A DNA stretch of 64,000 bases, taken from NCBI GenBank assembly GCA_963662285.2, contig CAXXMV010000002.1, forward strand, positions 1,632,001-1,696,000, read 5' to 3'. The translations under genes and the position numbers were made by a program. The stretch's first letter is position 1. Each line of letters begins with the position of its first letter. Below the pieces are notes generated by a model. The model saw nothing but the letters and a program-made list of their open reading frames with translations, ran no database searches and was not told the DNA's origin. This document shows, one piece after another, positions 1-64,000 of this stretch. The stretch is from a bacterium. Its GTDB lineage: Bacteria; Hinthialibacterota; Hinthialibacteria; Hinthialibacterales; Hinthialibacteraceae.

Positions 1-1145
1 CATAAACCACCGATATTCTCTTTATCCCAGTTATCAAACACGCAATCCTCATGAATGGTCTGCCCGCTCTTTGCGTTGGGATAAAATGTCCAGCCATCCA
101 ACCAACCCAGATGCAAGGCGCCTTCAGTACCATAGAAATAGACGCCTATATTGCTTTTCTCGGTGTTGTTGGCGCCATACCATCTATGTTCCCAGGTTGC
201 GGTGAACTTATCGAAGGCGAAGGTCACCACTTGGGTATCAGGAACATCGCTGGATGTTTGGCTGATATGACGGCCTCCGGTTGATGATACTTTTTTAGGC
301 GAGGTCTCATCGGCCCACCATAGAATTTGATCCATCCAATGGATTCCCCAGTCGCCCAGCTGACCGTTGGCGTAATCCAGGTATTTGCGGAATCCCTTGG
401 GGTGAATATCCGTATTAAATGGCCGCAAGGGTCCAGGGCCGCACCACATATCCCAATCCAATCCCTTAGGCGTTTCCGAATCGGGAGTCTTTTGCCCTGC
501 GCCGCCGCCGTAATGCACGAAAGCCCGGCACATGCCAATCTGGCCCAGTTTCCCTGAATGCAGAAATTCCATAGCCGATTTATTATGCACCCCGGCGCGG
601 CGATGGGTTCCCACCTGCACCACCCGGTTGCATTCACGCGCCGCTTTGACCATAGCGCGGCCTTCATTTATGGTGTGGCAAATAGGTTTTTCGACGTATA
701 CATGCGCTCCCGCTTCGACTGCGGCGATCATGGCCAGTGGATGCCAATGATCCGGCGTACCGATGATAACAATTTCCGGCTTCTCTTTTTCGAGCATCTC
801 ACGGAAATCGGTATACTGTTTGGGGTGTACGCCGCTGACCTTTTCAACCAGGTCGCAGGCTTTGGCCAGATAGGGCTTTTTTAAGTCGCGGCTGCCCGTT
901 AAGAGGTCGCGGTGCGCCGAAGGCAGGTCAAGTTCGCTTTGATCCACGTCGCACACGCCAACGATTTCACATTCACCCGAAGCCATAGCGTAGCGTGTTA
1001 TATTCAATCCCCACCAACCAGCCCCGATTACGGCTGTACGGTATTTTTTATCCCGCGCCTGAGTAAATACTGCTGGCGCCGATAAAAAAGCCCCTGCGGC
1101 GGCGGTCTGTTTTAGAAAAGAACGGCGTTGCTGATTATTCTCCAT
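1..1145 (-). CDS. Gfo/Idh/MocA family oxidoreductase with Tat signal (runs off the window start)
   Basis: Translated by hand from ATG 1145 (AGGAGG SD upstream): MENNQQRRSFLKQTAAAG (twin Arg), Rossmann AVIGAGWWG, VCDVD, GTPDHWH, HVYVEKP. It is missing from the ORF track because the stop lies outside the window. Confidence 0.9.
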   Translation of the reverse strand, partial: MENNQQRRSFLKQTAAAGAFLSAPAVFTQARDKKYRTAVIGAGWWGLNITRYAMASGECEIVGVCDVDQSELDLPSAHRDLLTGSRDLKKPYLAKACDLVEKVSGVHPKQYTDFREMLEKEKPEIVIIGTPDHWHPLAMIAAVEAGAHVYVEKPICHTINEGRAMVKAARECNRVVQVGTHRRAGVHNKSAMEFLHSGKLGQIGMCRAFVHYGGGAGQKTPDSETPKGLDWDMWCGPGPLRPFNTDIHPKGFRKYLDYANGQLGDWGIHWMDQILWWADETSPKKVSSTGGRHISQTSSDVPDTQVVTFAFDKFTATWEHRWYGANNTEKSNIGVYFYGTEGALHLGWLDGWTFYPNAKSGQTIHEDCVFDNWDKENIGGL

Positions 1146-1204
1146 CTCATAATCCTCCTAATTCTCAAATATGGCGTGATTATAACATATCTCCCCACCC
1201 CGGC

Positions 1205-1233
1205 GTAGGATGGGTCGGTCTTATCGACCCATC
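1205..1233 (+). repeat. GTAG-type REP-like hairpin
   Basis: GTAG-GATGGGTCG gtcttat CGACCCATC. Confidence 0.5.
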
Positions 1234-1385
1234 AAAGAACCACCCAATCAATAAATTCACCTCCCCAATTATCAAATTACAATTTAAATCAAAAAAAAAT
1301 TGAGACATAATTACATAACAAAGATAAATATATAAAGAAAGAGTTTTCAATAACGGTTTTTCCAGACCAAAGATAGGAGCCATTC

Positions 1386-3152
1386 ATGTTTCATTTACGC
1401 CATTTGAACTACTTATTATTAGCGTCACTTATTCTTATATTCTCCGCATCTGTTGTTTATGCTGATCCTGATCCGGATATGGACAATGTTGTCATCAACG
1501 ATTTCCCGGTGCGACTCAACCTGTCTCCAGTGGCGCCAACTACTCATGACAGCATATTGATTGAAGGATTCCTGCGGCCAAGTACGTATATACAGGAAAT
1601 TGAACTGGTGGATTATCAGTGGGAAAATCCTTATAAACTATTGGTAAATCTACTTTTAATTCCTGGAGATTTCGTCCCCCCGGAGGAAGGTAAAGATTAT
1701 TTCGCCATCAATTTAGAACCTCAAGCAGAAGGTGAATATACCGTTGTATTCCTAAATAACGGTGAAATTGCCCACCAAATGGAATTTAAGGTCGAGAAGA
1801 CCATACCCAAGTTTCCCATCAATCTGGATATCCTTGCCGCTGAATCATCAGGTATGTTTGACATCGTGGTTTCCGGTGAATTCCCCAATCCGGCTTACTC
1901 CATTAACCAGCATGAGATTATCACCGCACCGAATCGTATTGTAGTCAGCCTCAACATAGATGAACCAACCGAAGCCGCCGCCCAGGTTATCACTCCCTTC
2001 AAAGAAAACCTGGAAAGCATTCAGTTAGAAGATGGCTTCTATGATGTCAGGTTAGAAATCAATGGCCGGATTATAATATATCAACCTTTGGAGATTAAAG
2101 ATTCTATACCTTCTATTATCGTACCCATACCAATGCCTGAACCTGTTCCTGCGATGTTGCATGACGTTAAACTCAACATCGATCCTTTCACAGTAAACAA
2201 AGGGGGAACCATCAACGCCACTGTTGAAGGATATTTCTCCAGCACGGCATACGAAATAACCAATGAAGAAATACGTCAAGACAATAATATGTTCATCATC
2301 CATTGGGATGTTAAAGAACACGAGATTGGCGATAGCGTCATCGTTCCCGTTAAAAAGGAATACGCCTTCGAAAACCTCGAACCGGGTTATTATGAAGTGC
2401 TTTTTGAAATTAATGAAAACGTTATCGAAATGAGCAAATTTCATGTTGATGGTAAAATTTTCAAACCAACAGAAGGCCTGCCTTTCAGTGCGGAATTGCG
2501 AACGATGTTTATGCAAACAGTAACGGAAGAAGGCGGCTCACAGGATTCAGTTCATTTTAACCTGAGCGGAGATTTTCCGACTACTGGATATCTCTTTGCA
2601 GAGAAGAGTATCAATATCAATGACGATCAGATCACCATCAATATTGAGATCACCGAACCTGATGGAGTCGTCGCTGAAGTTATCACATCATATAATGAAG
2701 ATATCGGCTCTCTCGATATCGCTGACCTCTGGGAACGAACCTATACAGCAACCGCCATCGTCAATGGCGTCGCTTTGGACCCTGTAACCTTCGGAGGACC
2801 GATTAATCCCTGGAGTTGGATCGACGTACAATTGGATTACGATGGCAACGATGATTCCATAACCGATTTCATCGTCGTTGGGAATACGCCCTCTCCGGGA
2901 TACTCCATTGAACAGAGCGAAATTGATATTGACGGCTACCAGATCAATGTCCGCTTGACTATTCAAAAGCCAGAAGGCGAAGAACCAGCGGTCATTCAGC
3001 CCATCCGCAAAAATATCGGCGCCGTGAGAGTACCGGATATTTGGGGAAACGCCTATCAACTAAATATTTTCGTCAACGGCGAATTGATTAACAACCGCCA
3101 GGTCCATAACGGCGAAACCATTACACCAGTTCTAAACTGGACCATCTATTAA
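1386..3152 (+). CDS. Secreted protein with about 5 tandem PrcB-C-like beta domains and the shared C-terminal motif
   Basis: Signal peptide (VVYA-D). Repeated G-x-F-P-x-x-[AG]-Y ... P-x4-A-x-VIT ... NG units. Ends TPVLNWTIY. Confidence 0.75.
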   Translation: MFHLRHLNYLLLASLILIFSASVVYADPDPDMDNVVINDFPVRLNLSPVAPTTHDSILIEGFLRPSTYIQEIELVDYQWENPYKLLVNLLLIPGDFVPPEEGKDYFAINLEPQAEGEYTVVFLNNGEIAHQMEFKVEKTIPKFPINLDILAAESSGMFDIVVSGEFPNPAYSINQHEIITAPNRIVVSLNIDEPTEAAAQVITPFKENLESIQLEDGFYDVRLEINGRIIIYQPLEIKDSIPSIIVPIPMPEPVPAMLHDVKLNIDPFTVNKGGTINATVEGYFSSTAYEITNEEIRQDNNMFIIHWDVKEHEIGDSVIVPVKKEYAFENLEPGYYEVLFEINENVIEMSKFHVDGKIFKPTEGLPFSAELRTMFMQTVTEEGGSQDSVHFNLSGDFPTTGYLFAEKSININDDQITINIEITEPDGVVAEVITSYNEDIGSLDIADLWERTYTATAIVNGVALDPVTFGGPINPWSWIDVQLDYDGNDDSITDFIVVGNTPSPGYSIEQSEIDIDGYQINVRLTIQKPEGEEPAVIQPIRKNIGAVRVPDIWGNAYQLNIFVNGELINNRQVHNGETITPVLNWTIY

Positions 3153-3197
3153 CAACACACCACTCAATTGTTTTTTTCTCCATGTCATGTTTCAGAG

Positions 3198-3227
3198 AAG
3201 GGGATGGCCATCACGCCATCCCCTTTT
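3198..3227 (+). terminator. Rho-independent terminator
   Basis: AAGGGGATGGC-catcac-GCCATCCCCTT followed by T run, after 1386..3152. Confidence 0.7.
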
Positions 3228-3278
3228 CACATATACACACGGAACAACAAAAGCCCCCACCTACGCGTTATGATAAAA

Positions 3279-3318
3279 ATCCCTCTCCCAAGACTGGGAG
3301 AGGCTAGGTGAGGGTTGA
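3279..3318 (+). repeat. CCCTCTCCC..GGGAGAGG family REP-like palindrome
   Basis: atccctctcccaagactgggagaggctaggtgagggttga. Near-identical inverted copy at 3796..3835. Relatives near 28627, 31179 and 35940. Confidence 0.75.
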
Positions 3319-3349
3319 AAAAAATCACCCAAGCCAAACAAAACGGGGT

Positions 3350-3389
3350 GGGTGGCAAGGGCAAGACCGCAATGTGCCCAGCCCTTGAT
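3350..3389 (+). repeat. Dispersed CAAGGGC..GCCCTTG hairpin repeat, copy 1
   Basis: caagggcaagaccgcaatgtgcccagcccttgat. Other copies at 25289 and 56769. Confidence 0.75.
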
Positions 3390-3423
3390 GCGATCACTGA
3401 CGATTCAGCGAACACTTCAAACT

Positions 3424-3762
3424 TCAGTGGGTGGGTTGTATATCAGTTGTTTTATGTTCCATAGGAACCAACTCTATCCGAACTTTCAGGTTAAGAGCGG
3501 CGGCGATGCGGCGCAGCATGGCAAGAGTATGCCCATCATAGTCAGAATCTTCCAAACGGTTAATCACCGTCTGGCTCGTCCCAATTAAATCAGCCAACTC
3601 CTGTTGCGTTAATCCTGCGCCCTGCCGTAAATCATAAATGATCTGTGCAATTTCGGCATTCGCTCTTTCCTCTTCAAGAAGAGCCAACATTTCCGGTTTT
3701 CCTTCAATATACCGACGGTGCAGAATTTCAACGCCATCTGTTGTCGGTTCTCGCTTACTCAT
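3424..3762 (-). CDS. XRE/HigA-like HTH antitoxin-type regulator (orphan)
   Basis: IYDLRQGAGLTQQELADLIGTSQTVINRLEDSDYDGHTLAMLRRIAAAL HTH_3 motif. ATG at 3762 preferred over the ORF-track start at 3768. Confidence 0.85.
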   Translation of the reverse strand: MSKREPTTDGVEILHRRYIEGKPEMLALLEEERANAEIAQIIYDLRQGAGLTQQELADLIGTSQTVINRLEDSDYDGHTLAMLRRIAAALNLKVRIELVPMEHKTTDIQPTH

Positions 3763-3783
3763 GATCAATAATCCTTATAACAT

Positions 3784-3940
3784 GGGTGGCTGCTATCAAC
3801 CCTCTCCTAACCTCTCCCAATCTTGGGAGAGGAATAGTTATACAAAGTATTTTATATGACCAAGTCTAAACAATATAACTGGTGATATTTCCAAAATCCC
3901 TCTCCCCCGAGCCTGGGGGAGAATTCAAGAGGGGGTTGTT
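3784..3940 (-). mobile_element. About 157-bp double-palindrome dispersed element (REPIN/MITE-like), copy 1
   Basis: The reverse complement aligns end to end with 35837..35991, including the AT-rich spacer. Confidence 0.75.
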
Positions 3941-4020
3941 GCCTATAACTTTGGATTTTCCAATTTACATTATCATAATAATCAAAATGTGGGCGCCTAG
4001 GGGTTACTTCTCCTGGTATA

Positions 4021-4824
4021 TCACCGCGCAAAGCTGAAATTGGGGGTGGTATTTCCAGCCGTAACCATAGGGATGCCTCCAGGGGCGGGTTGCTCAGCGC
4101 CGCCGAACAGGGCGCTTAAGACTCCAGTGGCGGCGGCCAGGTTTTGCTGCAAGACTTGATCCGCGTCCTGTTGGAAATCATCCATCTTTTGTTGCAGGCG
4201 TTCCAACTCGACGCTGCGTTTCTCTTTTTCGTTATCATCCATTTCACGTTCAAGTTTGGCTTCTTCGCGGCGGTTTTCTTCTATTTGAGCCGGATTGCCC
4301 GATTGGATAGCGCGATCCATCTCCATACGCGCCAGGGTTATATTACGTTCCAGTCGCTGGTCTTCCGATTCAAGGTCTTGCTCCTGCTCTTGCAGTTCAT
4401 CTTCGGTTGGTTGGGTTGCGTTTTGCAGATCAGTTGACGAAGCCGACAGCGCATCATCTTCGGCCTCAGGCTCTTCGCTCTCTTCGGCGGCCTCCAGGTA
4501 ATCTTTGCTTGGCGTCTGGGGTTGATAGACCGAATTAGGCAGAAAACCATTTGAATCAGTTCGGGTTACGACTGTAGTCAATCCACCGTTGATAGTAGGG
4601 CTGACATCCCCCACGCCCAAGGTGAAAGTCCGCTTGGTGAAGAGCACATCCTCGCCTTGAGCCATGGCGCGCATACGCAGACGGGTTTCGTTGCGTTGTT
4701 CCTGGGTCGAAACAAGCCCTGCTGATTGCGCTTCCGTAGCTGCAAGCCGAATCGCCGGTTCGCCCGGATCGGGCTTAAAATGCATCACCGGCATGCTCTG
4801 CATGCCTACTGGACCAATAACCAT
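4021..4824 (-). CDS. Hypothetical protein with acidic coiled-coil C-terminal half and no signal peptide
   Basis: 267-aa ORF. N-domain KPDPGEP...QEQRNE...GGLTTVV followed by an E/Q-rich coil. Confidence 0.7.
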   Translation of the reverse strand: MVIGPVGMQSMPVMHFKPDPGEPAIRLAATEAQSAGLVSTQEQRNETRLRMRAMAQGEDVLFTKRTFTLGVGDVSPTINGGLTTVVTRTDSNGFLPNSVYQPQTPSKDYLEAAEESEEPEAEDDALSASSTDLQNATQPTEDELQEQEQDLESEDQRLERNITLARMEMDRAIQSGNPAQIEENRREEAKLEREMDDNEKEKRSVELERLQQKMDDFQQDADQVLQQNLAAATGVLSALFGGAEQPAPGGIPMVTAGNTTPNFSFAR

Positions 4825-4888
4825 CGTTTTATCTCATAATTCTTATTTCGAGACAGACCTCTCCCGGACAGACTTATCTAATATCGAA

Positions 4889-4915
4889 TTATCGGTTGTT
4901 TTCAGAAAAACTTAA
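4889..4915 (-). promoter_or_regulatory. Sigma28 (FliA)-type promoter
   Basis: Minus strand TTAAGTTT-N11-ACCGATAA, compared with consensus TAAAGTTT-N11-GCCGATAA. Confidence 0.65.
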
Positions 4916-5067
4916 GGGAATTTAGGGTAAAGTCTGGAGATTTGTTGATATTCTTTACCCGGCCTCGAAATAATGCATAATTAAATGTATATACATATTT
5001 GCTATAACATAAGATTCACATATAGTCTGGCATCTCATTAAAGAATCCCCTGGATCAAGGAAATTTC

Positions 5068-6450
5068 ATGAACGGTAAAGAACTGTTATTCAAAACATTA
5101 CGCAAAGAGGAAACCTTCCGGCCAGCCTGGGTTCCATTTGTGGGCATTCATGGCGGCCAGATAATTGACGTTACCGCGGAAGATTATTTAAAATCCAGCG
5201 ACCTGATCATCCAGGGATTAACCAAAGCCATTGAACTCTATAAACCCGACGGCATTCCCATAGTATTCGACCTGCAAGTCGAAGCGGAAATCCTGTCATG
5301 TGAATTACGCTGGTCGGCCGAAAGCCCGCCATCGGTGGTTTCGCATCCCCTACAGAATGGCGCCTTAGAGGATTTGCCGCCCTTCGATGCAACCAAGGGA
5401 CGCATGCCGCTAATTCTGGATGCGCTGCGTCAGTTAAAAAAAGACCACGGCGATCAGGTCGCCATGTATGGATTGATCACCGGCCCCTTCACTCTGGCTT
5501 TGCATCTGATGGGCAACGACCTGTTTTTGAATATGTTCGATAAAGAAGATATGGTGAAAGAGGTGCTGGACTTCTGCGCTGAAGTGGGCAAAAAATCCGC
5601 GCAAGCATATATAGAAAACGGGGCCGATGTCATCGCAGTGGTTGATCCCATGACCAGCCAGATATCATCCGCCCATTTCGAAGCCTTCGTGACGCCATTC
5701 ATCAATGATGTCTATGATTACATTCGCGAACAAAAAGCCTTCTCATCATTATTCGTATGCGGAGACGCCACCAGAAATCTGGAAGTCATGGCGCAAACCC
5801 ATTGCGATAACATCTCTATCGATGAGAATATCTCGCTTGAACTGTTGACCAAACTTGGCAAACAATACGACAAATCGGTTGGAGGCAACCTGCAATTAAC
5901 CGTATCGCTCCTGCTGGGCACTGAAGACGATGCCAAACTAGACGCCATACGCTGCATCAAAGCAGCTGAAGGCAGCCCTGGTTTTGTTCTATCGCCGGGC
6001 TGCGATATCCCCTGGGGCGTGCCCGTCAAGAACCTGCAAGCGGTGGCCGATATGCTGCTGGACAGTTATCAAAGAGATGTAGCCGAGCATACCATCAAGA
6101 TCGGCGAGGTCGATTCGTTCGATGATATTTCGCTGCCGGATTATAACCATGAAGAAAACGTCTACGTCGATATCATAACCCTCGACTCCACCAGTTGCGC
6201 TCCATGCCAGTACATGCTCGAAGCGGCGCAGCAAGCCGTGGACGCCCTGGGAGAAAACGTCGTCGTTACCGAGCATAAAATCAAAACCCGCCAGGGATTA
6301 GGCGTCATGACCAAACTGGGCATCCGCAATATCCCCACTATATGCATAGACGGCCACGCCCGTTTCGTCTCCATGCTGCCCGACCAGAACATACTGATTG
6401 ATACCATCAGGACGCGGGTAAACCAAAAGAAAGCGATGATGTTAAAATGA
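5068..6450 (+). CDS. Uroporphyrinogen decarboxylase / MtaA-CmuA methyltransferase family protein with C-terminal thioredoxin-like domain
   Basis: TGPFTLA, LFVCGD, VGGNL and VLSPGCDIP motifs. C-terminal DSTSCAPCQYM...IPTICIDG. Confidence 0.85.
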   Translation: MNGKELLFKTLRKEETFRPAWVPFVGIHGGQIIDVTAEDYLKSSDLIIQGLTKAIELYKPDGIPIVFDLQVEAEILSCELRWSAESPPSVVSHPLQNGALEDLPPFDATKGRMPLILDALRQLKKDHGDQVAMYGLITGPFTLALHLMGNDLFLNMFDKEDMVKEVLDFCAEVGKKSAQAYIENGADVIAVVDPMTSQISSAHFEAFVTPFINDVYDYIREQKAFSSLFVCGDATRNLEVMAQTHCDNISIDENISLELLTKLGKQYDKSVGGNLQLTVSLLLGTEDDAKLDAIRCIKAAEGSPGFVLSPGCDIPWGVPVKNLQAVADMLLDSYQRDVAEHTIKIGEVDSFDDISLPDYNHEENVYVDIITLDSTSCAPCQYMLEAAQQAVDALGENVVVTEHKIKTRQGLGVMTKLGIRNIPTICIDGHARFVSMLPDQNILIDTIRTRVNQKKAMMLK

Positions 6451-7370
6451 TTCCGGTCACCTTAATCACTGGATTTCTAGGCAGCGGCAAAACCACGCTG
6501 GTTAGTTGGATATACCAGCAATTTCCGGGTCGCCGCATCGTCTATCTAATCAACGAATTTTCCCAAGTTGATATTGACGGCCAACGGCTGGATATCCCCG
6601 AAAATCAACTGGTCTCCATTCCGGGAGGCAGCATCTTCTGCCGTTGTCTGGTCAGCGATTTTATCCGGGTATTACGGGAAATAGAGTCATCGGTTGATAA
6701 TCACAACCAGCCGCCGGAGCAAGTGGTTATCGAAGCCAGCGGCATTTCCGACCCCAACATCATTCAACAACTATTGTGTGAAACAAAACTGGATAACAAT
6801 TATTTCCTGCAACGAATCGTCTGCATCATCGATCCGGGAACCTTTTACAAACTGATTCATACTCTGCCCAATATCATCAGGCAAGTCGAAGCCAGCAATA
6901 CCATTATAATCAACAAGACCGACATGTATGATGAAGAAACTATACAAGGCGCCGAAGAAGAAATACGTAAAATCAATCCCAAGGCCGCGTTGATAAAGAC
7001 CACATACTGCCAAGGCCTGATCGATCTATTCAGCGATACTGAAACCGGGGAACTTTCCGGTGAATACGCACTATGCCGCGACCCCAATTACGCCAGCGTC
7101 GCCTTGCTGCATGAGCATCCACTGGATTGGCGTAAACTTAAACAGGATATCGAAAACCTTCCTGGCGCAGTCTACCGCGTCAAAGGATATGTCGCTACTC
7201 AAGACAACACTCTTGATATCGACTATGCCGCGGATACATGGACTGAAAAAATTACAGAAAACCACCCCCAAACTAATCAAACCAAGTTAGCGGTAATTGT
7301 CGAAGGCCGCTGTGAAATGTCGCTCAACCTGATCCTCTCCAAGTTAAAGCAAAATGCCTACAATTCTTAA
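6447..7370 (+). CDS. CobW/COG0523 G3E family GTPase (metallochaperone)
   Basis: ITGFLGSGKTT, INEF, GSIFCRC, IEASG, INKTD, YRVKG. Overlaps the upstream stop (ATGA). Confidence 0.9.
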   Translation: MIPVTLITGFLGSGKTTLVSWIYQQFPGRRIVYLINEFSQVDIDGQRLDIPENQLVSIPGGSIFCRCLVSDFIRVLREIESSVDNHNQPPEQVVIEASGISDPNIIQQLLCETKLDNNYFLQRIVCIIDPGTFYKLIHTLPNIIRQVEASNTIIINKTDMYDEETIQGAEEEIRKINPKAALIKTTYCQGLIDLFSDTETGELSGEYALCRDPNYASVALLHEHPLDWRKLKQDIENLPGAVYRVKGYVATQDNTLDIDYAADTWTEKITENHPQTNQTKLAVIVEGRCEMSLNLILSKLKQNAYNS

Positions 7371-7385
7371 TTCTCACCTATGCAC

Positions 7386-7422
7386 AAAAAAAAGTCCCCT
7401 CTCCCGGCGGGAAAGGGGACTT
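7386..7422 (-). terminator. Hairpin terminator between convergent genes (also REP-like)
   Basis: A8-AAGTCCCCT...AGGGGACTT. The same core recurs at 25192..25216. Confidence 0.65.
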
Positions 7423-7434
7423 GGTTATGAAACG

Positions 7435-8334
7435 TTATTGGGCATTGCGTAATCCACGGCCATGATCTTTGCGTGCTTGCAGTTCTTGGACCTGTTCATC
7501 GGTGAGTACTTTTTTGATTGCTTCGCGCATTTCGTTGGATATGTCCTGGCGAATATCTTTGATCTTTTCAATCTGCTCAGCGGTTAGATCTAGTCCGCGC
7601 AAAGCCATTCCTGGATATCCACCTTGAGCTGCATCGCCGCGACCGTGACCCTGGCCTCTGGCTTCACTCTGGGCGAAGTTGCCGCCTCGCGCCCTGCGTC
7701 CCTGTCCTTTACCTTGAACTGCGCAATCGCGACCGTGACCCTGACCTCTGGTTTCACTCAGGGCGAAGTTGCCGCCTCGCGCCCTGCGTCCCTGTCCTTT
7801 ACCTTGAACTGCGCAATCGCGACCGGGACCCTGACCTCTGGTTTCACTCTGGGCGAAGTTGCCGCCTCGCGCCCTGCGTCCCTGTCCTTTACCTTGAACT
7901 GCGCAATCGCGACCGTGACCCTGGCCTCTGGTTTCACTCAGGGCGAAGTTGCCGCCTCGCGCCCTGCGGCCTTGACCTCTAAATTCTTTCATTTTTTCAA
8001 TTTGTTCGTCGGTTAGGTTGAGTCCACGCATTCCCATTCCACGATGTTGTCCTTGTGCTGAATCTTCGTTGTCGAATCCAGGTCCTTTAGGGCCTCGTGG
8101 AGCAAAGTTGCCGCCGCGTCCCATGCGTCCCTGGCCTCTAAGTTCCTGCAATTTTTCAATCTGTTCGTCGGTCAGGTCGAGCGCTTTAATCATGTGTTCG
8201 AATTGTGTATCGGTTCTGTTGTCGATTGATTGAGACGGTTTCGCATTTACATCCTGCGCATAAGTTGCTGGTCCTGCAGCCATGATTCCAATGATGCTGG
8301 CGGTGATAATAGTAAAGAATTGATGAAGTTTCAT
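7435..8334 (-). CDS. Secreted Spy/CpxP-like (LTxxQ) protein with Gly/Arg-rich 30-aa repeats
   Basis: Signal peptide (ATYA-Q). LDLTDEQ, LNLTDEQ, LDLTAEQ and VLTDEQ motifs. Confidence 0.75.
   Translation of the reverse strand: MKLHQFFTIITASIIGIMAAGPATYAQDVNAKPSQSIDNRTDTQFEHMIKALDLTDEQIEKLQELRGQGRMGRGGNFAPRGPKGPGFDNEDSAQGQHRGMGMRGLNLTDEQIEKMKEFRGQGRRARGGNFALSETRGQGHGRDCAVQGKGQGRRARGGNFAQSETRGQGPGRDCAVQGKGQGRRARGGNFALSETRGQGHGRDCAVQGKGQGRRARGGNFAQSEARGQGHGRGDAAQGGYPGMALRGLDLTAEQIEKIKDIRQDISNEMREAIKKVLTDEQVQELQARKDHGRGLRNAQ
7621..7980. repeat. Intragenic tandem repeat, 4 x 90 bp
   Basis: gaccg(t/g)gacc recurs at 7641, 7731, 7821 and 7911. Encodes RARGGNFA(L/Q)SETRGQG(H/P)GRDCAVQGKGQGR. Confidence 0.95.
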
Positions 8335-8586
8335 TGTCTTTTACCTTTCGCTACTCGCTATTGTATGTAATTTCGTTTGATGCTTCATTGAGTACAACGA
8401 AGAGGGAAGGGCATTTATTGAGGAGAATTTTTTTTTATGTTTAATAATAAAAAACCAATCTAATATATTCATTGGATTGGTTTGAAGATAGCGTTATAAT
8501 CGGCGTTTCCAAAAAGCGAAAAAATTGGCTTTTTTGAATACCAAACGTGATAATAAACGAATAAATATTTGCAGACTGCTCGTATT

Positions 8587-11500
8587 CTAATAAGACAGCG
8601 TTTCTTCGGGGTTGGATAATTTTTTGATTGATGGTTCAAGTTTTACATGATTTTTGATGCCTACTATCTTTTTGAAATCTTCCACGATCAGATAAAGAGC
8701 GGGAACCAGTAACAGAGCGATTAAGGTAGCGAACATGATTCCATAACCAAGCGCGATGGCCATGGGGATCAGGAATCTGGCTTGTACGGAGGTTTCCATA
8801 ATCATGGGCATCAGGCCGAAGAAAGTTGTAAACGATGTTAACATAATTGGTCTTAAACGCCGTTTGCCCGCATAGGTGATGGCTTCAAGAGGAGTTTCGC
8901 CTTTGTCGCGCGCTCCGTTAGCGGCATGAACCAATACCAGTGAATCGTTGACGACAACGCCGCTCAGCGCCACAGTTCCCATCATACTGACAAAACTCAG
9001 GTCATACCCCATGATAACGTGTCCGATAACCACGCCAACCATACCAAAAGGGATGGAGAACATGACGATTATGGGTTGAATGTAACTCCTGAAGGGAATG
9101 GCCAGCATAGCGAAAATTACGATTTGCGCCAAAAGGAATCCGGTTAAGATGCTGCTCATGGATTCGTTTTGTTCGCGTTGCTCTCCTTCGAGCGAATAGC
9201 TTAAACCGGGATAACGACCCAGGATGCCCGGCAGTATATCACGCTGCACATCTGCAATAACCTTGTCTGCATTGGCGACGCCATAAACAATGTCACCAGT
9301 AACGTTAACCACTCTGTGTCCATCAGTGCGGTTGATGCGGGTGTAGGCGCGTCCCAGTTCTATTTCGGCAGCTTCTGTAAGTGGAATCTCGCCGCCCTGT
9401 GGGGTGCGGATCAGGAAATCCTCTATATTAAATATTGATTCACGCTCCGCTTCTGGCAGGCGAACCATGATCCAGATTTCTTCTCGTCCCCTTTGTTGCC
9501 GAAAGGCGCGTGATCCGTAAAAGGCGCTACGCACCTGACGGGCCAGGTCGGAAGCGGTCAGGCCCAGGCTCTGGGCTTCAGGTTTAATCTTCATGTCAAA
9601 CTGAGGCTTACCAACCTCAAAGCCATCATCAATGTCTTTAACTCCATTAAATATCTCCAGAGATTTAGCCAGTTCGGCTGCGGCGCTGCGTAATACGTTT
9701 ATATCGGGATGACTCAATTCGATATCAATGGGCGCTCCAGCTGAAGGTCCCGCGGAATATTTAAAGGTAAGCGTCTCCAAGCCGGGTATATTTCCAACCT
9801 CTTCGCGCCATTCTTCGGAGAATTGCTTGGCAGATAGATCGCGTAAGTCGCTATCCACCAGAAAAACCTGCACGCTGGCCAAGTGGCTTTTAGAACCACC
9901 TATGCTAACTGGATCCCCGGTCAAACCACCCGAAAATGGATTGCCGCCTATAAAGGTCATAACGCCGCGTTTGATTCTATCTCCACCGTGGTTTTCGATG
10001 ATCTGTTCGGCGGCAATGAGCATTTTATCAAGGACTTTTTTAGTCTCTTCGACCGGGCTGCCATAGGGAAGAACGGCGTCAGCCGTAATGGTATCGCTGT
10101 CTACCCGTGGGAAGAAGTTGAAATTAATATGCCCGGCAGCGACAAATCCACCAGTCATAGTCAGCACCGCAAGACCAATTGCCAGAGTCAGATAACGGTT
10201 TCTAAGCGTGACGTTCAATAACGGGTCGTATAGGTAATCAATGAATTTTTGTAGAGCGCTAGCGAAGAATCCCTGAATGTAGGAGATGAGTTTAAAAATT
10301 CCTTTGGGCGTCCAGGGTTTGGAATGACCGAGATGCGATGGCAGCACGAACAATGATTCGAACCACGATATGCCAAAGACGGATACAACGATAATGGGAA
10401 TGACGAAAAAGAATTTTCCGGTTACTCCGGGCACAAACATAAGGGGCATAAATGCCGCCATGTTGGTTAGAATAGAAAAGGTAACTGGAACCGCCACCTC
10501 CCGTGCGCCAAGAATAGCCGCTTCAACGTAGTTATAACCCCGTTGGCGAAATTCATAGATGTTTTCGCCGACCACAACGGCATCATCAACCACAATTCCC
10601 AGAGTGACGATGAATGCGAAGAGCGATATCATGTTGACCGTCACATCAAATACCGGAAATAACAGGAACGAACCTAGGATTGATATAGGGATGCCCATGG
10701 TTACCCAGAAGGCCAGGCGGATTTCGAGGAAAATCCCCAGGATCAGCAACACTAGAACTAATCCTAATCCAGCATTACGCAGAAGAAGGTTCAAACGTCC
10801 TTCGTATATTTCCGCTGAATCGAGCCATGTGGTGACTCCGATAGTCGATGGTAGAGTTTGTTTTAATTCTTCGGCGTAATCTTTGGCTTTTTGAGATATC
10901 TCTATAGGCGTCTGATCGCCGGTGCGGAAGACGGCGACTCGTACCGCTGGTTTGCCATTACAATAAGCAGCCTGATCTGTATCGCGGAAACCATCAATGA
11001 TGGTGGCGATATCGGAAAGAACCACATGAGTTCCATCAGCCCGGCTGACCAGGGGGATATTGGCGAATTGGCTGCCGAAGTCGCGCCGTTCAGCAGTTCG
11101 AATCAGCACTTCTCCTCCGGGGGTTTTAACGCTTCCACCGGGTAATTCAATGGCAGTGCTTGCAACCTTATGGGCGATTTGATCCAAAGTCAGGTTGTAG
11201 GTGCGCAGTTTTTCCTGGGAGACTTCGATGCTGATTTCCAGGGGTCTAACGCCGCCCAGTTCAACTTGGGTTACGCCAGGTTTTTTCAGCATTTCCAGGC
11301 GTACCGATTCGCCTAATTGACGCAGTTCGCTTTCATCCACGTCTCCATACAGGATAATGGAAATTACTTCACGGCGCATAGTTAAAAGACTTACGATGGG
11401 TCGCTCGGCGTCTTGTGGAAAAGAGGTAATCCGGTCGACGGCGTTCTTAACATCCTGCAGCGCCTTATTCTTGTTGGCGTTAGTCTCTAATTCAGTAAGA

Positions 11501-11793
11501 ACGATGCCGGAGCCTTCCACTGCAATCGATTGCACCTTCTTGATTCCATCCAGTCCTCGAACTCCTTCTTCAATGGCCAGAATAATGCCTTGTTCGACTT
11601 CAGCTGGACTGGCGCCGGGATATGCTACGGAGGTTTGGATGTAATCTATCTCAAATTCAGGAAAAACTTCCTGTTTTACCTGTAATGCGAAAAGTAATCC
11701 ACCAACCAGCAAAATTATCATAAATAGGTTGGCGGCCACAGAATTCTGCGCCATCCAGGCGATGGGGCCTTTCAATTCACGGGTGCGTTTCAT
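8587..11793 (-). CDS. RND efflux transporter permease (AcrB/AcrD/AcrF family)
   Basis: 1068 aa. GIVVDDAVVVGENI, RLRPIMLTS, 12-TM pattern. Confidence 0.95.
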   Translation of the reverse strand: MKRTRELKGPIAWMAQNSVAANLFMIILLVGGLLFALQVKQEVFPEFEIDYIQTSVAYPGASPAEVEQGIILAIEEGVRGLDGIKKVQSIAVEGSGIVLTELETNANKNKALQDVKNAVDRITSFPQDAERPIVSLLTMRREVISIILYGDVDESELRQLGESVRLEMLKKPGVTQVELGGVRPLEISIEVSQEKLRTYNLTLDQIAHKVASTAIELPGGSVKTPGGEVLIRTAERRDFGSQFANIPLVSRADGTHVVLSDIATIIDGFRDTDQAAYCNGKPAVRVAVFRTGDQTPIEISQKAKDYAEELKQTLPSTIGVTTWLDSAEIYEGRLNLLLRNAGLGLVLVLLILGIFLEIRLAFWVTMGIPISILGSFLLFPVFDVTVNMISLFAFIVTLGIVVDDAVVVGENIYEFRQRGYNYVEAAILGAREVAVPVTFSILTNMAAFMPLMFVPGVTGKFFFVIPIIVVSVFGISWFESLFVLPSHLGHSKPWTPKGIFKLISYIQGFFASALQKFIDYLYDPLLNVTLRNRYLTLAIGLAVLTMTGGFVAAGHINFNFFPRVDSDTITADAVLPYGSPVEETKKVLDKMLIAAEQIIENHGGDRIKRGVMTFIGGNPFSGGLTGDPVSIGGSKSHLASVQVFLVDSDLRDLSAKQFSEEWREEVGNIPGLETLTFKYSAGPSAGAPIDIELSHPDINVLRSAAAELAKSLEIFNGVKDIDDGFEVGKPQFDMKIKPEAQSLGLTASDLARQVRSAFYGSRAFRQQRGREEIWIMVRLPEAERESIFNIEDFLIRTPQGGEIPLTEAAEIELGRAYTRINRTDGHRVVNVTGDIVYGVANADKVIADVQRDILPGILGRYPGLSYSLEGEQREQNESMSSILTGFLLAQIVIFAMLAIPFRSYIQPIIVMFSIPFGMVGVVIGHVIMGYDLSFVSMMGTVALSGVVVNDSLVLVHAANGARDKGETPLEAITYAGKRRLRPIMLTSFTTFFGLMPMIMETSVQARFLIPMAIALGYGIMFATLIALLLVPALYLIVEDFKKIVGIKNHVKLEPSIKKLSNPEETLSY

Positions 11794-13055
11794 TATTTGT
11801 TCTCCTCATTAGCAGCCGATCCATCACTAGATTGAGGAGGGGTTGAGATGGCGCTTTTAATATCCTGGCTTACAGTTTGCAATATAGTCCCAGGAATAGG
11901 AGTAGAGATATTGTTGGTTATGATGCTCTCGCCATCTTTGATATCACCCTGGATTATAACCTGGTCTTCATAACTTCTGAGAACTTCAATCCGGCGAATT
12001 TCCAACTGATTATTTTGATCGATAATCCAAACCTTGTCGCCCTCACGAAGAGCTTTCCAGGGGATGGATATAACGTCATTCATCATTTTTCCTTCAATTT
12101 TCACTCTGACATAATCATCAAGCAGAAGGGGCATTAAATCTTCAGCAGATTCCGCTTTAAGATTAAGAGGATCATCAATAGCCACCAGCAGTCGCGCCAT
12201 TCGTCCGGTAGTTTCCAAACCGCTCAACAAGCGTACGACGCGACCGCGCCATTCAACCGACTTGCCTTGGCCCAGGTTGCGCGTAACGTAAACCTCGGCG
12301 CCTTGAGAACCATCCTGGTTGGGCAAGGGAATCCAGGGCAAATCTTTGACATGTACGGAAACCTGCACCCAATACTGATCGGTTCCAATTAATGTGGCGA
12401 TTGTGCTTTGGGGATTAAGCACCTGCCCGGGATCAACGAATTCAGTTTGGATAATAGCATTGAAAGGAGCGCTGATAGTGGTGCGTTGCAAGTCGAGTTT
12501 AGCTTCATCAAGACTGCTGCTGGCGCCGGATAATGAGGCCTGGGCTTTTTGTAGATGAGGTATGCGCAGGGCTAAACTGCGCCCGGCTTCGGTGGTTTCA
12601 ACTTGTGAGCCAAGCAGTTTCCATTCACGTTCAGCGATGGCTTTGCGGCCTTCCTCTTCGGTGAGTCTGAACCTAGCTTCTTCGAGTAGGGCTTTCTGTC
12701 TTTCCAGGGCGTATTGATAATCCCGTGGATCAATGCGAACCATGACATCGCCTTTGGTCAAGCGTCCACCGGGAACCAGGTTGGGATTCTGATAAACAAT
12801 TCGTCCGCTGACTTCCGGGCGTAGTTCAATTTGCTGAGCCGGTTTTACTGAACCGTTGGTAGATATGATTATTTTTTCATTGGTGCTTTTTGCAATGATA
12901 ACCTCAACCAGAGTTGGTGGATTCTCAATCTGCTTTTTAGCTGCGGTCGGTTTGGTTTTGATCAAATATATAGTTATGGCGGCTCCACCAGCCAGTACGG
13001 CAAGAGGTAATAGAACTTTGAAAAGTATCTTAAATATTATCTTAATGAACTGCAT
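11793..13055 (-). CDS. RND periplasmic adaptor (membrane fusion protein)
   Basis: N-terminal TM anchor, LRPEVSGRIV and TTISAPFNA lipoyl halves. Translationally coupled to the permease. Confidence 0.93.
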   Translation of the reverse strand: MQFIKIIFKILFKVLLPLAVLAGGAAITIYLIKTKPTAAKKQIENPPTLVEVIIAKSTNEKIIISTNGSVKPAQQIELRPEVSGRIVYQNPNLVPGGRLTKGDVMVRIDPRDYQYALERQKALLEEARFRLTEEEGRKAIAEREWKLLGSQVETTEAGRSLALRIPHLQKAQASLSGASSSLDEAKLDLQRTTISAPFNAIIQTEFVDPGQVLNPQSTIATLIGTDQYWVQVSVHVKDLPWIPLPNQDGSQGAEVYVTRNLGQGKSVEWRGRVVRLLSGLETTGRMARLLVAIDDPLNLKAESAEDLMPLLLDDYVRVKIEGKMMNDVISIPWKALREGDKVWIIDQNNQLEIRRIEVLRSYEDQVIIQGDIKDGESIITNNISTPIPGTILQTVSQDIKSAISTPPQSSDGSAANEENK

Positions 13056-13118
13056 GAATATTCTCCTATTGATAAACCAGGGATTAATAGAAATCCTACG
13101 TTTTAATGTTTCTGCTTT

Positions 13119-14534
13119 TTATTGGTTATAACTTTCATCTTGTAATTCCGAGGGCCATACGCCGCCCAGAGCGCGATGTAATTGGATTCTGAAATTAATC
13201 AAATTGCGTTGCGCTTCCAGTTCGCTGCGTTCAACCTGCTGGACGGCCTGCAAAGCTGTGAGCACGGGAAGGTAGTCGCCCAGTCCGCCGACATATCTGG
13301 AACGGGTTTCAGCCAAAGTTTGGTTTGATATTTCCAACTGTTTTTGCAGACGTTCCAAGTATTCTTTCTGTTTCTGTTCCTGCGTTAAGGCGTCTTCAAC
13401 TTCTTTAATGGCGGTTAGCACAGTGTTTCCATAAGCCATTAATCTTTCTTTGACGACGGCGCGGGTTCGGTCTACTTCGGCGGAACGTCGGTCTCCATCC
13501 AGAATGGGGACTGCGATATTGGCCGCTATGGTCCATATCCAGTTGCTGAATAATTGATCCAGCTGGTCGCCTCCCAATCCGGTGCGTCCGGTGAGGGATA
13601 GTATGGGATACTTATCCGCGACCGCAGCCGCGATACGGTGATCTGCGGCGACCAGGCGTTTTTGAGCGGAACGGATATCAGGCCGACGAGTAAGTAAGTC
13701 AGACGGAACTCCAGTTTCAGGCAGTTCCGATAATTGGGGCAGGATGTCCGGTTGCTCAGGAAGTTCATACCTTGGTGAACGCCCCATCAGAACCGCCAGC
13801 TGGTGTTGAGACAAAGTTAATTGAGATTCAACTGTCGGGATTAGAGAACGGATGGATGCCAAATGGCTGCGTTGTTGATATACATCAACCGCTGAAGTCA
13901 TGCCCTGCCCGAAGCGGGATTCGGTTAAGTCCAGAAAAGTCTGACTGACCTCAATTTGACGATTGATCAGATCTAGACGCGCCCGCTTTTCGATGGCGGA
14001 AAACCATAAATCGCACAGGTTAGCGGAAAGCGAGATGGCGATGGTTTCAACATCATCACGGGTGGCCTGCCAATCCAGTTCAGACGCCTGACGGCTTGAA
14101 GCAATACGGTTCCACAGGTCGACTTCATAGGATGCGGCCAGGCTATGAGAAAAATTCGCGCTTTCATTACGGGTCTGGTTGCCGCCGAATGACATGAATG
14201 ACCGGTTGCGTTGGGCGCCAGCGTTATATGATAACTGCGGCTTGCCAGCGGCGCCTGCCTGGCGGGCGATAGCGTTGGCCTGCTCCATTCTAGCCCAAGC
14301 CATGCGCAGGTCGAAATTATCTGACATGGCGATATCGACGATCTGGTTCAAATCTTCATCGTTAAATGATTGCCACCAGCGGTCGGGCGTCTCGACCGAG
14401 CCGGACATGGCGTAATGTTCCGGCGTGATGAGTGGCGGTTCGGGTGATAGGTTAACCGTATGCAGAGTGCAAGCCTGCATAAAAACCATTAGAGATACGG
14501 CGCAAACTACAGATAAATAGCCTCTGATTTTCAT
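13119..14534 (-). CDS. Outer membrane efflux lipoprotein (TolC/OprM/NodT family)
   Basis: Likely start MKIRGY at 14534 with lipobox MQAC. ASYEVDLW, LLTRRPDI, LHRALGG. Confidence 0.92.
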   Translation of the reverse strand: MKIRGYLSVVCAVSLMVFMQACTLHTVNLSPEPPLITPEHYAMSGSVETPDRWWQSFNDEDLNQIVDIAMSDNFDLRMAWARMEQANAIARQAGAAGKPQLSYNAGAQRNRSFMSFGGNQTRNESANFSHSLAASYEVDLWNRIASSRQASELDWQATRDDVETIAISLSANLCDLWFSAIEKRARLDLINRQIEVSQTFLDLTESRFGQGMTSAVDVYQQRSHLASIRSLIPTVESQLTLSQHQLAVLMGRSPRYELPEQPDILPQLSELPETGVPSDLLTRRPDIRSAQKRLVAADHRIAAAVADKYPILSLTGRTGLGGDQLDQLFSNWIWTIAANIAVPILDGDRRSAEVDRTRAVVKERLMAYGNTVLTAIKEVEDALTQEQKQKEYLERLQKQLEISNQTLAETRSRYVGGLGDYLPVLTALQAVQQVERSELEAQRNLINFRIQLHRALGGVWPSELQDESYNQ

Positions 14535-14595
14535 AATTATTCCCTGTGTTTTATATAAAATAGATAAATTCAATCGTTCATCAATTAATGTTTTT

Positions 14596-15114
14596 CTAGG
14601 TCTTTGGAATATTTTCAATTTGCTCAATTTGTTGTGCGATTTTACCAAGCAGCGTTATCAAGGTAGTTTTCTCTTGATCAGAAAGACTGCTTGTCAGCCA
14701 TGCGACTCTGCGGAAATGAGTCGGAAGAATAGAATCAAGAAATGCCAGTCCCTTGTCCGTTATTTTGATTATTATTGACCGGCGGTCATTGGAAGCATGT
14801 TCTCGTTTAACTAATTCATCCCGTTCAAGGTTATCCAATAAACCAGTTACAGTGGCCCGGCTAACACCTCCGCCTTCCGCCAATTCTGAGGGGCTGACTC
14901 CATCCTTATATTTTCGATTAAGCAGCATCAAAATAGTGAAACGTCCAGTGGATATGCCTAAATCAGCAAAGTGAGATTCACCCAGGTTCATAACATCGCT
15001 GCCAACGCGCAATAGCCTAAGCATGGTTTCGATTGCTCTTGGATTAGCATCAGGATATCTTGCAGCGAGTTGGTCTATTTCTTCTGAACTAGGTATGTCT
15101 TGAAGAGTGAACAT
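14596..15114 (-). CDS. MarR family transcriptional regulator
   Basis: SPSELAE..VSRATVTGLLDNLERDELVKR...DRRS winged HTH. First gene of the efflux operon. Confidence 0.92.
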   Translation of the reverse strand: MFTLQDIPSSEEIDQLAARYPDANPRAIETMLRLLRVGSDVMNLGESHFADLGISTGRFTILMLLNRKYKDGVSPSELAEGGGVSRATVTGLLDNLERDELVKREHASNDRRSIIIKITDKGLAFLDSILPTHFRRVAWLTSSLSDQEKTTLITLLGKIAQQIEQIENIPKT

Positions 15115-15122
15115 TTAGATTA

Positions 15123-15170
15123 AGTTAGCCTCCTAACTATTATGTGCCTAATTGTAAGTGACCTGACTAT
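15123..15170 (-). promoter_or_regulatory. Putative MarR operators
   Basis: Palindrome AGTTAG-GAGG-CTAACT (15123-15138) containing the SD, plus two degenerate copies directly upstream. Confidence 0.6.
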
Positions 15171-15304
15171 TTTGTCAAGGAAAAAGTTCTCGATTTTTTG
15201 AGTTATTTACCGCATGTAAGTGGTATTGCTTGCAAGTATTTTATTTGTATAGACTTAATTGATTAGGTATAAACTGTTCAGGAAAAAATTCAGCATTAAA
15301 ATAA

Positions 15305-15337
15305 TCAGGGATAACCCAAAACTCGGATTATCCCTGA
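15305..15337 (-). terminator. Hairpin downstream of the CotH gene
   Basis: TCAGGGATAA...TTATCCCTGA. Confidence 0.55.
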
Positions 15338-15367
15338 GAGAATTCAATAAATTAGGAAGATACCAAA

Positions 15368-17908
15368 CTAATACAGACTCCAATTAGATACAGGAGTGGG
15401 TAGAAGAGTGCTCAGAAATTCACGCCTCAATTGAACGAATGTTCTAAGAATATCATACGAGTCTGTAATCTGTTCCCGCCGGGTGTTGCGCATTGCGCCG
15501 GTATGTTCTTCAAGAAGTTGTAAATCATCCAAGAGGAACTTCTCGACTTCTGCGAATTTGCCAAACATGCGTTCTTCTGTGAAAGCATGATTAAATTCGT
15601 AACCCATCCGGTCAATGTATTGCTGATAGAATACTTCATCCTTGCATAGCGGTCCGGTAATTGGTCCGGTATCACGACCCGCGTGTGCTGCTCTGCCGTT
15701 TAAGGGGAATTCAAGCGGCATTTCGGTAAACATGGGATTGGAGTCAGTGTATCCCCAGGCTTTATCCAGGTCCCAGGGAATCATTTCCCACTTCTGCGTA
15801 TCGGGATCAAGAGTCATCCAATGATTGTTATGGAAACCATCCCAATTGCTCAATAACACGCAGGCGGTGATGTACTGAATAAATTCATCCACATCCAGGT
15901 TGGTTTCAAGCAATTCATGCAATTTTGTTTTATCACGCTCTTTCAGTAGTGTTTCGAGGTTGTCGATACTGGCCGTGCCGTTTTCCAGATTGTTGTGGGG
16001 TTCCCAGTTGGGGCTTACATAATTTCGTTTAAACAAATCGGCGTCTGGATTGCGGTCGTTGATTTCTAAAAACCTTTCGTTGACTTGCTGAATCATTATC
16101 CGTTGAGTGTGGCTGCCATCCACAATTACGCGGAACCAATCGGTCAGGGGAGCAGGGATGCCCATTTCACGGAAAAACCAGAATCCAAGGTCTTCACGGT
16201 GGGGAGTACTAGGGCCGGAGGTATTGCCAGTTTGATTGTATTCTGGAAGCATATTTAATGTCCGGTCACCCCGGTATTCTTCGCCTTTGAGGAACTTCAT
16301 TTTCTGCCCATTACGGGATGTGTGGATCATGGCGCCATCGAAAACCAGAGGATGCGTTTCACCAGCTGGCAAGATAACCGCCCCGCTCATAATCCGTTCC
16401 ATTTCTATCAACGAGACTGGGCTTTCATAATAAGGCCATAATATGGTTAATAGAGATTCAACTTCTCCATCGTAGACGAAATAAGATTCAAAAGGACGCA
16501 GATTCATTACATGAGGTAAAACCAGGGTTGAATCATCATTTAGAATAAGTTTGGCATTAAACCGTATGAGCGACTGGGACGGCATGGCTGGAATTTTCGC
16601 TTCATAGGTTACCGAATCAACGCTCTCTGCGATGCGAGTCATTAAGATTTGGTGGATATCTGATTCAACCTCCGTAACGATATGTTCTCCTTCAACGAGA
16701 CTGACTCCTAGTGAGAATGATGATGCAGTTAAACTGGAATTAAGCCCCACCATAGCGAGAGTGTTGTTTTCGTTTTGCAATAATCCATTGTCATTCGGGA
16801 TGGTGAAAATTTCCCAGTTGTTTGAACTGTGTGTATCGGTTGCAAGCGATTCGTGGTTAACTGATTGAGGGATGTTGTCGCTGGCGACTTCGATGCCATT
16901 GAGGTAACAAACAAAACCTCCAGTGTAACGAACCATGATGTTAACGTTTGCCAAAGTATCGGCATCAGGAATGGAAAATTTACGGCGTAGGTATACGGTA
17001 GAATAATTCCTCCGCATATCGTTTAGTTCAGTGCGATTGCGGTTCCATCCACTTCCGCCATAGCCGAATGTACCCTGTCCCCGTCTCCAGGAAGAATCAT
17101 CAAAGTCTGGAGCAGCCCAAAGGTCTGATTCAGAAGGCGCTTTGTTTCCTTTCCAATACTGAAAATTATCTCTGGATGAAACATAAGTTTCCGGTCCTTG
17201 GTTGCTTCCGCCTTCGACGCCTTGTTCGGCTTTTTCCCATTGCAAGGTTACCGATTTGATAATATTTGCGGCATCGAAACCCATGCGGATTGCGACCTCA
17301 TCACTAGAGGTTGGGTGTTCGGGTAGAACTTCATGCGCAAGAATAACCGGGCGCGGCTTTGTTCCGCTGATGGAATTAGCCAGACCGGGCGTCCCTTCAT
17401 CTAATAAAGAAGCCCGCCAACTGTGGAAATCATCCGCTGGTAAATCCCAGGCGATCCGCTCCAATGTTGACCCATATCCGTCTGCGCTACGGCTCCAGGG
17501 AGGTGAATCGTTATATTTGAGTTCTTCAACTACCGTTCCATCGGGACGAACCAGCGACAACCGTTCGCCGCTATTGGATAATTTGCCCTCTAAAGGGCCT
17601 ATGACAGGAGATGGAGCGTTGTTCCAGATACGATTATCTGGATCACGCGCCAGCACCAGATAAGTATACGGCGCCATCAAAGAGCCTTCTGGAAGAACAA
17701 AAGTTGTCCCTTTATCAAAGTAATAACCGGATACATCAACAGAATCTGGTCCTGGATTGTACAACTCGATAAACTCTCGGATCGATCCCGTCGTATACTG
17801 TTCGTCGGGGGGATTGTAACTAATCTCATTAATAACTACATCCGCTCCTGCTATGGAACATATTATCAGTAATCCCAATAATCCCAAATAAAATATAATT
17901 TTTCTCAC
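15368..17908 (-). CDS. Secreted lamin-tail-domain + CotH kinase family protein with the shared C-terminal motif
   Basis: Signal peptide. VVINEISYNP...EFIELYN (LTD). SNWDGFHNN...IPWDLDKAWG (CotH). Ends TPVSNWSLY. Confidence 0.88.
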   Translation of the reverse strand: MRKIIFYLGLLGLLIICSIAGADVVINEISYNPPDEQYTTGSIREFIELYNPGPDSVDVSGYYFDKGTTFVLPEGSLMAPYTYLVLARDPDNRIWNNAPSPVIGPLEGKLSNSGERLSLVRPDGTVVEELKYNDSPPWSRSADGYGSTLERIAWDLPADDFHSWRASLLDEGTPGLANSISGTKPRPVILAHEVLPEHPTSSDEVAIRMGFDAANIIKSVTLQWEKAEQGVEGGSNQGPETYVSSRDNFQYWKGNKAPSESDLWAAPDFDDSSWRRGQGTFGYGGSGWNRNRTELNDMRRNYSTVYLRRKFSIPDADTLANVNIMVRYTGGFVCYLNGIEVASDNIPQSVNHESLATDTHSSNNWEIFTIPNDNGLLQNENNTLAMVGLNSSLTASSFSLGVSLVEGEHIVTEVESDIHQILMTRIAESVDSVTYEAKIPAMPSQSLIRFNAKLILNDDSTLVLPHVMNLRPFESYFVYDGEVESLLTILWPYYESPVSLIEMERIMSGAVILPAGETHPLVFDGAMIHTSRNGQKMKFLKGEEYRGDRTLNMLPEYNQTGNTSGPSTPHREDLGFWFFREMGIPAPLTDWFRVIVDGSHTQRIMIQQVNERFLEINDRNPDADLFKRNYVSPNWEPHNNLENGTASIDNLETLLKERDKTKLHELLETNLDVDEFIQYITACVLLSNWDGFHNNHWMTLDPDTQKWEMIPWDLDKAWGYTDSNPMFTEMPLEFPLNGRAAHAGRDTGPITGPLCKDEVFYQQYIDRMGYEFNHAFTEERMFGKFAEVEKFLLDDLQLLEEHTGAMRNTRREQITDSYDILRTFVQLRREFLSTLLPTPVSNWSLY

Positions 17909-18132
17909 TATTTACCTCTCCCATTTTAATATAACTAAAATATATTGGAAACATTACCATATTTAGTCGCTTCTAAAAGAGAAATAGTTCATTTTTCTTG
18001 ATATTTCACAGGAATTACTGAAAAGAGTTTTTCTGAGGTGTACATCGTTTCTAACAGCGTGATAATAAATAAACATAATTATGACAAATAATCTACAATA
18101 TTATAATCCATGAAAACAGTGATATAACCATA

Positions 18133-19875
18133 ATGAATCAACAATCCTTCGCCGAAAAGAATATTAGGCTGCTAGGTGATATATATCCTGAAATTGCGGA
18201 GGGATTGGGTGACTTCATCCAAACCCGGAAGAACGAAGCATCATCAGCCGCATATCAGTTTATACAAGCTGAAGGCGGCGCGGTTCTTTGCCGGGAATCG
18301 GATGCATCAGGCGGGAAATGGGTGCATGGGCCAAATGATCCGCTTGCTCAGGCTAAAGAATTCATCAGCGCCAATGATGATAACACAGGCGACTTGATTA
18401 TTGTGTGGCAGGCGGGTTTAGGATATGCACCAAGACTGTTGCAACAAATATCCCAAAATCAACGCGTGATTATTTGTGAATCACGCTATGAACTGATATG
18501 GGAATGGCTCTGTGAATGGGATTGCGAATCCATTATCAGCAATGAGAAGTTTTATTGGATCATTCAAGATGAGTTTGAAGATAAACTGATGCAGCTGGCT
18601 AATGAATATCCCAGTCTCTTCAAGCAAGGCGTCAATATCATCCCCGGATCAGTATTAACCGATGAAGAGAAAGAAAAATTAGAAGATATTTCTGGCCGGA
18701 TACAGGCTTCACTGAAGTCATCCAATAGCGATGATTTGCATAACGTATTCATGATTATGTCGCAAAGCCTGGAAGATATCATGCCGTCAGTCATGCGGGG
18801 CGCCGGGCAAAACGGGTTCCATGCTTTGTGGAAGAAGCGTCCCTTGGCGTTGTCGCGTTTTTTAAGCGGGATGGATACCTGGCGCGAGACCTGCGGCTGT
18901 ACGCCAAAGATTGCGTTGGGATTTTATGGCAGTTTTTTTTCTCACCTGGAACTTGAATCTATGGGGCGGGCTGGGATTTCCCGCGTGGTCTGGTATTACG
19001 ATAATCCTGAGACTTTATTCAAAGGAGACGAAGGCGAGTACTATGACTTGGCGTTGACTTTCGATCCGGGTCATTTGGATGTAATGAAGCCGGTTTTTGG
19101 ATCAAAGGCCAAAGTATTGGCGCCCGCAACGACCTTTGATGAATATGAAGTAAAGGGTGATTTCAAATATCCCATTAATCCTGTTACCTACGTCGGCGCT
19201 ACGGGATACCGCCTCTCCATACCATATATGAAGCAAAATCCCCAATTATTCACCAAACTGGCCCAGGTGATCAGGGCTATCATACGGTCGCACCTGGGCA
19301 TGGATGCTAAAGAATTATTGAATCTATTAATCCAAAGTACGCTTCAGTTCGATCCGCAGCAAAGCGCCCATTTCAAGTGGCTGGTTCGACAGATCGCCAG
19401 CAGCGAAATCCGCAAAGTTTTCCTGGAAACCGCCATGCCGTTTGGATTAACCATCTTCGGCGACGCGCTTTGGAGAGACCGGAACCTGGTGGGCGGTTTG
19501 ACCTCTGCCTTCGCCGGGACATCGCTGCATTACGATACGGAAACGCCGGAATTATACGCCGCCTCGCCGATAAACCTGAGCATTTGCCATACCCAATTAA
19601 TTCATGCCGCCTCGTTGCGGGCTTATGACGTTTTGGCTTGCGGCGGCTTTCTTTTGACGGAATACCGGCCTGGCATAGAAGAGCAGTTTGAAATAGGCAA
19701 AGACCTGGATGTTTTCCGCACTCCACAGGAACTAACTCAAAAAATCGCTTTTTACCTGGAAAATGAAGAACTACGGCATGAAATCGCCGCTCACGGTAGA
19801 GCAACCGTTCTGGCCAATCATACCTACCGCAACCGCATCGCGCAGATGATGGAGCTTTTGAAAGACCCACGCTAG
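18133..19875 (+). CDS. CgeB/YkvP-type glycosyltransferase with Maf/DUF115-like N-terminal region
   Basis: C-terminal RAYDVLACGGFLLTE...HTYRNRI. N-terminal AGLGY...IICE. Confidence 0.8.
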   Translation: MNQQSFAEKNIRLLGDIYPEIAEGLGDFIQTRKNEASSAAYQFIQAEGGAVLCRESDASGGKWVHGPNDPLAQAKEFISANDDNTGDLIIVWQAGLGYAPRLLQQISQNQRVIICESRYELIWEWLCEWDCESIISNEKFYWIIQDEFEDKLMQLANEYPSLFKQGVNIIPGSVLTDEEKEKLEDISGRIQASLKSSNSDDLHNVFMIMSQSLEDIMPSVMRGAGQNGFHALWKKRPLALSRFLSGMDTWRETCGCTPKIALGFYGSFFSHLELESMGRAGISRVVWYYDNPETLFKGDEGEYYDLALTFDPGHLDVMKPVFGSKAKVLAPATTFDEYEVKGDFKYPINPVTYVGATGYRLSIPYMKQNPQLFTKLAQVIRAIIRSHLGMDAKELLNLLIQSTLQFDPQQSAHFKWLVRQIASSEIRKVFLETAMPFGLTIFGDALWRDRNLVGGLTSAFAGTSLHYDTETPELYAASPINLSICHTQLIHAASLRAYDVLACGGFLLTEYRPGIEEQFEIGKDLDVFRTPQELTQKIAFYLENEELRHEIAAHGRATVLANHTYRNRIAQMMELLKDPR

Positions 19876-19953
19876 GCGAAGCGGTTTTGCTTTGCTAAGA
19901 TGTAGATTGGCGCAATGGGGAAATCATACAAAGACATAATATAGGAGGCGACG

Positions 19954-21348
<1,395 letters not shown>

Positions 21349-21381
21349 ATACGGTGGGCTTGGCGCCAAGAATAAGCCCAA

Positions 21382-21473
21382 GTAGGGTGGGCTAAAAGCG
21401 ATAGCGTAGCCCACCATGATGCATCAGTGGTTTTGGTGGGCTACGCCGCTTCGCGGCTTTTAGCCCACCCTAC
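21382..21473. repeat. GTAG REP doublet (REPIN), copy 1
   Basis: gtagggtgggctaaaagc...gcccacc, 19-bp spacer, inverted arm ending ccctac. Confidence 0.9.
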
Positions 21474-21514
21474 GCGAAGCCCATAATATGCACAGCGCGA
21501 CGGAGGTTAATTCC

Positions 21515-21715
21515 ATGCCGGAATATCGTAGATTGTATACGCCCGGATCATGGTATTTTTTCACGGTTGTAACGTATAAACGTCAAGTGATATTTGATTG
21601 TGATGAAGTTTGGCATCTGTTACGAGAATCAATCCAAATCGTGAAGCGTAGCCTAAAAGCAAAGCGTAGCTCTCCATGCTACTGTGCGAAAAACAAAAGA
21701 ATAATTTTCGCTTGA
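21515..21715 (+). pseudogene. Truncated REP-associated tyrosine transposase (RAYT, IS200/605 TnpA-like), N-terminus only
   Basis: GGAGG SD, then MPEYRRLYTPGSWYFFTVVTYKRQ. Similarity ends after about 45 aa at a degenerate REP arm (about 21643-21675). No HUH motif. Confidence 0.8.
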
Positions 21716-22031
21716 AAAAACACTTAACATAATATATGCTGAGTAATTACGGGTAGGTTAAAGTAAAAACTGGACGAAGCGCGCTCCATATATTCTATCT
21801 AATGTTATGTTATATCTAATGTTCTTTCTATAATTTAAATATCGTCGATATATTGTGGTTTAATTTGCAGTTTTCGACTTTTTTTCCGTTTCGTCTTTCA
21901 TGATAAAATTGAATAAAAATCATGAGAGGGGGTATGATTTTCTTGTTTAATGGGAAATCCAAGGTTAAAAGAGTATCTAGTAAATACGGGTTAAGATTTA
22001 TGTATTCCAATTTTGAAAGGAGTTGTATGAA

Positions 22032-23306
22032 ATGAACAAGCGAATTGTTTGTATGGTTGCAGCGTATCTCATTATTATTTCCATTCCAGTTGCCCAAGCT
22101 CAGAAATACGATTCTACTCCAGTTGATCTGGAGAGTATTTGGAATGCGGTAATCTGGTATAATGATGGACAAGCAGTTGATTCAAGCCTTGGTTTGCCTA
22201 CCAACGATGCTGGAATTAAAATCTCCACACTCCCCAGCAATGTCATTCCAGGACAGGTAAACATTACAGAAGATGGCGTGGTTGCATTTCTCTTGCCGGA
22301 TATGACTGCGGGAAATCTCAATGCTTATTATGTAGCGGGGGATAACATTCAGGTTCCTCCGGGAGAATACCAGTATGTATTTCTTGCAGTCACTTCCGAT
22401 AGTGGTAATTGGCCGGGTAGTGTGAGCGACTGGGCTGCCGATGTTGATCCTGATACGGGAGAAATCTATGACCCCCGTTCTGAGGGAAACAGTTTCAAAC
22501 CCATTTATGTTGATGGTGAAGGCGATTGGATTCCCATAGGAATCGTACCCGATTGGTTCTGGAAACCGCCGGAGTGGGTAGCCCCGGCCAGTGGAGATTC
22601 CAGTGAAGTTATTCAGGAATACCTTTCCTATGCGGCTGATCCCAATGGCCCTCTCTACTTCTGGGATGGGGTGAACTATGGCGATCACGATTTCGGTCAA
22701 TATACCTATTGTAATGGAGAAGATTCATACTTTATGTATATAATGGATATCCCTGATGGATTGACTTCCGCAACTTTATGGACCGAAATGTGGGGCAACG
22801 TCAAATTCTCTATTTCCACAGATGATGAGACGTTTACCGAGCTTTATAACTCCGCCACCATGGATCAGGTATACACCGCCCGTTCAGGAAATCTCGATGG
22901 TTACCAACCAAACCGCGAACTGCGCGATTTTGACCTGACGCCGTTTATTTCTTCCGGGGATGTAAATACCATTTACTTAATGTTTGAAGATGCCGCTCCT
23001 TTGAATGCCGTGGGCCAGGAGAACAATCCTTGGGGCGCACGTTGCCATCGGCTAGGCATCTATACCGGACCAACCGTGAAAACCAGTGGTGGATCGCGTT
23101 TATGGCAGGGAATGGAAACAACCAGCTGGGGCTCTCCAGAAGGTGGAATATATCTAATCTGGAAACAGTACCGCGTGGATGCGACGCGAACCCTTCAGTC
23201 TATTTTATTACCCAATAATAGACCTGCAAACTCTCCCTTTCTGATCCTTTTTGCTATCACTCTGGCAAATGATCGTACTGCAATCGAAGATTTTATGTTG
23301 TATTAA
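22032..23306 (+). CDS. Secreted acidic beta-sandwich (carbohydrate-binding-like) protein with the shared C-terminal motif
   Basis: Signal peptide (AQA-Q), Trp/Tyr/Asp-rich. Ends TAIEDFMLY. Confidence 0.75.
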   Translation: MNKRIVCMVAAYLIIISIPVAQAQKYDSTPVDLESIWNAVIWYNDGQAVDSSLGLPTNDAGIKISTLPSNVIPGQVNITEDGVVAFLLPDMTAGNLNAYYVAGDNIQVPPGEYQYVFLAVTSDSGNWPGSVSDWAADVDPDTGEIYDPRSEGNSFKPIYVDGEGDWIPIGIVPDWFWKPPEWVAPASGDSSEVIQEYLSYAADPNGPLYFWDGVNYGDHDFGQYTYCNGEDSYFMYIMDIPDGLTSATLWTEMWGNVKFSISTDDETFTELYNSATMDQVYTARSGNLDGYQPNRELRDFDLTPFISSGDVNTIYLMFEDAAPLNAVGQENNPWGARCHRLGIYTGPTVKTSGGSRLWQGMETTSWGSPEGGIYLIWKQYRVDATRTLQSILLPNNRPANSPFLILFAITLANDRTAIEDFMLY

Positions 23307-23320
23307 CATAACAGATTCAA

Positions 23321-23359
23321 AAGTCAGGAGCCGGATGAAAAATCTTGGCTCCTGGCTTT
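23321..23359 (+). terminator. Terminator-like hairpin
   Basis: AAGTCAGGAGCC...GGCTCCTGGCTTT. Confidence 0.55.
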
Positions 23360-23681
23360 GGAAATTTGGCAATTCGAAAGGGAGTATCCTAAGTTTTCCA
23401 TGACTAATCTTCCCTACTAAATAACAGGCCGCTTTTGAGAACATCGTATCCGGGATCAGAAAGTTTTTTTCAACCATATAGATTATATTTATTATAATCC
23501 AGTCAAACATGGAAATACCGTTTCTCCTCCAATAGTAGAAATGCTCAACCTTCAAACTATACGTTGAACAGGATTAGTATAAAATGGTTTGGGGTAAATT
23601 TATTCCAGTCGATTTAATGAAAAAATGTAAAGTGAATAAATAGTCGTTGGTGATTGTGGTGAGCTGCGCTCGATGCGTAGT

Positions 23682-23718
23682 AATCACATTAGGGCAACCA
23701 TGAAGGATTGCCCCTACA
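23682..23718 (-). repeat. GTAGGGGCAA REP family copy
   Basis: aatcacattagggcaacca..ttgcccctaca, also at 36647..36684. Confidence 0.75.
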
Positions 23719-23747
23719 TGTTTACGTTTAATGGAAAGGTCAATTCA

Positions 23748-25184
23748 ATGTCGTCACCCAACACAGAATATCGTCCGTCGCTTTATGATCGTAAGGGCCA
23801 GATTGTTTATGTATATTTACTATCGATTGTAGCGGCGCTGGGTGGATTATTGTTTGGTTATGACACGGCGGTGATATCGGGCGCCATAGGTTTTTTGCAA
23901 CAGCGTTTTGATCTCAATGACGTGTGGAAGGGTTGGGCTGCTTCATGCGCTTTGATCGGCTGCATCGGCGGCGCTTCAATTGCCGGGTGGATGAGTGACT
24001 ATTATGGCCGTAGATCAGTGCTGATATTATCGGGTATGTTATTCACTATCTCGGCGCTTGGCTCAGCTTTTCCCCGGAGTCTGACCGAATTCGTCATAGC
24101 CCGCATTGTCGGTGGAGTTGGAGTTGGTATTGCATCCATGCTGTCGCCCTTATATATCGCAGAGGTGGCGCCAGCCCGGTTACGCGGTCGGCTGGTGACG
24201 CTCAATCAGTTCACCATCGTATTCGGTATGCTGGTGGTCTATTTTGTCAATGCAAAGGTGGCATCGATGGGTGATGAAGCCTGGAATATTACCATGGGCT
24301 GGCGTTGGATGTTCGGTTCAGAGACGTTGCCAGCCATTCTGTTTATGGTTCTGCTATTATTCGTCCCGGAAAGCCCACGCTGGTTAACCAAGCAAGGCAT
24401 GCCGGATCGGGCAATGGAAATACTGACCCGCGTCGGAGGAACTGAAAACGCCCGGACTTCAATGGAAGAGATCAAGTTCGCCATCGCCCATGAAGGCGGA
24501 TCGATAAAAGAATTGCTATGCCCCGGATTACGCATGGCGCTGTTTATCGGAATAGGTCTGGCTATCTTGCAGCAGGTTACCGGTATCAATGTAATCCTCT
24601 ACTATGCGCCGGAGATTTTCAAAAGCGCCGGACTAGGTTCGGCCCAGGCCATCAATCATACGGTGATTATCGGTCTGGTAAATATGCTCTTTACGGTAGT
24701 GGCGTTTCTGTTAGTCGATTTGCTGGGGCGAAAAATACTGCTGCTCCTGGCCTCATTGGGAATGGGAATCTCACTGGTTTTGCTGGGAGCGTCGTTCCTG
24801 ATCGAATCATTCGGCGCTATACATTTAATAACGCTTAACCTGGGTCTGCAAAATATCCAGATAACATTCATGCTGTTCTTTGTGTTAACCTATGTGGCTT
24901 CGTTCGCAGTGGCTATGGGGCCGGTGGTGTGGGTGGTTATGTCGGAAATATTCCCCACCCGCATCAGGGGACGCGCTATGTCAATCGCCACGGTCTGTTT
25001 ATGGATATCATGTTACGCCGTCTCGCAGTTTTTCCCCATCATGCTGAGTTATCTGCAAGGCATGGTCTTCTTTGTATACGCAGCCATGTGCATAATCGCA
25101 TTTCTTTTCTTCGCCATTTTCGTCCCTGAAACCAAAGGCAAAACCCTTGAAGAGATCGAGAAGAAATGGATCAAAATGAGTTAA
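23748..25184 (+). CDS. MFS sugar porter (XylE/AraE/GalP-like)
   Basis: GGLLFGYDTAVISG, PESPRWL, QQVTGINVILYY, SEIFP, PETKGKTLEEI. Start moved past the REP to MSSPN. Confidence 0.95.
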   Translation: MSSPNTEYRPSLYDRKGQIVYVYLLSIVAALGGLLFGYDTAVISGAIGFLQQRFDLNDVWKGWAASCALIGCIGGASIAGWMSDYYGRRSVLILSGMLFTISALGSAFPRSLTEFVIARIVGGVGVGIASMLSPLYIAEVAPARLRGRLVTLNQFTIVFGMLVVYFVNAKVASMGDEAWNITMGWRWMFGSETLPAILFMVLLLFVPESPRWLTKQGMPDRAMEILTRVGGTENARTSMEEIKFAIAHEGGSIKELLCPGLRMALFIGIGLAILQQVTGINVILYYAPEIFKSAGLGSAQAINHTVIIGLVNMLFTVVAFLLVDLLGRKILLLLASLGMGISLVLLGASFLIESFGAIHLITLNLGLQNIQITFMLFFVLTYVASFAVAMGPVVWVVMSEIFPTRIRGRAMSIATVCLWISCYAVSQFFPIMLSYLQGMVFFVYAAMCIIAFLFFAIFVPETKGKTLEEIEKKWIKMS

Positions 25185-25191
25185 CCGCATC

Positions 25192-25322
25192 GTCCCCTCT
25201 CCCGGCGGGAGAGGGGCATTCAGGATTAGGGGGATTTCGCAACTGTAGGGGCGTCTTTCATGGGCGCCCAACCGAATGACCTGGGCGCCAAGGGCAAGAC
25301 AGCATTGTGTCCAGCCCTTGAT
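25192..25322. repeat. Mosaic cluster of three REP-like families
   Basis: cccctctccc..gggagagggg (25192), gtaggggcg..gggcgccc (25245), caagggc..gcccttg (25289). Confidence 0.75.
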
Positions 25323-25360
25323 TGGGTCTTCCTTTTTTATTTCCCTCTTTTATATCATCT

Positions 25361-26506
25361 TCATTCCGCTTTAGCCGATTTCCCCTGAACAAGAAATACG
25401 TACAATATGGCGCCGATGAATAATGTGCAAATTAAGGTGATAAGCCAAACTACTTTATCATACCTGCCATCTGTCGGGAAATCCTTAGCTGCCCGTTTCA
25501 AGCAATCCTGCAAGCACCAGATCCAGAGGATAAAGAGAAGCAGCAAGACAATTCCACCAACAGGTCCAAGGCCGTCGCGGTGGTCTTCCCGTTCGTTCAT
25601 TTGCTGCTCACGTCTTTCAATATCCTCGCTCCACATACGCAGTTCATCTTTTTCGCGCTGGCGCTCTTCATCGCTTTGGTTTAGGCGTTGATTGATCTCA
25701 CGCTCTTTTTCTTCTAATTGACGCTGGCGTTCTTCAAGATTGCGCGACCATTGGTTCAGTTCTTCTTCCCGTTGGCGTAGATGATCATTGCGTTTATCCA
25801 GTTCTTCCTGGCAGCGTTTTATTTCTTCATCTTGCCTATTCACTTGTTGGCGTTGTTCATCCAACATGCTGAATTGTTGTTCTAACTCTGAACGTCCTTG
25901 ATTAAGTTCTTCATACTGTGAGGCAATATTACGCTCCTGCTCTTCTAATTGGTTGCTTCTTTCTTTCAATTGGAATGATTCGCGTTCCAGTTTTTCTTTA
26001 AGCGCATTGAAATAATCCATTTTTTGGTTTTTATCGTCCTGGATCGTTTGGTTGACGCTGTGTTTAAGAGATTCGGCTAATTCCTGAAGATAATTCCGTT
26101 GTTCATTCTCTCTATTTTCCATTGCGTCAATACGATGTTCTAAGCGTTCCAGTTTTTCGTTGCGTTCTCTTAATGCTTGCTCCCATTGATTCATACGTTG
26201 TTCTCTTTGCTCGAATTCCTGACGCATCAACCAGGGGTATTGATTATTCTTTTCCAATCTTTCCGGCTGTGGAGGAATGCCTTGATCAACCGCGCGGGGA
26301 CTTCGACGCTGCCGCATTTCCGGATTTGGAACCGGGTCATCATTATCTCTTTGAGCCAAAAACATATTGTCGGAAGGCTGGTTTTGGTTGGCAATCAACC
26401 TATCCGGGTAGGTCGATTGATCGGCGCCGGTGGATTGCATGGAGAAGGCCGGGGATACGCTGCTGAAACAAACAACGGCTAATATGAAGACAAATACTTT
26501 TTTCAT
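25361..26506 (-). CDS. Exported coiled-coil protein with C-terminal PLDc_N-like two-TM anchor
   Basis: Signal peptide, long E/Q/R heptad region, then LWIWCLQDCLKR...KVVWLITLICTLFIGAILY. Confidence 0.75.
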   Translation of the reverse strand: MKKVFVFILAVVCFSSVSPAFSMQSTGADQSTYPDRLIANQNQPSDNMFLAQRDNDDPVPNPEMRQRRSPRAVDQGIPPQPERLEKNNQYPWLMRQEFEQREQRMNQWEQALRERNEKLERLEHRIDAMENRENEQRNYLQELAESLKHSVNQTIQDDKNQKMDYFNALKEKLERESFQLKERSNQLEEQERNIASQYEELNQGRSELEQQFSMLDEQRQQVNRQDEEIKRCQEELDKRNDHLRQREEELNQWSRNLEERQRQLEEKEREINQRLNQSDEERQREKDELRMWSEDIERREQQMNEREDHRDGLGPVGGIVLLLLFILWIWCLQDCLKRAAKDFPTDGRYDKVVWLITLICTLFIGAILYVFLVQGKSAKAE

Positions 26507-26756
26507 GATACTGCTCCCAAATCGTAGTGATGAAATATATGATAGATATATCTCAGAATAAAATTTGACTTAAAGTACTGTTTAACATTGCAGCATAAAA
26601 AATCTAGGGGAAATATGGTTATTGCGTTTTTTTAATAAATTACATCGCTTTACTTTGGTTTGATAAAATTAGATGAAGCAGGTTATACGCCGCTCGTTTT
26701 CAAACTAAAAATAGGTACAATTTGTTGTCTATAATATTTTATTGAGAGAGGGGAAT

Positions 26757-27980
26757 ATGCCAAAATTAAAATCTCGTCTTCGATCATTTTGGCCGATTCC
26801 GGGTACTCAATATATTTTTTGTGAAATATGCAAAGGAATTAATTCCCTTCAGTATAATCCTATTCAACGGTTCACTAATCTAATTATTGATATCAAGACA
26901 GGCAAATGCGAGCTGCGCGTTGATTGGCAGAACCTGAATCCAGATAAAACAATAGGCGGCAACTCTTCCCGGCATACTGAATATAAAGGCATCATCGTTA
27001 ATCATGAAAACTTGTCGTTGATTTACGAGCAGGTATTTCGCTATGACTCATCAGCATTTCGCCGCACCCCGGATATAAATAATAATGCGAATCAAACATT
27101 CAAGAAAAAGAAGGATATCTGGCGCATAGATCTTTTTGGCGGATCGCAAAAACTGGATAATTCTCCTGAACTATTTATCCATAATCAGGCATCCCATCGA
27201 TGCCTTGATTTTTCCAGTCTGGTGGCGTTGACGTCAAGCAAACTTGTTCAATATCAGTTGGATGATAATTCTCTTCAGATGAGTGAGGACTGGCAGGATA
27301 TCGGCGACGCCTTGATGCAATTATGCAGTCTGCCGCATGGCGGTTATGTCTATTCCAATTCCCGTAAGGGGACGGTTAACTTTCTCCAGCCCTATGAACC
27401 GAGGTTCCGTTCTTTTCAAATTAAATCGATTTTTGCAGAACTGCCTCTGCCGCCTAAGGAGATTACCCTGTGGGAAAACTTGTCTTCTTTGTCATGGCAG
27501 TTGATTCCACTATCGGCTGAATCGTCTTCTCCGATGCTGGCCTATTTTCAGATGCCGGGTTTCCCGATTTTTGAAATTAATCTGGATCGAATCAACAAGG
27601 GTAATGCCAAAGAGGTCTTCAACTTTTTAGGATATAGTCCATCATGCCGGCCGTTTTTAAGTATGAAAAGAAACCGGGTGATACTATTCAGCAATTCATT
27701 GGTTCGGAGCAGTCAGGAATTGAGTACTTCGGTTCCTATATTTTTAGTTGAGAAGCAATATCGAAACTGGCCTGTCAATACCGCTTTTTGCTTTCAACCC
27801 AAGCCCGTACCCCTCCCGGCGTCGATCCACCGCATTTGCGAAATCCCTTTCAATAATGAATATCTTTTAGCCTATGGGCAGGATGCGTTCTGGTGCGTCT
27901 ATTATGACGGCAGCGCGGTAAAATCGCTCTATCCGCGGGCGCGCTCCATGCGTCGAAAAGGCGCCAAGCCGAGAACTTAA
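26757..27980 (+). CDS. Hypothetical protein
   Basis: About 407-aa ORF with GAGGGG SD before MPKLK. No motif recognised. Confidence 0.55.
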   Translation: MPKLKSRLRSFWPIPGTQYIFCEICKGINSLQYNPIQRFTNLIIDIKTGKCELRVDWQNLNPDKTIGGNSSRHTEYKGIIVNHENLSLIYEQVFRYDSSAFRRTPDINNNANQTFKKKKDIWRIDLFGGSQKLDNSPELFIHNQASHRCLDFSSLVALTSSKLVQYQLDDNSLQMSEDWQDIGDALMQLCSLPHGGYVYSNSRKGTVNFLQPYEPRFRSFQIKSIFAELPLPPKEITLWENLSSLSWQLIPLSAESSSPMLAYFQMPGFPIFEINLDRINKGNAKEVFNFLGYSPSCRPFLSMKRNRVILFSNSLVRSSQELSTSVPIFLVEKQYRNWPVNTAFCFQPKPVPLPASIHRICEIPFNNEYLLAYGQDAFWCVYYDGSAVKSLYPRARSMRRKGAKPRT

Positions 27981-28122
27981 AAATCATTACCTTCAAAAAA
28001 ATCTGACAGTACAAAATTTACATGATACTAATTTAGATAGTTCAAAGTTATTATCAGAATAACTATTTAATAGTATATATATTTCGTTATACCGGGGAGA
28101 GATTGATCACAGGAGAACAACA

Positions 28123-28575
28123 ATGAATACAGCATCTTTAGATACGTATCGCATCTTAACCCTTGGCTTGAATGATCAAGAAAAAACCAATATCGAGAAG
28201 ATTGCTTCTTCCTTGGGAGGAGTTGTAACGAACGTTGACACTGAAATGGAATTGTTAAAATATGCTGAAACCAACCATTTCGACATTTGCATGGTCGGGC
28301 AATCTGATAACGTGCCTGAACCAAGTTATATCATCTGGCTGCTAAAAGGAATCACCAAACAATCCCGGATGATTGTACTATATTCCTCTTTATCCAGTGA
28401 AGAAGAGAAAAAAGTGTTGCGCTACGAAGTTTCAAATATTTTGCAGCGCCCCGTAAAATCAGGCGAAGTAACAAAGGCTATCGAATCCATCCTGACTCAT
28501 AATCATGATTCAATCAGCTTATGGGAAACTATATTGAGTTTCATTTTTCCCAGCCGGAAAGCAGAGACTCATTAA
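28123..28575 (+). CDS. Stand-alone atypical (pseudo-)receiver domain protein
   Basis: REC-like pattern RILTLG..FDICMVG..MIVLY..ILQRP. AGGAG SD. Confidence 0.65.
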   Translation: MNTASLDTYRILTLGLNDQEKTNIEKIASSLGGVVTNVDTEMELLKYAETNHFDICMVGQSDNVPEPSYIIWLLKGITKQSRMIVLYSSLSSEEEKKVLRYEVSNILQRPVKSGEVTKAIESILTHNHDSISLWETILSFIFPSRKAETH

Positions 28576-28603
28576 TTTACACAGAAATGCCCCGGAACAA
28601 ACA

Positions 28604-28730
28604 AGTCCCTCACCCATCGCAAACAAGTCCCCTCTCCCCCCTGTATGTAGGGCCAGGGTGAGGGGAAATTTCCAAACACCCAAACGTATGGTGGGCTAAA
28701 AGCGAAAGCATAGCCCACCCAAAACCACTT
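28604..28730 (+). repeat. Degenerate REP cluster including a single arm of the GTAG REPIN
   Basis: gtcccctctcccc..agggtgagggg and gtatggtgggctaaaagcgaaagcatagcccacc (28686-28719). Confidence 0.65.
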
Positions 28731-28745
28731 CTTTTTTTGAATAAA

Positions 28746-31097
28746 TCACTTCTCACTACCAAACCCTTTTACCTCCGCCCCACTCTCATCAAATACGGTC
28801 GCCTGCACAATGCCGCTTTCCGTCAAAACCGCCCGCACGCTTCCTGACGCCAGTGGAACCTTAACTTCATAAACTCCGCCATGCTGGGTGAGTTCAGCTG
28901 ATCCACTAATGTTTTTCCCGGAACGATATGGCCGCAGAACCGTCACGAAAGTTTGGCTCTTCGATTTCTCAACTGTACTGGCAGTCAAATGATGCTCCAC
29001 CAGTTTTACCCTATCCCGCGGTGGAGGATCGAATTTATCCGTCTGGCTAATGCTAAGATTTTCGGGCCATAAAAAATTCACTTTGCAAGCGGCTTTGCCC
29101 TCTTCTGCATAGATATTATGTTGATCGTCAATCTTCATCTGATTGCTGGCGTGTAAACGCCATTCAAAGGTTGAACTCTGCGGCGCTTGCAGCGTATCGA
29201 AGATGACGATGGCTTCCGGTTTAATATAAAGCATCCTACGGGTGAATTGCTCCAATTTCCCTTCATAGGCCTTAGATGCTTCGCCGCATACATAATCGAT
29301 CTGTGCATCAGTATAAAAATCCAGAATCTCGCCTGTAGCGCTGGCCGAATGACCCGTTTGTCCCTCGCCATTAACCGTGATGCAATTAGTTGATTTTGTC
29401 TGCCACATCCAGTTTTTATGGTGCACGCTGCCATAAATATCACGCTTACCAGTGCGAATAAACAGCCGCTCGCCGAATGCGTAAAGCAGAAATGAGTTGT
29501 TCGATTCATAACCGTGGCTCTGCGTTCCAAACGGGCTGCTCTTAAAAATAAGTTCTACATTATCGCCCGCATCAAGCAGGTTTGAATTCATCATGGCCTG
29601 CCCCGTATCCTGGAAGCAACGAGAGGAAGGCAACGCATCGGGCGATTTAGCCTCCATCTTGGGCAGCGCTCCCCGGATAAAACCAATGTAGCCTGATTCT
29701 TTAGGCGGCTGGCCATGTTGATCCACATACCATTGCCAATAAGGATTCTGCGCTTGAGCGGCGAAGATCGACATCACAGTTGAGTTGTCGCGTGATTTCC
29801 GCGCGGCGCAAAGATCTCCGAAGCCGCCGCCCTGTGTTCCGGGAGGTTGCAGGTACATGGCGTAATAGCCCACTTGCGAGAAATATGGTTTATCGAAGGC
29901 GTTGATTCCCATGGCGCTTCGCATGACGTCCGCCCACCAGGTAAAACGGTAAATATAACTGCGCCAATAGGAGACGCCCTCATGCCACCCGCCGTCATCA
30001 TCGCTCCATACCGGATAGACATTGCTGAAGACATTAGCCGCAAACCAGGCCCATTTCTCCGCTTGGGGAATCTCGCCCTGAAATGCGATGCCCAATTCTC
30101 CCAGAAAATGCCAGGCGCGGTTGCTGTGGCTTGAGTAAGGTTTCCATAAATGCCTGGGGTAGAGATGGTCATACATCTCTTCGCCTCTAACAGCCATTAT
30201 TTTGCAGCAAGTCTCGCGTTCTGCCTGGCTTAACAGGTCATGAACGAAGGTATACGTTCTGGCAAAGTAATAGTTATAAGGCATCCCCGCTTCGTCGTTA
30301 TAACGGTATCCGGTTGAGCCTTTCGGATCCCACTTGGCGCATTCCAGCAGTATCTTTTTGGCCAGCTGACCATACTCATCCTTGCCGCCCATCAAACGGG
30401 TAAAGGCCAGCGTCGCCGCGCTATTCAACGCTTTTATGGTATATGTTCGGTTGCCCCACCACATCTCGCGCCATGCTTCACTCTTACGTTCCATATCTTC
30501 TGGATAACGGGGCGGCTCTGTAGTATCAGGTGGATTCTTAAGTATATTCTCAGATGATTGAACCAACTCGTCAAAATGATCCTTCAAATCTCCCTGCGCC
30601 CGCTCACGCAGTTTCGGGATTTGCTCTGGACGTACAAAAAGCCTGGGGTGGGTTTTAGGGATGCGCGCCAGTAGTTCATCTTTTATCGGTAAGGGAAGAG
30701 AACCGGCTGAATCAGAAATGCTGAATTGACGCACCTTGCTCCATTCTGATGTGGTTTCAAATTTATCAATAAAGCGAAACCGCCAAAACCATCTCCCCGG
30801 CGCAAAGATGCGGGGCGGGGTATGCACGTTATACTCAATTTTTTTGGCCTGGTATCTGATATTAGAGAAATCACTATCCCGCGAACATTGGATTTCATAT
30901 TCTTGAGCGTCTTGTTGGGGACGCCATGCGAATCCGGGTGGAGTGACTTTGATGGTTTTACCTTCAGCGGGACGAAAACCCCATTCGCCCGCCGCCTTGG
31001 GAGCATCATTAACTTGAATCTTTTCTGCGGCTTGCGGCGCATTGATCAAAAAAATTGCGCCGATAATCACGGCGCATGTTTGAATCCAACGAAACAT
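28746..31097 (-). CDS. Secreted DUF4962 + heparinase II/III family polysaccharide lyase
   Basis: Signal peptide. HPRLF, DGGWHEGVSYW, SSPFGTQSHG, NCITVNG, FTRRMLY. Confidence 0.85.
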   Translation of the reverse strand: MFRWIQTCAVIIGAIFLINAPQAAEKIQVNDAPKAAGEWGFRPAEGKTIKVTPPGFAWRPQQDAQEYEIQCSRDSDFSNIRYQAKKIEYNVHTPPRIFAPGRWFWRFRFIDKFETTSEWSKVRQFSISDSAGSLPLPIKDELLARIPKTHPRLFVRPEQIPKLRERAQGDLKDHFDELVQSSENILKNPPDTTEPPRYPEDMERKSEAWREMWWGNRTYTIKALNSAATLAFTRLMGGKDEYGQLAKKILLECAKWDPKGSTGYRYNDEAGMPYNYYFARTYTFVHDLLSQAERETCCKIMAVRGEEMYDHLYPRHLWKPYSSHSNRAWHFLGELGIAFQGEIPQAEKWAWFAANVFSNVYPVWSDDDGGWHEGVSYWRSYIYRFTWWADVMRSAMGINAFDKPYFSQVGYYAMYLQPPGTQGGGFGDLCAARKSRDNSTVMSIFAAQAQNPYWQWYVDQHGQPPKESGYIGFIRGALPKMEAKSPDALPSSRCFQDTGQAMMNSNLLDAGDNVELIFKSSPFGTQSHGYESNNSFLLYAFGERLFIRTGKRDIYGSVHHKNWMWQTKSTNCITVNGEGQTGHSASATGEILDFYTDAQIDYVCGEASKAYEGKLEQFTRRMLYIKPEAIVIFDTLQAPQSSTFEWRLHASNQMKIDDQHNIYAEEGKAACKVNFLWPENLSISQTDKFDPPPRDRVKLVEHHLTASTVEKSKSQTFVTVLRPYRSGKNISGSAELTQHGGVYEVKVPLASGSVRAVLTESGIVQATVFDESGAEVKGFGSEK

Positions 31098-31178
31098 GAT
31101 AAATCTCCTGATAAAGATAATTCGTTATATAGCAAAATGTCTAGTATTCTTACCAACTATTAATGCCGGATAACCTAG

Positions 31179-31249
31179 TTCCCTCTCCTATTGGGAGAGG
31201 GCTAGGGTGCGGGGGAAACAAAAGTAGGGCGCACCTCTCGTGGGCGCCC
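31179..31249 (+). repeat. REP-like cluster (CCCTCTCC family + GTAG family)
   Basis: ccctctcctattgggagagggctagggtgcgggg and gtagggcgcacctctcgtgggcgccc. Confidence 0.65.
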
Positions 31250-31274
31250 GAACCCATCAACAACCAAAAAAAAC

Positions 31275-32126
31275 TCAAGCCTTAGCTTTATCCCAGGTCT
31301 TCTTAACAAACTCCAAAGACTTAATCGCCAATTCATCCTGGGTCTCATAAACATCCCGCCAGATGCATGTGGCGGCGGCGATTTCCGGTAAAGCGCTGCT
31401 AAAGGCTTCAATGGTCAACCATCCGTCATATTTAATTTTCTTAAGAGTTTTGAAAGTGGCGGCGAATGGAATATGTCCGGTTCCGGGGATGCCGCGGTGA
31501 TTCTCTGAGACATGAACATGCCCGATCAAGTCGCCCGCAGCGGTAATCGCTTTGTTAAGGTTCTCTTCTTCGATATTAGCGTGAAAGGTATCCCAGGTCA
31601 CCTTGAAATTCTTATGATCGACCTCTTTTGCGAATTTACATGCGTCGCCTACCGTATTAATAAAATAAGTCTCAAAACGGTTCAATGCTTCCAACGCCAG
31701 GGTAACCCCGGTTTTCTCGGCCTCTAAAGCCACCTTCCTCATAACATCCACGCCCCATTTCCATTCATCTTCCGTGCGTGGACGTCCAACCAGGTTTCCA
31801 ACCGGCGAGGTGAACGGTCCCATAATAGTTTCAACGCCCATAATATCAGCGTTATCGATAGTCTTCTTCATAAAGTTCAAAGCTTTTCTACGAATCGGCG
31901 CCTCGGAACTGATAGGATTCGCTTCCATCGGGACGCATGATGAGACAGTGCATTTCAATTTCAATCGATCAAGATGTTTACGCAGTTTCTTGCTAGTGCC
32001 TTTATTAAACGCAAAAAGTGGAATCTCAACGCCATCATAACCAAGTTCAGCCAACCGTTCTAAAACATTCACATGCTTCTCTGTTATTACCGTATCCCAT
32101 AATAATAAGTTCAAACCAATTTTCAT
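31275..32126 (-). CDS. Sugar isomerase/epimerase, D-tagatose/D-psicose 3-epimerase family
   Basis: EALNRFE, DTFHANIEE, HVHVSENHRGIPG, TIEAF metal-binding motifs. Confidence 0.9.
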   Translation of the reverse strand: MKIGLNLLLWDTVITEKHVNVLERLAELGYDGVEIPLFAFNKGTSKKLRKHLDRLKLKCTVSSCVPMEANPISSEAPIRRKALNFMKKTIDNADIMGVETIMGPFTSPVGNLVGRPRTEDEWKWGVDVMRKVALEAEKTGVTLALEALNRFETYFINTVGDACKFAKEVDHKNFKVTWDTFHANIEEENLNKAITAAGDLIGHVHVSENHRGIPGTGHIPFAATFKTLKKIKYDGWLTIEAFSSALPEIAAATCIWRDVYETQDELAIKSLEFVKKTWDKAKA

Positions 32127-32396
32127 TGTACTATTCCTCCCGATTGGGTTTAATAAATTATTTCTTGTATTCCTAAATCAATGTTCTTTCCATATATTTT
32201 CTAAGCATCTAATCTCCGATAATTATCTAATCTATCAGATTATCATGCCAACCGTCAATTGGTTAAGTGGAGAGGATGGGAGATATTAATGTATTTAACC
32301 TTTTTTTAGTGATAAGTTCAGATATGGCTAATGTTTTTCCGAACATTTTATTATAAAATAGTGACTTATATAAAAACTACACGAAGGAGGAATCTT

Positions 32397-33083
32397 ATGA
32401 TCAAAAGAGTATGCCTGTTATTAATCGTTTGCTTTATTTCACTGGGCGCCATTGCGGCGGAAAAAGCCGATCCGTTCGCTGTGGGAGAAAAATGGGTTTA
32501 CAAACATGATGGCCCGAAACCAATGAGCTGGAGAAATGAGAAAATCGAAGGCGATATGGTTCGAGTTGTCACCGGGATTAAGGGAGAAGGCGAGCAAAAA
32601 CGCTGGATCATCAAAGAAACTTATGGCGCAGCTGATGAACGCCCAACCAGTTCCTACATTGATAGCAATAATCAGTATTCCAAAATGGATTCAGGCGCTG
32701 ATCGATCAATGACTTACGATCCAGCTGTTCCGTTCTATTTCCCTGAATTAAAAGTAGATGAAACAAAAGAGATTAAAACCCAGTTCAGTTTTGGACAGGG
32801 TGGTTTCCCTGTATCTATTACATACAAACGCGTGGCTGATGAAACGATTAAAGTCCCCGCTGGAGAATTTAAGAATTGCCAGCATTACAAGGTGGAAACG
32901 GTATTTACTTTTAACCGTGATGGCAATGAATTTAAGATGAAATCAAATCGTGAACTTTGGTATAACGCTAAAGTGAATGGTTTTGTGAAAATCATGATGA
33001 TTCAACCAGATCGTGAATTTAACGGTGAAGTCCGAAAAGGTTATACCGCCTCCAGCGAATTGAAAGAGTATTCCAAGAAATAA
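32397..33083 (+). CDS. Secreted beta-rich protein (VPAGEF motif, DUF3108-like), paralog 1
   Basis: AGGAGG SD, signal peptide, GEKWVY...KVPAGEF...ELWY..VNGFVK. Confidence 0.8.
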   Translation: MIKRVCLLLIVCFISLGAIAAEKADPFAVGEKWVYKHDGPKPMSWRNEKIEGDMVRVVTGIKGEGEQKRWIIKETYGAADERPTSSYIDSNNQYSKMDSGADRSMTYDPAVPFYFPELKVDETKEIKTQFSFGQGGFPVSITYKRVADETIKVPAGEFKNCQHYKVETVFTFNRDGNEFKMKSNRELWYNAKVNGFVKIMMIQPDREFNGEVRKGYTASSELKEYSKK

Positions 33084-33137
33084 TGATTTACGTTTTATGA
33101 TTAATGAATGACAAGAAATACCCAAGGGAGGAAACTT

Positions 33138-33824
33138 ATGTTCAAAAAAGCATGTCTGTTCCTTATCGTTTGTAGTATTTCACTGGGCGCCATTGCGGCG
33201 GAAAAAGCCGATCCGTTCGCCGTGGGAGAGAAATGGGTCTATAAACATGATGGCCCAAGACCAATGAGCCGGAGCAGCGATCAAATCGAAGGCGACCGGA
33301 TTCAAGTTGTAACTGAGATTCGAGGAGAAGGAGAGAAGAAACTCTGGATCATCAAAGAAACTTATGGCGCAGACGATGAACGCCCAACCAGCTACTATAT
33401 TGATGTCAATAAACAGTATGCCAAAAGAGATTCAGGCCCTGATCGATCAATGACTTACGATCCAGCTGTTCCGTATTATTTCCCAGAATTAAAAGTTGGT
33501 GAAGAAAAAGAAATTAAGACCAACAGTAGTTTTGGGCAGGGTGAATTCCCCATTTCTATGACATACAAACGCGTCGCCGATGAAACGGTTAAAGTCCCCG
33601 CTGGAGAATTTGAGAATTGCCAGCATTACAAGGTGGAGATTGTATATACTTTTAACCGTGGTGGAAATGAAATGAAGATGACATCTAACAATGAACTTTG
33701 GTATAACGCCAAAGTGAATGGGATGGTGAAAATCGTCTTAATCAGACCAGATCGTGAATTTAATGGTCAAGTCCGTAAAGGTTACACCGCCACCAGTGAA
33801 TTGAAAGAGTATTCCAGGAAATAG
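33138..33824 (+). CDS. Secreted beta-rich protein, paralog 2
   Basis: Same length as and colinear with the preceding gene, with long identical DNA blocks. Confidence 0.8.
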   Translation: MFKKACLFLIVCSISLGAIAAEKADPFAVGEKWVYKHDGPRPMSRSSDQIEGDRIQVVTEIRGEGEKKLWIIKETYGADDERPTSYYIDVNKQYAKRDSGPDRSMTYDPAVPYYFPELKVGEEKEIKTNSSFGQGEFPISMTYKRVADETVKVPAGEFENCQHYKVEIVYTFNRGGNEMKMTSNNELWYNAKVNGMVKIVLIRPDREFNGQVRKGYTATSELKEYSRK

Positions 33825-33863
33825 TTATTACGCATTATTACGTTATGGCTATAATCATACTAA

Positions 33864-33901
33864 AGAGGGGCTGCACAAATATCTGCGCAGCCCCTCTCTT
33901 T
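33864..33901 (+). terminator. Rho-independent terminator
   Basis: AGAGGGGCTGC...GCAGCCCCTCT-cttt. Confidence 0.7.
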
Positions 33902-34006
33902 GTTATACGTATAGCCCTTGATTAAACGCACCTACGCGTAGGGGGGCGCGCGCCTCACCGACCCACCAAAAATCCACTAACGAAAACCAACCACTACCCC
34001 CACCAA

Positions 34007-35689
34007 TCATTCAACCGCAAATACATAAATCTCCCGTATACTAGGTCCATCAGTAGATTCAAGGATATTCAAGCGAATATTACGAGCCGTAATTGGATCA
34101 AAAGAGATATTCAGTTTATCTCCTATTTTCCCGCCTTTGTGGAACGTAATCCATTTATCATTCTTTTTGTATTGTAGTTCGAACTTTTGTATGCGGTTGT
34201 ATGATTCGCGAATGGCGATCCGGTTAAATTTGGCTTCTTTCTCAAGATCAACCGATATCCATGCATTTTCGATCCCCGAATCACTGGCCCACCTTGTGCT
34301 TAAATCATTATCAAAAGCTTTCTTAGGACCGAACGCCCAGGTATTATTCTGATAGACATTCGACGCCTGCGCCTCTTTCTGCGCCGCTAAAGAATCATAT
34401 TGCTGTAAGTTAATGGCATCGATCTCAGCGGCTGGACCATCCAACTGCAAAGCGATGATGGTATCCAGATCATCAATGTTTTCGCGGGGCAGGGATATCT
34501 CGATTCCTTTGTCAGTTTTTTTAAAGGTGGCTTGACCGCCGGTCAACGCTTTACAGGATATGATTTCTTTATCGATATTGGGTATAAGAAATGTGGATTT
34601 ATCTCCCCAATTAACAATATGCAGATAGATGTTGTTGCCACTGTGAGTGCTGCCGCCCCATTCGCCGGTTTTGAATGGGCCGCCGCGTGTTTCATAGATC
34701 GTGTCGCCATACTTTTTCAACCAGGCGCCAATCTCTTTCAAGCGTTCGACTTGCCTTGCTTCGATCTCGCCATTGGGCATGGGGCCGACGTTGAGCAGCA
34801 GGTTGCCGTCGCCGCCCACCGAACGCACCAGAATATCAATGCATTCCTTCAGGGTTTTCAGTTGGTCATCAGGTTTCCATGCCCACTGATGGCAAATGGT
34901 CATACAGGTTTCCCAGGCGCGGTCATTTTGAAAATGCCCCACGCGCTGTTCGGGAGTATCGAAATCAGCCGGTAACCCGGCGCGGTTGTTGATGATAATC
35001 CCCGGCTGTAATTTGTAGATCATGGGCAGCAGTTCTTTGGCGTTCCACTTATCCGGTCCGGCGCCCAGGCCGTCAAACCACATAATACTCAGTTTGCCGT
35101 AATTTGTGCATAATTCTCTGACCAGATTATGCAGGTATTTGATATAACGGTCATGGTTTTCAGAGAAATAATCGGCATGATGCCAGTCCGGCGGCGAATG
35201 ATAAAAGCCCAGTTTGATGCCCGCTTTATGACATGCATCAGCCAATTCCTTGACCACATCGCGTCCGAATGGAGAGTTGGTGATTTTGTAATCGGTATAC
35301 TGGCTATCGAACATGCAAAAACCGTCATGGTGCTTGGTGGTGAAGACCAGGTATTTCATACCGGTCGCTTTGGCTATGGCGACCCATTCATCAGCGTTGA
35401 ATTTCACCGGATTGAATTTCTTGTAGAGGTTGTCATATTCCTCAACTGGAATTTCGCCTTTGCCCTTGGGGAATTTCCTCTCGCCGCCGCGCGACCATCC
35501 GATCTCTGTACCTTTCAGGCTGACCGGCCCCCAATGGATGAATAACCCGAACTTGGCGTCCCGAAACCACTGCATATCCTCTTGATCCGCATTAAGTTGC
35601 GGTTCATCCGCTTGAACTGTCAACAAAAACGAAAAGCCTAGAAGACAGAGTATCAAAGAAATTATAGTAAGCCTGAAATGAATCCTCAT
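34007..35689 (-). CDS. Alpha-L-fucosidase (GH29) with C-terminal F5/8 type C (CBM32-like) domain
   Basis: KFGLFIHWG, TTKHHDGF, MWFDG, NLLLNVGP, AFDNDLSTRWAS. Signal peptide. Confidence 0.93.
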   Translation of the reverse strand: MRIHFRLTIISLILCLLGFSFLLTVQADEPQLNADQEDMQWFRDAKFGLFIHWGPVSLKGTEIGWSRGGERKFPKGKGEIPVEEYDNLYKKFNPVKFNADEWVAIAKATGMKYLVFTTKHHDGFCMFDSQYTDYKITNSPFGRDVVKELADACHKAGIKLGFYHSPPDWHHADYFSENHDRYIKYLHNLVRELCTNYGKLSIMWFDGLGAGPDKWNAKELLPMIYKLQPGIIINNRAGLPADFDTPEQRVGHFQNDRAWETCMTICHQWAWKPDDQLKTLKECIDILVRSVGGDGNLLLNVGPMPNGEIEARQVERLKEIGAWLKKYGDTIYETRGGPFKTGEWGGSTHSGNNIYLHIVNWGDKSTFLIPNIDKEIISCKALTGGQATFKKTDKGIEISLPRENIDDLDTIIALQLDGPAAEIDAINLQQYDSLAAQKEAQASNVYQNNTWAFGPKKAFDNDLSTRWASDSGIENAWISVDLEKEAKFNRIAIRESYNRIQKFELQYKKNDKWITFHKGGKIGDKLNISFDPITARNIRLNILESTDGPSIREIYVFAVE

Positions 35690-35836
35690 CGGTTTGCTCC
35701 ACAAATAGTTTTTGAAATCATTATGATTTTTGCAAACCTCTAATGAACTTTCTAGTGGAATATGTTATTATTCTTAAAACGGCAGTTAGATTATGATTTT
35801 ATTTTATCGACATTTGGAAAATTTATGGTTTTTGAA

Positions 35837-35991
35837 AACAATCCCCTCTTGAATTCTCACCAACTTGGGGGAGAGGGATTTTGGAGATATAACCAGTTTT
35901 TTTGTTTTGGCTTAGTAATACAAAATACTGTGGTTAAACATTCCTCTCCCAAGATTGGGAGAGGTTTGGAGAGGGTTGATAACAATCACCC
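35837..35991 (+). mobile_element. About 155-bp double-palindrome dispersed element, copy 2
   Basis: Aligns with the reverse complement of 3784..3940. Confidence 0.75.
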
Positions 35992-36090
35992 TAGCAAAGA
36001 AATAACTAACAACAGTATTTTTTACCTTCTGGGTGAAAAGAAATATTCTGAAATCAGTAGATCAATGCCTCATCATGGAGTAATGGTAAT

Positions 36091-36639
36091 ATGAAAAATA
36101 GTGGATTTACCTTGATAGAATTGTTGATTGTGGTCGCCATTATCGGGATTCTGGCGGCAATTGCCGTCCCGAATTTCTTGAATGCGCAGGTAAGAGCCAA
36201 AATCGCTGGTACGCAAGCGGATCAACGTTCTCTGGCTACGGCGCTTGAATCGTACCGTATGGATAAAAATATGTATCCGCCGACTCCCAACACCGCCGCC
36301 AATCTACGTTTCGCCCGTTTGGCCAAATTAACCTCGCCTACTCCATATATGTCCAGCGTGCCGCTTGATCCTTTCCGCTCCAGATTGGTGCACGATATGC
36401 TAGACAGCGCATATCCCTTCTGGGATCCGGAAACGGCTGATGCACAAAGGAAAAGCGGTAACCGGTTTGATGCTTTGCCAAGCGTAAAGAGCCGTTTAGG
36501 AGGTTGGGTGCTGCATGGCGCCGGGCCGGATCAAGACTATGAACCGGATACCGCCGGGGGCGGTTCAGGAATAATCTATTTATTTGATGCTTCCAATGGA
36601 TTAAACAGCGATGGAGATATCGATCGATTTGGTTTGTAG
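36091..36639 (+). CDS. Prepilin-type N-terminal cleavage/methylation protein (GspG-like pseudopilin)
   Basis: G|FTLIELLIVVAIIGILAAIAVP, ALESYRMD..YP, PLDPF, GAGPD. Confidence 0.92.
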   Translation: MKNSGFTLIELLIVVAIIGILAAIAVPNFLNAQVRAKIAGTQADQRSLATALESYRMDKNMYPPTPNTAANLRFARLAKLTSPTPYMSSVPLDPFRSRLVHDMLDSAYPFWDPETADAQRKSGNRFDALPSVKSRLGGWVLHGAGPDQDYEPDTAGGGSGIIYLFDASNGLNSDGDIDRFGL

Positions 36640-36646
36640 CAGGTGG

Positions 36647-36684
36647 AATCACATTAGGGCAACCACAAGGTAATTGCCCCTACA
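36647..36684 (-). repeat. GTAGGGGCAA REP family copy
   Basis: Matches 23682..23718. Confidence 0.7.
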
Positions 36685-36722
36685 ATGTTTTGATTCAAAT
36701 GGTGTTTTGTTTTTATCGGAGA

Positions 36723-37277
36723 TCAAATATACTCAGAAAGCAACTCAGGGCTGGGCGCCGGAATAACCACCTGGCTAACTAAAACGCCGCGTTGTTTAGC
36801 CACGAAGGCTGCCGCGTCAACCGAGGCTTTTACTGCTGAAACATCTCCAGTAACCAACATGAAGCCCTTGCCGCCGATGGCCATGGCAACATGGATGCGG
36901 AACAGGGTGACGTCAGCAGCTTTAGCGGCGGCGTCGCTGGCTTCCAATATGCTGGCAACAGTAAAGGTTTCCACAATGCCCAAGGCGCCAGTCTGCTCTG
37001 GAGATAGTGGAGTTGTTTGAGATAATGCGGGGAAGACGCTATCGTGGACGCTGGGGATAACCAAACTATCAATCACGGCGTCTGAGCAGATATTCAATCC
37101 AGCGTCAACGCTGGATTGTACGTCAGCCACTTCTCCCCCGACGATCACGGCGTACTTGCCGGAACAAACCGTGCGGGCTACTAAAAGATTCACGGAGGAG
37201 GCTTTCAACATGGCATCCTCGGCTTGATAGCCTATACCGATGCTTGACAATTCGATCATTCCTATGGCTTGAGACAT
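36723..37277 (-). CDS. pduT: Tandem-domain BMC shell protein (PduT-like)
   Basis: Two BMC domains (AIGMIE...ALGIVE), RTVCSGKY with the Fe-S Cys, AIGGKG. Confidence 0.85.
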   Translation of the reverse strand: MSQAIGMIELSSIGIGYQAEDAMLKASSVNLLVARTVCSGKYAVIVGGEVADVQSSVDAGLNICSDAVIDSLVIPSVHDSVFPALSQTTPLSPEQTGALGIVETFTVASILEASDAAAKAADVTLFRIHVAMAIGGKGFMLVTGDVSAVKASVDAAAFVAKQRGVLVSQVVIPAPSPELLSEYI

Positions 37278-37291
37278 CGTTGATTCTCCGT

Positions 37292-38608
37292 TTATCCCTG
37301 TTCTATAATAATGTGAGTGGCTTGCGCTAGTTTAATGATGCCATCAATGCTGGCGTGGATCGGCGTTCCCAGTTGATCGTTATCCACCGAACCGATCATG
37401 TCTCCCTGTTTAACCCGGTCGCCTACTGATACCACTGGTTGAGCGGGAGCGCCGACATGTTGACGCATGGGAATATTAACCTGCCGGGGCGATAAATTGA
37501 TATCGGTTAAAGGGCCTTTATTCTCGAAGCAGTTAAGACCTAACTTGGTTATCAAGCGTGATATGGGAGTTTGTCGCCCTTCCCGCATTCCATGAACCTG
37601 GCGGTCGGGAACATCTTCCGGGTATGAAATCTTCTGCTCACGTAGTTCACGCTTGTTTATAGCGCAAATATCTTTCGGCGCCAGGTCTTCAGGACAGGCT
37701 ACCAAACTGCATAAGTTGCATTCGCAGCAATAATGGGTTCCTACTACCAACTGAAGTTTATCATGGCTGAATCCCAGGGCGCGCATGGCTTTATGCGGCT
37801 CAATGGGGTGACCCAGCAGATACCGGGGGCACATTTCGGTGCAGAAAGAGCATTGGTCGCATGCTGATTTACCGATTACACGTACGTTAGATTCAGTGCG
37901 GCTATATTTTTGAATCAGTGGATGATCTTCTGGAAACACCAGTAATCCGCCAGTGGTTTTAGTTATGGGATCATCTAAATTTTGGGCCAGACGCCCCATC
38001 ATGGTTCCGCCGGTGATCAAGGCGTAGGGTTCAACATTGGCGCCGCCGCAGGCTTCAATCACGGAGCGATAAGTTACGCCAATGGGAACCTCAACGGTTT
38101 GCGGATGATTCACGGCGCCCGCCACAGTAAGAAACTTGGTCGTGACTGGTTTGGCTCTGGCGACGTTGAGGACTGTCTCGACATTCATGACTACCGCGCC
38201 GACCTGAATTGGCAGCCCGCCGCGTGGAATCACCTTGCCGATTGTTTCATAGACCAGGACGAATTCGTCTCCAGCAGGGTAAAAATCACCCAATGGATGA
38301 ATCCTCATTCCCTCGCGCAACTTCGGCGTAAGCAATTCAATGACTTCCAGGTATTTCCCTTTGATGCCCAGAATGGTTTCTTTGGCGCCTAAATGCGCCT
38401 GAATTTTAGCCATTCCTTCAATCAACTCGTCGCAGAAATGCTTGAGCAGTTCTTTATCTTTATGCAGCAGCGGTTCGCATTCCGCACCATTGATGATAAG
38501 CGTATTGACGGAGGTTTTGAGTTTCGCATAAGTTGGAAATCCGGCGCCTCCGGCGCCGACAATACCATTGCTGCGCACCAGGTCTATGAAAGTAGTGTCC
38601 GTACTCAC
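37292..38608 (-). CDS. pduS: PduS/RnfC-like Fe-S flavoprotein (cobalamin reductase-like)
   Basis: GIVGAGGAGFPT, INGAECEP, CDQCSFCTEMCP, CCECNLC...CP, C-terminal QHVGAPA..HASIDG. Confidence 0.85.
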   Translation of the reverse strand: MSTDTTFIDLVRSNGIVGAGGAGFPTYAKLKTSVNTLIINGAECEPLLHKDKELLKHFCDELIEGMAKIQAHLGAKETILGIKGKYLEVIELLTPKLREGMRIHPLGDFYPAGDEFVLVYETIGKVIPRGGLPIQVGAVVMNVETVLNVARAKPVTTKFLTVAGAVNHPQTVEVPIGVTYRSVIEACGGANVEPYALITGGTMMGRLAQNLDDPITKTTGGLLVFPEDHPLIQKYSRTESNVRVIGKSACDQCSFCTEMCPRYLLGHPIEPHKAMRALGFSHDKLQLVVGTHYCCECNLCSLVACPEDLAPKDICAINKRELREQKISYPEDVPDRQVHGMREGRQTPISRLITKLGLNCFENKGPLTDINLSPRQVNIPMRQHVGAPAQPVVSVGDRVKQGDMIGSVDNDQLGTPIHASIDGIIKLAQATHIIIEQG

Positions 38609-38845
38609 GTTTGGTTTAATCTCCGCTCGAACGGTTAATAAAGGGATTTTGTATTTAAGAGAGGTTATTAATGAACATTATTGAGAGAACCGCTCTATCC
38701 GCGACTATGAACCGATTTTTTTTATAAATGTTATATTCTATTATCCTATATACATAATAATCCCTGGTTGCGATTTGATCAATCCACCAGGGCGCCGGGA
38801 GTGTTGATGAATGATTACTGGCGCTTATAAGACATGGCAGTGGAT

Positions 38846-40138
38846 CTAATGATTCAGTCGTAACTGTTGGGTTCTGGTCTGGTTGCGGCCTTTTTGTTTC
38901 GCCTCATATAAAGCTTGGTCGGCGGCTTCGATTAATTGATCCGGATTGAATTTGTTTAACGGTATTGTGCTTGCCGCGCCCAGGCTGATAGTTACGAAGT
39001 CAGATGCATCAGATTTCTGATGGGGAATCTTTAATGATAAAATGCTCTGGCGTATTTTTTCTGCAACTTTGATAGCTCCGTCAATGCGCGTTTCCGGTAA
39101 AATGATCACAAACTCTTCTCCTCCATAACGCGCAGCAAGGTCAGTCACGCGGTTGACCTGCTCTTCTAACCTTTTCGCAACCATTTGAAGGCATTCATCA
39201 CCGCTTTGGTGCCCGTAGGCGTCGTTGAATCTTTTAAAGTAATCGATATCGCATAAAATGAGAGAAAGCGGATTTCCAAAGCGGATGGCGCGCTTCCATT
39301 CCAATAACAGCACTTCATCGAATCGCCTGCGGTTGGCGATTCCTGTCAGGCCATCCATGAAACTCATGTGTTCCAGGCGTTTCTCTAAGGCCTTTCGCTC
39401 TGTAATATCTTGAAAGGTTCCCAGCAGCCGCGTGGTTCTATCTGAACTCTTTTGTTCGAAGATTGCTTGTAGGTGGCCTACGCGTTCCCGTCCGTCAAAA
39501 TGGATAAAGCGGAAATCTAATTTACATGATTTCTTATGGTGAATGGAATTGTCGAAAAATTCCTGGAATAGTTCTTTATCATCCTGATGGACAAAGTTTT
39601 CTAGAAATTCATAACTGGATGTGGCTTCTTGAGGTTCCAGCCCTAATAACCGATACATTTCATCTGACCAGGTCATTTTGTTCGTGTTGATATCCCAGTT
39701 AAAATTTCCTAAACCGGCAATTTTTTGGGTTTTGGCGAGAAGCGACTGAATATTATTCAGGGCTTTCTCTAATACCATGTATTGAGAAGCGTCTTTCAAG
39801 TAATGCACGTATTCATTCTCATGTACTTTGGCGGTTCTTATAAAAGTCGCCAATTCTGAATCGTTGCTGCGCAGTAGCAAAATTTCCGTAGAAAAGTCGC
39901 CTCCAACCTCTAATTGATCGATAGATTTTAAGAATTGATTAAAATTTTGGGGAGCGATGATGTTGAAAATATTCATGCTCAATAATTGATCCGGCTCATA
40001 TTCAAGCATTTTACTGCATGCCTCATTGGCGATGATAATATCTCCACTGGAATTTGATATGAATATTCCATCTATGGAAAAATCTATTATGGCGTCCAGT
40101 CGTTTTTTGAAGAGAAGGCTGTCATTACTGCTTGTCAT
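38846..40138 (-). CDS. PAS-PAS-GGDEF diguanylate cyclase
   Basis: DGLTGIANRR, DIDYFKRFND, I-site RVTD, ARYGGEEF. Confidence 0.93.
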   Translation of the reverse strand: MTSSNDSLLFKKRLDAIIDFSIDGIFISNSSGDIIIANEACSKMLEYEPDQLLSMNIFNIIAPQNFNQFLKSIDQLEVGGDFSTEILLLRSNDSELATFIRTAKVHENEYVHYLKDASQYMVLEKALNNIQSLLAKTQKIAGLGNFNWDINTNKMTWSDEMYRLLGLEPQEATSSYEFLENFVHQDDKELFQEFFDNSIHHKKSCKLDFRFIHFDGRERVGHLQAIFEQKSSDRTTRLLGTFQDITERKALEKRLEHMSFMDGLTGIANRRRFDEVLLLEWKRAIRFGNPLSLILCDIDYFKRFNDAYGHQSGDECLQMVAKRLEEQVNRVTDLAARYGGEEFVIILPETRIDGAIKVAEKIRQSILSLKIPHQKSDASDFVTISLGAASTIPLNKFNPDQLIEAADQALYEAKQKGRNQTRTQQLRLNH

Positions 40139-40507
40139 TACGCGACTCCAAAGTTGAGGTGATTTTTGAAGGATATTACATAATATACTGTGTAAAAAAG
40201 ATAATAGTAATATATCCGTTTGCCGGTTTTAATCCATGCCATATAAATGGTAAAGCGGCATTATTGATATAACTATGATTCACTTTATTTTTTAATTATA
40301 AGTACTAAATTATACGTAATGTGAAATATATATCTTATGATAAAAATTGTATTTTTATATTGACAAGATGCTGTAAATGTAAATAATAACGCATCATAGT
40401 GATATGGAATTATCTTCTTGCTGGCGCTCAACAACATTTTTTCTACTCTTCATCGATAATCATGGCTTAGAAGATTGATGTGTTAATAAAAAAAGGGAGA
40501 GTTAACA

Positions 40508-41404
40508 ATGAAATCAAGAAAATTCTATACCTGTATTCTTGTTTTAACACTCTGTTTTTTCACCTCTTCATGCACTCCGGAAAAAGCCAAGGCGTTATAT
40601 TCAGCGGCAGTGCAATTTAAGTTAGAGTCGTTAGACGCAGTCAACGCTATCGATGAAATGATGAGCAAAGAGATTGCCGCACCGCTGAGAGAGGCAAGCC
40701 CGGCTGATGAAGAATTTGTCAAGAATCTTTTATCATTGCCCGACGATATAGAAATTGATAGTTATGTAATTAATACTGCGATTGATCCATATACAGTTGA
40801 TTTGGATGAGGATTACCTAAAACGCCGGGCGAAATTCAAATCTGATTTACACCAGCAATACTCTACCTTTGCATCTATTTTCTCTGATTTGGAAGGCGCG
40901 TTTTTAGTCGCCGCAAAAGAAATAAAACGAGCCACGGCATCTGCGGAAAAGTTAACCCTCCAATTGTCTTGTTTTGCCAAATCGATTAGTGATAATCCAC
41001 CTATTTTCTTGCAATATCGTTCTTCGATTCTTAATCAGTTTGATGAAGTATTGAAAGATGAAAATCTAGAAGAGAATGAAAAACGGATTAGTTTGCTTAG
41101 TTTGAAAGAGAAATGGCTATCTATCAAAGACCAGGAAACTCAGATGCAACGAAACACCCTTGAGAAATGCGTGAAGGCTTCTCAACTTGGTATAAAAGTG
41201 AAGGAACTGATTGAAACCTATAATAAATTATCTCTCGATGATATTCACTTTTACGTCGCCAAGATACTCGATGAAGCTGGATCTATCTCAGGAAAAGATC
41301 TAAGTGATTTAAAAATCAAATCAGAAGAAATATATACGAAGATCACATCTGATCCGATATTAAAAAACTCGGCGGATGCAATCTTGGAACAAATAACCCC
41401 ATAA
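40508..41404 (+). CDS. Hypothetical helical lipoprotein
   Basis: Lipobox FTSS-C, AGGGAG SD. Confidence 0.7.
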   Translation: MKSRKFYTCILVLTLCFFTSSCTPEKAKALYSAAVQFKLESLDAVNAIDEMMSKEIAAPLREASPADEEFVKNLLSLPDDIEIDSYVINTAIDPYTVDLDEDYLKRRAKFKSDLHQQYSTFASIFSDLEGAFLVAAKEIKRATASAEKLTLQLSCFAKSISDNPPIFLQYRSSILNQFDEVLKDENLEENEKRISLLSLKEKWLSIKDQETQMQRNTLEKCVKASQLGIKVKELIETYNKLSLDDIHFYVAKILDEAGSISGKDLSDLKIKSEEIYTKITSDPILKNSADAILEQITP

Positions 41405-41419
41405 ACAGGAGGAAAAGAA

Positions 41420-41716
41420 ATGGATAATGATATTATCGTTCTCGAAGATGTGGCTGCATCTGTAATATCTATCGACAGGAAATATAGAAAAGCGGATTTT
41501 AATGATAAACTTTTGTTAAAAAAAGATCGAGACAAGGCTTTTAATACTTATGCGAAAGCCCGGTTGAAATTACTGGAAGACGGCGTTATATGCAAGCAAA
41601 AAGATGTCGATGAAATGAAAGAGATTCGTAGTGCAATCTCTCGCGCCAGAAAAACGCAAACCATTCTAGCCGCTATCGGTCGGTTGGTGGTATTTTTAGC
41701 GAAGATAGCCGTTTAG
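41420..41716 (+). CDS. Small hypothetical protein with hydrophobic C-terminus
   Basis: AGGAGG SD, 15 bp after the lipoprotein gene, followed by a terminator. Confidence 0.7.
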   Translation: MDNDIIVLEDVAASVISIDRKYRKADFNDKLLLKKDRDKAFNTYAKARLKLLEDGVICKQKDVDEMKEIRSAISRARKTQTILAAIGRLVVFLAKIAV

Positions 41717-41748
41717 GAATTATCGATAAAAAACTGATTATAATTTTA

Positions 41749-41780
41749 CAGGGGGTAATGGAATTTTCCATTACCCCCTG
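41749..41780 (+). terminator. Terminator hairpin
   Basis: CAGGGGGTAATGGAA-tt-TTCCATTACCCCCTG. Confidence 0.7.
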
Positions 41781-41939
41781 CTTATTATCAAAAGAAATTT
41801 TCAACCAAAGCGCTTCCACCTGTTAGTTCTTCAATTATGTGATACATTTGTATAAAGTGCGTTTATTGAATAATTACAAACTTAACAGATAATAAGGCTA
41901 TAGTAGAATCATAATCTTCGGGGATGGGATATAGTTCTT

Positions 41940-44615
41940 ATGCAGCGATTGCCAATTACCTTTCGATTAACATGTTTCCGGGCGTTCATTATTCTGGCTT
42001 CAATTACACTTATAACTCTAACTTCAGTCAAATCATATTCACAAATCCTGCTGATCAACGAAATTCTGACATCTACGTCAGAAACTGATCAAAATGGGAC
42101 TCCATTGGAGTGGGTGGAAATTTTTAACGCTGGATCAGAAGCGGTCGATCTGGTGCAATATAGTCTGACCGATGATTTACAGAATCCCAGGAAATGGAAT
42201 TTCCCGCCAGTTACGCTTGAGCCGGGCGGCTACTTTCTGGCTATGGCCACCGCTTACGATTATTATAATCCAGGCGAATATCACACCAATTTCAGGCTTG
42301 ACGCTGATGGCGAATACCTGGCGATTTATCGAAATTCTGATTTACTGGTCATAGATTCCATAAATTATCCGGTTCAGCAGAAAAACGTATCCTATGGGCG
42401 TGATCCCAATACTCCCGAAAAGTGGGTCTTTCTAGATCCAACTCCGAAAAAAGTTAATCCAGCCGATGGATCGGTTGGCAGCGCTGAAGCTCCGGTTTTT
42501 TCGATCCCCGGCGGCGCCTTTGATGCGGCTGTTACAGTGGAACTATCGACTGACCAGGATGATGCTGATATCCGCTATACATTGGATGGTTCTCCACCAA
42601 GCCAAACCAGCCCGATATACACGAATCCTATTACTATAAATAAATCCACCCCGCTTCGCGCCAGCGTGTTCATGGAAGAGTATGCGCCTAGTGATATCAT
42701 TACCCATACTTATTTTATAAACGAAGATATGCCGTTGCCCATCATTTCTTTAGTTACTGATCCTCCTGGATTATGGGATAGATCAAAAGGCATCTACGCC
42801 AATGCGAGCCAGCATGGACCTAATTGGGAACGATCCGCTTCGATGGAATATATCAAGCTGGATGGCAGCCGGTGGTTTGGCGTTGACGCTGGAGTACGCA
42901 TTCACGGCGGGGCGTCGCGCGACCGTGCAGAGAAGAAATCATTCCGGGTCTATTTCCGGACGAACTATGGCCCGGGGCGTTTGAACATTCCTCTCATTCC
43001 ATCAACTCCACTGGACGACTTTGACAGTTTTATTTTACGCGCCGGGTATAACGACAGTTGGATTCATTGGGATGCCATAGAGCGTCAGGTAGCGGTCTAT
43101 ATCTCCGACCAGTTGGGACGCACTGTTCATGGCGACATGGGTTCAGTTTTTTGTCATGGCATTTACGCCGGGTTATATCTCAACGCAGATTATTGGGGAG
43201 TGTATAACCTATGCGAGCGGGTCGACAGCGATTTTCTTGATTCGTATTACGGCGATGAAGAATGGGACATTATTTCGGACGATGAGGTTAAAGAAGGCGA
43301 CAAGACTGAATGGAACCGCTTGATCACTTTCGCTGCGAGTAAAGACATGCGCAACGATGATAATTATGCTCAGTTGGTCGACATGATTGATCTGGAGCAG
43401 GTCACCTCTTATTACATTCTCAATATATGGGTTCAGAATCATGATTGGCCTCATCATAACTGGTTTACCGCCCGTGAACGAAGACCGGACGGCAAATGGA
43501 AATTCCTGGTCTGGGATATGGAAGACTCGTTCGGTTCAGGCGTATCACGCGGCAGTTATAACATGAATTCATTTACCAATGCTCAACAGGGTGGTTCTTT
43601 GGGCACTCTCTTCAAAGCATTATTGAATAATGACCAATATAAACAATATTTCATGGATCGGCTCTATTATTATCTGGATACTGTTTTGAATCCAGAACAT
43701 TTGCTGCCTATGTTGGATGATCAAGCCAACCAGATTCGCGTCGGCATCCCATCTGAAGCGGAGCGCTGGAACCAAAATATGAATATTGATGTCTGGGAAG
43801 AGGCTTTGAATACGGCTAGGACATTCATCAACAACCGCACGGAATTCGTATTGAATCACGTCACCCGTGCGATTAAACTGCCTACGCCGACTCCAACCCC
43901 GGCGCCAGTTAAACCTACTCCGACGCCGGGTGGACCGACGCCGACTCCTACCTCCACCCCGACCGTTACGCCGACTCCAGTGCAACCCATTCCCGGCGAG
44001 GAACTGGGCATCTTTGAAGCCAGCGTCGATATTGGCGATGCGCTGGCTGCTGAAGGAGAGGCTTTGTTTGATGCGTCAACCGGAGTCTATACAGTCACGG
44101 GAAGCGGGACTGATATTTGGGGAACCCAGGATGAATTTCATTTTCTCTATAAGCAAATCAGCGGAGATTTTTCTCTTGAAGCGGAAATGAGCGGAGAAAA
44201 CCTGGGTGGAAGCGATTGGGCCAAGATCACGCTTATGGCGCGTGATTCCCTCGATGCGGATGCCAGGCATTTCGCCCCACGCCTTCAGGAATCAACTTTA
44301 CAGGCCAGTTCTCAATGGCGCATGGAAACAGGCGGCTCTGCGGGAAGCTCCGCAAGTGGATCGCGCATCAACGCAAATCAACATGATGGGCGTTTCCGGC
44401 TGGTGCGTGATGGAGACGATTTCAACACATATTATTTTTCGGTTGACCTTAACGATTGGTCCTATCTGGATGGCCAAACTATCTTTATGGATGACCCCAT
44501 CTATATCGGTTTAGCTGTCACATCTCACGACAACGGCAATTACGCCAAAGGCTTTTACGAAAATGTTAAATTAACTCTACCCCATACCGTTATCTATGAT
44601 TGGATGATGCATTAG
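41940..44615 (+). CDS. Secreted LTD + chitobiase/FN3-like + CotH kinase + Pro/Thr linker + beta-sandwich protein with the shared C-terminal motif
   Basis: LINEI..EWVEIFN, IRYTLDGS.P, NHDWPHHNW..VWDMEDSFG, PTPTPTP, GSGTDIWGTQDEFHF. Ends TVIYDWMMH. Confidence 0.88.
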   Translation: MQRLPITFRLTCFRAFIILASITLITLTSVKSYSQILLINEILTSTSETDQNGTPLEWVEIFNAGSEAVDLVQYSLTDDLQNPRKWNFPPVTLEPGGYFLAMATAYDYYNPGEYHTNFRLDADGEYLAIYRNSDLLVIDSINYPVQQKNVSYGRDPNTPEKWVFLDPTPKKVNPADGSVGSAEAPVFSIPGGAFDAAVTVELSTDQDDADIRYTLDGSPPSQTSPIYTNPITINKSTPLRASVFMEEYAPSDIITHTYFINEDMPLPIISLVTDPPGLWDRSKGIYANASQHGPNWERSASMEYIKLDGSRWFGVDAGVRIHGGASRDRAEKKSFRVYFRTNYGPGRLNIPLIPSTPLDDFDSFILRAGYNDSWIHWDAIERQVAVYISDQLGRTVHGDMGSVFCHGIYAGLYLNADYWGVYNLCERVDSDFLDSYYGDEEWDIISDDEVKEGDKTEWNRLITFAASKDMRNDDNYAQLVDMIDLEQVTSYYILNIWVQNHDWPHHNWFTARERRPDGKWKFLVWDMEDSFGSGVSRGSYNMNSFTNAQQGGSLGTLFKALLNNDQYKQYFMDRLYYYLDTVLNPEHLLPMLDDQANQIRVGIPSEAERWNQNMNIDVWEEALNTARTFINNRTEFVLNHVTRAIKLPTPTPTPAPVKPTPTPGGPTPTPTSTPTVTPTPVQPIPGEELGIFEASVDIGDALAAEGEALFDASTGVYTVTGSGTDIWGTQDEFHFLYKQISGDFSLEAEMSGENLGGSDWAKITLMARDSLDADARHFAPRLQESTLQASSQWRMETGGSAGSSASGSRINANQHDGRFRLVRDGDDFNTYYFSVDLNDWSYLDGQTIFMDDPIYIGLAVTSHDNGNYAKGFYENVKLTLPHTVIYDWMMH

Positions 44616-44886
44616 GAATTATGTCTGGATCATAAGCCGTAGATATTAAAGGCGGAAGATTGTAATGCCGTTTTGTTTGAATTTACGTCGAGATTCTTGC
44701 GATTGTTTTTGTTTGATTACTGATTCGACTTAAACAATATGTGAATTATGTCATACAAATCGTTATTTTTCCGGCAAAAATGAGTAATCAGGCTTGCTTT
44801 TATAGAAATATGTTCAACAATTAGATGTAAGGAAAGTTTTTATTGTGAACTTGTGTGTCTAAAATAGACAAAGGAATTCATTAAAT

Positions 44887-45213
44887 ATGGAAAATAAGCG
44901 TTTTTTACGCGATGGCGTTATTGATTCAATGATTCAACACATATGTGATATATCTGGTAGTTATACTGAAGAAGGTTCAGTAGTGGTCTGTTCTCAATCT
45001 TTTGAGTCGATAACAGAATTGTACGAATCAAACAAAATTGCCTTGAAATATTTAGAAAGTCTTATCGAAGAGTCTCATGAAGAAATGGAAATTGATGATC
45101 TTATAGATCAGGTGGTTGAAGCGGCAACTCAAATTCAACAGGGCTGCCCGTCAACCTATAGTTCACTGCAAGGCTCTCTTAATAACTATATTAGAGTGAT
45201 CCGCAGTGATTAG
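44887..45213 (+). CDS. Small acidic hypothetical protein
   Basis: 108-aa ORF with AAGGA SD and a downstream terminator. Confidence 0.55.
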   Translation: MENKRFLRDGVIDSMIQHICDISGSYTEEGSVVVCSQSFESITELYESNKIALKYLESLIEESHEEMEIDDLIDQVVEAATQIQQGCPSTYSSLQGSLNNYIRVIRSD

Positions 45214-45309
45214 AGTGGTAACTGAAAAAGTAGGCGGAAAATTTTCCCATCCACTCTGGATGCAAAGTAAACGGCCTATGCTCTAATTGAGTTTCAATGA
45301 TGCTAATGT

Positions 45310-45340
45310 AAAAGGGCGCGGAGAAATCCGCGCCCTTTTT
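45310..45340. terminator. Bidirectional terminator
   Basis: AAAAGGGCGCGGA-gaaa-TCCGCGCCCTTTTT between convergent genes. Confidence 0.8.
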
Positions 45341-45399
45341 AGGCTCCCTTTATAAATCAACCCTGAACACTAAAACAATACAGTCTCGCCAGATATAAT

Positions 45400-46515
45400 T
45401 TATGCCATATAATTCAAGTACATTTCACCGATCAGGTTGCGGGAGCCATTATTTCGCTCAAACCATGTGCTGGCGGCCATACGGTTTCCCGCAATACGCC
45501 GATCTTCATCTTGGGCGTCAAGTGATATTCGCAATATTCCTTCATCATGCAATGAAACCAGTTCGTTAATCTGCGATGCTCCGTCTCCATTGCGGTCTAT
45601 GAACAGACGCAACTGCTCAAATACGGCGTCTTTTTCATCGATAAAGCCATCGCTGTTATCGTCGAATTTGCGCAATTCTTCTATGCCGTTCTTTGCGCCA
45701 TGTTGGTCTCCGAATAGTTCTTTACCGCTGTCTATGGTTCCATTGCCATTTCTGTCTAGTGCGAGGAAGGCGTCGTCGCCGGTGACGAATGCCGTCTGTT
45801 CGGTTCTTCCATCGCCAGTGATATCAAAGTTCACTCCATCCTCCGCAGTGGTCAATTCCAAACCGTCGCCATCCAAGTCGAATACTAAAGGCTCAGCTTC
45901 CATGACGCCTGATGCAGCCATTTCCGTCATTCTGGCGTTCTCACGCGAGCGAATTTCTTCTCCGTTTTGGATAAATGTCTGGCTTTGGAAATTAACCTCG
46001 TAGGATTGCTGGACGCTGCTTGAACTGAAGCCGAATTCTTTTCCGACTTGAGCCATGAATTCATCAAAAGATAATTCCTGGCCAGTTTCTCCATTGAGAT
46101 AAGACTCCATCCGGTTAAGAAATCTGTCAAATGATTCTTCGTCTTTGGATAATTGACGGATCATCTGCATATAAGTCTGCAATTCGGAGGACATGGAAAA
46201 CTGGAATCTTTTATTTGAAATAACCGGAGAATTGGAACTTTGTTGAGTGGAAACCGACGATAGTTGAAAACGTTCTTCTATGAGGTTAGCCTGTTCCATT
46301 ACTCTGTTTACAAAATCCAGAAGACCCATTGCAGTGCTTGATATTTCGACAAGAGCAATTTCTGCAATGTTAGTTGCATCCTGTTCGGTTGCCACTGGTT
46401 CTCCGCTGGTCGTAGACTCAGATGATGTGCGCTCTTGGCGTTGCTGGATAATTTGGGATGAACGAAAGGTTTTGTTTATAGACGCAAATGCGCCTACTTG
46501 ATAAATTGGATCCAC
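45400..46515 (-). CDS. Protein with low-complexity N-terminus and C-terminal Ca-binding DxDGDG domain, no signal peptide
   Basis: PLVFDLDGDGLELT, FDITGDG, LALDRNGNGTIDSGKELFG, DDNSDGFID, DRNGDG. Confidence 0.8.
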   Translation of the reverse strand: MDPIYQVGAFASINKTFRSSQIIQQRQERTSSESTTSGEPVATEQDATNIAEIALVEISSTAMGLLDFVNRVMEQANLIEERFQLSSVSTQQSSNSPVISNKRFQFSMSSELQTYMQMIRQLSKDEESFDRFLNRMESYLNGETGQELSFDEFMAQVGKEFGFSSSSVQQSYEVNFQSQTFIQNGEEIRSRENARMTEMAASGVMEAEPLVFDLDGDGLELTTAEDGVNFDITGDGRTEQTAFVTGDDAFLALDRNGNGTIDSGKELFGDQHGAKNGIEELRKFDDNSDGFIDEKDAVFEQLRLFIDRNGDGASQINELVSLHDEGILRISLDAQDEDRRIAGNRMAASTWFERNNGSRNLIGEMYLNYMA

Positions 46516-46541
46516 GATACACCGCCCTAATCAAATAAAAA

Positions 46542-46616
46542 TTCCATCCCTGGAACAGAAGCGCAGCCTTCCTTGGCTATCGTTTTCAATATCGGCGGAG
46601 TTTCCATATACCTTGA
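46542..46616 (-). promoter_or_regulatory. Sigma28-type promoter plus two GGA-loop hairpins (CsrA-type sites)
   Basis: Minus strand TCAAG-N15-GCCGATAT (46616-46589). Leader AGCC-AAGGAA-GGCT and TTCC-AGGGAT-GGAA. Confidence 0.65.
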
Positions 46617-46824
46617 GGGAACTAAATAAGAAAAATGAAAATCAGGAATTCCCCTACATTTCGCCCTGACAAATCAGAATTCGCATTATCCCCTACGCAA
46701 TCAACACTTAGAGCAGTTCTTTCCTGGCTCTTGTTTTTTATACGTTGTATTTTTTTGAGAATCAACCTAAAGTTTGGGAAGTTATAGCGATTATTAATCC
46801 AAAGGTATATTAACGAATAACATA

Positions 46825-47952
46825 ATGATAAAAAAAATCCTGGTAGTTTTTGGAACCCGTCCCGAAGCGATTAAAATGGCCCCGGTTGTGAAAGCGCTGC
46901 AACTGCGTCCTGAGCATTTCAATACCCAAGTGTGCGTAACTGCTCAGCATAGGGGTATGCTTGATCAGGTGCTGGATATCTTTGGGATCAAACCGGATTT
47001 CGATCTCGACTTAATGCAAGACGGCCAAGACCTGGAAGATATTACTACTCGCGTCATGCAGGGAATGAAAATAATCCTACGTCGCGAGAAACCCGACTTG
47101 GTTCTGGTGCATGGCGACACCACAACTTCATTTACCACCAGTCTGACCTGCTTTTATGAAAAAATTCCGGTTGGACATGTCGAAGCCGGATTGCGCACGG
47201 GAACGCTTGACGCTCCCTGGCCGGAAGAGATGAACCGGCGGGTGACGGGCATCCTGGCCGCTTTGCATTTCGCGCCCACGGAGGAGGCTCGCGATAACCT
47301 GCTGCGTGATGGAGTTAATCCCCAAAACGTTTTTGTTACAGGCAATACCGTAATCGATGCTCTGATGGAAACGGTTGACGCAATTAAATCAAATGCTCAA
47401 TTAGAGAAATCCCTGCATGATCGTTTTCCTTTTCTGTACGCCGATCGTAAAATGATTTTGATTACTGCGCATAGGCGTGAAAGTTTCGGACAGAAATTTG
47501 AACAGATATGTTTAGCCTTGAAAGAAATTGCGCAGCGGGATGATGTGGACTTGGTTTATCCGGTGCATCTTAATCCCAATGTGCAGGAACCAGTACGCCG
47601 CATATTAGGTGAAGTCCCTAATGTATACCTTATGGAGCCGGTAGATTATCTGGGATTCATTTATCTGCTCGACAAGTCATATCTGGTTATTACCGATTCC
47701 GGCGGCATCCAGGAAGAAGCGCCGTCGCTGGGTAAACCGGTGCTGGTTCTGCGTGACGCAACCGAGCGTCCTGAAGCATTGGAAGCGGGAACAGTTAAAC
47801 TGGTTGGCGCCGATCAGCAATTGATTGTGACTGAGGCGAATCATCTACTCGATTCTAAAGAGTCCTATGAAAGAATGGCGCAGGCTAGTAATCCCTATGG
47901 AGATGGAAGCGCTTCAGAACGAATTGTGCAAGAGTTGATAATCGCAAAATAG
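46825..47952 (+). CDS. wecB: UDP-N-acetylglucosamine 2-epimerase (non-hydrolysing)
   Basis: [48 protein letters not shown]. Confidence 0.96.
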
Positions 47953-48075
47953 TCTGAACCTCTGATGTGAATAATTTTGTCTTTGCTAACTTCTTATGGC
48001 AACGTATCATTTCCAAAAAAAATAACCTATCATACCCGAATTGACGTAATGTAATATATTGTGCGGAGGATGAAA

Positions 48076-50382
48076 ATGTCTGGCCGAAAAATCATTATTA
48101 TTTCTTCTGTAATCTTAGCGTATGCCTACTTATTAACTGGCGCGGATACGATTCCTTTTGAATATTCAGTAATAGATAAACAATTTGTTGGACATAGAGA
48201 AATCTGTGATATCAGCCGTAATGGAATGTGCGATATCGTCGCGGTCAATGACGAAGATGGACAAACCCGAATCGTCTGGTATGAATACCCCGATTGGACC
48301 AAAAGCGTTGTCTGCAATATATATGCCTTTGCTGATTATAAATCATATCAATCAGGCGATCTCGAGACCGGTGATATTGACGGTGATGGAGACTTGGATG
48401 TTATCGGACGCATAGGTAATGCAAATGATGATATAAAAGGAATAAACTGTTGGTTCGAGAATCCACTGCCCGATGGAGACCCGGCAGTGCAATTGTGGAA
48501 ACGGCATAACATCGGGATTAGTAAATATGTGAAGGATATTGAGACGGCTGATTTTAACAATGATGGCCGGTTGGATGTCGTTACCCGTACGAGTAATGAA
48601 CTGCAATATTGGCTTCAACAAAAAAAGAGTGATTCATGGATTAAAGTCACTGTCTTGGCGCCTCCAATGGAAGGCATGGAAATAGGTGATATCGACCGTG
48701 ATGGCGACCAGGATGTAGTATTGGGCGGATGCTGGATTGAAACGCCGGTTGATCTCAGGAAAGCGGATTGGAAGCGACATACTATCGATCAAAAATGGTT
48801 TAATCAGGATGCCGATAATGGCCGGGGCAACAGCTGCAAAATCGCTGTGGCGGATATGAACAATGATGGATGTCTGGATGTACTTTTTTCTCAATCAGAA
48901 CAGCCGGGATATCCCGTTTCCTGGTATCAGGCGCCTCCCGATCCTTTGAAGGGTAAGTGGATCGAGCATCAAATCGGCAAGGTGGATTATTGCCATAACC
49001 TGAAAACCGCTGATTTCGATCTTGATGGAGACTTGGATGTGTTAGCGGGAGAACAGCCGGGTAATCAAACTCCAAATCCACTTATGATTTTTGTTAATCA
49101 AGGCAATGCCCGGCAATGGACGACTCAAATCCTGTCGGAGACTGGCAATTATTGCGCTATGGTTGGCGACATCGGCAATGATGGCGATATTGATATAGTC
49201 GGATTGAAGAACTCCGGTCAGAATCTGATTGAAATGTGGGAGAATAAATCCAGCGATCAAAAACTTACATTGGATAAATGGACTTACATTCAGGTTGATG
49301 ATAGTCGCGGTAAGTGGGGCGACTATCATCAACCTGATTGGCTTAGATACTTTGGCGTTGCCATGAGTGATATGACTGGAGATGGTTTTAAGGATATCGT
49401 TTCGGGGCGTTATTTTTACCGCAACCCCGGTGGACAAATGACAGCTCCCTGGCAGCGGGTGGACTTTGGTTTGAATGTGGATGCCATTCTGACCATAGAT
49501 GTTGATGGAGACCAGTATGGCGATGTTATTGCTCAGGCTCTACCAGATATTTATTGGTTAGAAGCGCGGGATAATCAGGGCGAATTATGGAATGCGACTA
49601 AGATCGGAAAGGTTGAGGCTACCGATCATGTTAATAGTCAGGGATTCATCACAGCGCAAATTATCCCCGGAGGAAAAGAAGAATTTTTATTAGCGGCGGC
49701 TGATGGTATATATTGTTTTGAGATTCCAACAGACCTGGGAAAAAACTCATGGCGCAAGACGCGCATCACCACTCATACATGCAGCGAAGGGATTGGCGTT
49801 GGCGATGTGGATGGTGATGGCAATATTGATATCATCGCCGCTTCAGAAAAACATGATTACTTCGCCTGGTGGAAGAATCCCGGCAATGGCGCCGCTGATT
49901 GGACATTCTATAAAATCGGCAAGACGCCGCATGATGGCGACCGTTTCGTAATTACTGATATCAATGGCGACGCCAAACCGGATGTGGTTATTTCTGAAGA
50001 ACGCTATCCCGGCCCTGATCCGGATGCAAACCTATTATGGTATGAGCAGCCCGATGACCCCACCAAAGCGTGGTACAAGCATGTGATAGTAACCGAATAT
50101 TCTCTCAATAACCTTGGCGTAGCCGATATGGACCGCGATGGAGATATGGATATCGTCACCTGTGAACATAAAGGCCCGAAAGGTAAGTTTAAGTTGCAAA
50201 TCTGGAATAATGATGCACTGGGAAATTTCACCGAGCATTTAATCGATACGGGTAAAGAAAGCCATCTTGGAACCCAACTGACCGACCTGGATGGCGATGG
50301 GGATTTAGACATCGTCAGTATTGCCTGGGATAATTACAAATACCTGCATGTCTGGAGAAACGACGCTATCCAAATGCGATAA
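48076..50382 (+). CDS. Secreted FG-GAP/VCBS repeat protein (two propeller-sized halves)
   Basis: Many GD(I/V/L)DGDGD(L/I)D repeats with WxxHxI. Start could be 48070 or 48076. Confidence 0.88.
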   Translation: MSGRKIIIISSVILAYAYLLTGADTIPFEYSVIDKQFVGHREICDISRNGMCDIVAVNDEDGQTRIVWYEYPDWTKSVVCNIYAFADYKSYQSGDLETGDIDGDGDLDVIGRIGNANDDIKGINCWFENPLPDGDPAVQLWKRHNIGISKYVKDIETADFNNDGRLDVVTRTSNELQYWLQQKKSDSWIKVTVLAPPMEGMEIGDIDRDGDQDVVLGGCWIETPVDLRKADWKRHTIDQKWFNQDADNGRGNSCKIAVADMNNDGCLDVLFSQSEQPGYPVSWYQAPPDPLKGKWIEHQIGKVDYCHNLKTADFDLDGDLDVLAGEQPGNQTPNPLMIFVNQGNARQWTTQILSETGNYCAMVGDIGNDGDIDIVGLKNSGQNLIEMWENKSSDQKLTLDKWTYIQVDDSRGKWGDYHQPDWLRYFGVAMSDMTGDGFKDIVSGRYFYRNPGGQMTAPWQRVDFGLNVDAILTIDVDGDQYGDVIAQALPDIYWLEARDNQGELWNATKIGKVEATDHVNSQGFITAQIIPGGKEEFLLAAADGIYCFEIPTDLGKNSWRKTRITTHTCSEGIGVGDVDGDGNIDIIAASEKHDYFAWWKNPGNGAADWTFYKIGKTPHDGDRFVITDINGDAKPDVVISEERYPGPDPDANLLWYEQPDDPTKAWYKHVIVTEYSLNNLGVADMDRDGDMDIVTCEHKGPKGKFKLQIWNNDALGNFTEHLIDTGKESHLGTQLTDLDGDGDLDIVSIAWDNYKYLHVWRNDAIQMR

Positions 50383-50445
50383 TGTCAACTATAGTTTTGA
50401 AAACATTGTTTGAAAATTGTAAATACCAATCATAAAGGTGATGCA

Positions 50446-51492
50446 ATGAACCATTCATGTCACCCCTCGAAATTACTAACCTTTCTATTTTCAGGAATTC
50501 TTCTATTCGCCGCATTATGGTGCGCTTCGGCGCAGCCGCCCTATCCGAAAAGTCCGGTTATCGTCGATGTGAAGTGGGCGCCCGTTTCGCAGATTATTCG
50601 TATGGCCAAGGGCAGCGATAACTGGCCTATGACCTGGGCGGATGATGGAAACCTTTATACAGCCTATGGAGATGGCAATGGTTTTAAGCCATTTACCGAA
50701 GAAAAACTTAGCCTGGGTTTGGCCTGCGTTTTTGGATTCCCGCCCGATATCCGAGCCGAAAACATCCGCTCAAAATCCGGCGAAACAATTGGTGATGGAA
50801 AAAAAGGCGGCAAAGCCAGCGGGCTGTTAATGGTTGATGGCCTGCTCTATATGTGGATTCGCAACGCCAACAATTCTCAACTCAGTTGGTCGCAGGATCA
50901 TGGGAGAACATGGGAGAAGTGCGATTGGAAATTTACTGAAAGTTTCGGCTGCCCGACCTTCTTGAATTTTGGCAGGGATTATCAAGGCGCCAGGGATGAT
51001 TATGTATATATCTACTCGCAGGATTCCGGCAGCGCTTATGATGCAGCGGATGGCATGGTTATGGCTCGGGTTCCCAAAGACCAATTAACCAGGCGGGATT
51101 CGTATGAGTTCTTTGAAAAACTTTCTCCACAAAATGCACCCCGATGGACTAAAAACATAGATCAACGGGGCGCTGTTTTCGAGTTTAAGAATAACTGTTA
51201 TCGATCTGGTATAAGTTATAATCCAGGATTAAAACGTTATCTATGGCGTCAAACTCTTCCGGGAGACGCTCCCAGGTTCAAAGGCGGTTTTGCTATATAC
51301 GACGCTCCCGAACCGTGGGGACCGTGGACTACTGCTTATTTTGTGGATCAATGGGACGTCGGTCCCGGTGAAACAGGCGTCTTTCCGGTCAAGTGGATCA
51401 GCGATGATGGACGATTCGCCTACCTTGTTTTTTCGGGCGACGATTATTTTTCCGTACGGAAAGCTGAATTTATTTTGTCTTCTGATAACTAG
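50446..51492 (+). CDS. Secreted DUF4185-like beta-propeller protein
   Basis: Signal peptide. SDNWPMTWADDG, Asp-box SQDHGRTW, APEPWGPW. Confidence 0.7.
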   Translation: MNHSCHPSKLLTFLFSGILLFAALWCASAQPPYPKSPVIVDVKWAPVSQIIRMAKGSDNWPMTWADDGNLYTAYGDGNGFKPFTEEKLSLGLACVFGFPPDIRAENIRSKSGETIGDGKKGGKASGLLMVDGLLYMWIRNANNSQLSWSQDHGRTWEKCDWKFTESFGCPTFLNFGRDYQGARDDYVYIYSQDSGSAYDAADGMVMARVPKDQLTRRDSYEFFEKLSPQNAPRWTKNIDQRGAVFEFKNNCYRSGISYNPGLKRYLWRQTLPGDAPRFKGGFAIYDAPEPWGPWTTAYFVDQWDVGPGETGVFPVKWISDDGRFAYLVFSGDDYFSVRKAEFILSSDN

Positions 51493-51657
51493 CGTGACTA
51501 TCTGAAATATGTTGGTTTATCTCTTTGTCTGTTCTTTTTCGGTTTCTCCATTTCCTGCGTTTATTTTTAATCATCATAAATTATGAAGATATAGACAGGT
51601 CAAGGGCGTTATAAACAAGTATCAGTATTTCTTCCGGGGATAACCAGAAAACAATAA

Positions 51658-51711
51658 ATATCTACAAAAGTCGATTTTTTACTTGACAATATCGACTTTT
51701 GTAGATATTGT
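51658..51711 (+). promoter_or_regulatory. Sigma70 promoter with two inverted BlaI/CopY-type operators
   Basis: ATATCTACAAAAGTCGAT (51658-75) and its exact reverse complement (51691-708) flank TTGACA (51683-88). TATTGT lies 17 bp downstream of TTGACA. Confidence 0.8.
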
Positions 51712-51755
51712 CTTTTTAAAAAGACGTTGAGCGTTATAGAAAAGGAAAGAAAATC

Positions 51756-52169
51756 ATGACTGCTGCTGAAATCAGGCTGCCGGAATCGGAGCTCCAGGCC
51801 ATGGAGGCCTTGTGGGAAAAAGGGCCATGCACTGTGAGGGATATCCGCGAGGCGATTGAAGAAAAACGAGGTGAGGCTTTGGCTCACTCGACGGTGGTTA
51901 CCATGCTCCAGCGCTTGGAAAAGAAGGGGCTTATCCAAAAAACTGGTGAGCAAGTGGGTAAAGCGTTCATCTTTAAAGCGGTGCTGAAACCTGACCGCGC
52001 CCAGCAGCATTTTTTGAAAAAATACCTGACCCGTTTTCTGGGCAACGATCCGATCCCGGTTTTTTCGTGGCTGATTGAAAGCGGCGACCTGAATATGGAT
52101 GAAATCGCCCAGGTGCGTAAGATGCTGGAGGCGCAGGAACGTAAGCAAAAGGGAGACGCCGATGATTAG
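51756..52169 (+). CDS. BlaI/MecI/CopY family repressor
   Basis: SELQAMEALWEKGPCTVRDI...STVVTMLQRLEKKG...GKAFIF. Confidence 0.93.
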   Translation: MTAAEIRLPESELQAMEALWEKGPCTVRDIREAIEEKRGEALAHSTVVTMLQRLEKKGLIQKTGEQVGKAFIFKAVLKPDRAQQHFLKKYLTRFLGNDPIPVFSWLIESGDLNMDEIAQVRKMLEAQERKQKGDADD

Positions 52170-53988
52170 CGAATTGTTGCAGACTTTTTCTACGGTCTGG
52201 TGGGATTGGCTCTTGGCCTGTCTTCCCGGCGCTTTGATCATCTATCTGGCTGCTGAACTTGTGCTGCGACTTGGCAAAAACTGGCCCGCCCGTTTGCGGT
52301 ATGCCATCCTGCTATTGCTGCTGGTTAAATGCGTGGTTCCCGCTCCGTGGACTGTGGAATTGCCCTTTGCGGCGGCGGAGAAGCCGGATTTATCCCAGTA
52401 TCTGGTTCCTGGAATTGACCAGTTGATTGACCAAGGCGTCAAAGAAAAAACGGTTCAAGCGCCAGTGGTGGATTCAAACGCTGTTGTTGCTGAAGAGCCC
52501 GGTTTTGTATTTCCGCCTTTGTCGCAGGTTCTTTTTGTTATCAATATTATCGGCGCCCTTCTGGTGTTCGGGATGGTTTTATCCAGAGTCTTCAAACTGC
52601 ATTGGCGGCTTTGGGGAGCGCCGCAGGATGAGTCTATCAAACAACTCTGCGCTCCAATCTGCGTGCGCATGGGGCTTCGGGTTCCACGTATTTATATAAT
52701 GCCGCAAGTTAGCGGCCCAGTTACGGGTGGATTATTTTTTCCTTACATCCTCATTCCTGCTGGATTACTAGAAAAGCCGCAGGATTATCAGACCTCGGTT
52801 TTAGCGCATGAGTTAGCCCATATAAAACGCAGGGATTCGTTAGTTAATTATGTTCAAATAATTATTACATCTCTCTTCTGGTGGAACCCGATAGTAGCGC
52901 GGGTCAATCATTTAATCCGTTGCGAGCGAGAGCATTGCTGCGACGACATGGTGATCCGCTTGATGCAGATCGCGCCGCAGGATTATTCCAATGTCCTGTT
53001 GGATGCGGCGGAGGAACAAGTACGGCGTCACGGTTATGGCTGGGGGCTGGCCTTCGCCTATCCCAGACATGCCATATATCAACGTATAAGGAGAATGGTC
53101 ATGGAACAGAAACAACGTAAAAGACTTTGGATTGTTAGTACGGCAGTAACAGGGATTTTCGCCTTCTCTATTGTATGCGGCTTCCAGATCGCCAAAGCGA
53201 AATCGCAACAGGATCAACTGCTCGAATTGATGCAAGGATTGCAGCAAATGCAATTAGTCATCATGAAGGCCTACTCCGAAGGCCTCGATCTCAGCGAAGA
53301 GGATATGAAAAATGAGATTGAACTCTTTGCCAAGTCAGCTCGCCGACTAAATGATGTCTTGCATGGAATGACTGATGAAAAGAAGCAGGCGATTGGACTT
53401 AAAGAAGAGAAAAAATTGGGTCTTGATAATTTGAGAGCGGAATTGCTTGAATTATATCGTTTAGGTAAGACTGATGAATTTGAGTTAAAGAAAAGGGAGT
53501 TATTTGAGAAACAAAAAGATTACTACAACTGGGATGCGAATATTGAATATCAACCTAGATGGATAACTGACGAAGTAATGTCTGCCGGGATTGCACGGGC
53601 TGAATCAGAAACGCGTGCACTCAAAAACGCGTTGGAATGCTTTTTTATCGACCATAAAACCTATCCCATACCAATAGAAGGCAACCGGCTTGATCAGGCG
53701 GGCATCAAAATCGGGGAAGGCGCTAATGCAAAAATCCTACGGTTAACGACTCCAGTTGCCTATTTAACCAAAATTCCAGTAGATCCATTCGATCCTGAGG
53801 GGAAACCATATCGTTATTTCAGCAACGGGGTTAGTTATTATGCGCTTGCTTCGCATGGTCCCGACTTGAAAGCCACTTTTGATGTTTCGTTATGGAAAGG
53901 TAAGGGGAAAACTGATGTACGTCCTTATCTATATCTCAAAGAAAACGGCGCCCGCAGTTCCGGTGATATTATCAATTCCGGGCCATAA
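52162..53988 (+). CDS. M56 (BlaR1/MecR1-type) metallopeptidase with C-terminal GspG-like domain
   Basis: TM helices, VLAHELAHIKRRD, FWWNP, EREHCCDD. Start MISELL overlaps the end of blaI. Confidence 0.9.
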   Translation: MISELLQTFSTVWWDWLLACLPGALIIYLAAELVLRLGKNWPARLRYAILLLLLVKCVVPAPWTVELPFAAAEKPDLSQYLVPGIDQLIDQGVKEKTVQAPVVDSNAVVAEEPGFVFPPLSQVLFVINIIGALLVFGMVLSRVFKLHWRLWGAPQDESIKQLCAPICVRMGLRVPRIYIMPQVSGPVTGGLFFPYILIPAGLLEKPQDYQTSVLAHELAHIKRRDSLVNYVQIIITSLFWWNPIVARVNHLIRCEREHCCDDMVIRLMQIAPQDYSNVLLDAAEEQVRRHGYGWGLAFAYPRHAIYQRIRRMVMEQKQRKRLWIVSTAVTGIFAFSIVCGFQIAKAKSQQDQLLELMQGLQQMQLVIMKAYSEGLDLSEEDMKNEIELFAKSARRLNDVLHGMTDEKKQAIGLKEEKKLGLDNLRAELLELYRLGKTDEFELKKRELFEKQKDYYNWDANIEYQPRWITDEVMSAGIARAESETRALKNALECFFIDHKTYPIPIEGNRLDQAGIKIGEGANAKILRLTTPVAYLTKIPVDPFDPEGKPYRYFSNGVSYYALASHGPDLKATFDVSLWKGKGKTDVRPYLYLKENGARSSGDIINSGP

Positions 53989-54048
53989 GCAAAAGGATGT
54001 CGCCAATAATTAACGAGTATTGGTCGTTCCAAATTGTCTATAATCTTA

Positions 54049-55371
54049 TCAATCCAGTTTGTTTTGAATTGCGTCTGCTAATGCCGTCCCGATTAATATG
54101 TGGCCTGCCTGGTCGTAGTGGCTTTCATCGACCAGGCGACCACAGAAGAAATTTTCCAGATCGATGATTTTACCATTCACCCTGGTTTTATATATCTGAC
54201 CGTTGGCGAGTTCATAGCCTTCGTTTTCAAATTGATCGAGATAATTGTTTATATCAGGATTATCGGTATACCGGTTGATTTGATATATGGCCTTCCGGCT
54301 GTTGAGGGTTGGGATTGCTTCACGCTTGGCGATCTCTTGTATGATATCGAAATAAGATTTCTGGCTGCGTAATATGGCTTCGCCGTGCAGCGAGCCAATG
54401 GATTGATGATTTTTGAAATGTTGATCGGCCTGCTTTTCATCATTGATTGATCGGTAGCATACTCCAAGAAGATACTGGCGATAGGCTGCGGCGGCGATAT
54501 GCAGATCGGGATTTGACTCGAGCAACTGAATGGCGGTCTGATACCCTTTATTTTCTATCAATTGAGCTGCCTGCTCAGTGACCTCAAACACAGCGGGATT
54601 CTGGTCGATCATTAGAATGATTGGTTCTATATCGTGCTGACGGCATGTTTTGATAAAGGCGTCCAGCTCCCGCCGGAATACATCTTCATCTACCCTTATT
54701 TTAACCCGGTCTAATGATGGCGCCTGTTGTTTTAATTGATCCAGTTTATTTTTCCCCAACTCATAACTGACGGCGTAGAAAAGATTGCTGTGTTGCAGGA
54801 ACCCGATGATATTACGCAGCAGCGCTATTCGTTTGAACGATGCGGCGGAGTCCGGCGGAGTGAGAAGCAGATAGCGGCGGTCATTATACCCCGCCGCCAG
54901 AATGGCTATGTCGGGTTGATAAGCCAGAAGTTGTTCTAACCTGGCGCGGCATTGCACAATTGAATAACCCGGCGTTCCGGCATTCATCACTTCAGCGTTG
55001 ACCCCCTCCTTGCGTAACTGTTCTTGCAGTACATGGGAATAAGTAAACTGATCGCCTACGGCCAGACCGTATGAACGGGAGTCGCCGAGAGTCAGGATGC
55101 GCAAGGCGTGCTGCGAGGTTATAGGGTATTCCTCTTGCCCTCGGAAACCTGCGGAATTGGTATGGACGCGGCGCCCGTTTACGGTTGCGTCGATGGAAGG
55201 GCGCAGCCGCCAGCAGGTTCCGGCGTCCCAATGGTAATATTTCAAATCGCCCTGCTGCCGTAGAGACGAATATTTTGATCCCACATATATTTCAAGACAC
55301 AACCAGAGCAAGGCGGTGAGGAGAGTGCAGAACACTGCTTTTTTTGAGATGGTTGGTGTTGATAGTTTCAT
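54049..55371 (-). CDS. SGNH/GDSL hydrolase family protein, N-terminally anchored
   Basis: LGDSRSYG, NAGTPGY, GYND, DESH. Confidence 0.85.
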   Translation of the reverse strand: MKLSTPTISKKAVFCTLLTALLWLCLEIYVGSKYSSLRQQGDLKYYHWDAGTCWRLRPSIDATVNGRRVHTNSAGFRGQEEYPITSQHALRILTLGDSRSYGLAVGDQFTYSHVLQEQLRKEGVNAEVMNAGTPGYSIVQCRARLEQLLAYQPDIAILAAGYNDRRYLLLTPPDSAASFKRIALLRNIIGFLQHSNLFYAVSYELGKNKLDQLKQQAPSLDRVKIRVDEDVFRRELDAFIKTCRQHDIEPIILMIDQNPAVFEVTEQAAQLIENKGYQTAIQLLESNPDLHIAAAAYRQYLLGVCYRSINDEKQADQHFKNHQSIGSLHGEAILRSQKSYFDIIQEIAKREAIPTLNSRKAIYQINRYTDNPDINNYLDQFENEGYELANGQIYKTRVNGKIIDLENFFCGRLVDESHYDQAGHILIGTALADAIQNKLD

Positions 55372-55461
55372 GTTTAGAGAACCGCTTGCATATTGAATCA
55401 AAGATTGAGTATAATAAAGAAGCTGAAAATCCGGCAGTACTCACGCATGGGGGACGATATC

Positions 55462-55629
55462 ATGAAGACAATTCTCGCAGCTATTTGCCGGTTATGCCCG
55501 TTTTGCATAGCCCGCAGAGCATGGCCTGACAGTTCTTATGGACGGTTCATGGTTAAAATAGAAAAGCACTGCCCATTTTGTAAAGCCTACGATGAGTTGC
55601 ATGATATTAAGCCGCCTGATGAACAGTAA
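55462..55629 (+). CDS. Small Cys-rich protein (CxxCPFC ... CPFC)
   Basis: MKTILAAICRLCPFCIARRAWP...HCPFCKAYDELH. GGGGA SD. Confidence 0.6.
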   Translation: MKTILAAICRLCPFCIARRAWPDSSYGRFMVKIEKHCPFCKAYDELHDIKPPDEQ

Positions 55630-55663
55630 AGCGGCGCCGCTATGTATGGTGGAATAAAGCTAA

Positions 55664-55754
55664 GTAGGGTGGGCTAAAAGCGAAGCGTAGCCCACCAAAG
55701 CCACCAATGCATCATGGTGGGCTACGCCGCTTCGCGGCTTTTAGCCCACCCTAC
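55664..55754. repeat. GTAG REP doublet (REPIN), copy 2
   Basis: Near-identical arms to 21382..21473. Confidence 0.9.
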
Positions 55755-55850
55755 CTGGTTTTAGGGATAGCCGTTTTGTCATATTTTTGATATGGTAGAA
55801 GCCTATAACTTCAAGATATTTCTTTGGTCCATAAGGAGTTTATTTTTATA

Positions 55851-56744
55851 ATGAGCGATATAACCAGACGAGAATTTATAAAGACGTCAGTAATCGGCGC
55901 GGGAGCATTGGTCGCTTCACCGGTATTGGCGGCGGAGCAGGTTAAATGCTGCGCCAAATTTCAGGCTTGCGACCGGGTAGCATTAGGCAAAACCGGGATT
56001 GTCGCTTCACGTCTGGCCATGGGAACCGGCATGCATGGTTCTGAAAGGTCATCGGATCATACTAGACTTGGACAGGAAAAATTCACCGAACTGATCCGGC
56101 ATGGTTACGATAATGGCTTGAACTTTTTCGATATGGCCGATCTTTATGGCAGCCACCCCTTTATGAAAAATGCGCTGCAAGGCATCCCGCGCGATAAATA
56201 TGTTTTGTTGAGCAAACTGTGGTTCCGGGAAGGAAAAGTGATTAAACCATCCGGCGGCGCCATAAAAGAAGTGGATCAATACCGTAAAGAATTGGGTACG
56301 GATATTATCGATGTGGTCTTGATTCATTGCGCTAACAAGCCAACCTGGGCCGAAGACTTGAAGCGGGTGCGCGATGAACTTTCACAGCTCAAAGAAAAAG
56401 GCGCCATCCGCGCCTGCGGCGTCTCATGTCATAGTCATGAGTGTTTGAAAGTCGCCGCTGAAATAGAGTGGACCGACGTCATCCTGGCGCGCATCAATAA
56501 TACCGGCGCCAAAATGGGCGCCTCTCCGGAAGAGATCAGCAATACTCTCGCTAAAGCGCGGGCTAATGGCAAGTGCGTGTTAGGCATGAAAATATTCGGC
56601 GAAGGAACTCTGATCCAACCGGAACAAAAAGACGCCTCGTTGAAATATATTCTTAAAAACGACATTATAGACGCCATGACCATCGGTATGCTCAGCACTG
56701 AGCAGGTTGATGATAGTATGAAACGTATTGCAGGAGTCTCTTGA
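55851..56744 (+). CDS. Aldo/keto reductase with Tat signal
   Basis: TRREFIK, LGKTG..SRLAMGT, FDMADLYG, GMKIFGEG. Confidence 0.9.
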   Translation: MSDITRREFIKTSVIGAGALVASPVLAAEQVKCCAKFQACDRVALGKTGIVASRLAMGTGMHGSERSSDHTRLGQEKFTELIRHGYDNGLNFFDMADLYGSHPFMKNALQGIPRDKYVLLSKLWFREGKVIKPSGGAIKEVDQYRKELGTDIIDVVLIHCANKPTWAEDLKRVRDELSQLKEKGAIRACGVSCHSHECLKVAAEIEWTDVILARINNTGAKMGASPEEISNTLAKARANGKCVLGMKIFGEGTLIQPEQKDASLKYILKNDIIDAMTIGMLSTEQVDDSMKRIAGVS

Positions 56745-56762
56745 ACGCACTAGTGTTATTAG

Positions 56763-56812
56763 GGGTGGCAAGGGCAAGACCGCATTGCGGTCAGCCCTTG
56801 ATCAAGCCACCC
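56763..56812 (+). repeat. CAAGGGC..GCCCTTG hairpin repeat, copy 3
   Basis: gggtggc-aagggcaagaccgcattgcggtcagcccttgatcaa-gccaccc. Confidence 0.75.
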
Positions 56813-56868
56813 AATATAAGGGGAGTTGAGAGTATAAGAAAATACAGTTTGAATTGAAAGGATAGACC

Positions 56869-58326
56869 ATGCGCCGCTTGATTGCACGACGTGAATTTAT
56901 GGGACAGGCCGCCGTTGGTTCATTGATGGCCTTATCGGGCTGCGCCACAACTCAAGTGGCCAGACGCAAAGAGCAGCGATCGCCCAACATCGTCATAATT
57001 ATGACGGACGATCAGGGTTACGCTGATACAGGCGCTTTCGGCGCCAAGGATTTTGAAACCCCCAATCTGGACCGGATGGCGCAGGAAGGCATCCGCTTTA
57101 CTGACTTCCATGTTTCGCAACCGGTATGCGGAGCGTCGCGGGCGTCATTGCTGACCGGGTGCTACTCCAACCGCATCGGCATGCTGGGAGCGCCTAGTCA
57201 TAACAGTACTCATGGCATCAATAGCAATGAAATGACAATGGCTGAGTTGGTCAAGCAGAAAGATTACAAAACCGCCATTTTCGGCAAATGGCACCTGGGG
57301 CATCATAAACAGTTTCTGCCAGTCCATCACGGCTTTGATGAGTATTTCGGTTTACCATACTCCAACGACATGTGGCCTTTGCATCCAGAGGCTCCCGGTG
57401 GCTACCCGGCGTTGCCGTTGATTAAAGATGATGAAACAATTGAGTTTAATCCCGATCAATCGAAATTGACCACGCAATACACCGAACATGCCGTCAAGTT
57501 TATCGAGAAGAATCAGAGCAAGCCTTTCTTCCTATATCTGGCGCATAGTATGCCGCATGTTCCCCTGTTCGTGTCTGATAAATTTAAGGGTAAATCAAAA
57601 CAGGGGTTGTACGGCGATGTTATCATGGAGATCGACTGGTCGGTTGGTCAGGTTTTGGAAACCATCAAACGTTGCGGCCTGGATGATGACACCCTGGTTA
57701 TCTTTACTTCAGATAACGGTCCGTGGCTCAGTTATGGCGATCATGCCGGTTCGGCAGGACCGTTGCGCGAAGGCAAGGGAACCACTTGGGACGGCGGGCA
57801 CCGCGAACCGACTATCATGCGTTGGCCGGGCGCCATCCGCGCTGGAAGCGTATGCAGCGAGCCATGTATGACTATCGACCTGCTGCCCACTATCGCTGGA
57901 TTGACGGGAACCACTCCGCCGCAGCATAAGATAGATGGATTGGATATCTGGCCGTTGATTTCCGGCGATGCTAAAGCCAAATCCCCTCATGAAGCGCTTT
58001 ATTTCTATTGGGGCGATCACCTGCAGGCGGTGCGCAGCGGCAAGTGGAAAATGCATTTACCGCATGACTACCGCACATTGGCCGGACGTAAAGGCGGCTC
58101 GGGCGGCATACCGGTCAAGTATAGTCAGACCAAGACTGGTCTGGCCCTGTATGATATGGAAAAAGATATCGGCGAACTGCATGATGTCGCTAAAGAGAAT
58201 CCCGCAGTTGTGCGGCGCTTGCAAGCTCTGGCTGATAAAGCGCGAGCTGAGTTGGGCGACAAGGGAATCAAAGGCAGCGGTTACAGGCCGCCGGGGCAGC
58301 TCAAAGTTACAAATAAACCAGCATAA
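56869..58326 (+). CDS. Cys-type arylsulfatase (S1), Tat/lipoprotein signal
   Basis: [46 protein letters not shown]. Confidence 0.95.
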
Positions 58327-58332
58327 TATATC

Positions 58333-58362
58333 AAAAAGCGCTGCCTTGCGGGAGCGCTTTTT
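58333..58362 (+). terminator. Rho-independent terminator
   Basis: AAAAAGCGCT...AGCGCTTTTT. Confidence 0.7.
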
Positions 58363-58396
58363 AACATGAATGATTGATTTTAATATGGAGAAGAAG

Positions 58397-61300
58397 ATGA
58401 CTCGATTAAAGATCACTTTGTTAACATTCAGTATTGCTTTAATGGCGACTAGTTTGATTGCCGTAAGCGGCGCATATGGTGAAGTTCGCATTTGGGAAGA
58501 GGAATTGGTGATTCCGTCTTATGAAATTTTGCCCGCTGAACGTCTGCCCCGGTTTTATGAAGGCCGGGTCTATCAGGGCGCCCAAGGGCGGGTCTATCCC
58601 TACCCCATGTCGGATCGTTTGACCAGCAATCTAAATGATCAAACCTATGACGCGGTGTATCTGGAAAATGAATACGTCAAAATTAGCGTCCTGCCGGAAA
58701 TCGGCGGGCGTATTTTTACCGCCCTCGATAAAACCAATGGCTATGATTTCTTCTATCGCCAGCATGTGATCAAGCCAGCCTTGATCGGAATGCTGGGCGC
58801 CTGGATATCCGGCGGGGTGGAATGGAATTTCCCCCATCACCATCGATCCAGAACCTATATGCCGATGGATTATCAAATAACCGAGAACTTGGATGGCAGC
58901 AAGACGCTGTGGCTCAGCGAATTGGAACGGCGTCACCGTATGCGCTTTATGCTGGGTTTGACATTGCATCCCGGAAAGTCGTATATCCAAGCCACAGTTA
59001 AGATGATCAACCGCACGCCGTATGTCAATTCGTTTCTATATTTCGCCAATCCAGCGGTTCATGTGGATGAGACCTATCAGGTTATCTTTCCGCCGGATGT
59101 GGAATTCGTTACTCAACACGCCAAACGCGAGTTTTCTGAGTGGCCTGTTTCTAATAGTAGATACGGCGGGCGTAAATACAACAATGAAGATATCAGCTGG
59201 TGGAAGAATCTGCCATCGCCGGTATCGTTTTTCTGCTGGAATTATGATGCGGATTACTTCGCGGGTTACGATCATGGCAAAGAGGCCGGAGTGGCTTATG
59301 TATCCAATCATCACATCGCTCCGGGGATGAAGTTCTTTACCTTCGGTTGCGGCAATTCAGGCAAAACCTGGGACAAGATGTTGACTGACGAAGATGGTCC
59401 CTATCTGGAATTAATGGCGGGGGGCTATTCTGACAACCAACCGGATTACAGCTGGGGGCAACCCTACGAGACCAAGACGGTTAATCAATACTGGTTCCCC
59501 CTGCGTCAATTGGCTGATATGAAATACGCCAATCTGCAAGGCGCAGTGCATTTCAAAGTTGTAGAGAATCAGACGGCGAAAATCCGCATCAACTCAACCT
59601 CGGAACGTAAAAACGCCAAGGTGGTTTTGTATAATGGTGATGAGATTCTATTTGAACAGGCCATAGATATCAACCCGGCCAAACCATTCTCGGCGGATGT
59701 GAAAGTTCCAACTGGCATCGAAGAAGGCAATCTGAAAATTACTCTCCAGTCTGCTGAAGGCGAAACGCTGCTGCAATACTCTCCCATCAAACAGCCCGGC
59801 AAGCCTATGCCTGATCCGGTTGAACCGCCCCCGGCGCCGGAAAAGATTGAGACCATCGAAGAACTGTATCTGGCGGGGTTGCGCCTCGACCTGTTCCATA
59901 ACGCCAAAGTTGATTCGATGCCTTATTATGAAGAAGCGTTGCGTAGGGATCCCGGCGATGCGCGGGTTAATACCCAAGTGGGCATTCTGTACAGCAAACG
60001 TGGACTCTTCGCCGAAGCTGAAGAAAAACTGACCGCCGCAGTGGAGCGTATATCGCGCAATTACACCCGCGTAAGAGATGGCGAAGCCTTTTATTACCTG
60101 GGCGGGGCGCTTAAAGCGCAGCATAAATACAAAGCGGCCTACGACGCCTATTACCGCTCTAGTTGGAGTTCGGCGTGGCATTCGGCGGCCTATTATTCAT
60201 TGGCGCAGCTGGATTGCCTGGCTGGCAATTACGACAAAGCGCTGGATCATTTACAGCGCTCTATCAATACCAATGCGCTCAACACCAAGGCGCTTAACCT
60301 CAAAGCCGCCGTTTTGCGCAGGATGGAACGGTATGCTGAAGCAGAGAAAATAATCGCTTCAGCCAATGACATTGATCGATTCGATTATTGGACGATCAAC
60401 GAACAGATTCTGACTCATCGTCAAATGGGATTATTTAAAAAGTCGGATGAAGAGTTGCAAGCCATGTGCGGCCTGATGCAAGATAAGGTGCAGACCCTTC
60501 TGGAACTGGCGGTTGATTACGGCGCCTGTGGTTTGTGGGATGAAGCGATTGACGTGTTGCAACGGCTGGCGGCGTCCAAAACCAGCAGCGACTCATCTTT
60601 CCCGATGGTTTATTATTATTTGGGATATTTCCATGATCAAAAGGATGAGTCCACTCAAGCGCTGAAATATTATAAACAAGCGGCTGCCATGCCGACGGAT
60701 TATTGCTTCCCCTTCCGTCTGGAATCGATTGACGTGCTGCAATGCGCTATGACCCGTAATCCACTGGATGCATTGGCGCCATATTATCTGGGTAACCTGC
60801 TCTATGACTGGCAGCCGGAAAAGGCGGTTGAATATTGGGAGCAGGCCAGGCGAAACAATTGCTCCTACTATGCGTTATACCGTAATCTGGCATACGCCTA
60901 CGCCAAGGATGACGGGCGCATTGATCAAGCCATCGCTTTGATGGAACAAGCCATAGAACGTAATGCTACTGATCCAAGAGTATTCTTTGAACTCGATGAA
61001 CTATATGAAAAACAGGGCGCCACGCTGGAAAAGCGGGTTGCGCTGCTGAACCAACATTATGAAATTATTCTGCAACGCGACGATGCATTGCAACGCGCTA
61101 TTGGATTGTTCGTCCTTACTGGAGAATATGATAGAGCGGTTGATCTCTTGACCAATCATAATTTCCACACCTGGGAGGGCGGTGGTTCGATTCATAATAT
61201 TTATGTCAACGCTTTTCTGCTGCGCGGTGTGCAGCGCTTGCATAACAAAGATTACCAAGAGGCCTTGCAGGATTTCCAAAAGTCTCTGCTCTATCCGGAT

Positions 61301-61750
61301 AACCTGGAAGTGGCTCAACCTTATGTGGATGATAAAGCCCCACGCGCATGGCATCTGATGGGCGTGTGCTACGCGGAAATGGGTGATGAGGAACAGGCCA
61401 AAACCTATTTTGATAAATCATGCAAGCAAAAACACCGCTCACCGGAGATTGCCTATTACCGCGCTTTGTCGTATCAAAAAACCGGACAGCAGGATGAAGC
61501 GGTCAAGATATTTGATGAGCTGATTGAATCAGGCAACGATATGCTGAAGAATCCCGGATCGCATGACTTCTTCGCCAAGTTCGGAGAACGGCAATCGCCC
61601 AAAGAGCGCAAGGCCACCGCGTATTATATCATCGGCCTGGGACATCTTGGTAATGGAGAAACGGATAAAGCCAAAGATGAGTTTGCGCAATCGTTGGCTC
61701 TTAATATCAACCAGGCATGGACCCAATATCAATTGGATCAATTGAAATAG
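58397..61750 (+). CDS. DUF5107 domain + TPR repeat protein, exported
   Basis: LENEYVKISVLPEIGGRI, GAWISGGVEWN, YLELMAG..DNQPD, then TPRs. Start uncertain (58370, 58385 or 58397). Confidence 0.88.
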   Translation: MTRLKITLLTFSIALMATSLIAVSGAYGEVRIWEEELVIPSYEILPAERLPRFYEGRVYQGAQGRVYPYPMSDRLTSNLNDQTYDAVYLENEYVKISVLPEIGGRIFTALDKTNGYDFFYRQHVIKPALIGMLGAWISGGVEWNFPHHHRSRTYMPMDYQITENLDGSKTLWLSELERRHRMRFMLGLTLHPGKSYIQATVKMINRTPYVNSFLYFANPAVHVDETYQVIFPPDVEFVTQHAKREFSEWPVSNSRYGGRKYNNEDISWWKNLPSPVSFFCWNYDADYFAGYDHGKEAGVAYVSNHHIAPGMKFFTFGCGNSGKTWDKMLTDEDGPYLELMAGGYSDNQPDYSWGQPYETKTVNQYWFPLRQLADMKYANLQGAVHFKVVENQTAKIRINSTSERKNAKVVLYNGDEILFEQAIDINPAKPFSADVKVPTGIEEGNLKITLQSAEGETLLQYSPIKQPGKPMPDPVEPPPAPEKIETIEELYLAGLRLDLFHNAKVDSMPYYEEALRRDPGDARVNTQVGILYSKRGLFAEAEEKLTAAVERISRNYTRVRDGEAFYYLGGALKAQHKYKAAYDAYYRSSWSSAWHSAAYYSLAQLDCLAGNYDKALDHLQRSINTNALNTKALNLKAAVLRRMERYAEAEKIIASANDIDRFDYWTINEQILTHRQMGLFKKSDEELQAMCGLMQDKVQTLLELAVDYGACGLWDEAIDVLQRLAASKTSSDSSFPMVYYYLGYFHDQKDESTQALKYYKQAAAMPTDYCFPFRLESIDVLQCAMTRNPLDALAPYYLGNLLYDWQPEKAVEYWEQARRNNCSYYALYRNLAYAYAKDDGRIDQAIALMEQAIERNATDPRVFFELDELYEKQGATLEKRVALLNQHYEIILQRDDALQRAIGLFVLTGEYDRAVDLLTNHNFHTWEGGGSIHNIYVNAFLLRGVQRLHNKDYQEALQDFQKSLLYPDNLEVAQPYVDDKAPRAWHLMGVCYAEMGDEEQAKTYFDKSCKQKHRSPEIAYYRALSYQKTGQQDEAVKIFDELIESGNDMLKNPGSHDFFAKFGERQSPKERKATAYYIIGLGHLGNGETDKAKDEFAQSLALNINQAWTQYQLDQLK

Positions 61751-61771
61751 ATTGCAAAAACAATAAATAAT

Positions 61772-61806
61772 AAAGCCGCTCGGAGTTAATTTGCCGGGCG
61801 GCTTTT
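61772..61806 (+). terminator. Rho-independent terminator
   Basis: AAAGCCGCTCGG...CCGGGCGGCTTTT. Confidence 0.7.
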
Positions 61807-61809
61807 CGC

Positions 61810-61900
61810 GTAGGGTGGGCTAAAAGCCGCGAAGCGGCGTAGCCCACCATGATGCATAAGTGGCTTTGGTGGGCTACGCTTCGCTTTTAGCCCACCCTAC
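61810..61900. repeat. GTAG REP doublet (REPIN), copy 3
   Basis: Inverted relative to copy 2. Overlaps the stop codon of the next gene. Confidence 0.9.
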
Positions 61901-63249
61901 CTGATGATGATAGATTTAAGTTTTATGGAATCGCCTTTGTTTGAATTTACAAAGGGATCGATTCTTAGTCCGGTGATGTTTCCCTGATATCCGGGGGCTT
62001 GGCCGATATCAATGATATGTTTGTTTGAGCCTTTGTCTTTAGGCCATTGGTATGAAATGCTGTTTGATGCGGAAAACTTATTGTCAGCGGAGGTTTTCCA
62101 ATAGATGCGGCCTGTGCTTTGGTTTTTCTCGTCGGCTGCTTTTATTTCAGCATCAATGATCAATTTGTGATTCTTATCGGCTTTCCAAAAGCTGCTTGGG
62201 CCGGTCAACTGCATACCGGCCCCATCGGCGGTGATGTTAAGCTGGTTTTTGATTGGCCATCCCTCATCCTGAGCGTTTTGATATACCCAATGCTGGCGGT
62301 CTTTCTGGAACATATATTCCGGGAGCGTGAGCGATGGTGTGTTTTTATAAATGTGCTTTCTGATATTTTGCAGGGAATCAAGAATCAGAACATAATGATA
62401 ATCATATTGAATGTTATGATCCAGAATATCCTGATGCAGAGGAGCGATGTAGCCGGTGGGAGCGTCTTTCGGGCCGCCCTTGCCTGGTTGGCCGTAGAAG
62501 CCGCCGATAAAGGAATAAACGCCGGGATGCCATACGCCCAGACCCCAGTCGTCATCATTAACCAGCGCCGCCCAGTTCTCGGCTGCGAACCAATGTTCCC
62601 AGCGGATGCCGTTGGTATGATCCTGCTTGGGGATTTCCTTAAGGGCGCCGTCGGTATAGGGTTGGTCTCCGGTGTATGTCATTAACTTATGGTATGGCGC
62701 ATTGGTATAGACCGCTGGAAGTTCCTGAGAACGTCCGGTGTATTGCGTCTTGTCTGAACGCTTATTGTTAATGCGCGAGCGAACCTGGACGGTGCGGCCT
62801 TGCAGAGTATACCAGCATTCAAAGGTGCATTCTCCCGGTTGGTTTTCCAGCGGCCAGTGCATGGGGATGCACTTAAGGTAGATGCTTTTGCCGTCGTTTT
62901 TATGTTCGATCACTTTTGACTGGTTGCCATAGCAGTCGCCTGATTGAATCGGGTTCCATCCCAGGAATTTCCAGTCATCCCTGGGTTGCTTGCCGTTTGG
63001 CTCGAATGGATTGGGGCCGGAGTAGAACGACATTTGCACCTGCCGTCCCCAGTCGTGGCTGTTGATGACATTGATGCCATCACCTGATTCGGCGATATAT
63101 GTTATGGCGCCGCCGATCTGCAGGTTGGCGCCCAGTTTGATTTGACCGTTATCCAGCCAACTCATACCAGTAGTACAGGCATTCGCGTTATGAACGGTGT
63201 GACATAACAACATAACGATGGCTAATTTAATGATGGATTTCATGTGCAT
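61897..63249 (-). CDS. Secreted hypothetical protein (possibly carbohydrate-active)
   Basis: Signal peptide (ANA-C), Trp/Gly-rich, C-terminal LRIDP beta-sandwich motif. Confidence 0.7.
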   Translation of the reverse strand: MHMKSIIKLAIVMLLCHTVHNANACTTGMSWLDNGQIKLGANLQIGGAITYIAESGDGINVINSHDWGRQVQMSFYSGPNPFEPNGKQPRDDWKFLGWNPIQSGDCYGNQSKVIEHKNDGKSIYLKCIPMHWPLENQPGECTFECWYTLQGRTVQVRSRINNKRSDKTQYTGRSQELPAVYTNAPYHKLMTYTGDQPYTDGALKEIPKQDHTNGIRWEHWFAAENWAALVNDDDWGLGVWHPGVYSFIGGFYGQPGKGGPKDAPTGYIAPLHQDILDHNIQYDYHYVLILDSLQNIRKHIYKNTPSLTLPEYMFQKDRQHWVYQNAQDEGWPIKNQLNITADGAGMQLTGPSSFWKADKNHKLIIDAEIKAADEKNQSTGRIYWKTSADNKFSASNSISYQWPKDKGSNKHIIDIGQAPGYQGNITGLRIDPFVNSNKGDSIKLKSIIIR

Positions 63250-63250
63250 T

Positions 63251-64000
63251 TCAATTCTCTTTCTTAAGTGTAGATTGTTCTGCGATTGGTTTGCTGGTGA
63301 TCAAGCCGATGCCGCGTCCTTTGTTTCCGACGGCGCAATAGAACATGTAGAATGTCTGGTTGTCTGGATTGAAAACCAGTGAAATTTTATGCGCGTAGGT
63401 TTTATCAAGTCCACCGGGATGGCCGCCGTTCTTATAGAGCGGTTCGGGGCGCACCGTCCAATGGAGTAAATCCTTTGAGAAAGCAGCCATGATATGGGCG
63501 CCGCCATGTCCGACTCCGAAATAGAACATCACCCAGTGATCTTTATCCCAAAATACTTTTGGATCGGAACAGAACCGGTCATCGAATCCACCGGGAGTGT
63601 TGCGAAGGATCGGGTTCTGCTTGAACCTGTTCCAGTTGATCAGGTCAGTTGAAAAGGCCAGACCGCTTTGTTCTATGGAGCCATCAGCTGCGTTATAGAA
63701 ATTGTAGAATTCGCCCTGGTGTTGAACCAGCCAGGGTTGGTAGATGCAATCTTTTTCCCAGGCCTGGCAATCAGGATCAGTCACAGCTAGTATGGTGGAT
63801 TCTTTAGCGCGGCGCCATTGCAGACCGTTATCGCTGAAGGCTGCGCCTTCCGAACCGGGGCGCAGTTCATAACCGCCCTGACGCGGGTAGGCGCCGTATA
63901 GCGTCCAGTATTTATCCTGGAATTTTTTGAGAAGCCGCGGCGCCTTGATATCATAAGATTCATACAAGAAGGCGCCGATTACTCTGCCGCCATGATCGAA
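63251..64000 (-). CDS. Five-bladed beta-propeller glycosidase-like protein (5' end outside the window)
   Basis: GLAFSTDLINW..NPIL, SDPKV..WVMFYFG, AFSKDLLHW. The frame stays open to the window edge. Confidence 0.75.
   Translation of the reverse strand, partial: FDHGGRVIGAFLYESYDIKAPRLLKKFQDKYWTLYGAYPRQGGYELRPGSEGAAFSDNGLQWRRAKESTILAVTDPDCQAWEKDCIYQPWLVQHQGEFYNFYNAADGSIEQSGLAFSTDLINWNRFKQNPILRNTPGGFDDRFCSDPKVFWDKDHWVMFYFGVGHGGAHIMAAFSKDLLHWTVRPEPLYKNGGHPGGLDKTYAHKISLVFNPDNQTFYMFYCAVGNKGRGIGLITSKPIAEQSTLKKEN

Follow-up and report, generated by a model that had tools for sequence, protein, structure and literature searches.

A short C-terminal tail on unrelated exported proteins of Hinthialibacterota, a candidate sorting or docking tag

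Why do four exported proteins with dissimilar bodies, encoded within a single stretch of a bacterial genome of the phylum Hinthialibacterota, end in almost the same nine residues? The initial annotation of this window (the whole stretch of DNA analysed, 64,000 nucleotides) had noticed the shared ending and suggested a C-terminal sorting or anchoring signal. When the translations were reread, all four endings were found as written, exactly at the stop codon, and each of the four proteins, which are the only tailed ones in the window, has a signal-peptide-like start (Table 1). One strand had to be corrected: TPVSNWSLY is encoded on the minus strand only, the plus strand at the same coordinates being full of stops. 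The Pfam content of the four proteins indicates that their bodies differ, as had been claimed. In the two CotH proteins, the tail follows different final domains: in P0004 it comes right behind CotH, whereas in P0003 CotH is followed first by a PT-rich linker and then by a DUF1349-like domain that scored below threshold.

Table 1. Coordinates of the tailed proteins and of type II secretion-like features (window positions, except for the T2SS-II cluster)
Feature	Position	Strand	Remarks
P0001 gene, 588-aa exported repeat protein	1386..3152	+	Pfam: weak PrcB_C match only
P0001 tail TPVLNWTIY	3123..3149	+	directly before stop
P0004 gene, 846-aa exported LTD + CotH protein	15368..17908	-	Pfam
P0004 tail TPVSNWSLY	15371..15397	-	right behind CotH domain
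P0002 gene, 424-aa exported protein	22032..23306	+	no Pfam family
P0002 tail TAIEDFMLY	23277..23303	+	F replaces W at -4
P0003 gene, 891-aa exported protein	41940..44615	+	LTD, CHB_HEX_C/Fn3_assoc, CotH (Pfam)
P0003 tail TVIYDWMMH	44586..44612	+	at stop
GspG-like prepilin paralog (N_methyl + T2SSG)	36091..36639	+	context only, not part of the tag
T2SS-II cluster	G000:C6:872-890 kb		encodes GspE, F, H, J, K, L/M-like, GspC/PilP-like, GspD

The tail is common in the 7.29-Mb genome. Among its 5184 called proteins, 146 end in a tail of the type [TV]-x-[VI]-x-[DNE]-W-x-[LIM]-[YFH] (C-termini with a position-matrix score of at least 10), where the internal rate of the motif predicts 0.08; the strict pattern of the initial annotation matches 37 of the 5184 C-termini and has 6 internal matches in 2,103,145 positions. 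The register is tight: the motif lies at the chain end in 146 proteins, one residue before it in 30 and two residues before it in one, with no case at offsets +3 to +8 other than a single one at +6. The expectation of many further cases was thus borne out, with 146 exact tails and a further 31 followed by one or two residues more, which together make up about 3.4% of the proteome, or one protein in thirty, and the placement exactly at the stop holds for most of them, one extra residue being tolerated. The core of the consensus first proposed also stands, although it was drawn too narrowly, at -9 (T, V or S), -5 (D, N, E, G or S) and -1 (Y, F or H); the full form reads [T>V,S]-x-[V>I]-x-[D,N,E,G]-[W>>F,Y]-[S,M,E]-[L>I,M,V]-[Y>F,H] and ends at the stop codon or a single residue short of it. 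Across representatives of 81 clusters, the information content is 1.3-5.6 bits at positions -1 to -5 and -7 to -9, about 0.5-0.6 bits at -6 and -10, and falls to a baseline of ~0.2 bits upstream of about -13; the conserved motif totals 21 bits. The tail is far beyond chance, and conservation is limited to the last 9-10 residues.

These 81 single-linkage clusters, which comprise the 146 tailed proteins, are mutually unrelated. At the DNA level, a pattern for the tail has 58 matches in this genome and its reversed control none, and codons for identical residues vary among the 58 matches, so that selection acts on the peptide. The possibility that the tail is no signal at all, being a product of chance or composition, an ending shared through homology or an element at gene ends that acts as DNA, has only the shortness of the motif in its favor and is refuted by the excess over expectation, the number of clusters, the empty control, the lack of upstream conservation and the varying codons. 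The tail is covered by no model of Pfam or NCBIfam, and literature searches found no description of it; the initial annotation had likewise recognised no named family. The stretch before one tail gave a sub-threshold match to the NCBIfam 'choice-of-anchor Q' model (17.7 bits, with a cut-off of 25).

The tail is found almost only on proteins with a Sec-type signal peptide that are not lipoproteins. By a crude hydropathy test applied to our own, likewise crude, gene calls, a signal-peptide-like N-terminus without a later membrane helix is present in 137 of the 146 tailed proteins versus 1584 of the 5038 others (odds ratio 33, Fisher p 1e-55), the enrichment that the initial annotation had anticipated. 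Lipobox-like signals occur in 2 of 176 tailed proteins compared with 84 of 1454 other signal-peptide-like ones (p 0.006). The claim that no Tat protein of the window carries the tail does not extend to the genome as a whole, in which one of the tailed proteins starts with a signal of the twin-arginine type (RRSFF). None of 48 sulfatase genes encodes a tail, an absence that is not significant on the signal-peptide subset because only 11 of the 48 were flagged as signal-peptide-like.

Across the phylum, the tail DNA pattern was found in each of the 35 genomes examined, with 1 to 58 matches per genome, whereas 42 genomes of other phyla together gave 3 matches against 4 for the control, which is background. 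Within the genomes sampled, the tail is thus restricted to one phylum, as the initial annotation had supposed. The two tail-poorest lineages are represented by one genome each (G001 and G027, 84% and 90% complete). An 800-kb sample of G001 contains 2-3 genuine tails in 573 ORFs against 0.003 expected, and G027 has a few, on contigs with a G+C content matching the rest of the genome.

Within families, sequence comparison shows the tail to be under selection. All 27 homologs of P0002 keep it at 41-80% identity despite linker insertions and deletions, with F or Y at -4 in each, and an exact tail is present in 62 of the 120 listed homologs of P0004, 13 more having one or two extra residues by eye. 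Three distant homologs of P0004 (P0081, P0093 and P0115) carry the T9SS C-terminal domain (CTD; PF18962) where the tail sits; the tail thus occupies a place that in relatives is taken by secretion or anchor signals, and the 'choice-of-anchor Q' match mentioned above fits this. In an AlphaFold2 model of P0002 (mean pLDDT 83.5), pLDDT is below 50 over residues 417-424, beyond the last strand (403-414), such that the tail looks like a free, unstructured end. The modelled body is rich in short beta-strands, and its weak structural matches are all to soluble, lectin- or CBM-type beta-sandwiches, with no membrane barrel among them.

This last result bears on one reading of the tail, namely, as a beta-barrel assembly signal, with the tailed proteins being outer-membrane proteins. 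The beta-signal of such proteins is read by BamA and BamD and is sensed by the PDZ domain of DegS as YxF-COOH. Like the tail, it is a short linear motif that forms the very C-terminus of proteins exported via Sec in bacteria with two membranes, in most cases with an aromatic end (Y in 90 and F in 25 of the 146 tails), and reading in the periplasm is what we propose for the tail. However, the bodies of the tailed proteins are soluble domains, which contradicts such a reading, the conserved hydrophobic residues are at -2, -4 and -7 rather than at alternating positions -3 and -5, His is last in 22 of the 146, and a likely porin of the same genome (a DcaP match) ends in ...ATLMYKF, unlike the tail. 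We consider this reading very improbable.

Other known C-terminal signals differ in architecture. The LPXTG/sortase, PEP-CTERM/exosortase, GlyGly-CTERM/rhombosortase and MYXO-CTERM/myxosortase systems resemble the tail in placing one short signature on many unrelated signal-peptide proteins of a lineage, homologs from other lineages bearing different anchors at the same place. These tripartite signals consist of a motif, a membrane helix and a basic end and are cut by a membrane enzyme; GlyGly-CTERM cargo also uses type II secretion. In contrast, the tailed protein stops at its motif, with a hydrophobic 17-mer within the last 45 residues in 1 of 176 tailed proteins and a basic end in none of the 176, and we know of no cognate enzyme. 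C-terminal scans and per-position conservation thus agree with the initial annotation that membrane helix, basic end and folded domain are all missing. This genome has no rival C-terminal system: a helix with a basic end was found in 1 of 1325 other signal-peptide-like proteins, and a single sub-threshold PF18962 match represents the T9SS CTD. The latter (Por_Secre_tail, PF18962/TIGR04183) marks Sec-exported soluble proteins for passage through the outer membrane and surface attachment, as we propose for the tail, and takes its place in the three CotH homologs mentioned above, but it is a folded domain with a 75-position Pfam model, whereas the tail has 9-10 conserved residues, unstructured in the model; PF18962 is absent from all 82 tail proteins scanned with Pfam.

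On this evidence, we infer a role in secretion or anchoring and consider it probable that the tail serves for sorting or docking, as a tag with a reader that acts in trans. The best explanation overall, held at slightly less than even confidence, is that the 9-10 residues are a sorting tag that directs passage across the outer membrane or docking at the surface; that the tag acts in outer-membrane export, and not in retention alone, is likewise a nearly balanced proposition that leans a little to the negative. Under this scheme, the cargo would fold in the periplasm after Sec export and cleavage of the signal peptide, and a receptor would bind the exposed tail in trans, pairing with it as an extra beta-strand and capping the chain end, and would pass the cargo to an outer-membrane route. 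Tailed proteins would therefore leave the periplasm or end up on the surface of the cell, whereas exported enzymes that lack the tail, sulfatases for example, would remain behind. The closest analogue in working is the peroxisomal PTS1 signal (-SKL), in which a few C-terminal residues of folded, unrelated cargo are bound by the soluble TPR receptor PEX5 for delivery to a translocon for folded proteins. PTS1 differs in being eukaryotic and cytosolic, with another motif, and no TPR receptor is tied to the tail.

Two other readings appear improbable. The tail might be a ligand of a PDZ-type periplasmic protease (Prc/CtpA or DegP/DegS class), either trimmed in maturation or reporting unexported cargo to a stress pathway. 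PDZ domains recognise C-termini that are hydrophobic or aromatic and have their carboxylate free, the motif is fixed within 0-2 residues of the chain end, and the genome has 11 PF13180 matches (8 ORFs by eye). These proteins, however, look, from length and neighbours only, like HtrA, CtpA and RseP types, that is, a common bacterial housekeeping set, whereas the tail is a feature of a single phylum; 21 bits on 3.4% of the proteome exceed the usual need of a degradation signal, and a residue past the aromatic one is tolerated in 30 proteins, being K or R in 6. Slightly less probable still is an anchor that needs no reader, with Trp, Leu/Ile and Tyr/Phe either inserted into the outer membrane, in its outer leaflet, or bound to an envelope polysaccharide. 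Trp and Tyr do favor membrane interfaces, no reader protein was found, and the tail is free and flexible in the model, but a single short peptide gives little membrane affinity and conservation is strong at polar positions (100 of the 146 tails have T at -9 and 106 have D, N or E at -5), which, together with the fixed register to the chain end, favors a shaped binding site.

The nature of the cargo suggests a further reading with a reader in trans. Pfam analysis of 78 of the 146 tailed proteins assigned no family to 39, CBM9 to 8, CotH/LTD to 6, and FG-GAP, Peripla_BP_6 and Beta_helix to 3 each, other bodies including LamG, subtilases, CBM11, GH42 and a multihaem cytochrome. This assortment, with its CBM9, CBM11, LamG, beta-helix, GH42 and subtilase members, resembles a cellulosome-like display set, and the tail could be a docking or retention tag, cargo leaving by a general exit and then being held non-covalently on the surface, on a scaffold or on a pilus-like fibre of GspG-like proteins, much as a dockerin, though here a very small one, is held by a receptor of the cohesin type. 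The free end in the P0002 model, the T9SS CTD of homologs, whose route ends in surface attachment, and the adjacency of GspG-like paralogs described below would all fit, as would two cohesin-like (PF00963) proteins encoded by the TPR-secretin cluster and conserved in 33 of the 35 genomes. The cohesin matches, however, are close to the cut-off (33.2 and 24.0 bits versus 24.1), these proteins also occur in tail-poor G001, and nothing links them to the tail. Dockerins, too, are C-terminal modules on exported glycan-binding or glycan-degrading proteins, but they are calcium-binding, duplicated modules of about 60-70 residues that dock on a scaffold; nine residues are a small interface for stable anchoring, and no scaffold with repeated receptors was found. 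We regard pure docking as possible but unlikely.

If the tail is a sorting tag, the likeliest route would be a secretin/pseudopilus (type II secretion-like) machine, with T2SS-II as the best candidate. The T2SS-II cluster encodes no GspG, and the ~100 scattered GspG-like paralogs of the genome might provide its pseudopilins. The T2SS-II secretin has six N-domains; among the three type II secretion clusters, no GspC with a PDZ domain was seen. Six tail genes are found at most 30 kb from T2SS-II, compared with 1.9 expected. The GspC/PilP-like family of this system is present in 32 of the 35 genomes, missing only from the two tail-poorest lineages, G001 and G027, and from G029 (68% complete); T2SS-I was not detected in f6, a family with tails. 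The genome encodes ~101 GspG-like prepilin paralogs (N_methyl + T2SSG), and a member of this family is the direct neighbour of 22 of the 146 tail genes, about three times the expectation of 7.6 +/- 2.5 from signal-peptide-like non-tail genes (none of 3000 samples reached 22); the paralog in the window does not adjoin a tail gene. Common glycan-use regulons, and not contact, may be the reason for this adjacency.

The link to type II secretion is weak on several counts. Genuine tails occur in G001 and G027 although T2SS-II parts were not found there, G028 possesses T2SS-II but has 3 strict pattern matches only, and the negative lineages are just two, with one incomplete genome each. Furthermore, every genome tested has many GspG-like paralogs, with 41 in tail-poor G001, and 124 of the 146 tail genes have no such neighbour. 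The other conserved candidates, namely, the TPR-secretin cluster (found in 35 of 35 genomes) and its cohesin-like proteins, do not discriminate tail-rich from tail-poor genomes. We accordingly think it doubtful that T2SS-II is the machine serving the tail; the adjacency of GspG-like paralogs and the failure to find T2SS-II in the two tail-poorest lineages are two weak leads to the reader. What so many unrelated exported proteins of this uncultivated bacterium carry looks like an undescribed address label, for exit from the cell or for attachment to its surface.

The four nonapeptides that had been reported at the ends of window proteins are present in the sequence as written (see table), and the N-termini of all four proteins read as signal peptides, with a basic stretch, a hydrophobic stretch and then a small-residue site. 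The two CotH proteins among them, which combine LTD and CotH domains, differ by Pfam in the last domain ahead of the shared end, as the initial annotation had stated. We refer to this end, approximately [TV]-x-[VI]-x-[DNE]-W-x-[LIM]-[YFH], as the tail and number its residues from -9 to -1 at the end of the chain.

Coordinates of the features discussed; those with the prefix G000 refer to contigs of the window's genome, all others to the window
Coordinates	Strand	Feature	C-terminus	Remarks
1386..3152	+	Tailed protein	TPVLNWTIY	Pfam: weak PrcB_C
15368..17908	-	Tailed CotH protein (P0004)	TPVSNWSLY	+ strand there closed by many stops
22032..23306	+	Tailed protein (P0002)	TAIEDFMLY	Pfam: nothing
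41940..44615	+	Tailed CotH protein	TVIYDWMMH	
7435..8334	-	Exported LTXXQ-motif (CpxP/Spy-like) protein		
32331..33083	+	First of two tandem paralogs		Sub-threshold DUF3108 match
33108..33824	+	Second of two tandem paralogs		Sub-threshold DUF3108 match
36091..36639		Window copy of the GspG-like prepilin paralogs		
52099..53988	+	BlaR1-type M56 membrane peptidase/sensor		
G000:C6:1171106-1172920 (L026:17406-19220)		Tailed multihaem cytochrome		604 aa
G000:C1:564048-566764 (locus L001)		Split secretin of T2SS-I		
G000:C6:872400-890232 (locus L002)		T2SS-II		GspE, F, H, J, K, L/M-like, GspC/PilP-like; without GspG
G000:C8:416797-431653 (locus L004)		TPR-secretin cluster		Detected in 33-35/35 phylum genomes

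The expectation that many copies exist genome-wide was borne out. In the 7.29-Mb assembly that holds the window (8 contigs), 5184 likely genes covering 86.8% of the DNA were called by codon-usage score. The strict pattern of the initial annotation ends 37 of the encoded proteins, vs 6 internal matches in 2.1 million positions, and a position matrix seeded with the 37 C-termini and iterated to convergence gives a score of at least 10 to 146 C-termini, with 0.08 expected from the internal match rate. A clear gap separates the scores, 145 C-termini reaching at least 14. The motif is followed by one extra residue in 30 proteins (E in 12, D in 4, N, Q, K and R in 3 each, Y and H in 1 each) and by two in one protein, vs one match in total at offsets 3 to 8; thus, its place is set by the end of the chain. 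At the DNA level, the tail pattern with its stop codon matches the genome 58 times and the reversed pattern 0 times. The stop codon TAA is commoner in tail genes (98/146 vs 2486/5038 other genes) and TGA is rarer (13/146 vs 1371/5038).

Information content, computed on one representative per sequence cluster (81 sequences), is elevated at positions -1 to -5 and -7 to -9, peaking at W at -4 (5.6 bits), the last residue (3.2 bits), V/I at -7 (3.1 bits) and T at -9 (2.8 bits). Positions -6 and -10 are weak (about 0.5-0.6 bits), and upstream of about -13 the values lie close to the 0.2-bit baseline, so that the tail is not the end of a shared domain. W occupies position -4 in 135 of the 146 tails. 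An N-glycosylation sequon (N-W-S/T) was rejected as a general description, with N at -5 in just 30/146 and S/T at -3 in 55/146.

All 27 homologs of P0002 (41-80% identity) end in the tail, preceded by a linker with insertions and deletions, and have F or Y, never W, at -4. In an AlphaFold2 model of P0002 based on 27 sequences (mean pLDDT 83.5), the last strand stops at residue 414 and tail residues 417-424 have a pLDDT below 50; the structural matches of the body are weak and solely of the beta-sandwich lectin and CBM types. Among the 120 P0004 homologs listed, 62 have the exact tail and, by eye, 13 more extend it by one or two residues (as in ...DWALMD and ...EWSLYE). The most distant homologs end otherwise, and three of them carry the type IX secretion system (T9SS) C-terminal domain PF18962. 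Close homologs bear the names 'Candidatus Hinthialibacter antarcticus' and 'Candidatus Omnitrophota bacterium'.

Enrichment among proteins with signal peptides, which the initial annotation had set as the test of its proposal, is pronounced: by a crude criterion that over-calls, a hydrophobic N-terminal core without a later membrane helix, 137/146 tailed proteins are signal-peptide-like vs 1584/5038 of the rest (Fisher p 1e-55). Lipobox-like signals are scarcer in proteins with the exact or one-residue-extended tail (2/176 vs 84/1454 other signal-peptide-like proteins, p 0.006), and a clear twin-arginine signal occurs in one tailed protein. The 146 tailed proteins form 81 clusters by single linkage. 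Pfam searches of 78 of them left 39 without a family and assigned 8 to CBM9, 6 to CotH/LTD, 3 each to FG-GAP, periplasmic-binding-protein-like and beta-helix families, and 2 each to subtilases and the beta-lactamase fold; LamG, CBM11, GH42, S15 peptidase, WD40, an MtrC/MtrF-like multihaem cytochrome and six others were found once. The tailed cytochrome has multihaem cytochrome c and MtrC/MtrF-like matches, and in Shewanella outer-surface cytochromes of the MtrC/MtrF kind are type II secretion cargo. None of the 48 sulfatase genes encodes a tail, a contrast that is suggestive only because just 11 of the 48 pass the signal-peptide test.

Two other observations concern the window itself. The exported LTXXQ-motif protein contains a series of almost identical internal repeats, GQGRRARGGNFA.SETRGQG.GRDCAVQGK, and the products of the tandem DUF3108-like paralogs have near-identical signal-peptide regions.

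The tail differs from each of the known sorting signals with which we compared it. Tripartite signals (LPXTG, PEP-CTERM, GlyGly-CTERM and their kin) have a helix after the signature and a basic cluster at the end, whereas tailed proteins stop 0-2 residues past the motif; among 176 proteins with the tail or the tail plus one residue, one has a 17-residue stretch with hydropathy of at least 1.8 within the last 45 residues and none has at least three K/R among its final 6 residues. A C-terminal helix with a basic end was found in 1/1325 other signal-peptide-like proteins. The T9SS C-terminal domain is a folded domain (PF18962/TIGR04183; the Pfam model has 75 positions), whereas conservation of the tail spans just 9-10 residues; PF18962 had no match in the four window proteins and 78 other tailed proteins, and one sub-threshold match over the whole genome (26.1 bits, cut-off 27). 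The claim that the tail comes without a membrane helix, a basic end or a folded domain thus stands.

The beta-signal of outer-membrane proteins has an aromatic last residue and alternating hydrophobic residues at -3, -5 and -7. The tail, in contrast, has its hydrophobic residues at -2, -4 and -7, S/M/E at -3, D/N/E at -5 and a final His in 22/146 cases, and its cargo consists, by Pfam, of soluble domains, as opposed to the outer-membrane beta-barrels that bear the beta-signal; the P0002 model, too, resembles soluble structures only, unlike barrel cargo. Dockerin is a duplicated calcium-binding module of about 60-70 residues, whereas the tail is conserved over the last 10 residues only, and 82 tailed proteins gave 0 dockerin matches in Pfam. 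The type I secretion C-terminal signal serves one-step export without an N-terminal signal peptide, unlike the signal-peptide-like 137/146 tailed proteins. The chain-end register would be compatible with putative recognition of the free C-terminus by a PDZ or TPR receptor.

As proposed, the tail falls outside named families: 0 Pfam or NCBIfam models cover it, in searches with whole proteins and with eight 60-residue C-terminal pieces at E-values up to 10. The end pieces matched Laminin_G_3 and, in one case and below threshold, choice_anch_Q (17.7 bits, cut-off 25), both upstream of the tail; 'choice-of-anchor' is the NCBIfam name for domains ahead of varied anchors. A term search of the paper naming the phylum (PMC9324843) gave 0 occurrences of 'C-terminal' and 'secretion', and the accessible portions of the literature under the names OLB16 and Hinthialibacter, or on sorting by C-termini and signals for type II secretion, yielded no account of the tail.

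Lineage specificity, also claimed at the outset, is upheld by the comparison of the genomes sampled. The tail DNA pattern is present in 35/35 phylum genomes examined, with 12-58 matches per genome in family f1, 8-29 in f3, 4-8 in f2, 1-19 in f6 and 4 in the single f5 genome, G027; a looser pattern finds f6 tails without T at -9. Outgroups were sampled as 44 genomes reached via relatives of the window's fumarase, two of which belong to the phylum (G007 and G009, with 20 and 27 matches), as recognised from identical match coordinates and matched sequences. The remaining 42 contain 3 tail-pattern matches vs 4 control matches, that is, background; they include Ignavibacteria, Planctomycetota, Verrucomicrobiota, Omnitrophica, Hydrogenedentota, Acidobacteriota, Chlamydiia, Bacteroidota, Actinomycetota, Pseudomonadota, Myxococcota and others. 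Contamination as the source of the G027 tails was rejected, given that the G+C of their contigs (0.52-0.54) equals that of a contig with a conserved cluster.

The single f4 genome, G001, has one tail-pattern match, which is not ahead of a stop, and pattern counts suggested it as a tail-free negative. ORFs called on 800 kb of G001 (573 ORFs) nevertheless include one exact tail, one tail followed by R and a third, weak one, with 0.003 expected by chance and a rate of 3.4% in the window's genome. Thus, G001 is tail-poor, not tail-free, and all arguments from presence and absence are weakened because of this.

Secretins were considered as candidate readers, that is, putative receptors, of the tail. 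The genome contains 8 secretin-domain matches, in three type II clusters (T2SS-I, T2SS-II and T2SS-III), one type IV pilus and one Tad cluster, a short-secretin pair and the TPR-secretin cluster; Pfam was applied to the three type II, TPR-secretin and twin-secretin loci, and the type IV pilus and Tad clusters are named by gene order and size alone. By Pfam, there is no PDZ-bearing GspC in the three type II clusters. The T2SS-II secretin (975 aa) has six Secretin_N domains. The T2SS-II GspC/PilP-like family was detected by profile search in 32/35 genomes and is missing in G001, G027 and the 68%-complete G029; full-length relatives of the secretin have the same distribution, in f6 within ORFs of 1636-3966 residues. 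Of the tail genes, six are no further than 30 kb from T2SS-II vs 1.9 expected. A complex prediction without controls, combining residues 95-266 of the GspC/PilP-like protein, 100-495 of the secretin and 46-208 of a GspG-like paralog with the last 40 residues of that paralog's tailed neighbour, twice gave an ipSAE of 0.00, a result that weighs on neither side of the binding question.

T2SS-I was not found in f6, although f6 has tails. Its secretin is divided in the window's genome between a protein of 485 aa with the N0/N domains and one of 414 aa with the secretin domain; the corresponding ORFs of other genomes are about 400 or about 900 residues long. The TPR-secretin cluster encodes a sigma-54 activator, two cohesin-like proteins (PF00963), a PilM-PilN fusion, a 521-aa protein without assignment and a 1057-aa secretin with TPR and STN domains at its N-terminus; the TPR part has a gene of its own (573 aa) in G001. 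T2SS-III and the TPR-secretin have no discriminating power because relatives occur in five of five genomes tested and in 35/35, respectively; the TPR-secretin cluster, with its cohesin-like protein in 33/35 genomes, was accordingly rejected as reader. Also rejected were g3279, a 642-aa protein encoded after the T2SS-II secretin and confined to f1 and f3 (24/35 genomes), given that tails also occur in f2 and f6, and the PDZ proteins, among which nothing specific was seen: the 11 PF13180 matches correspond, by eye, to 8 ORFs that, from length and neighbours, look like the usual HtrA, CtpA and RseP set.

GspG-like prepilin paralogs, about 101 in the window's genome and ~200 residues each, share an almost invariant N-terminus and the conserved motifs LTTP..Y, DPF, GPD and SNG..S.GD. 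Such a paralog is the immediate neighbour of 22/146 tail genes, mostly on the same strand; comparison exported genes without the tail have 7.6 +/- 2.5 such neighbours, and 22 was reached in 0/3000 random samples. Relatives in five other phylum genomes number from 41 to at least 151. As a phyletic marker, the paralogs were discarded: the strict DNA pattern is absent in f6, yet protein searches find 51-95 there and 41 in G001. The window's BlaR1-type protein has a borderline T2SSG match in its periplasmic C-terminal part (residues 492-590, E 3.3e-4, 21.1 bits, cut-off 21), and a pseudopilin-like globular domain may act there as a sensor module.

The tail is a genuine and abundant feature confined to one phylum, and we could not find an earlier description of it. 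The best-supported reading makes it a tag that is recognised in trans and directs folded proteins, after Sec export, out of the cell or to its surface. For the route, a secretin/pseudopilus is our leading guess, at modest odds. Both the GspG-adjacency and the T2SS-II leads are weak because both negative lineages (those of G001 and G027) retain a few tails, because genome G028 has T2SS-II yet few tails, because GspG-like paralogs abound everywhere, including G001, and because shared regulons could account for the adjacency. It is, in our view, rather unlikely that a type II secretion-like machine uses the tail as an export signal, which would be the first for such a machine to be linear and defined by position. 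In that case, the nine-residue C-terminal peptide would be enough to send proteins that have folded in the periplasm through T2SS-II, the GspG-less cluster of Hinthialibacterota, and the ~100 scattered GspG-like paralogs, often beside cargo genes, would be cargo-linked pseudopilins or form a cargo-display fibre.

To our knowledge, type II substrates have no known linear secretion signal, and a type II secretion-like route, if true, would bear on this old question. The nine-residue tag lends itself to transfer onto a reporter, to synthesis for pull-downs and to mutation of each position in turn. If its proposed role is correct, the tail would represent a kind of bacterial sorting signal without a membrane helix, folded domain or barrel and, acting on folded cargo, would resemble the peroxisomal PTS1. 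With it, the proteins sent past the periplasm in an uncultivated polysaccharide-degrading phylum could also be predicted by a simple sequence rule, one that would span about 3.4% of the proteome here, with half of the sampled cargo belonging to no known family.
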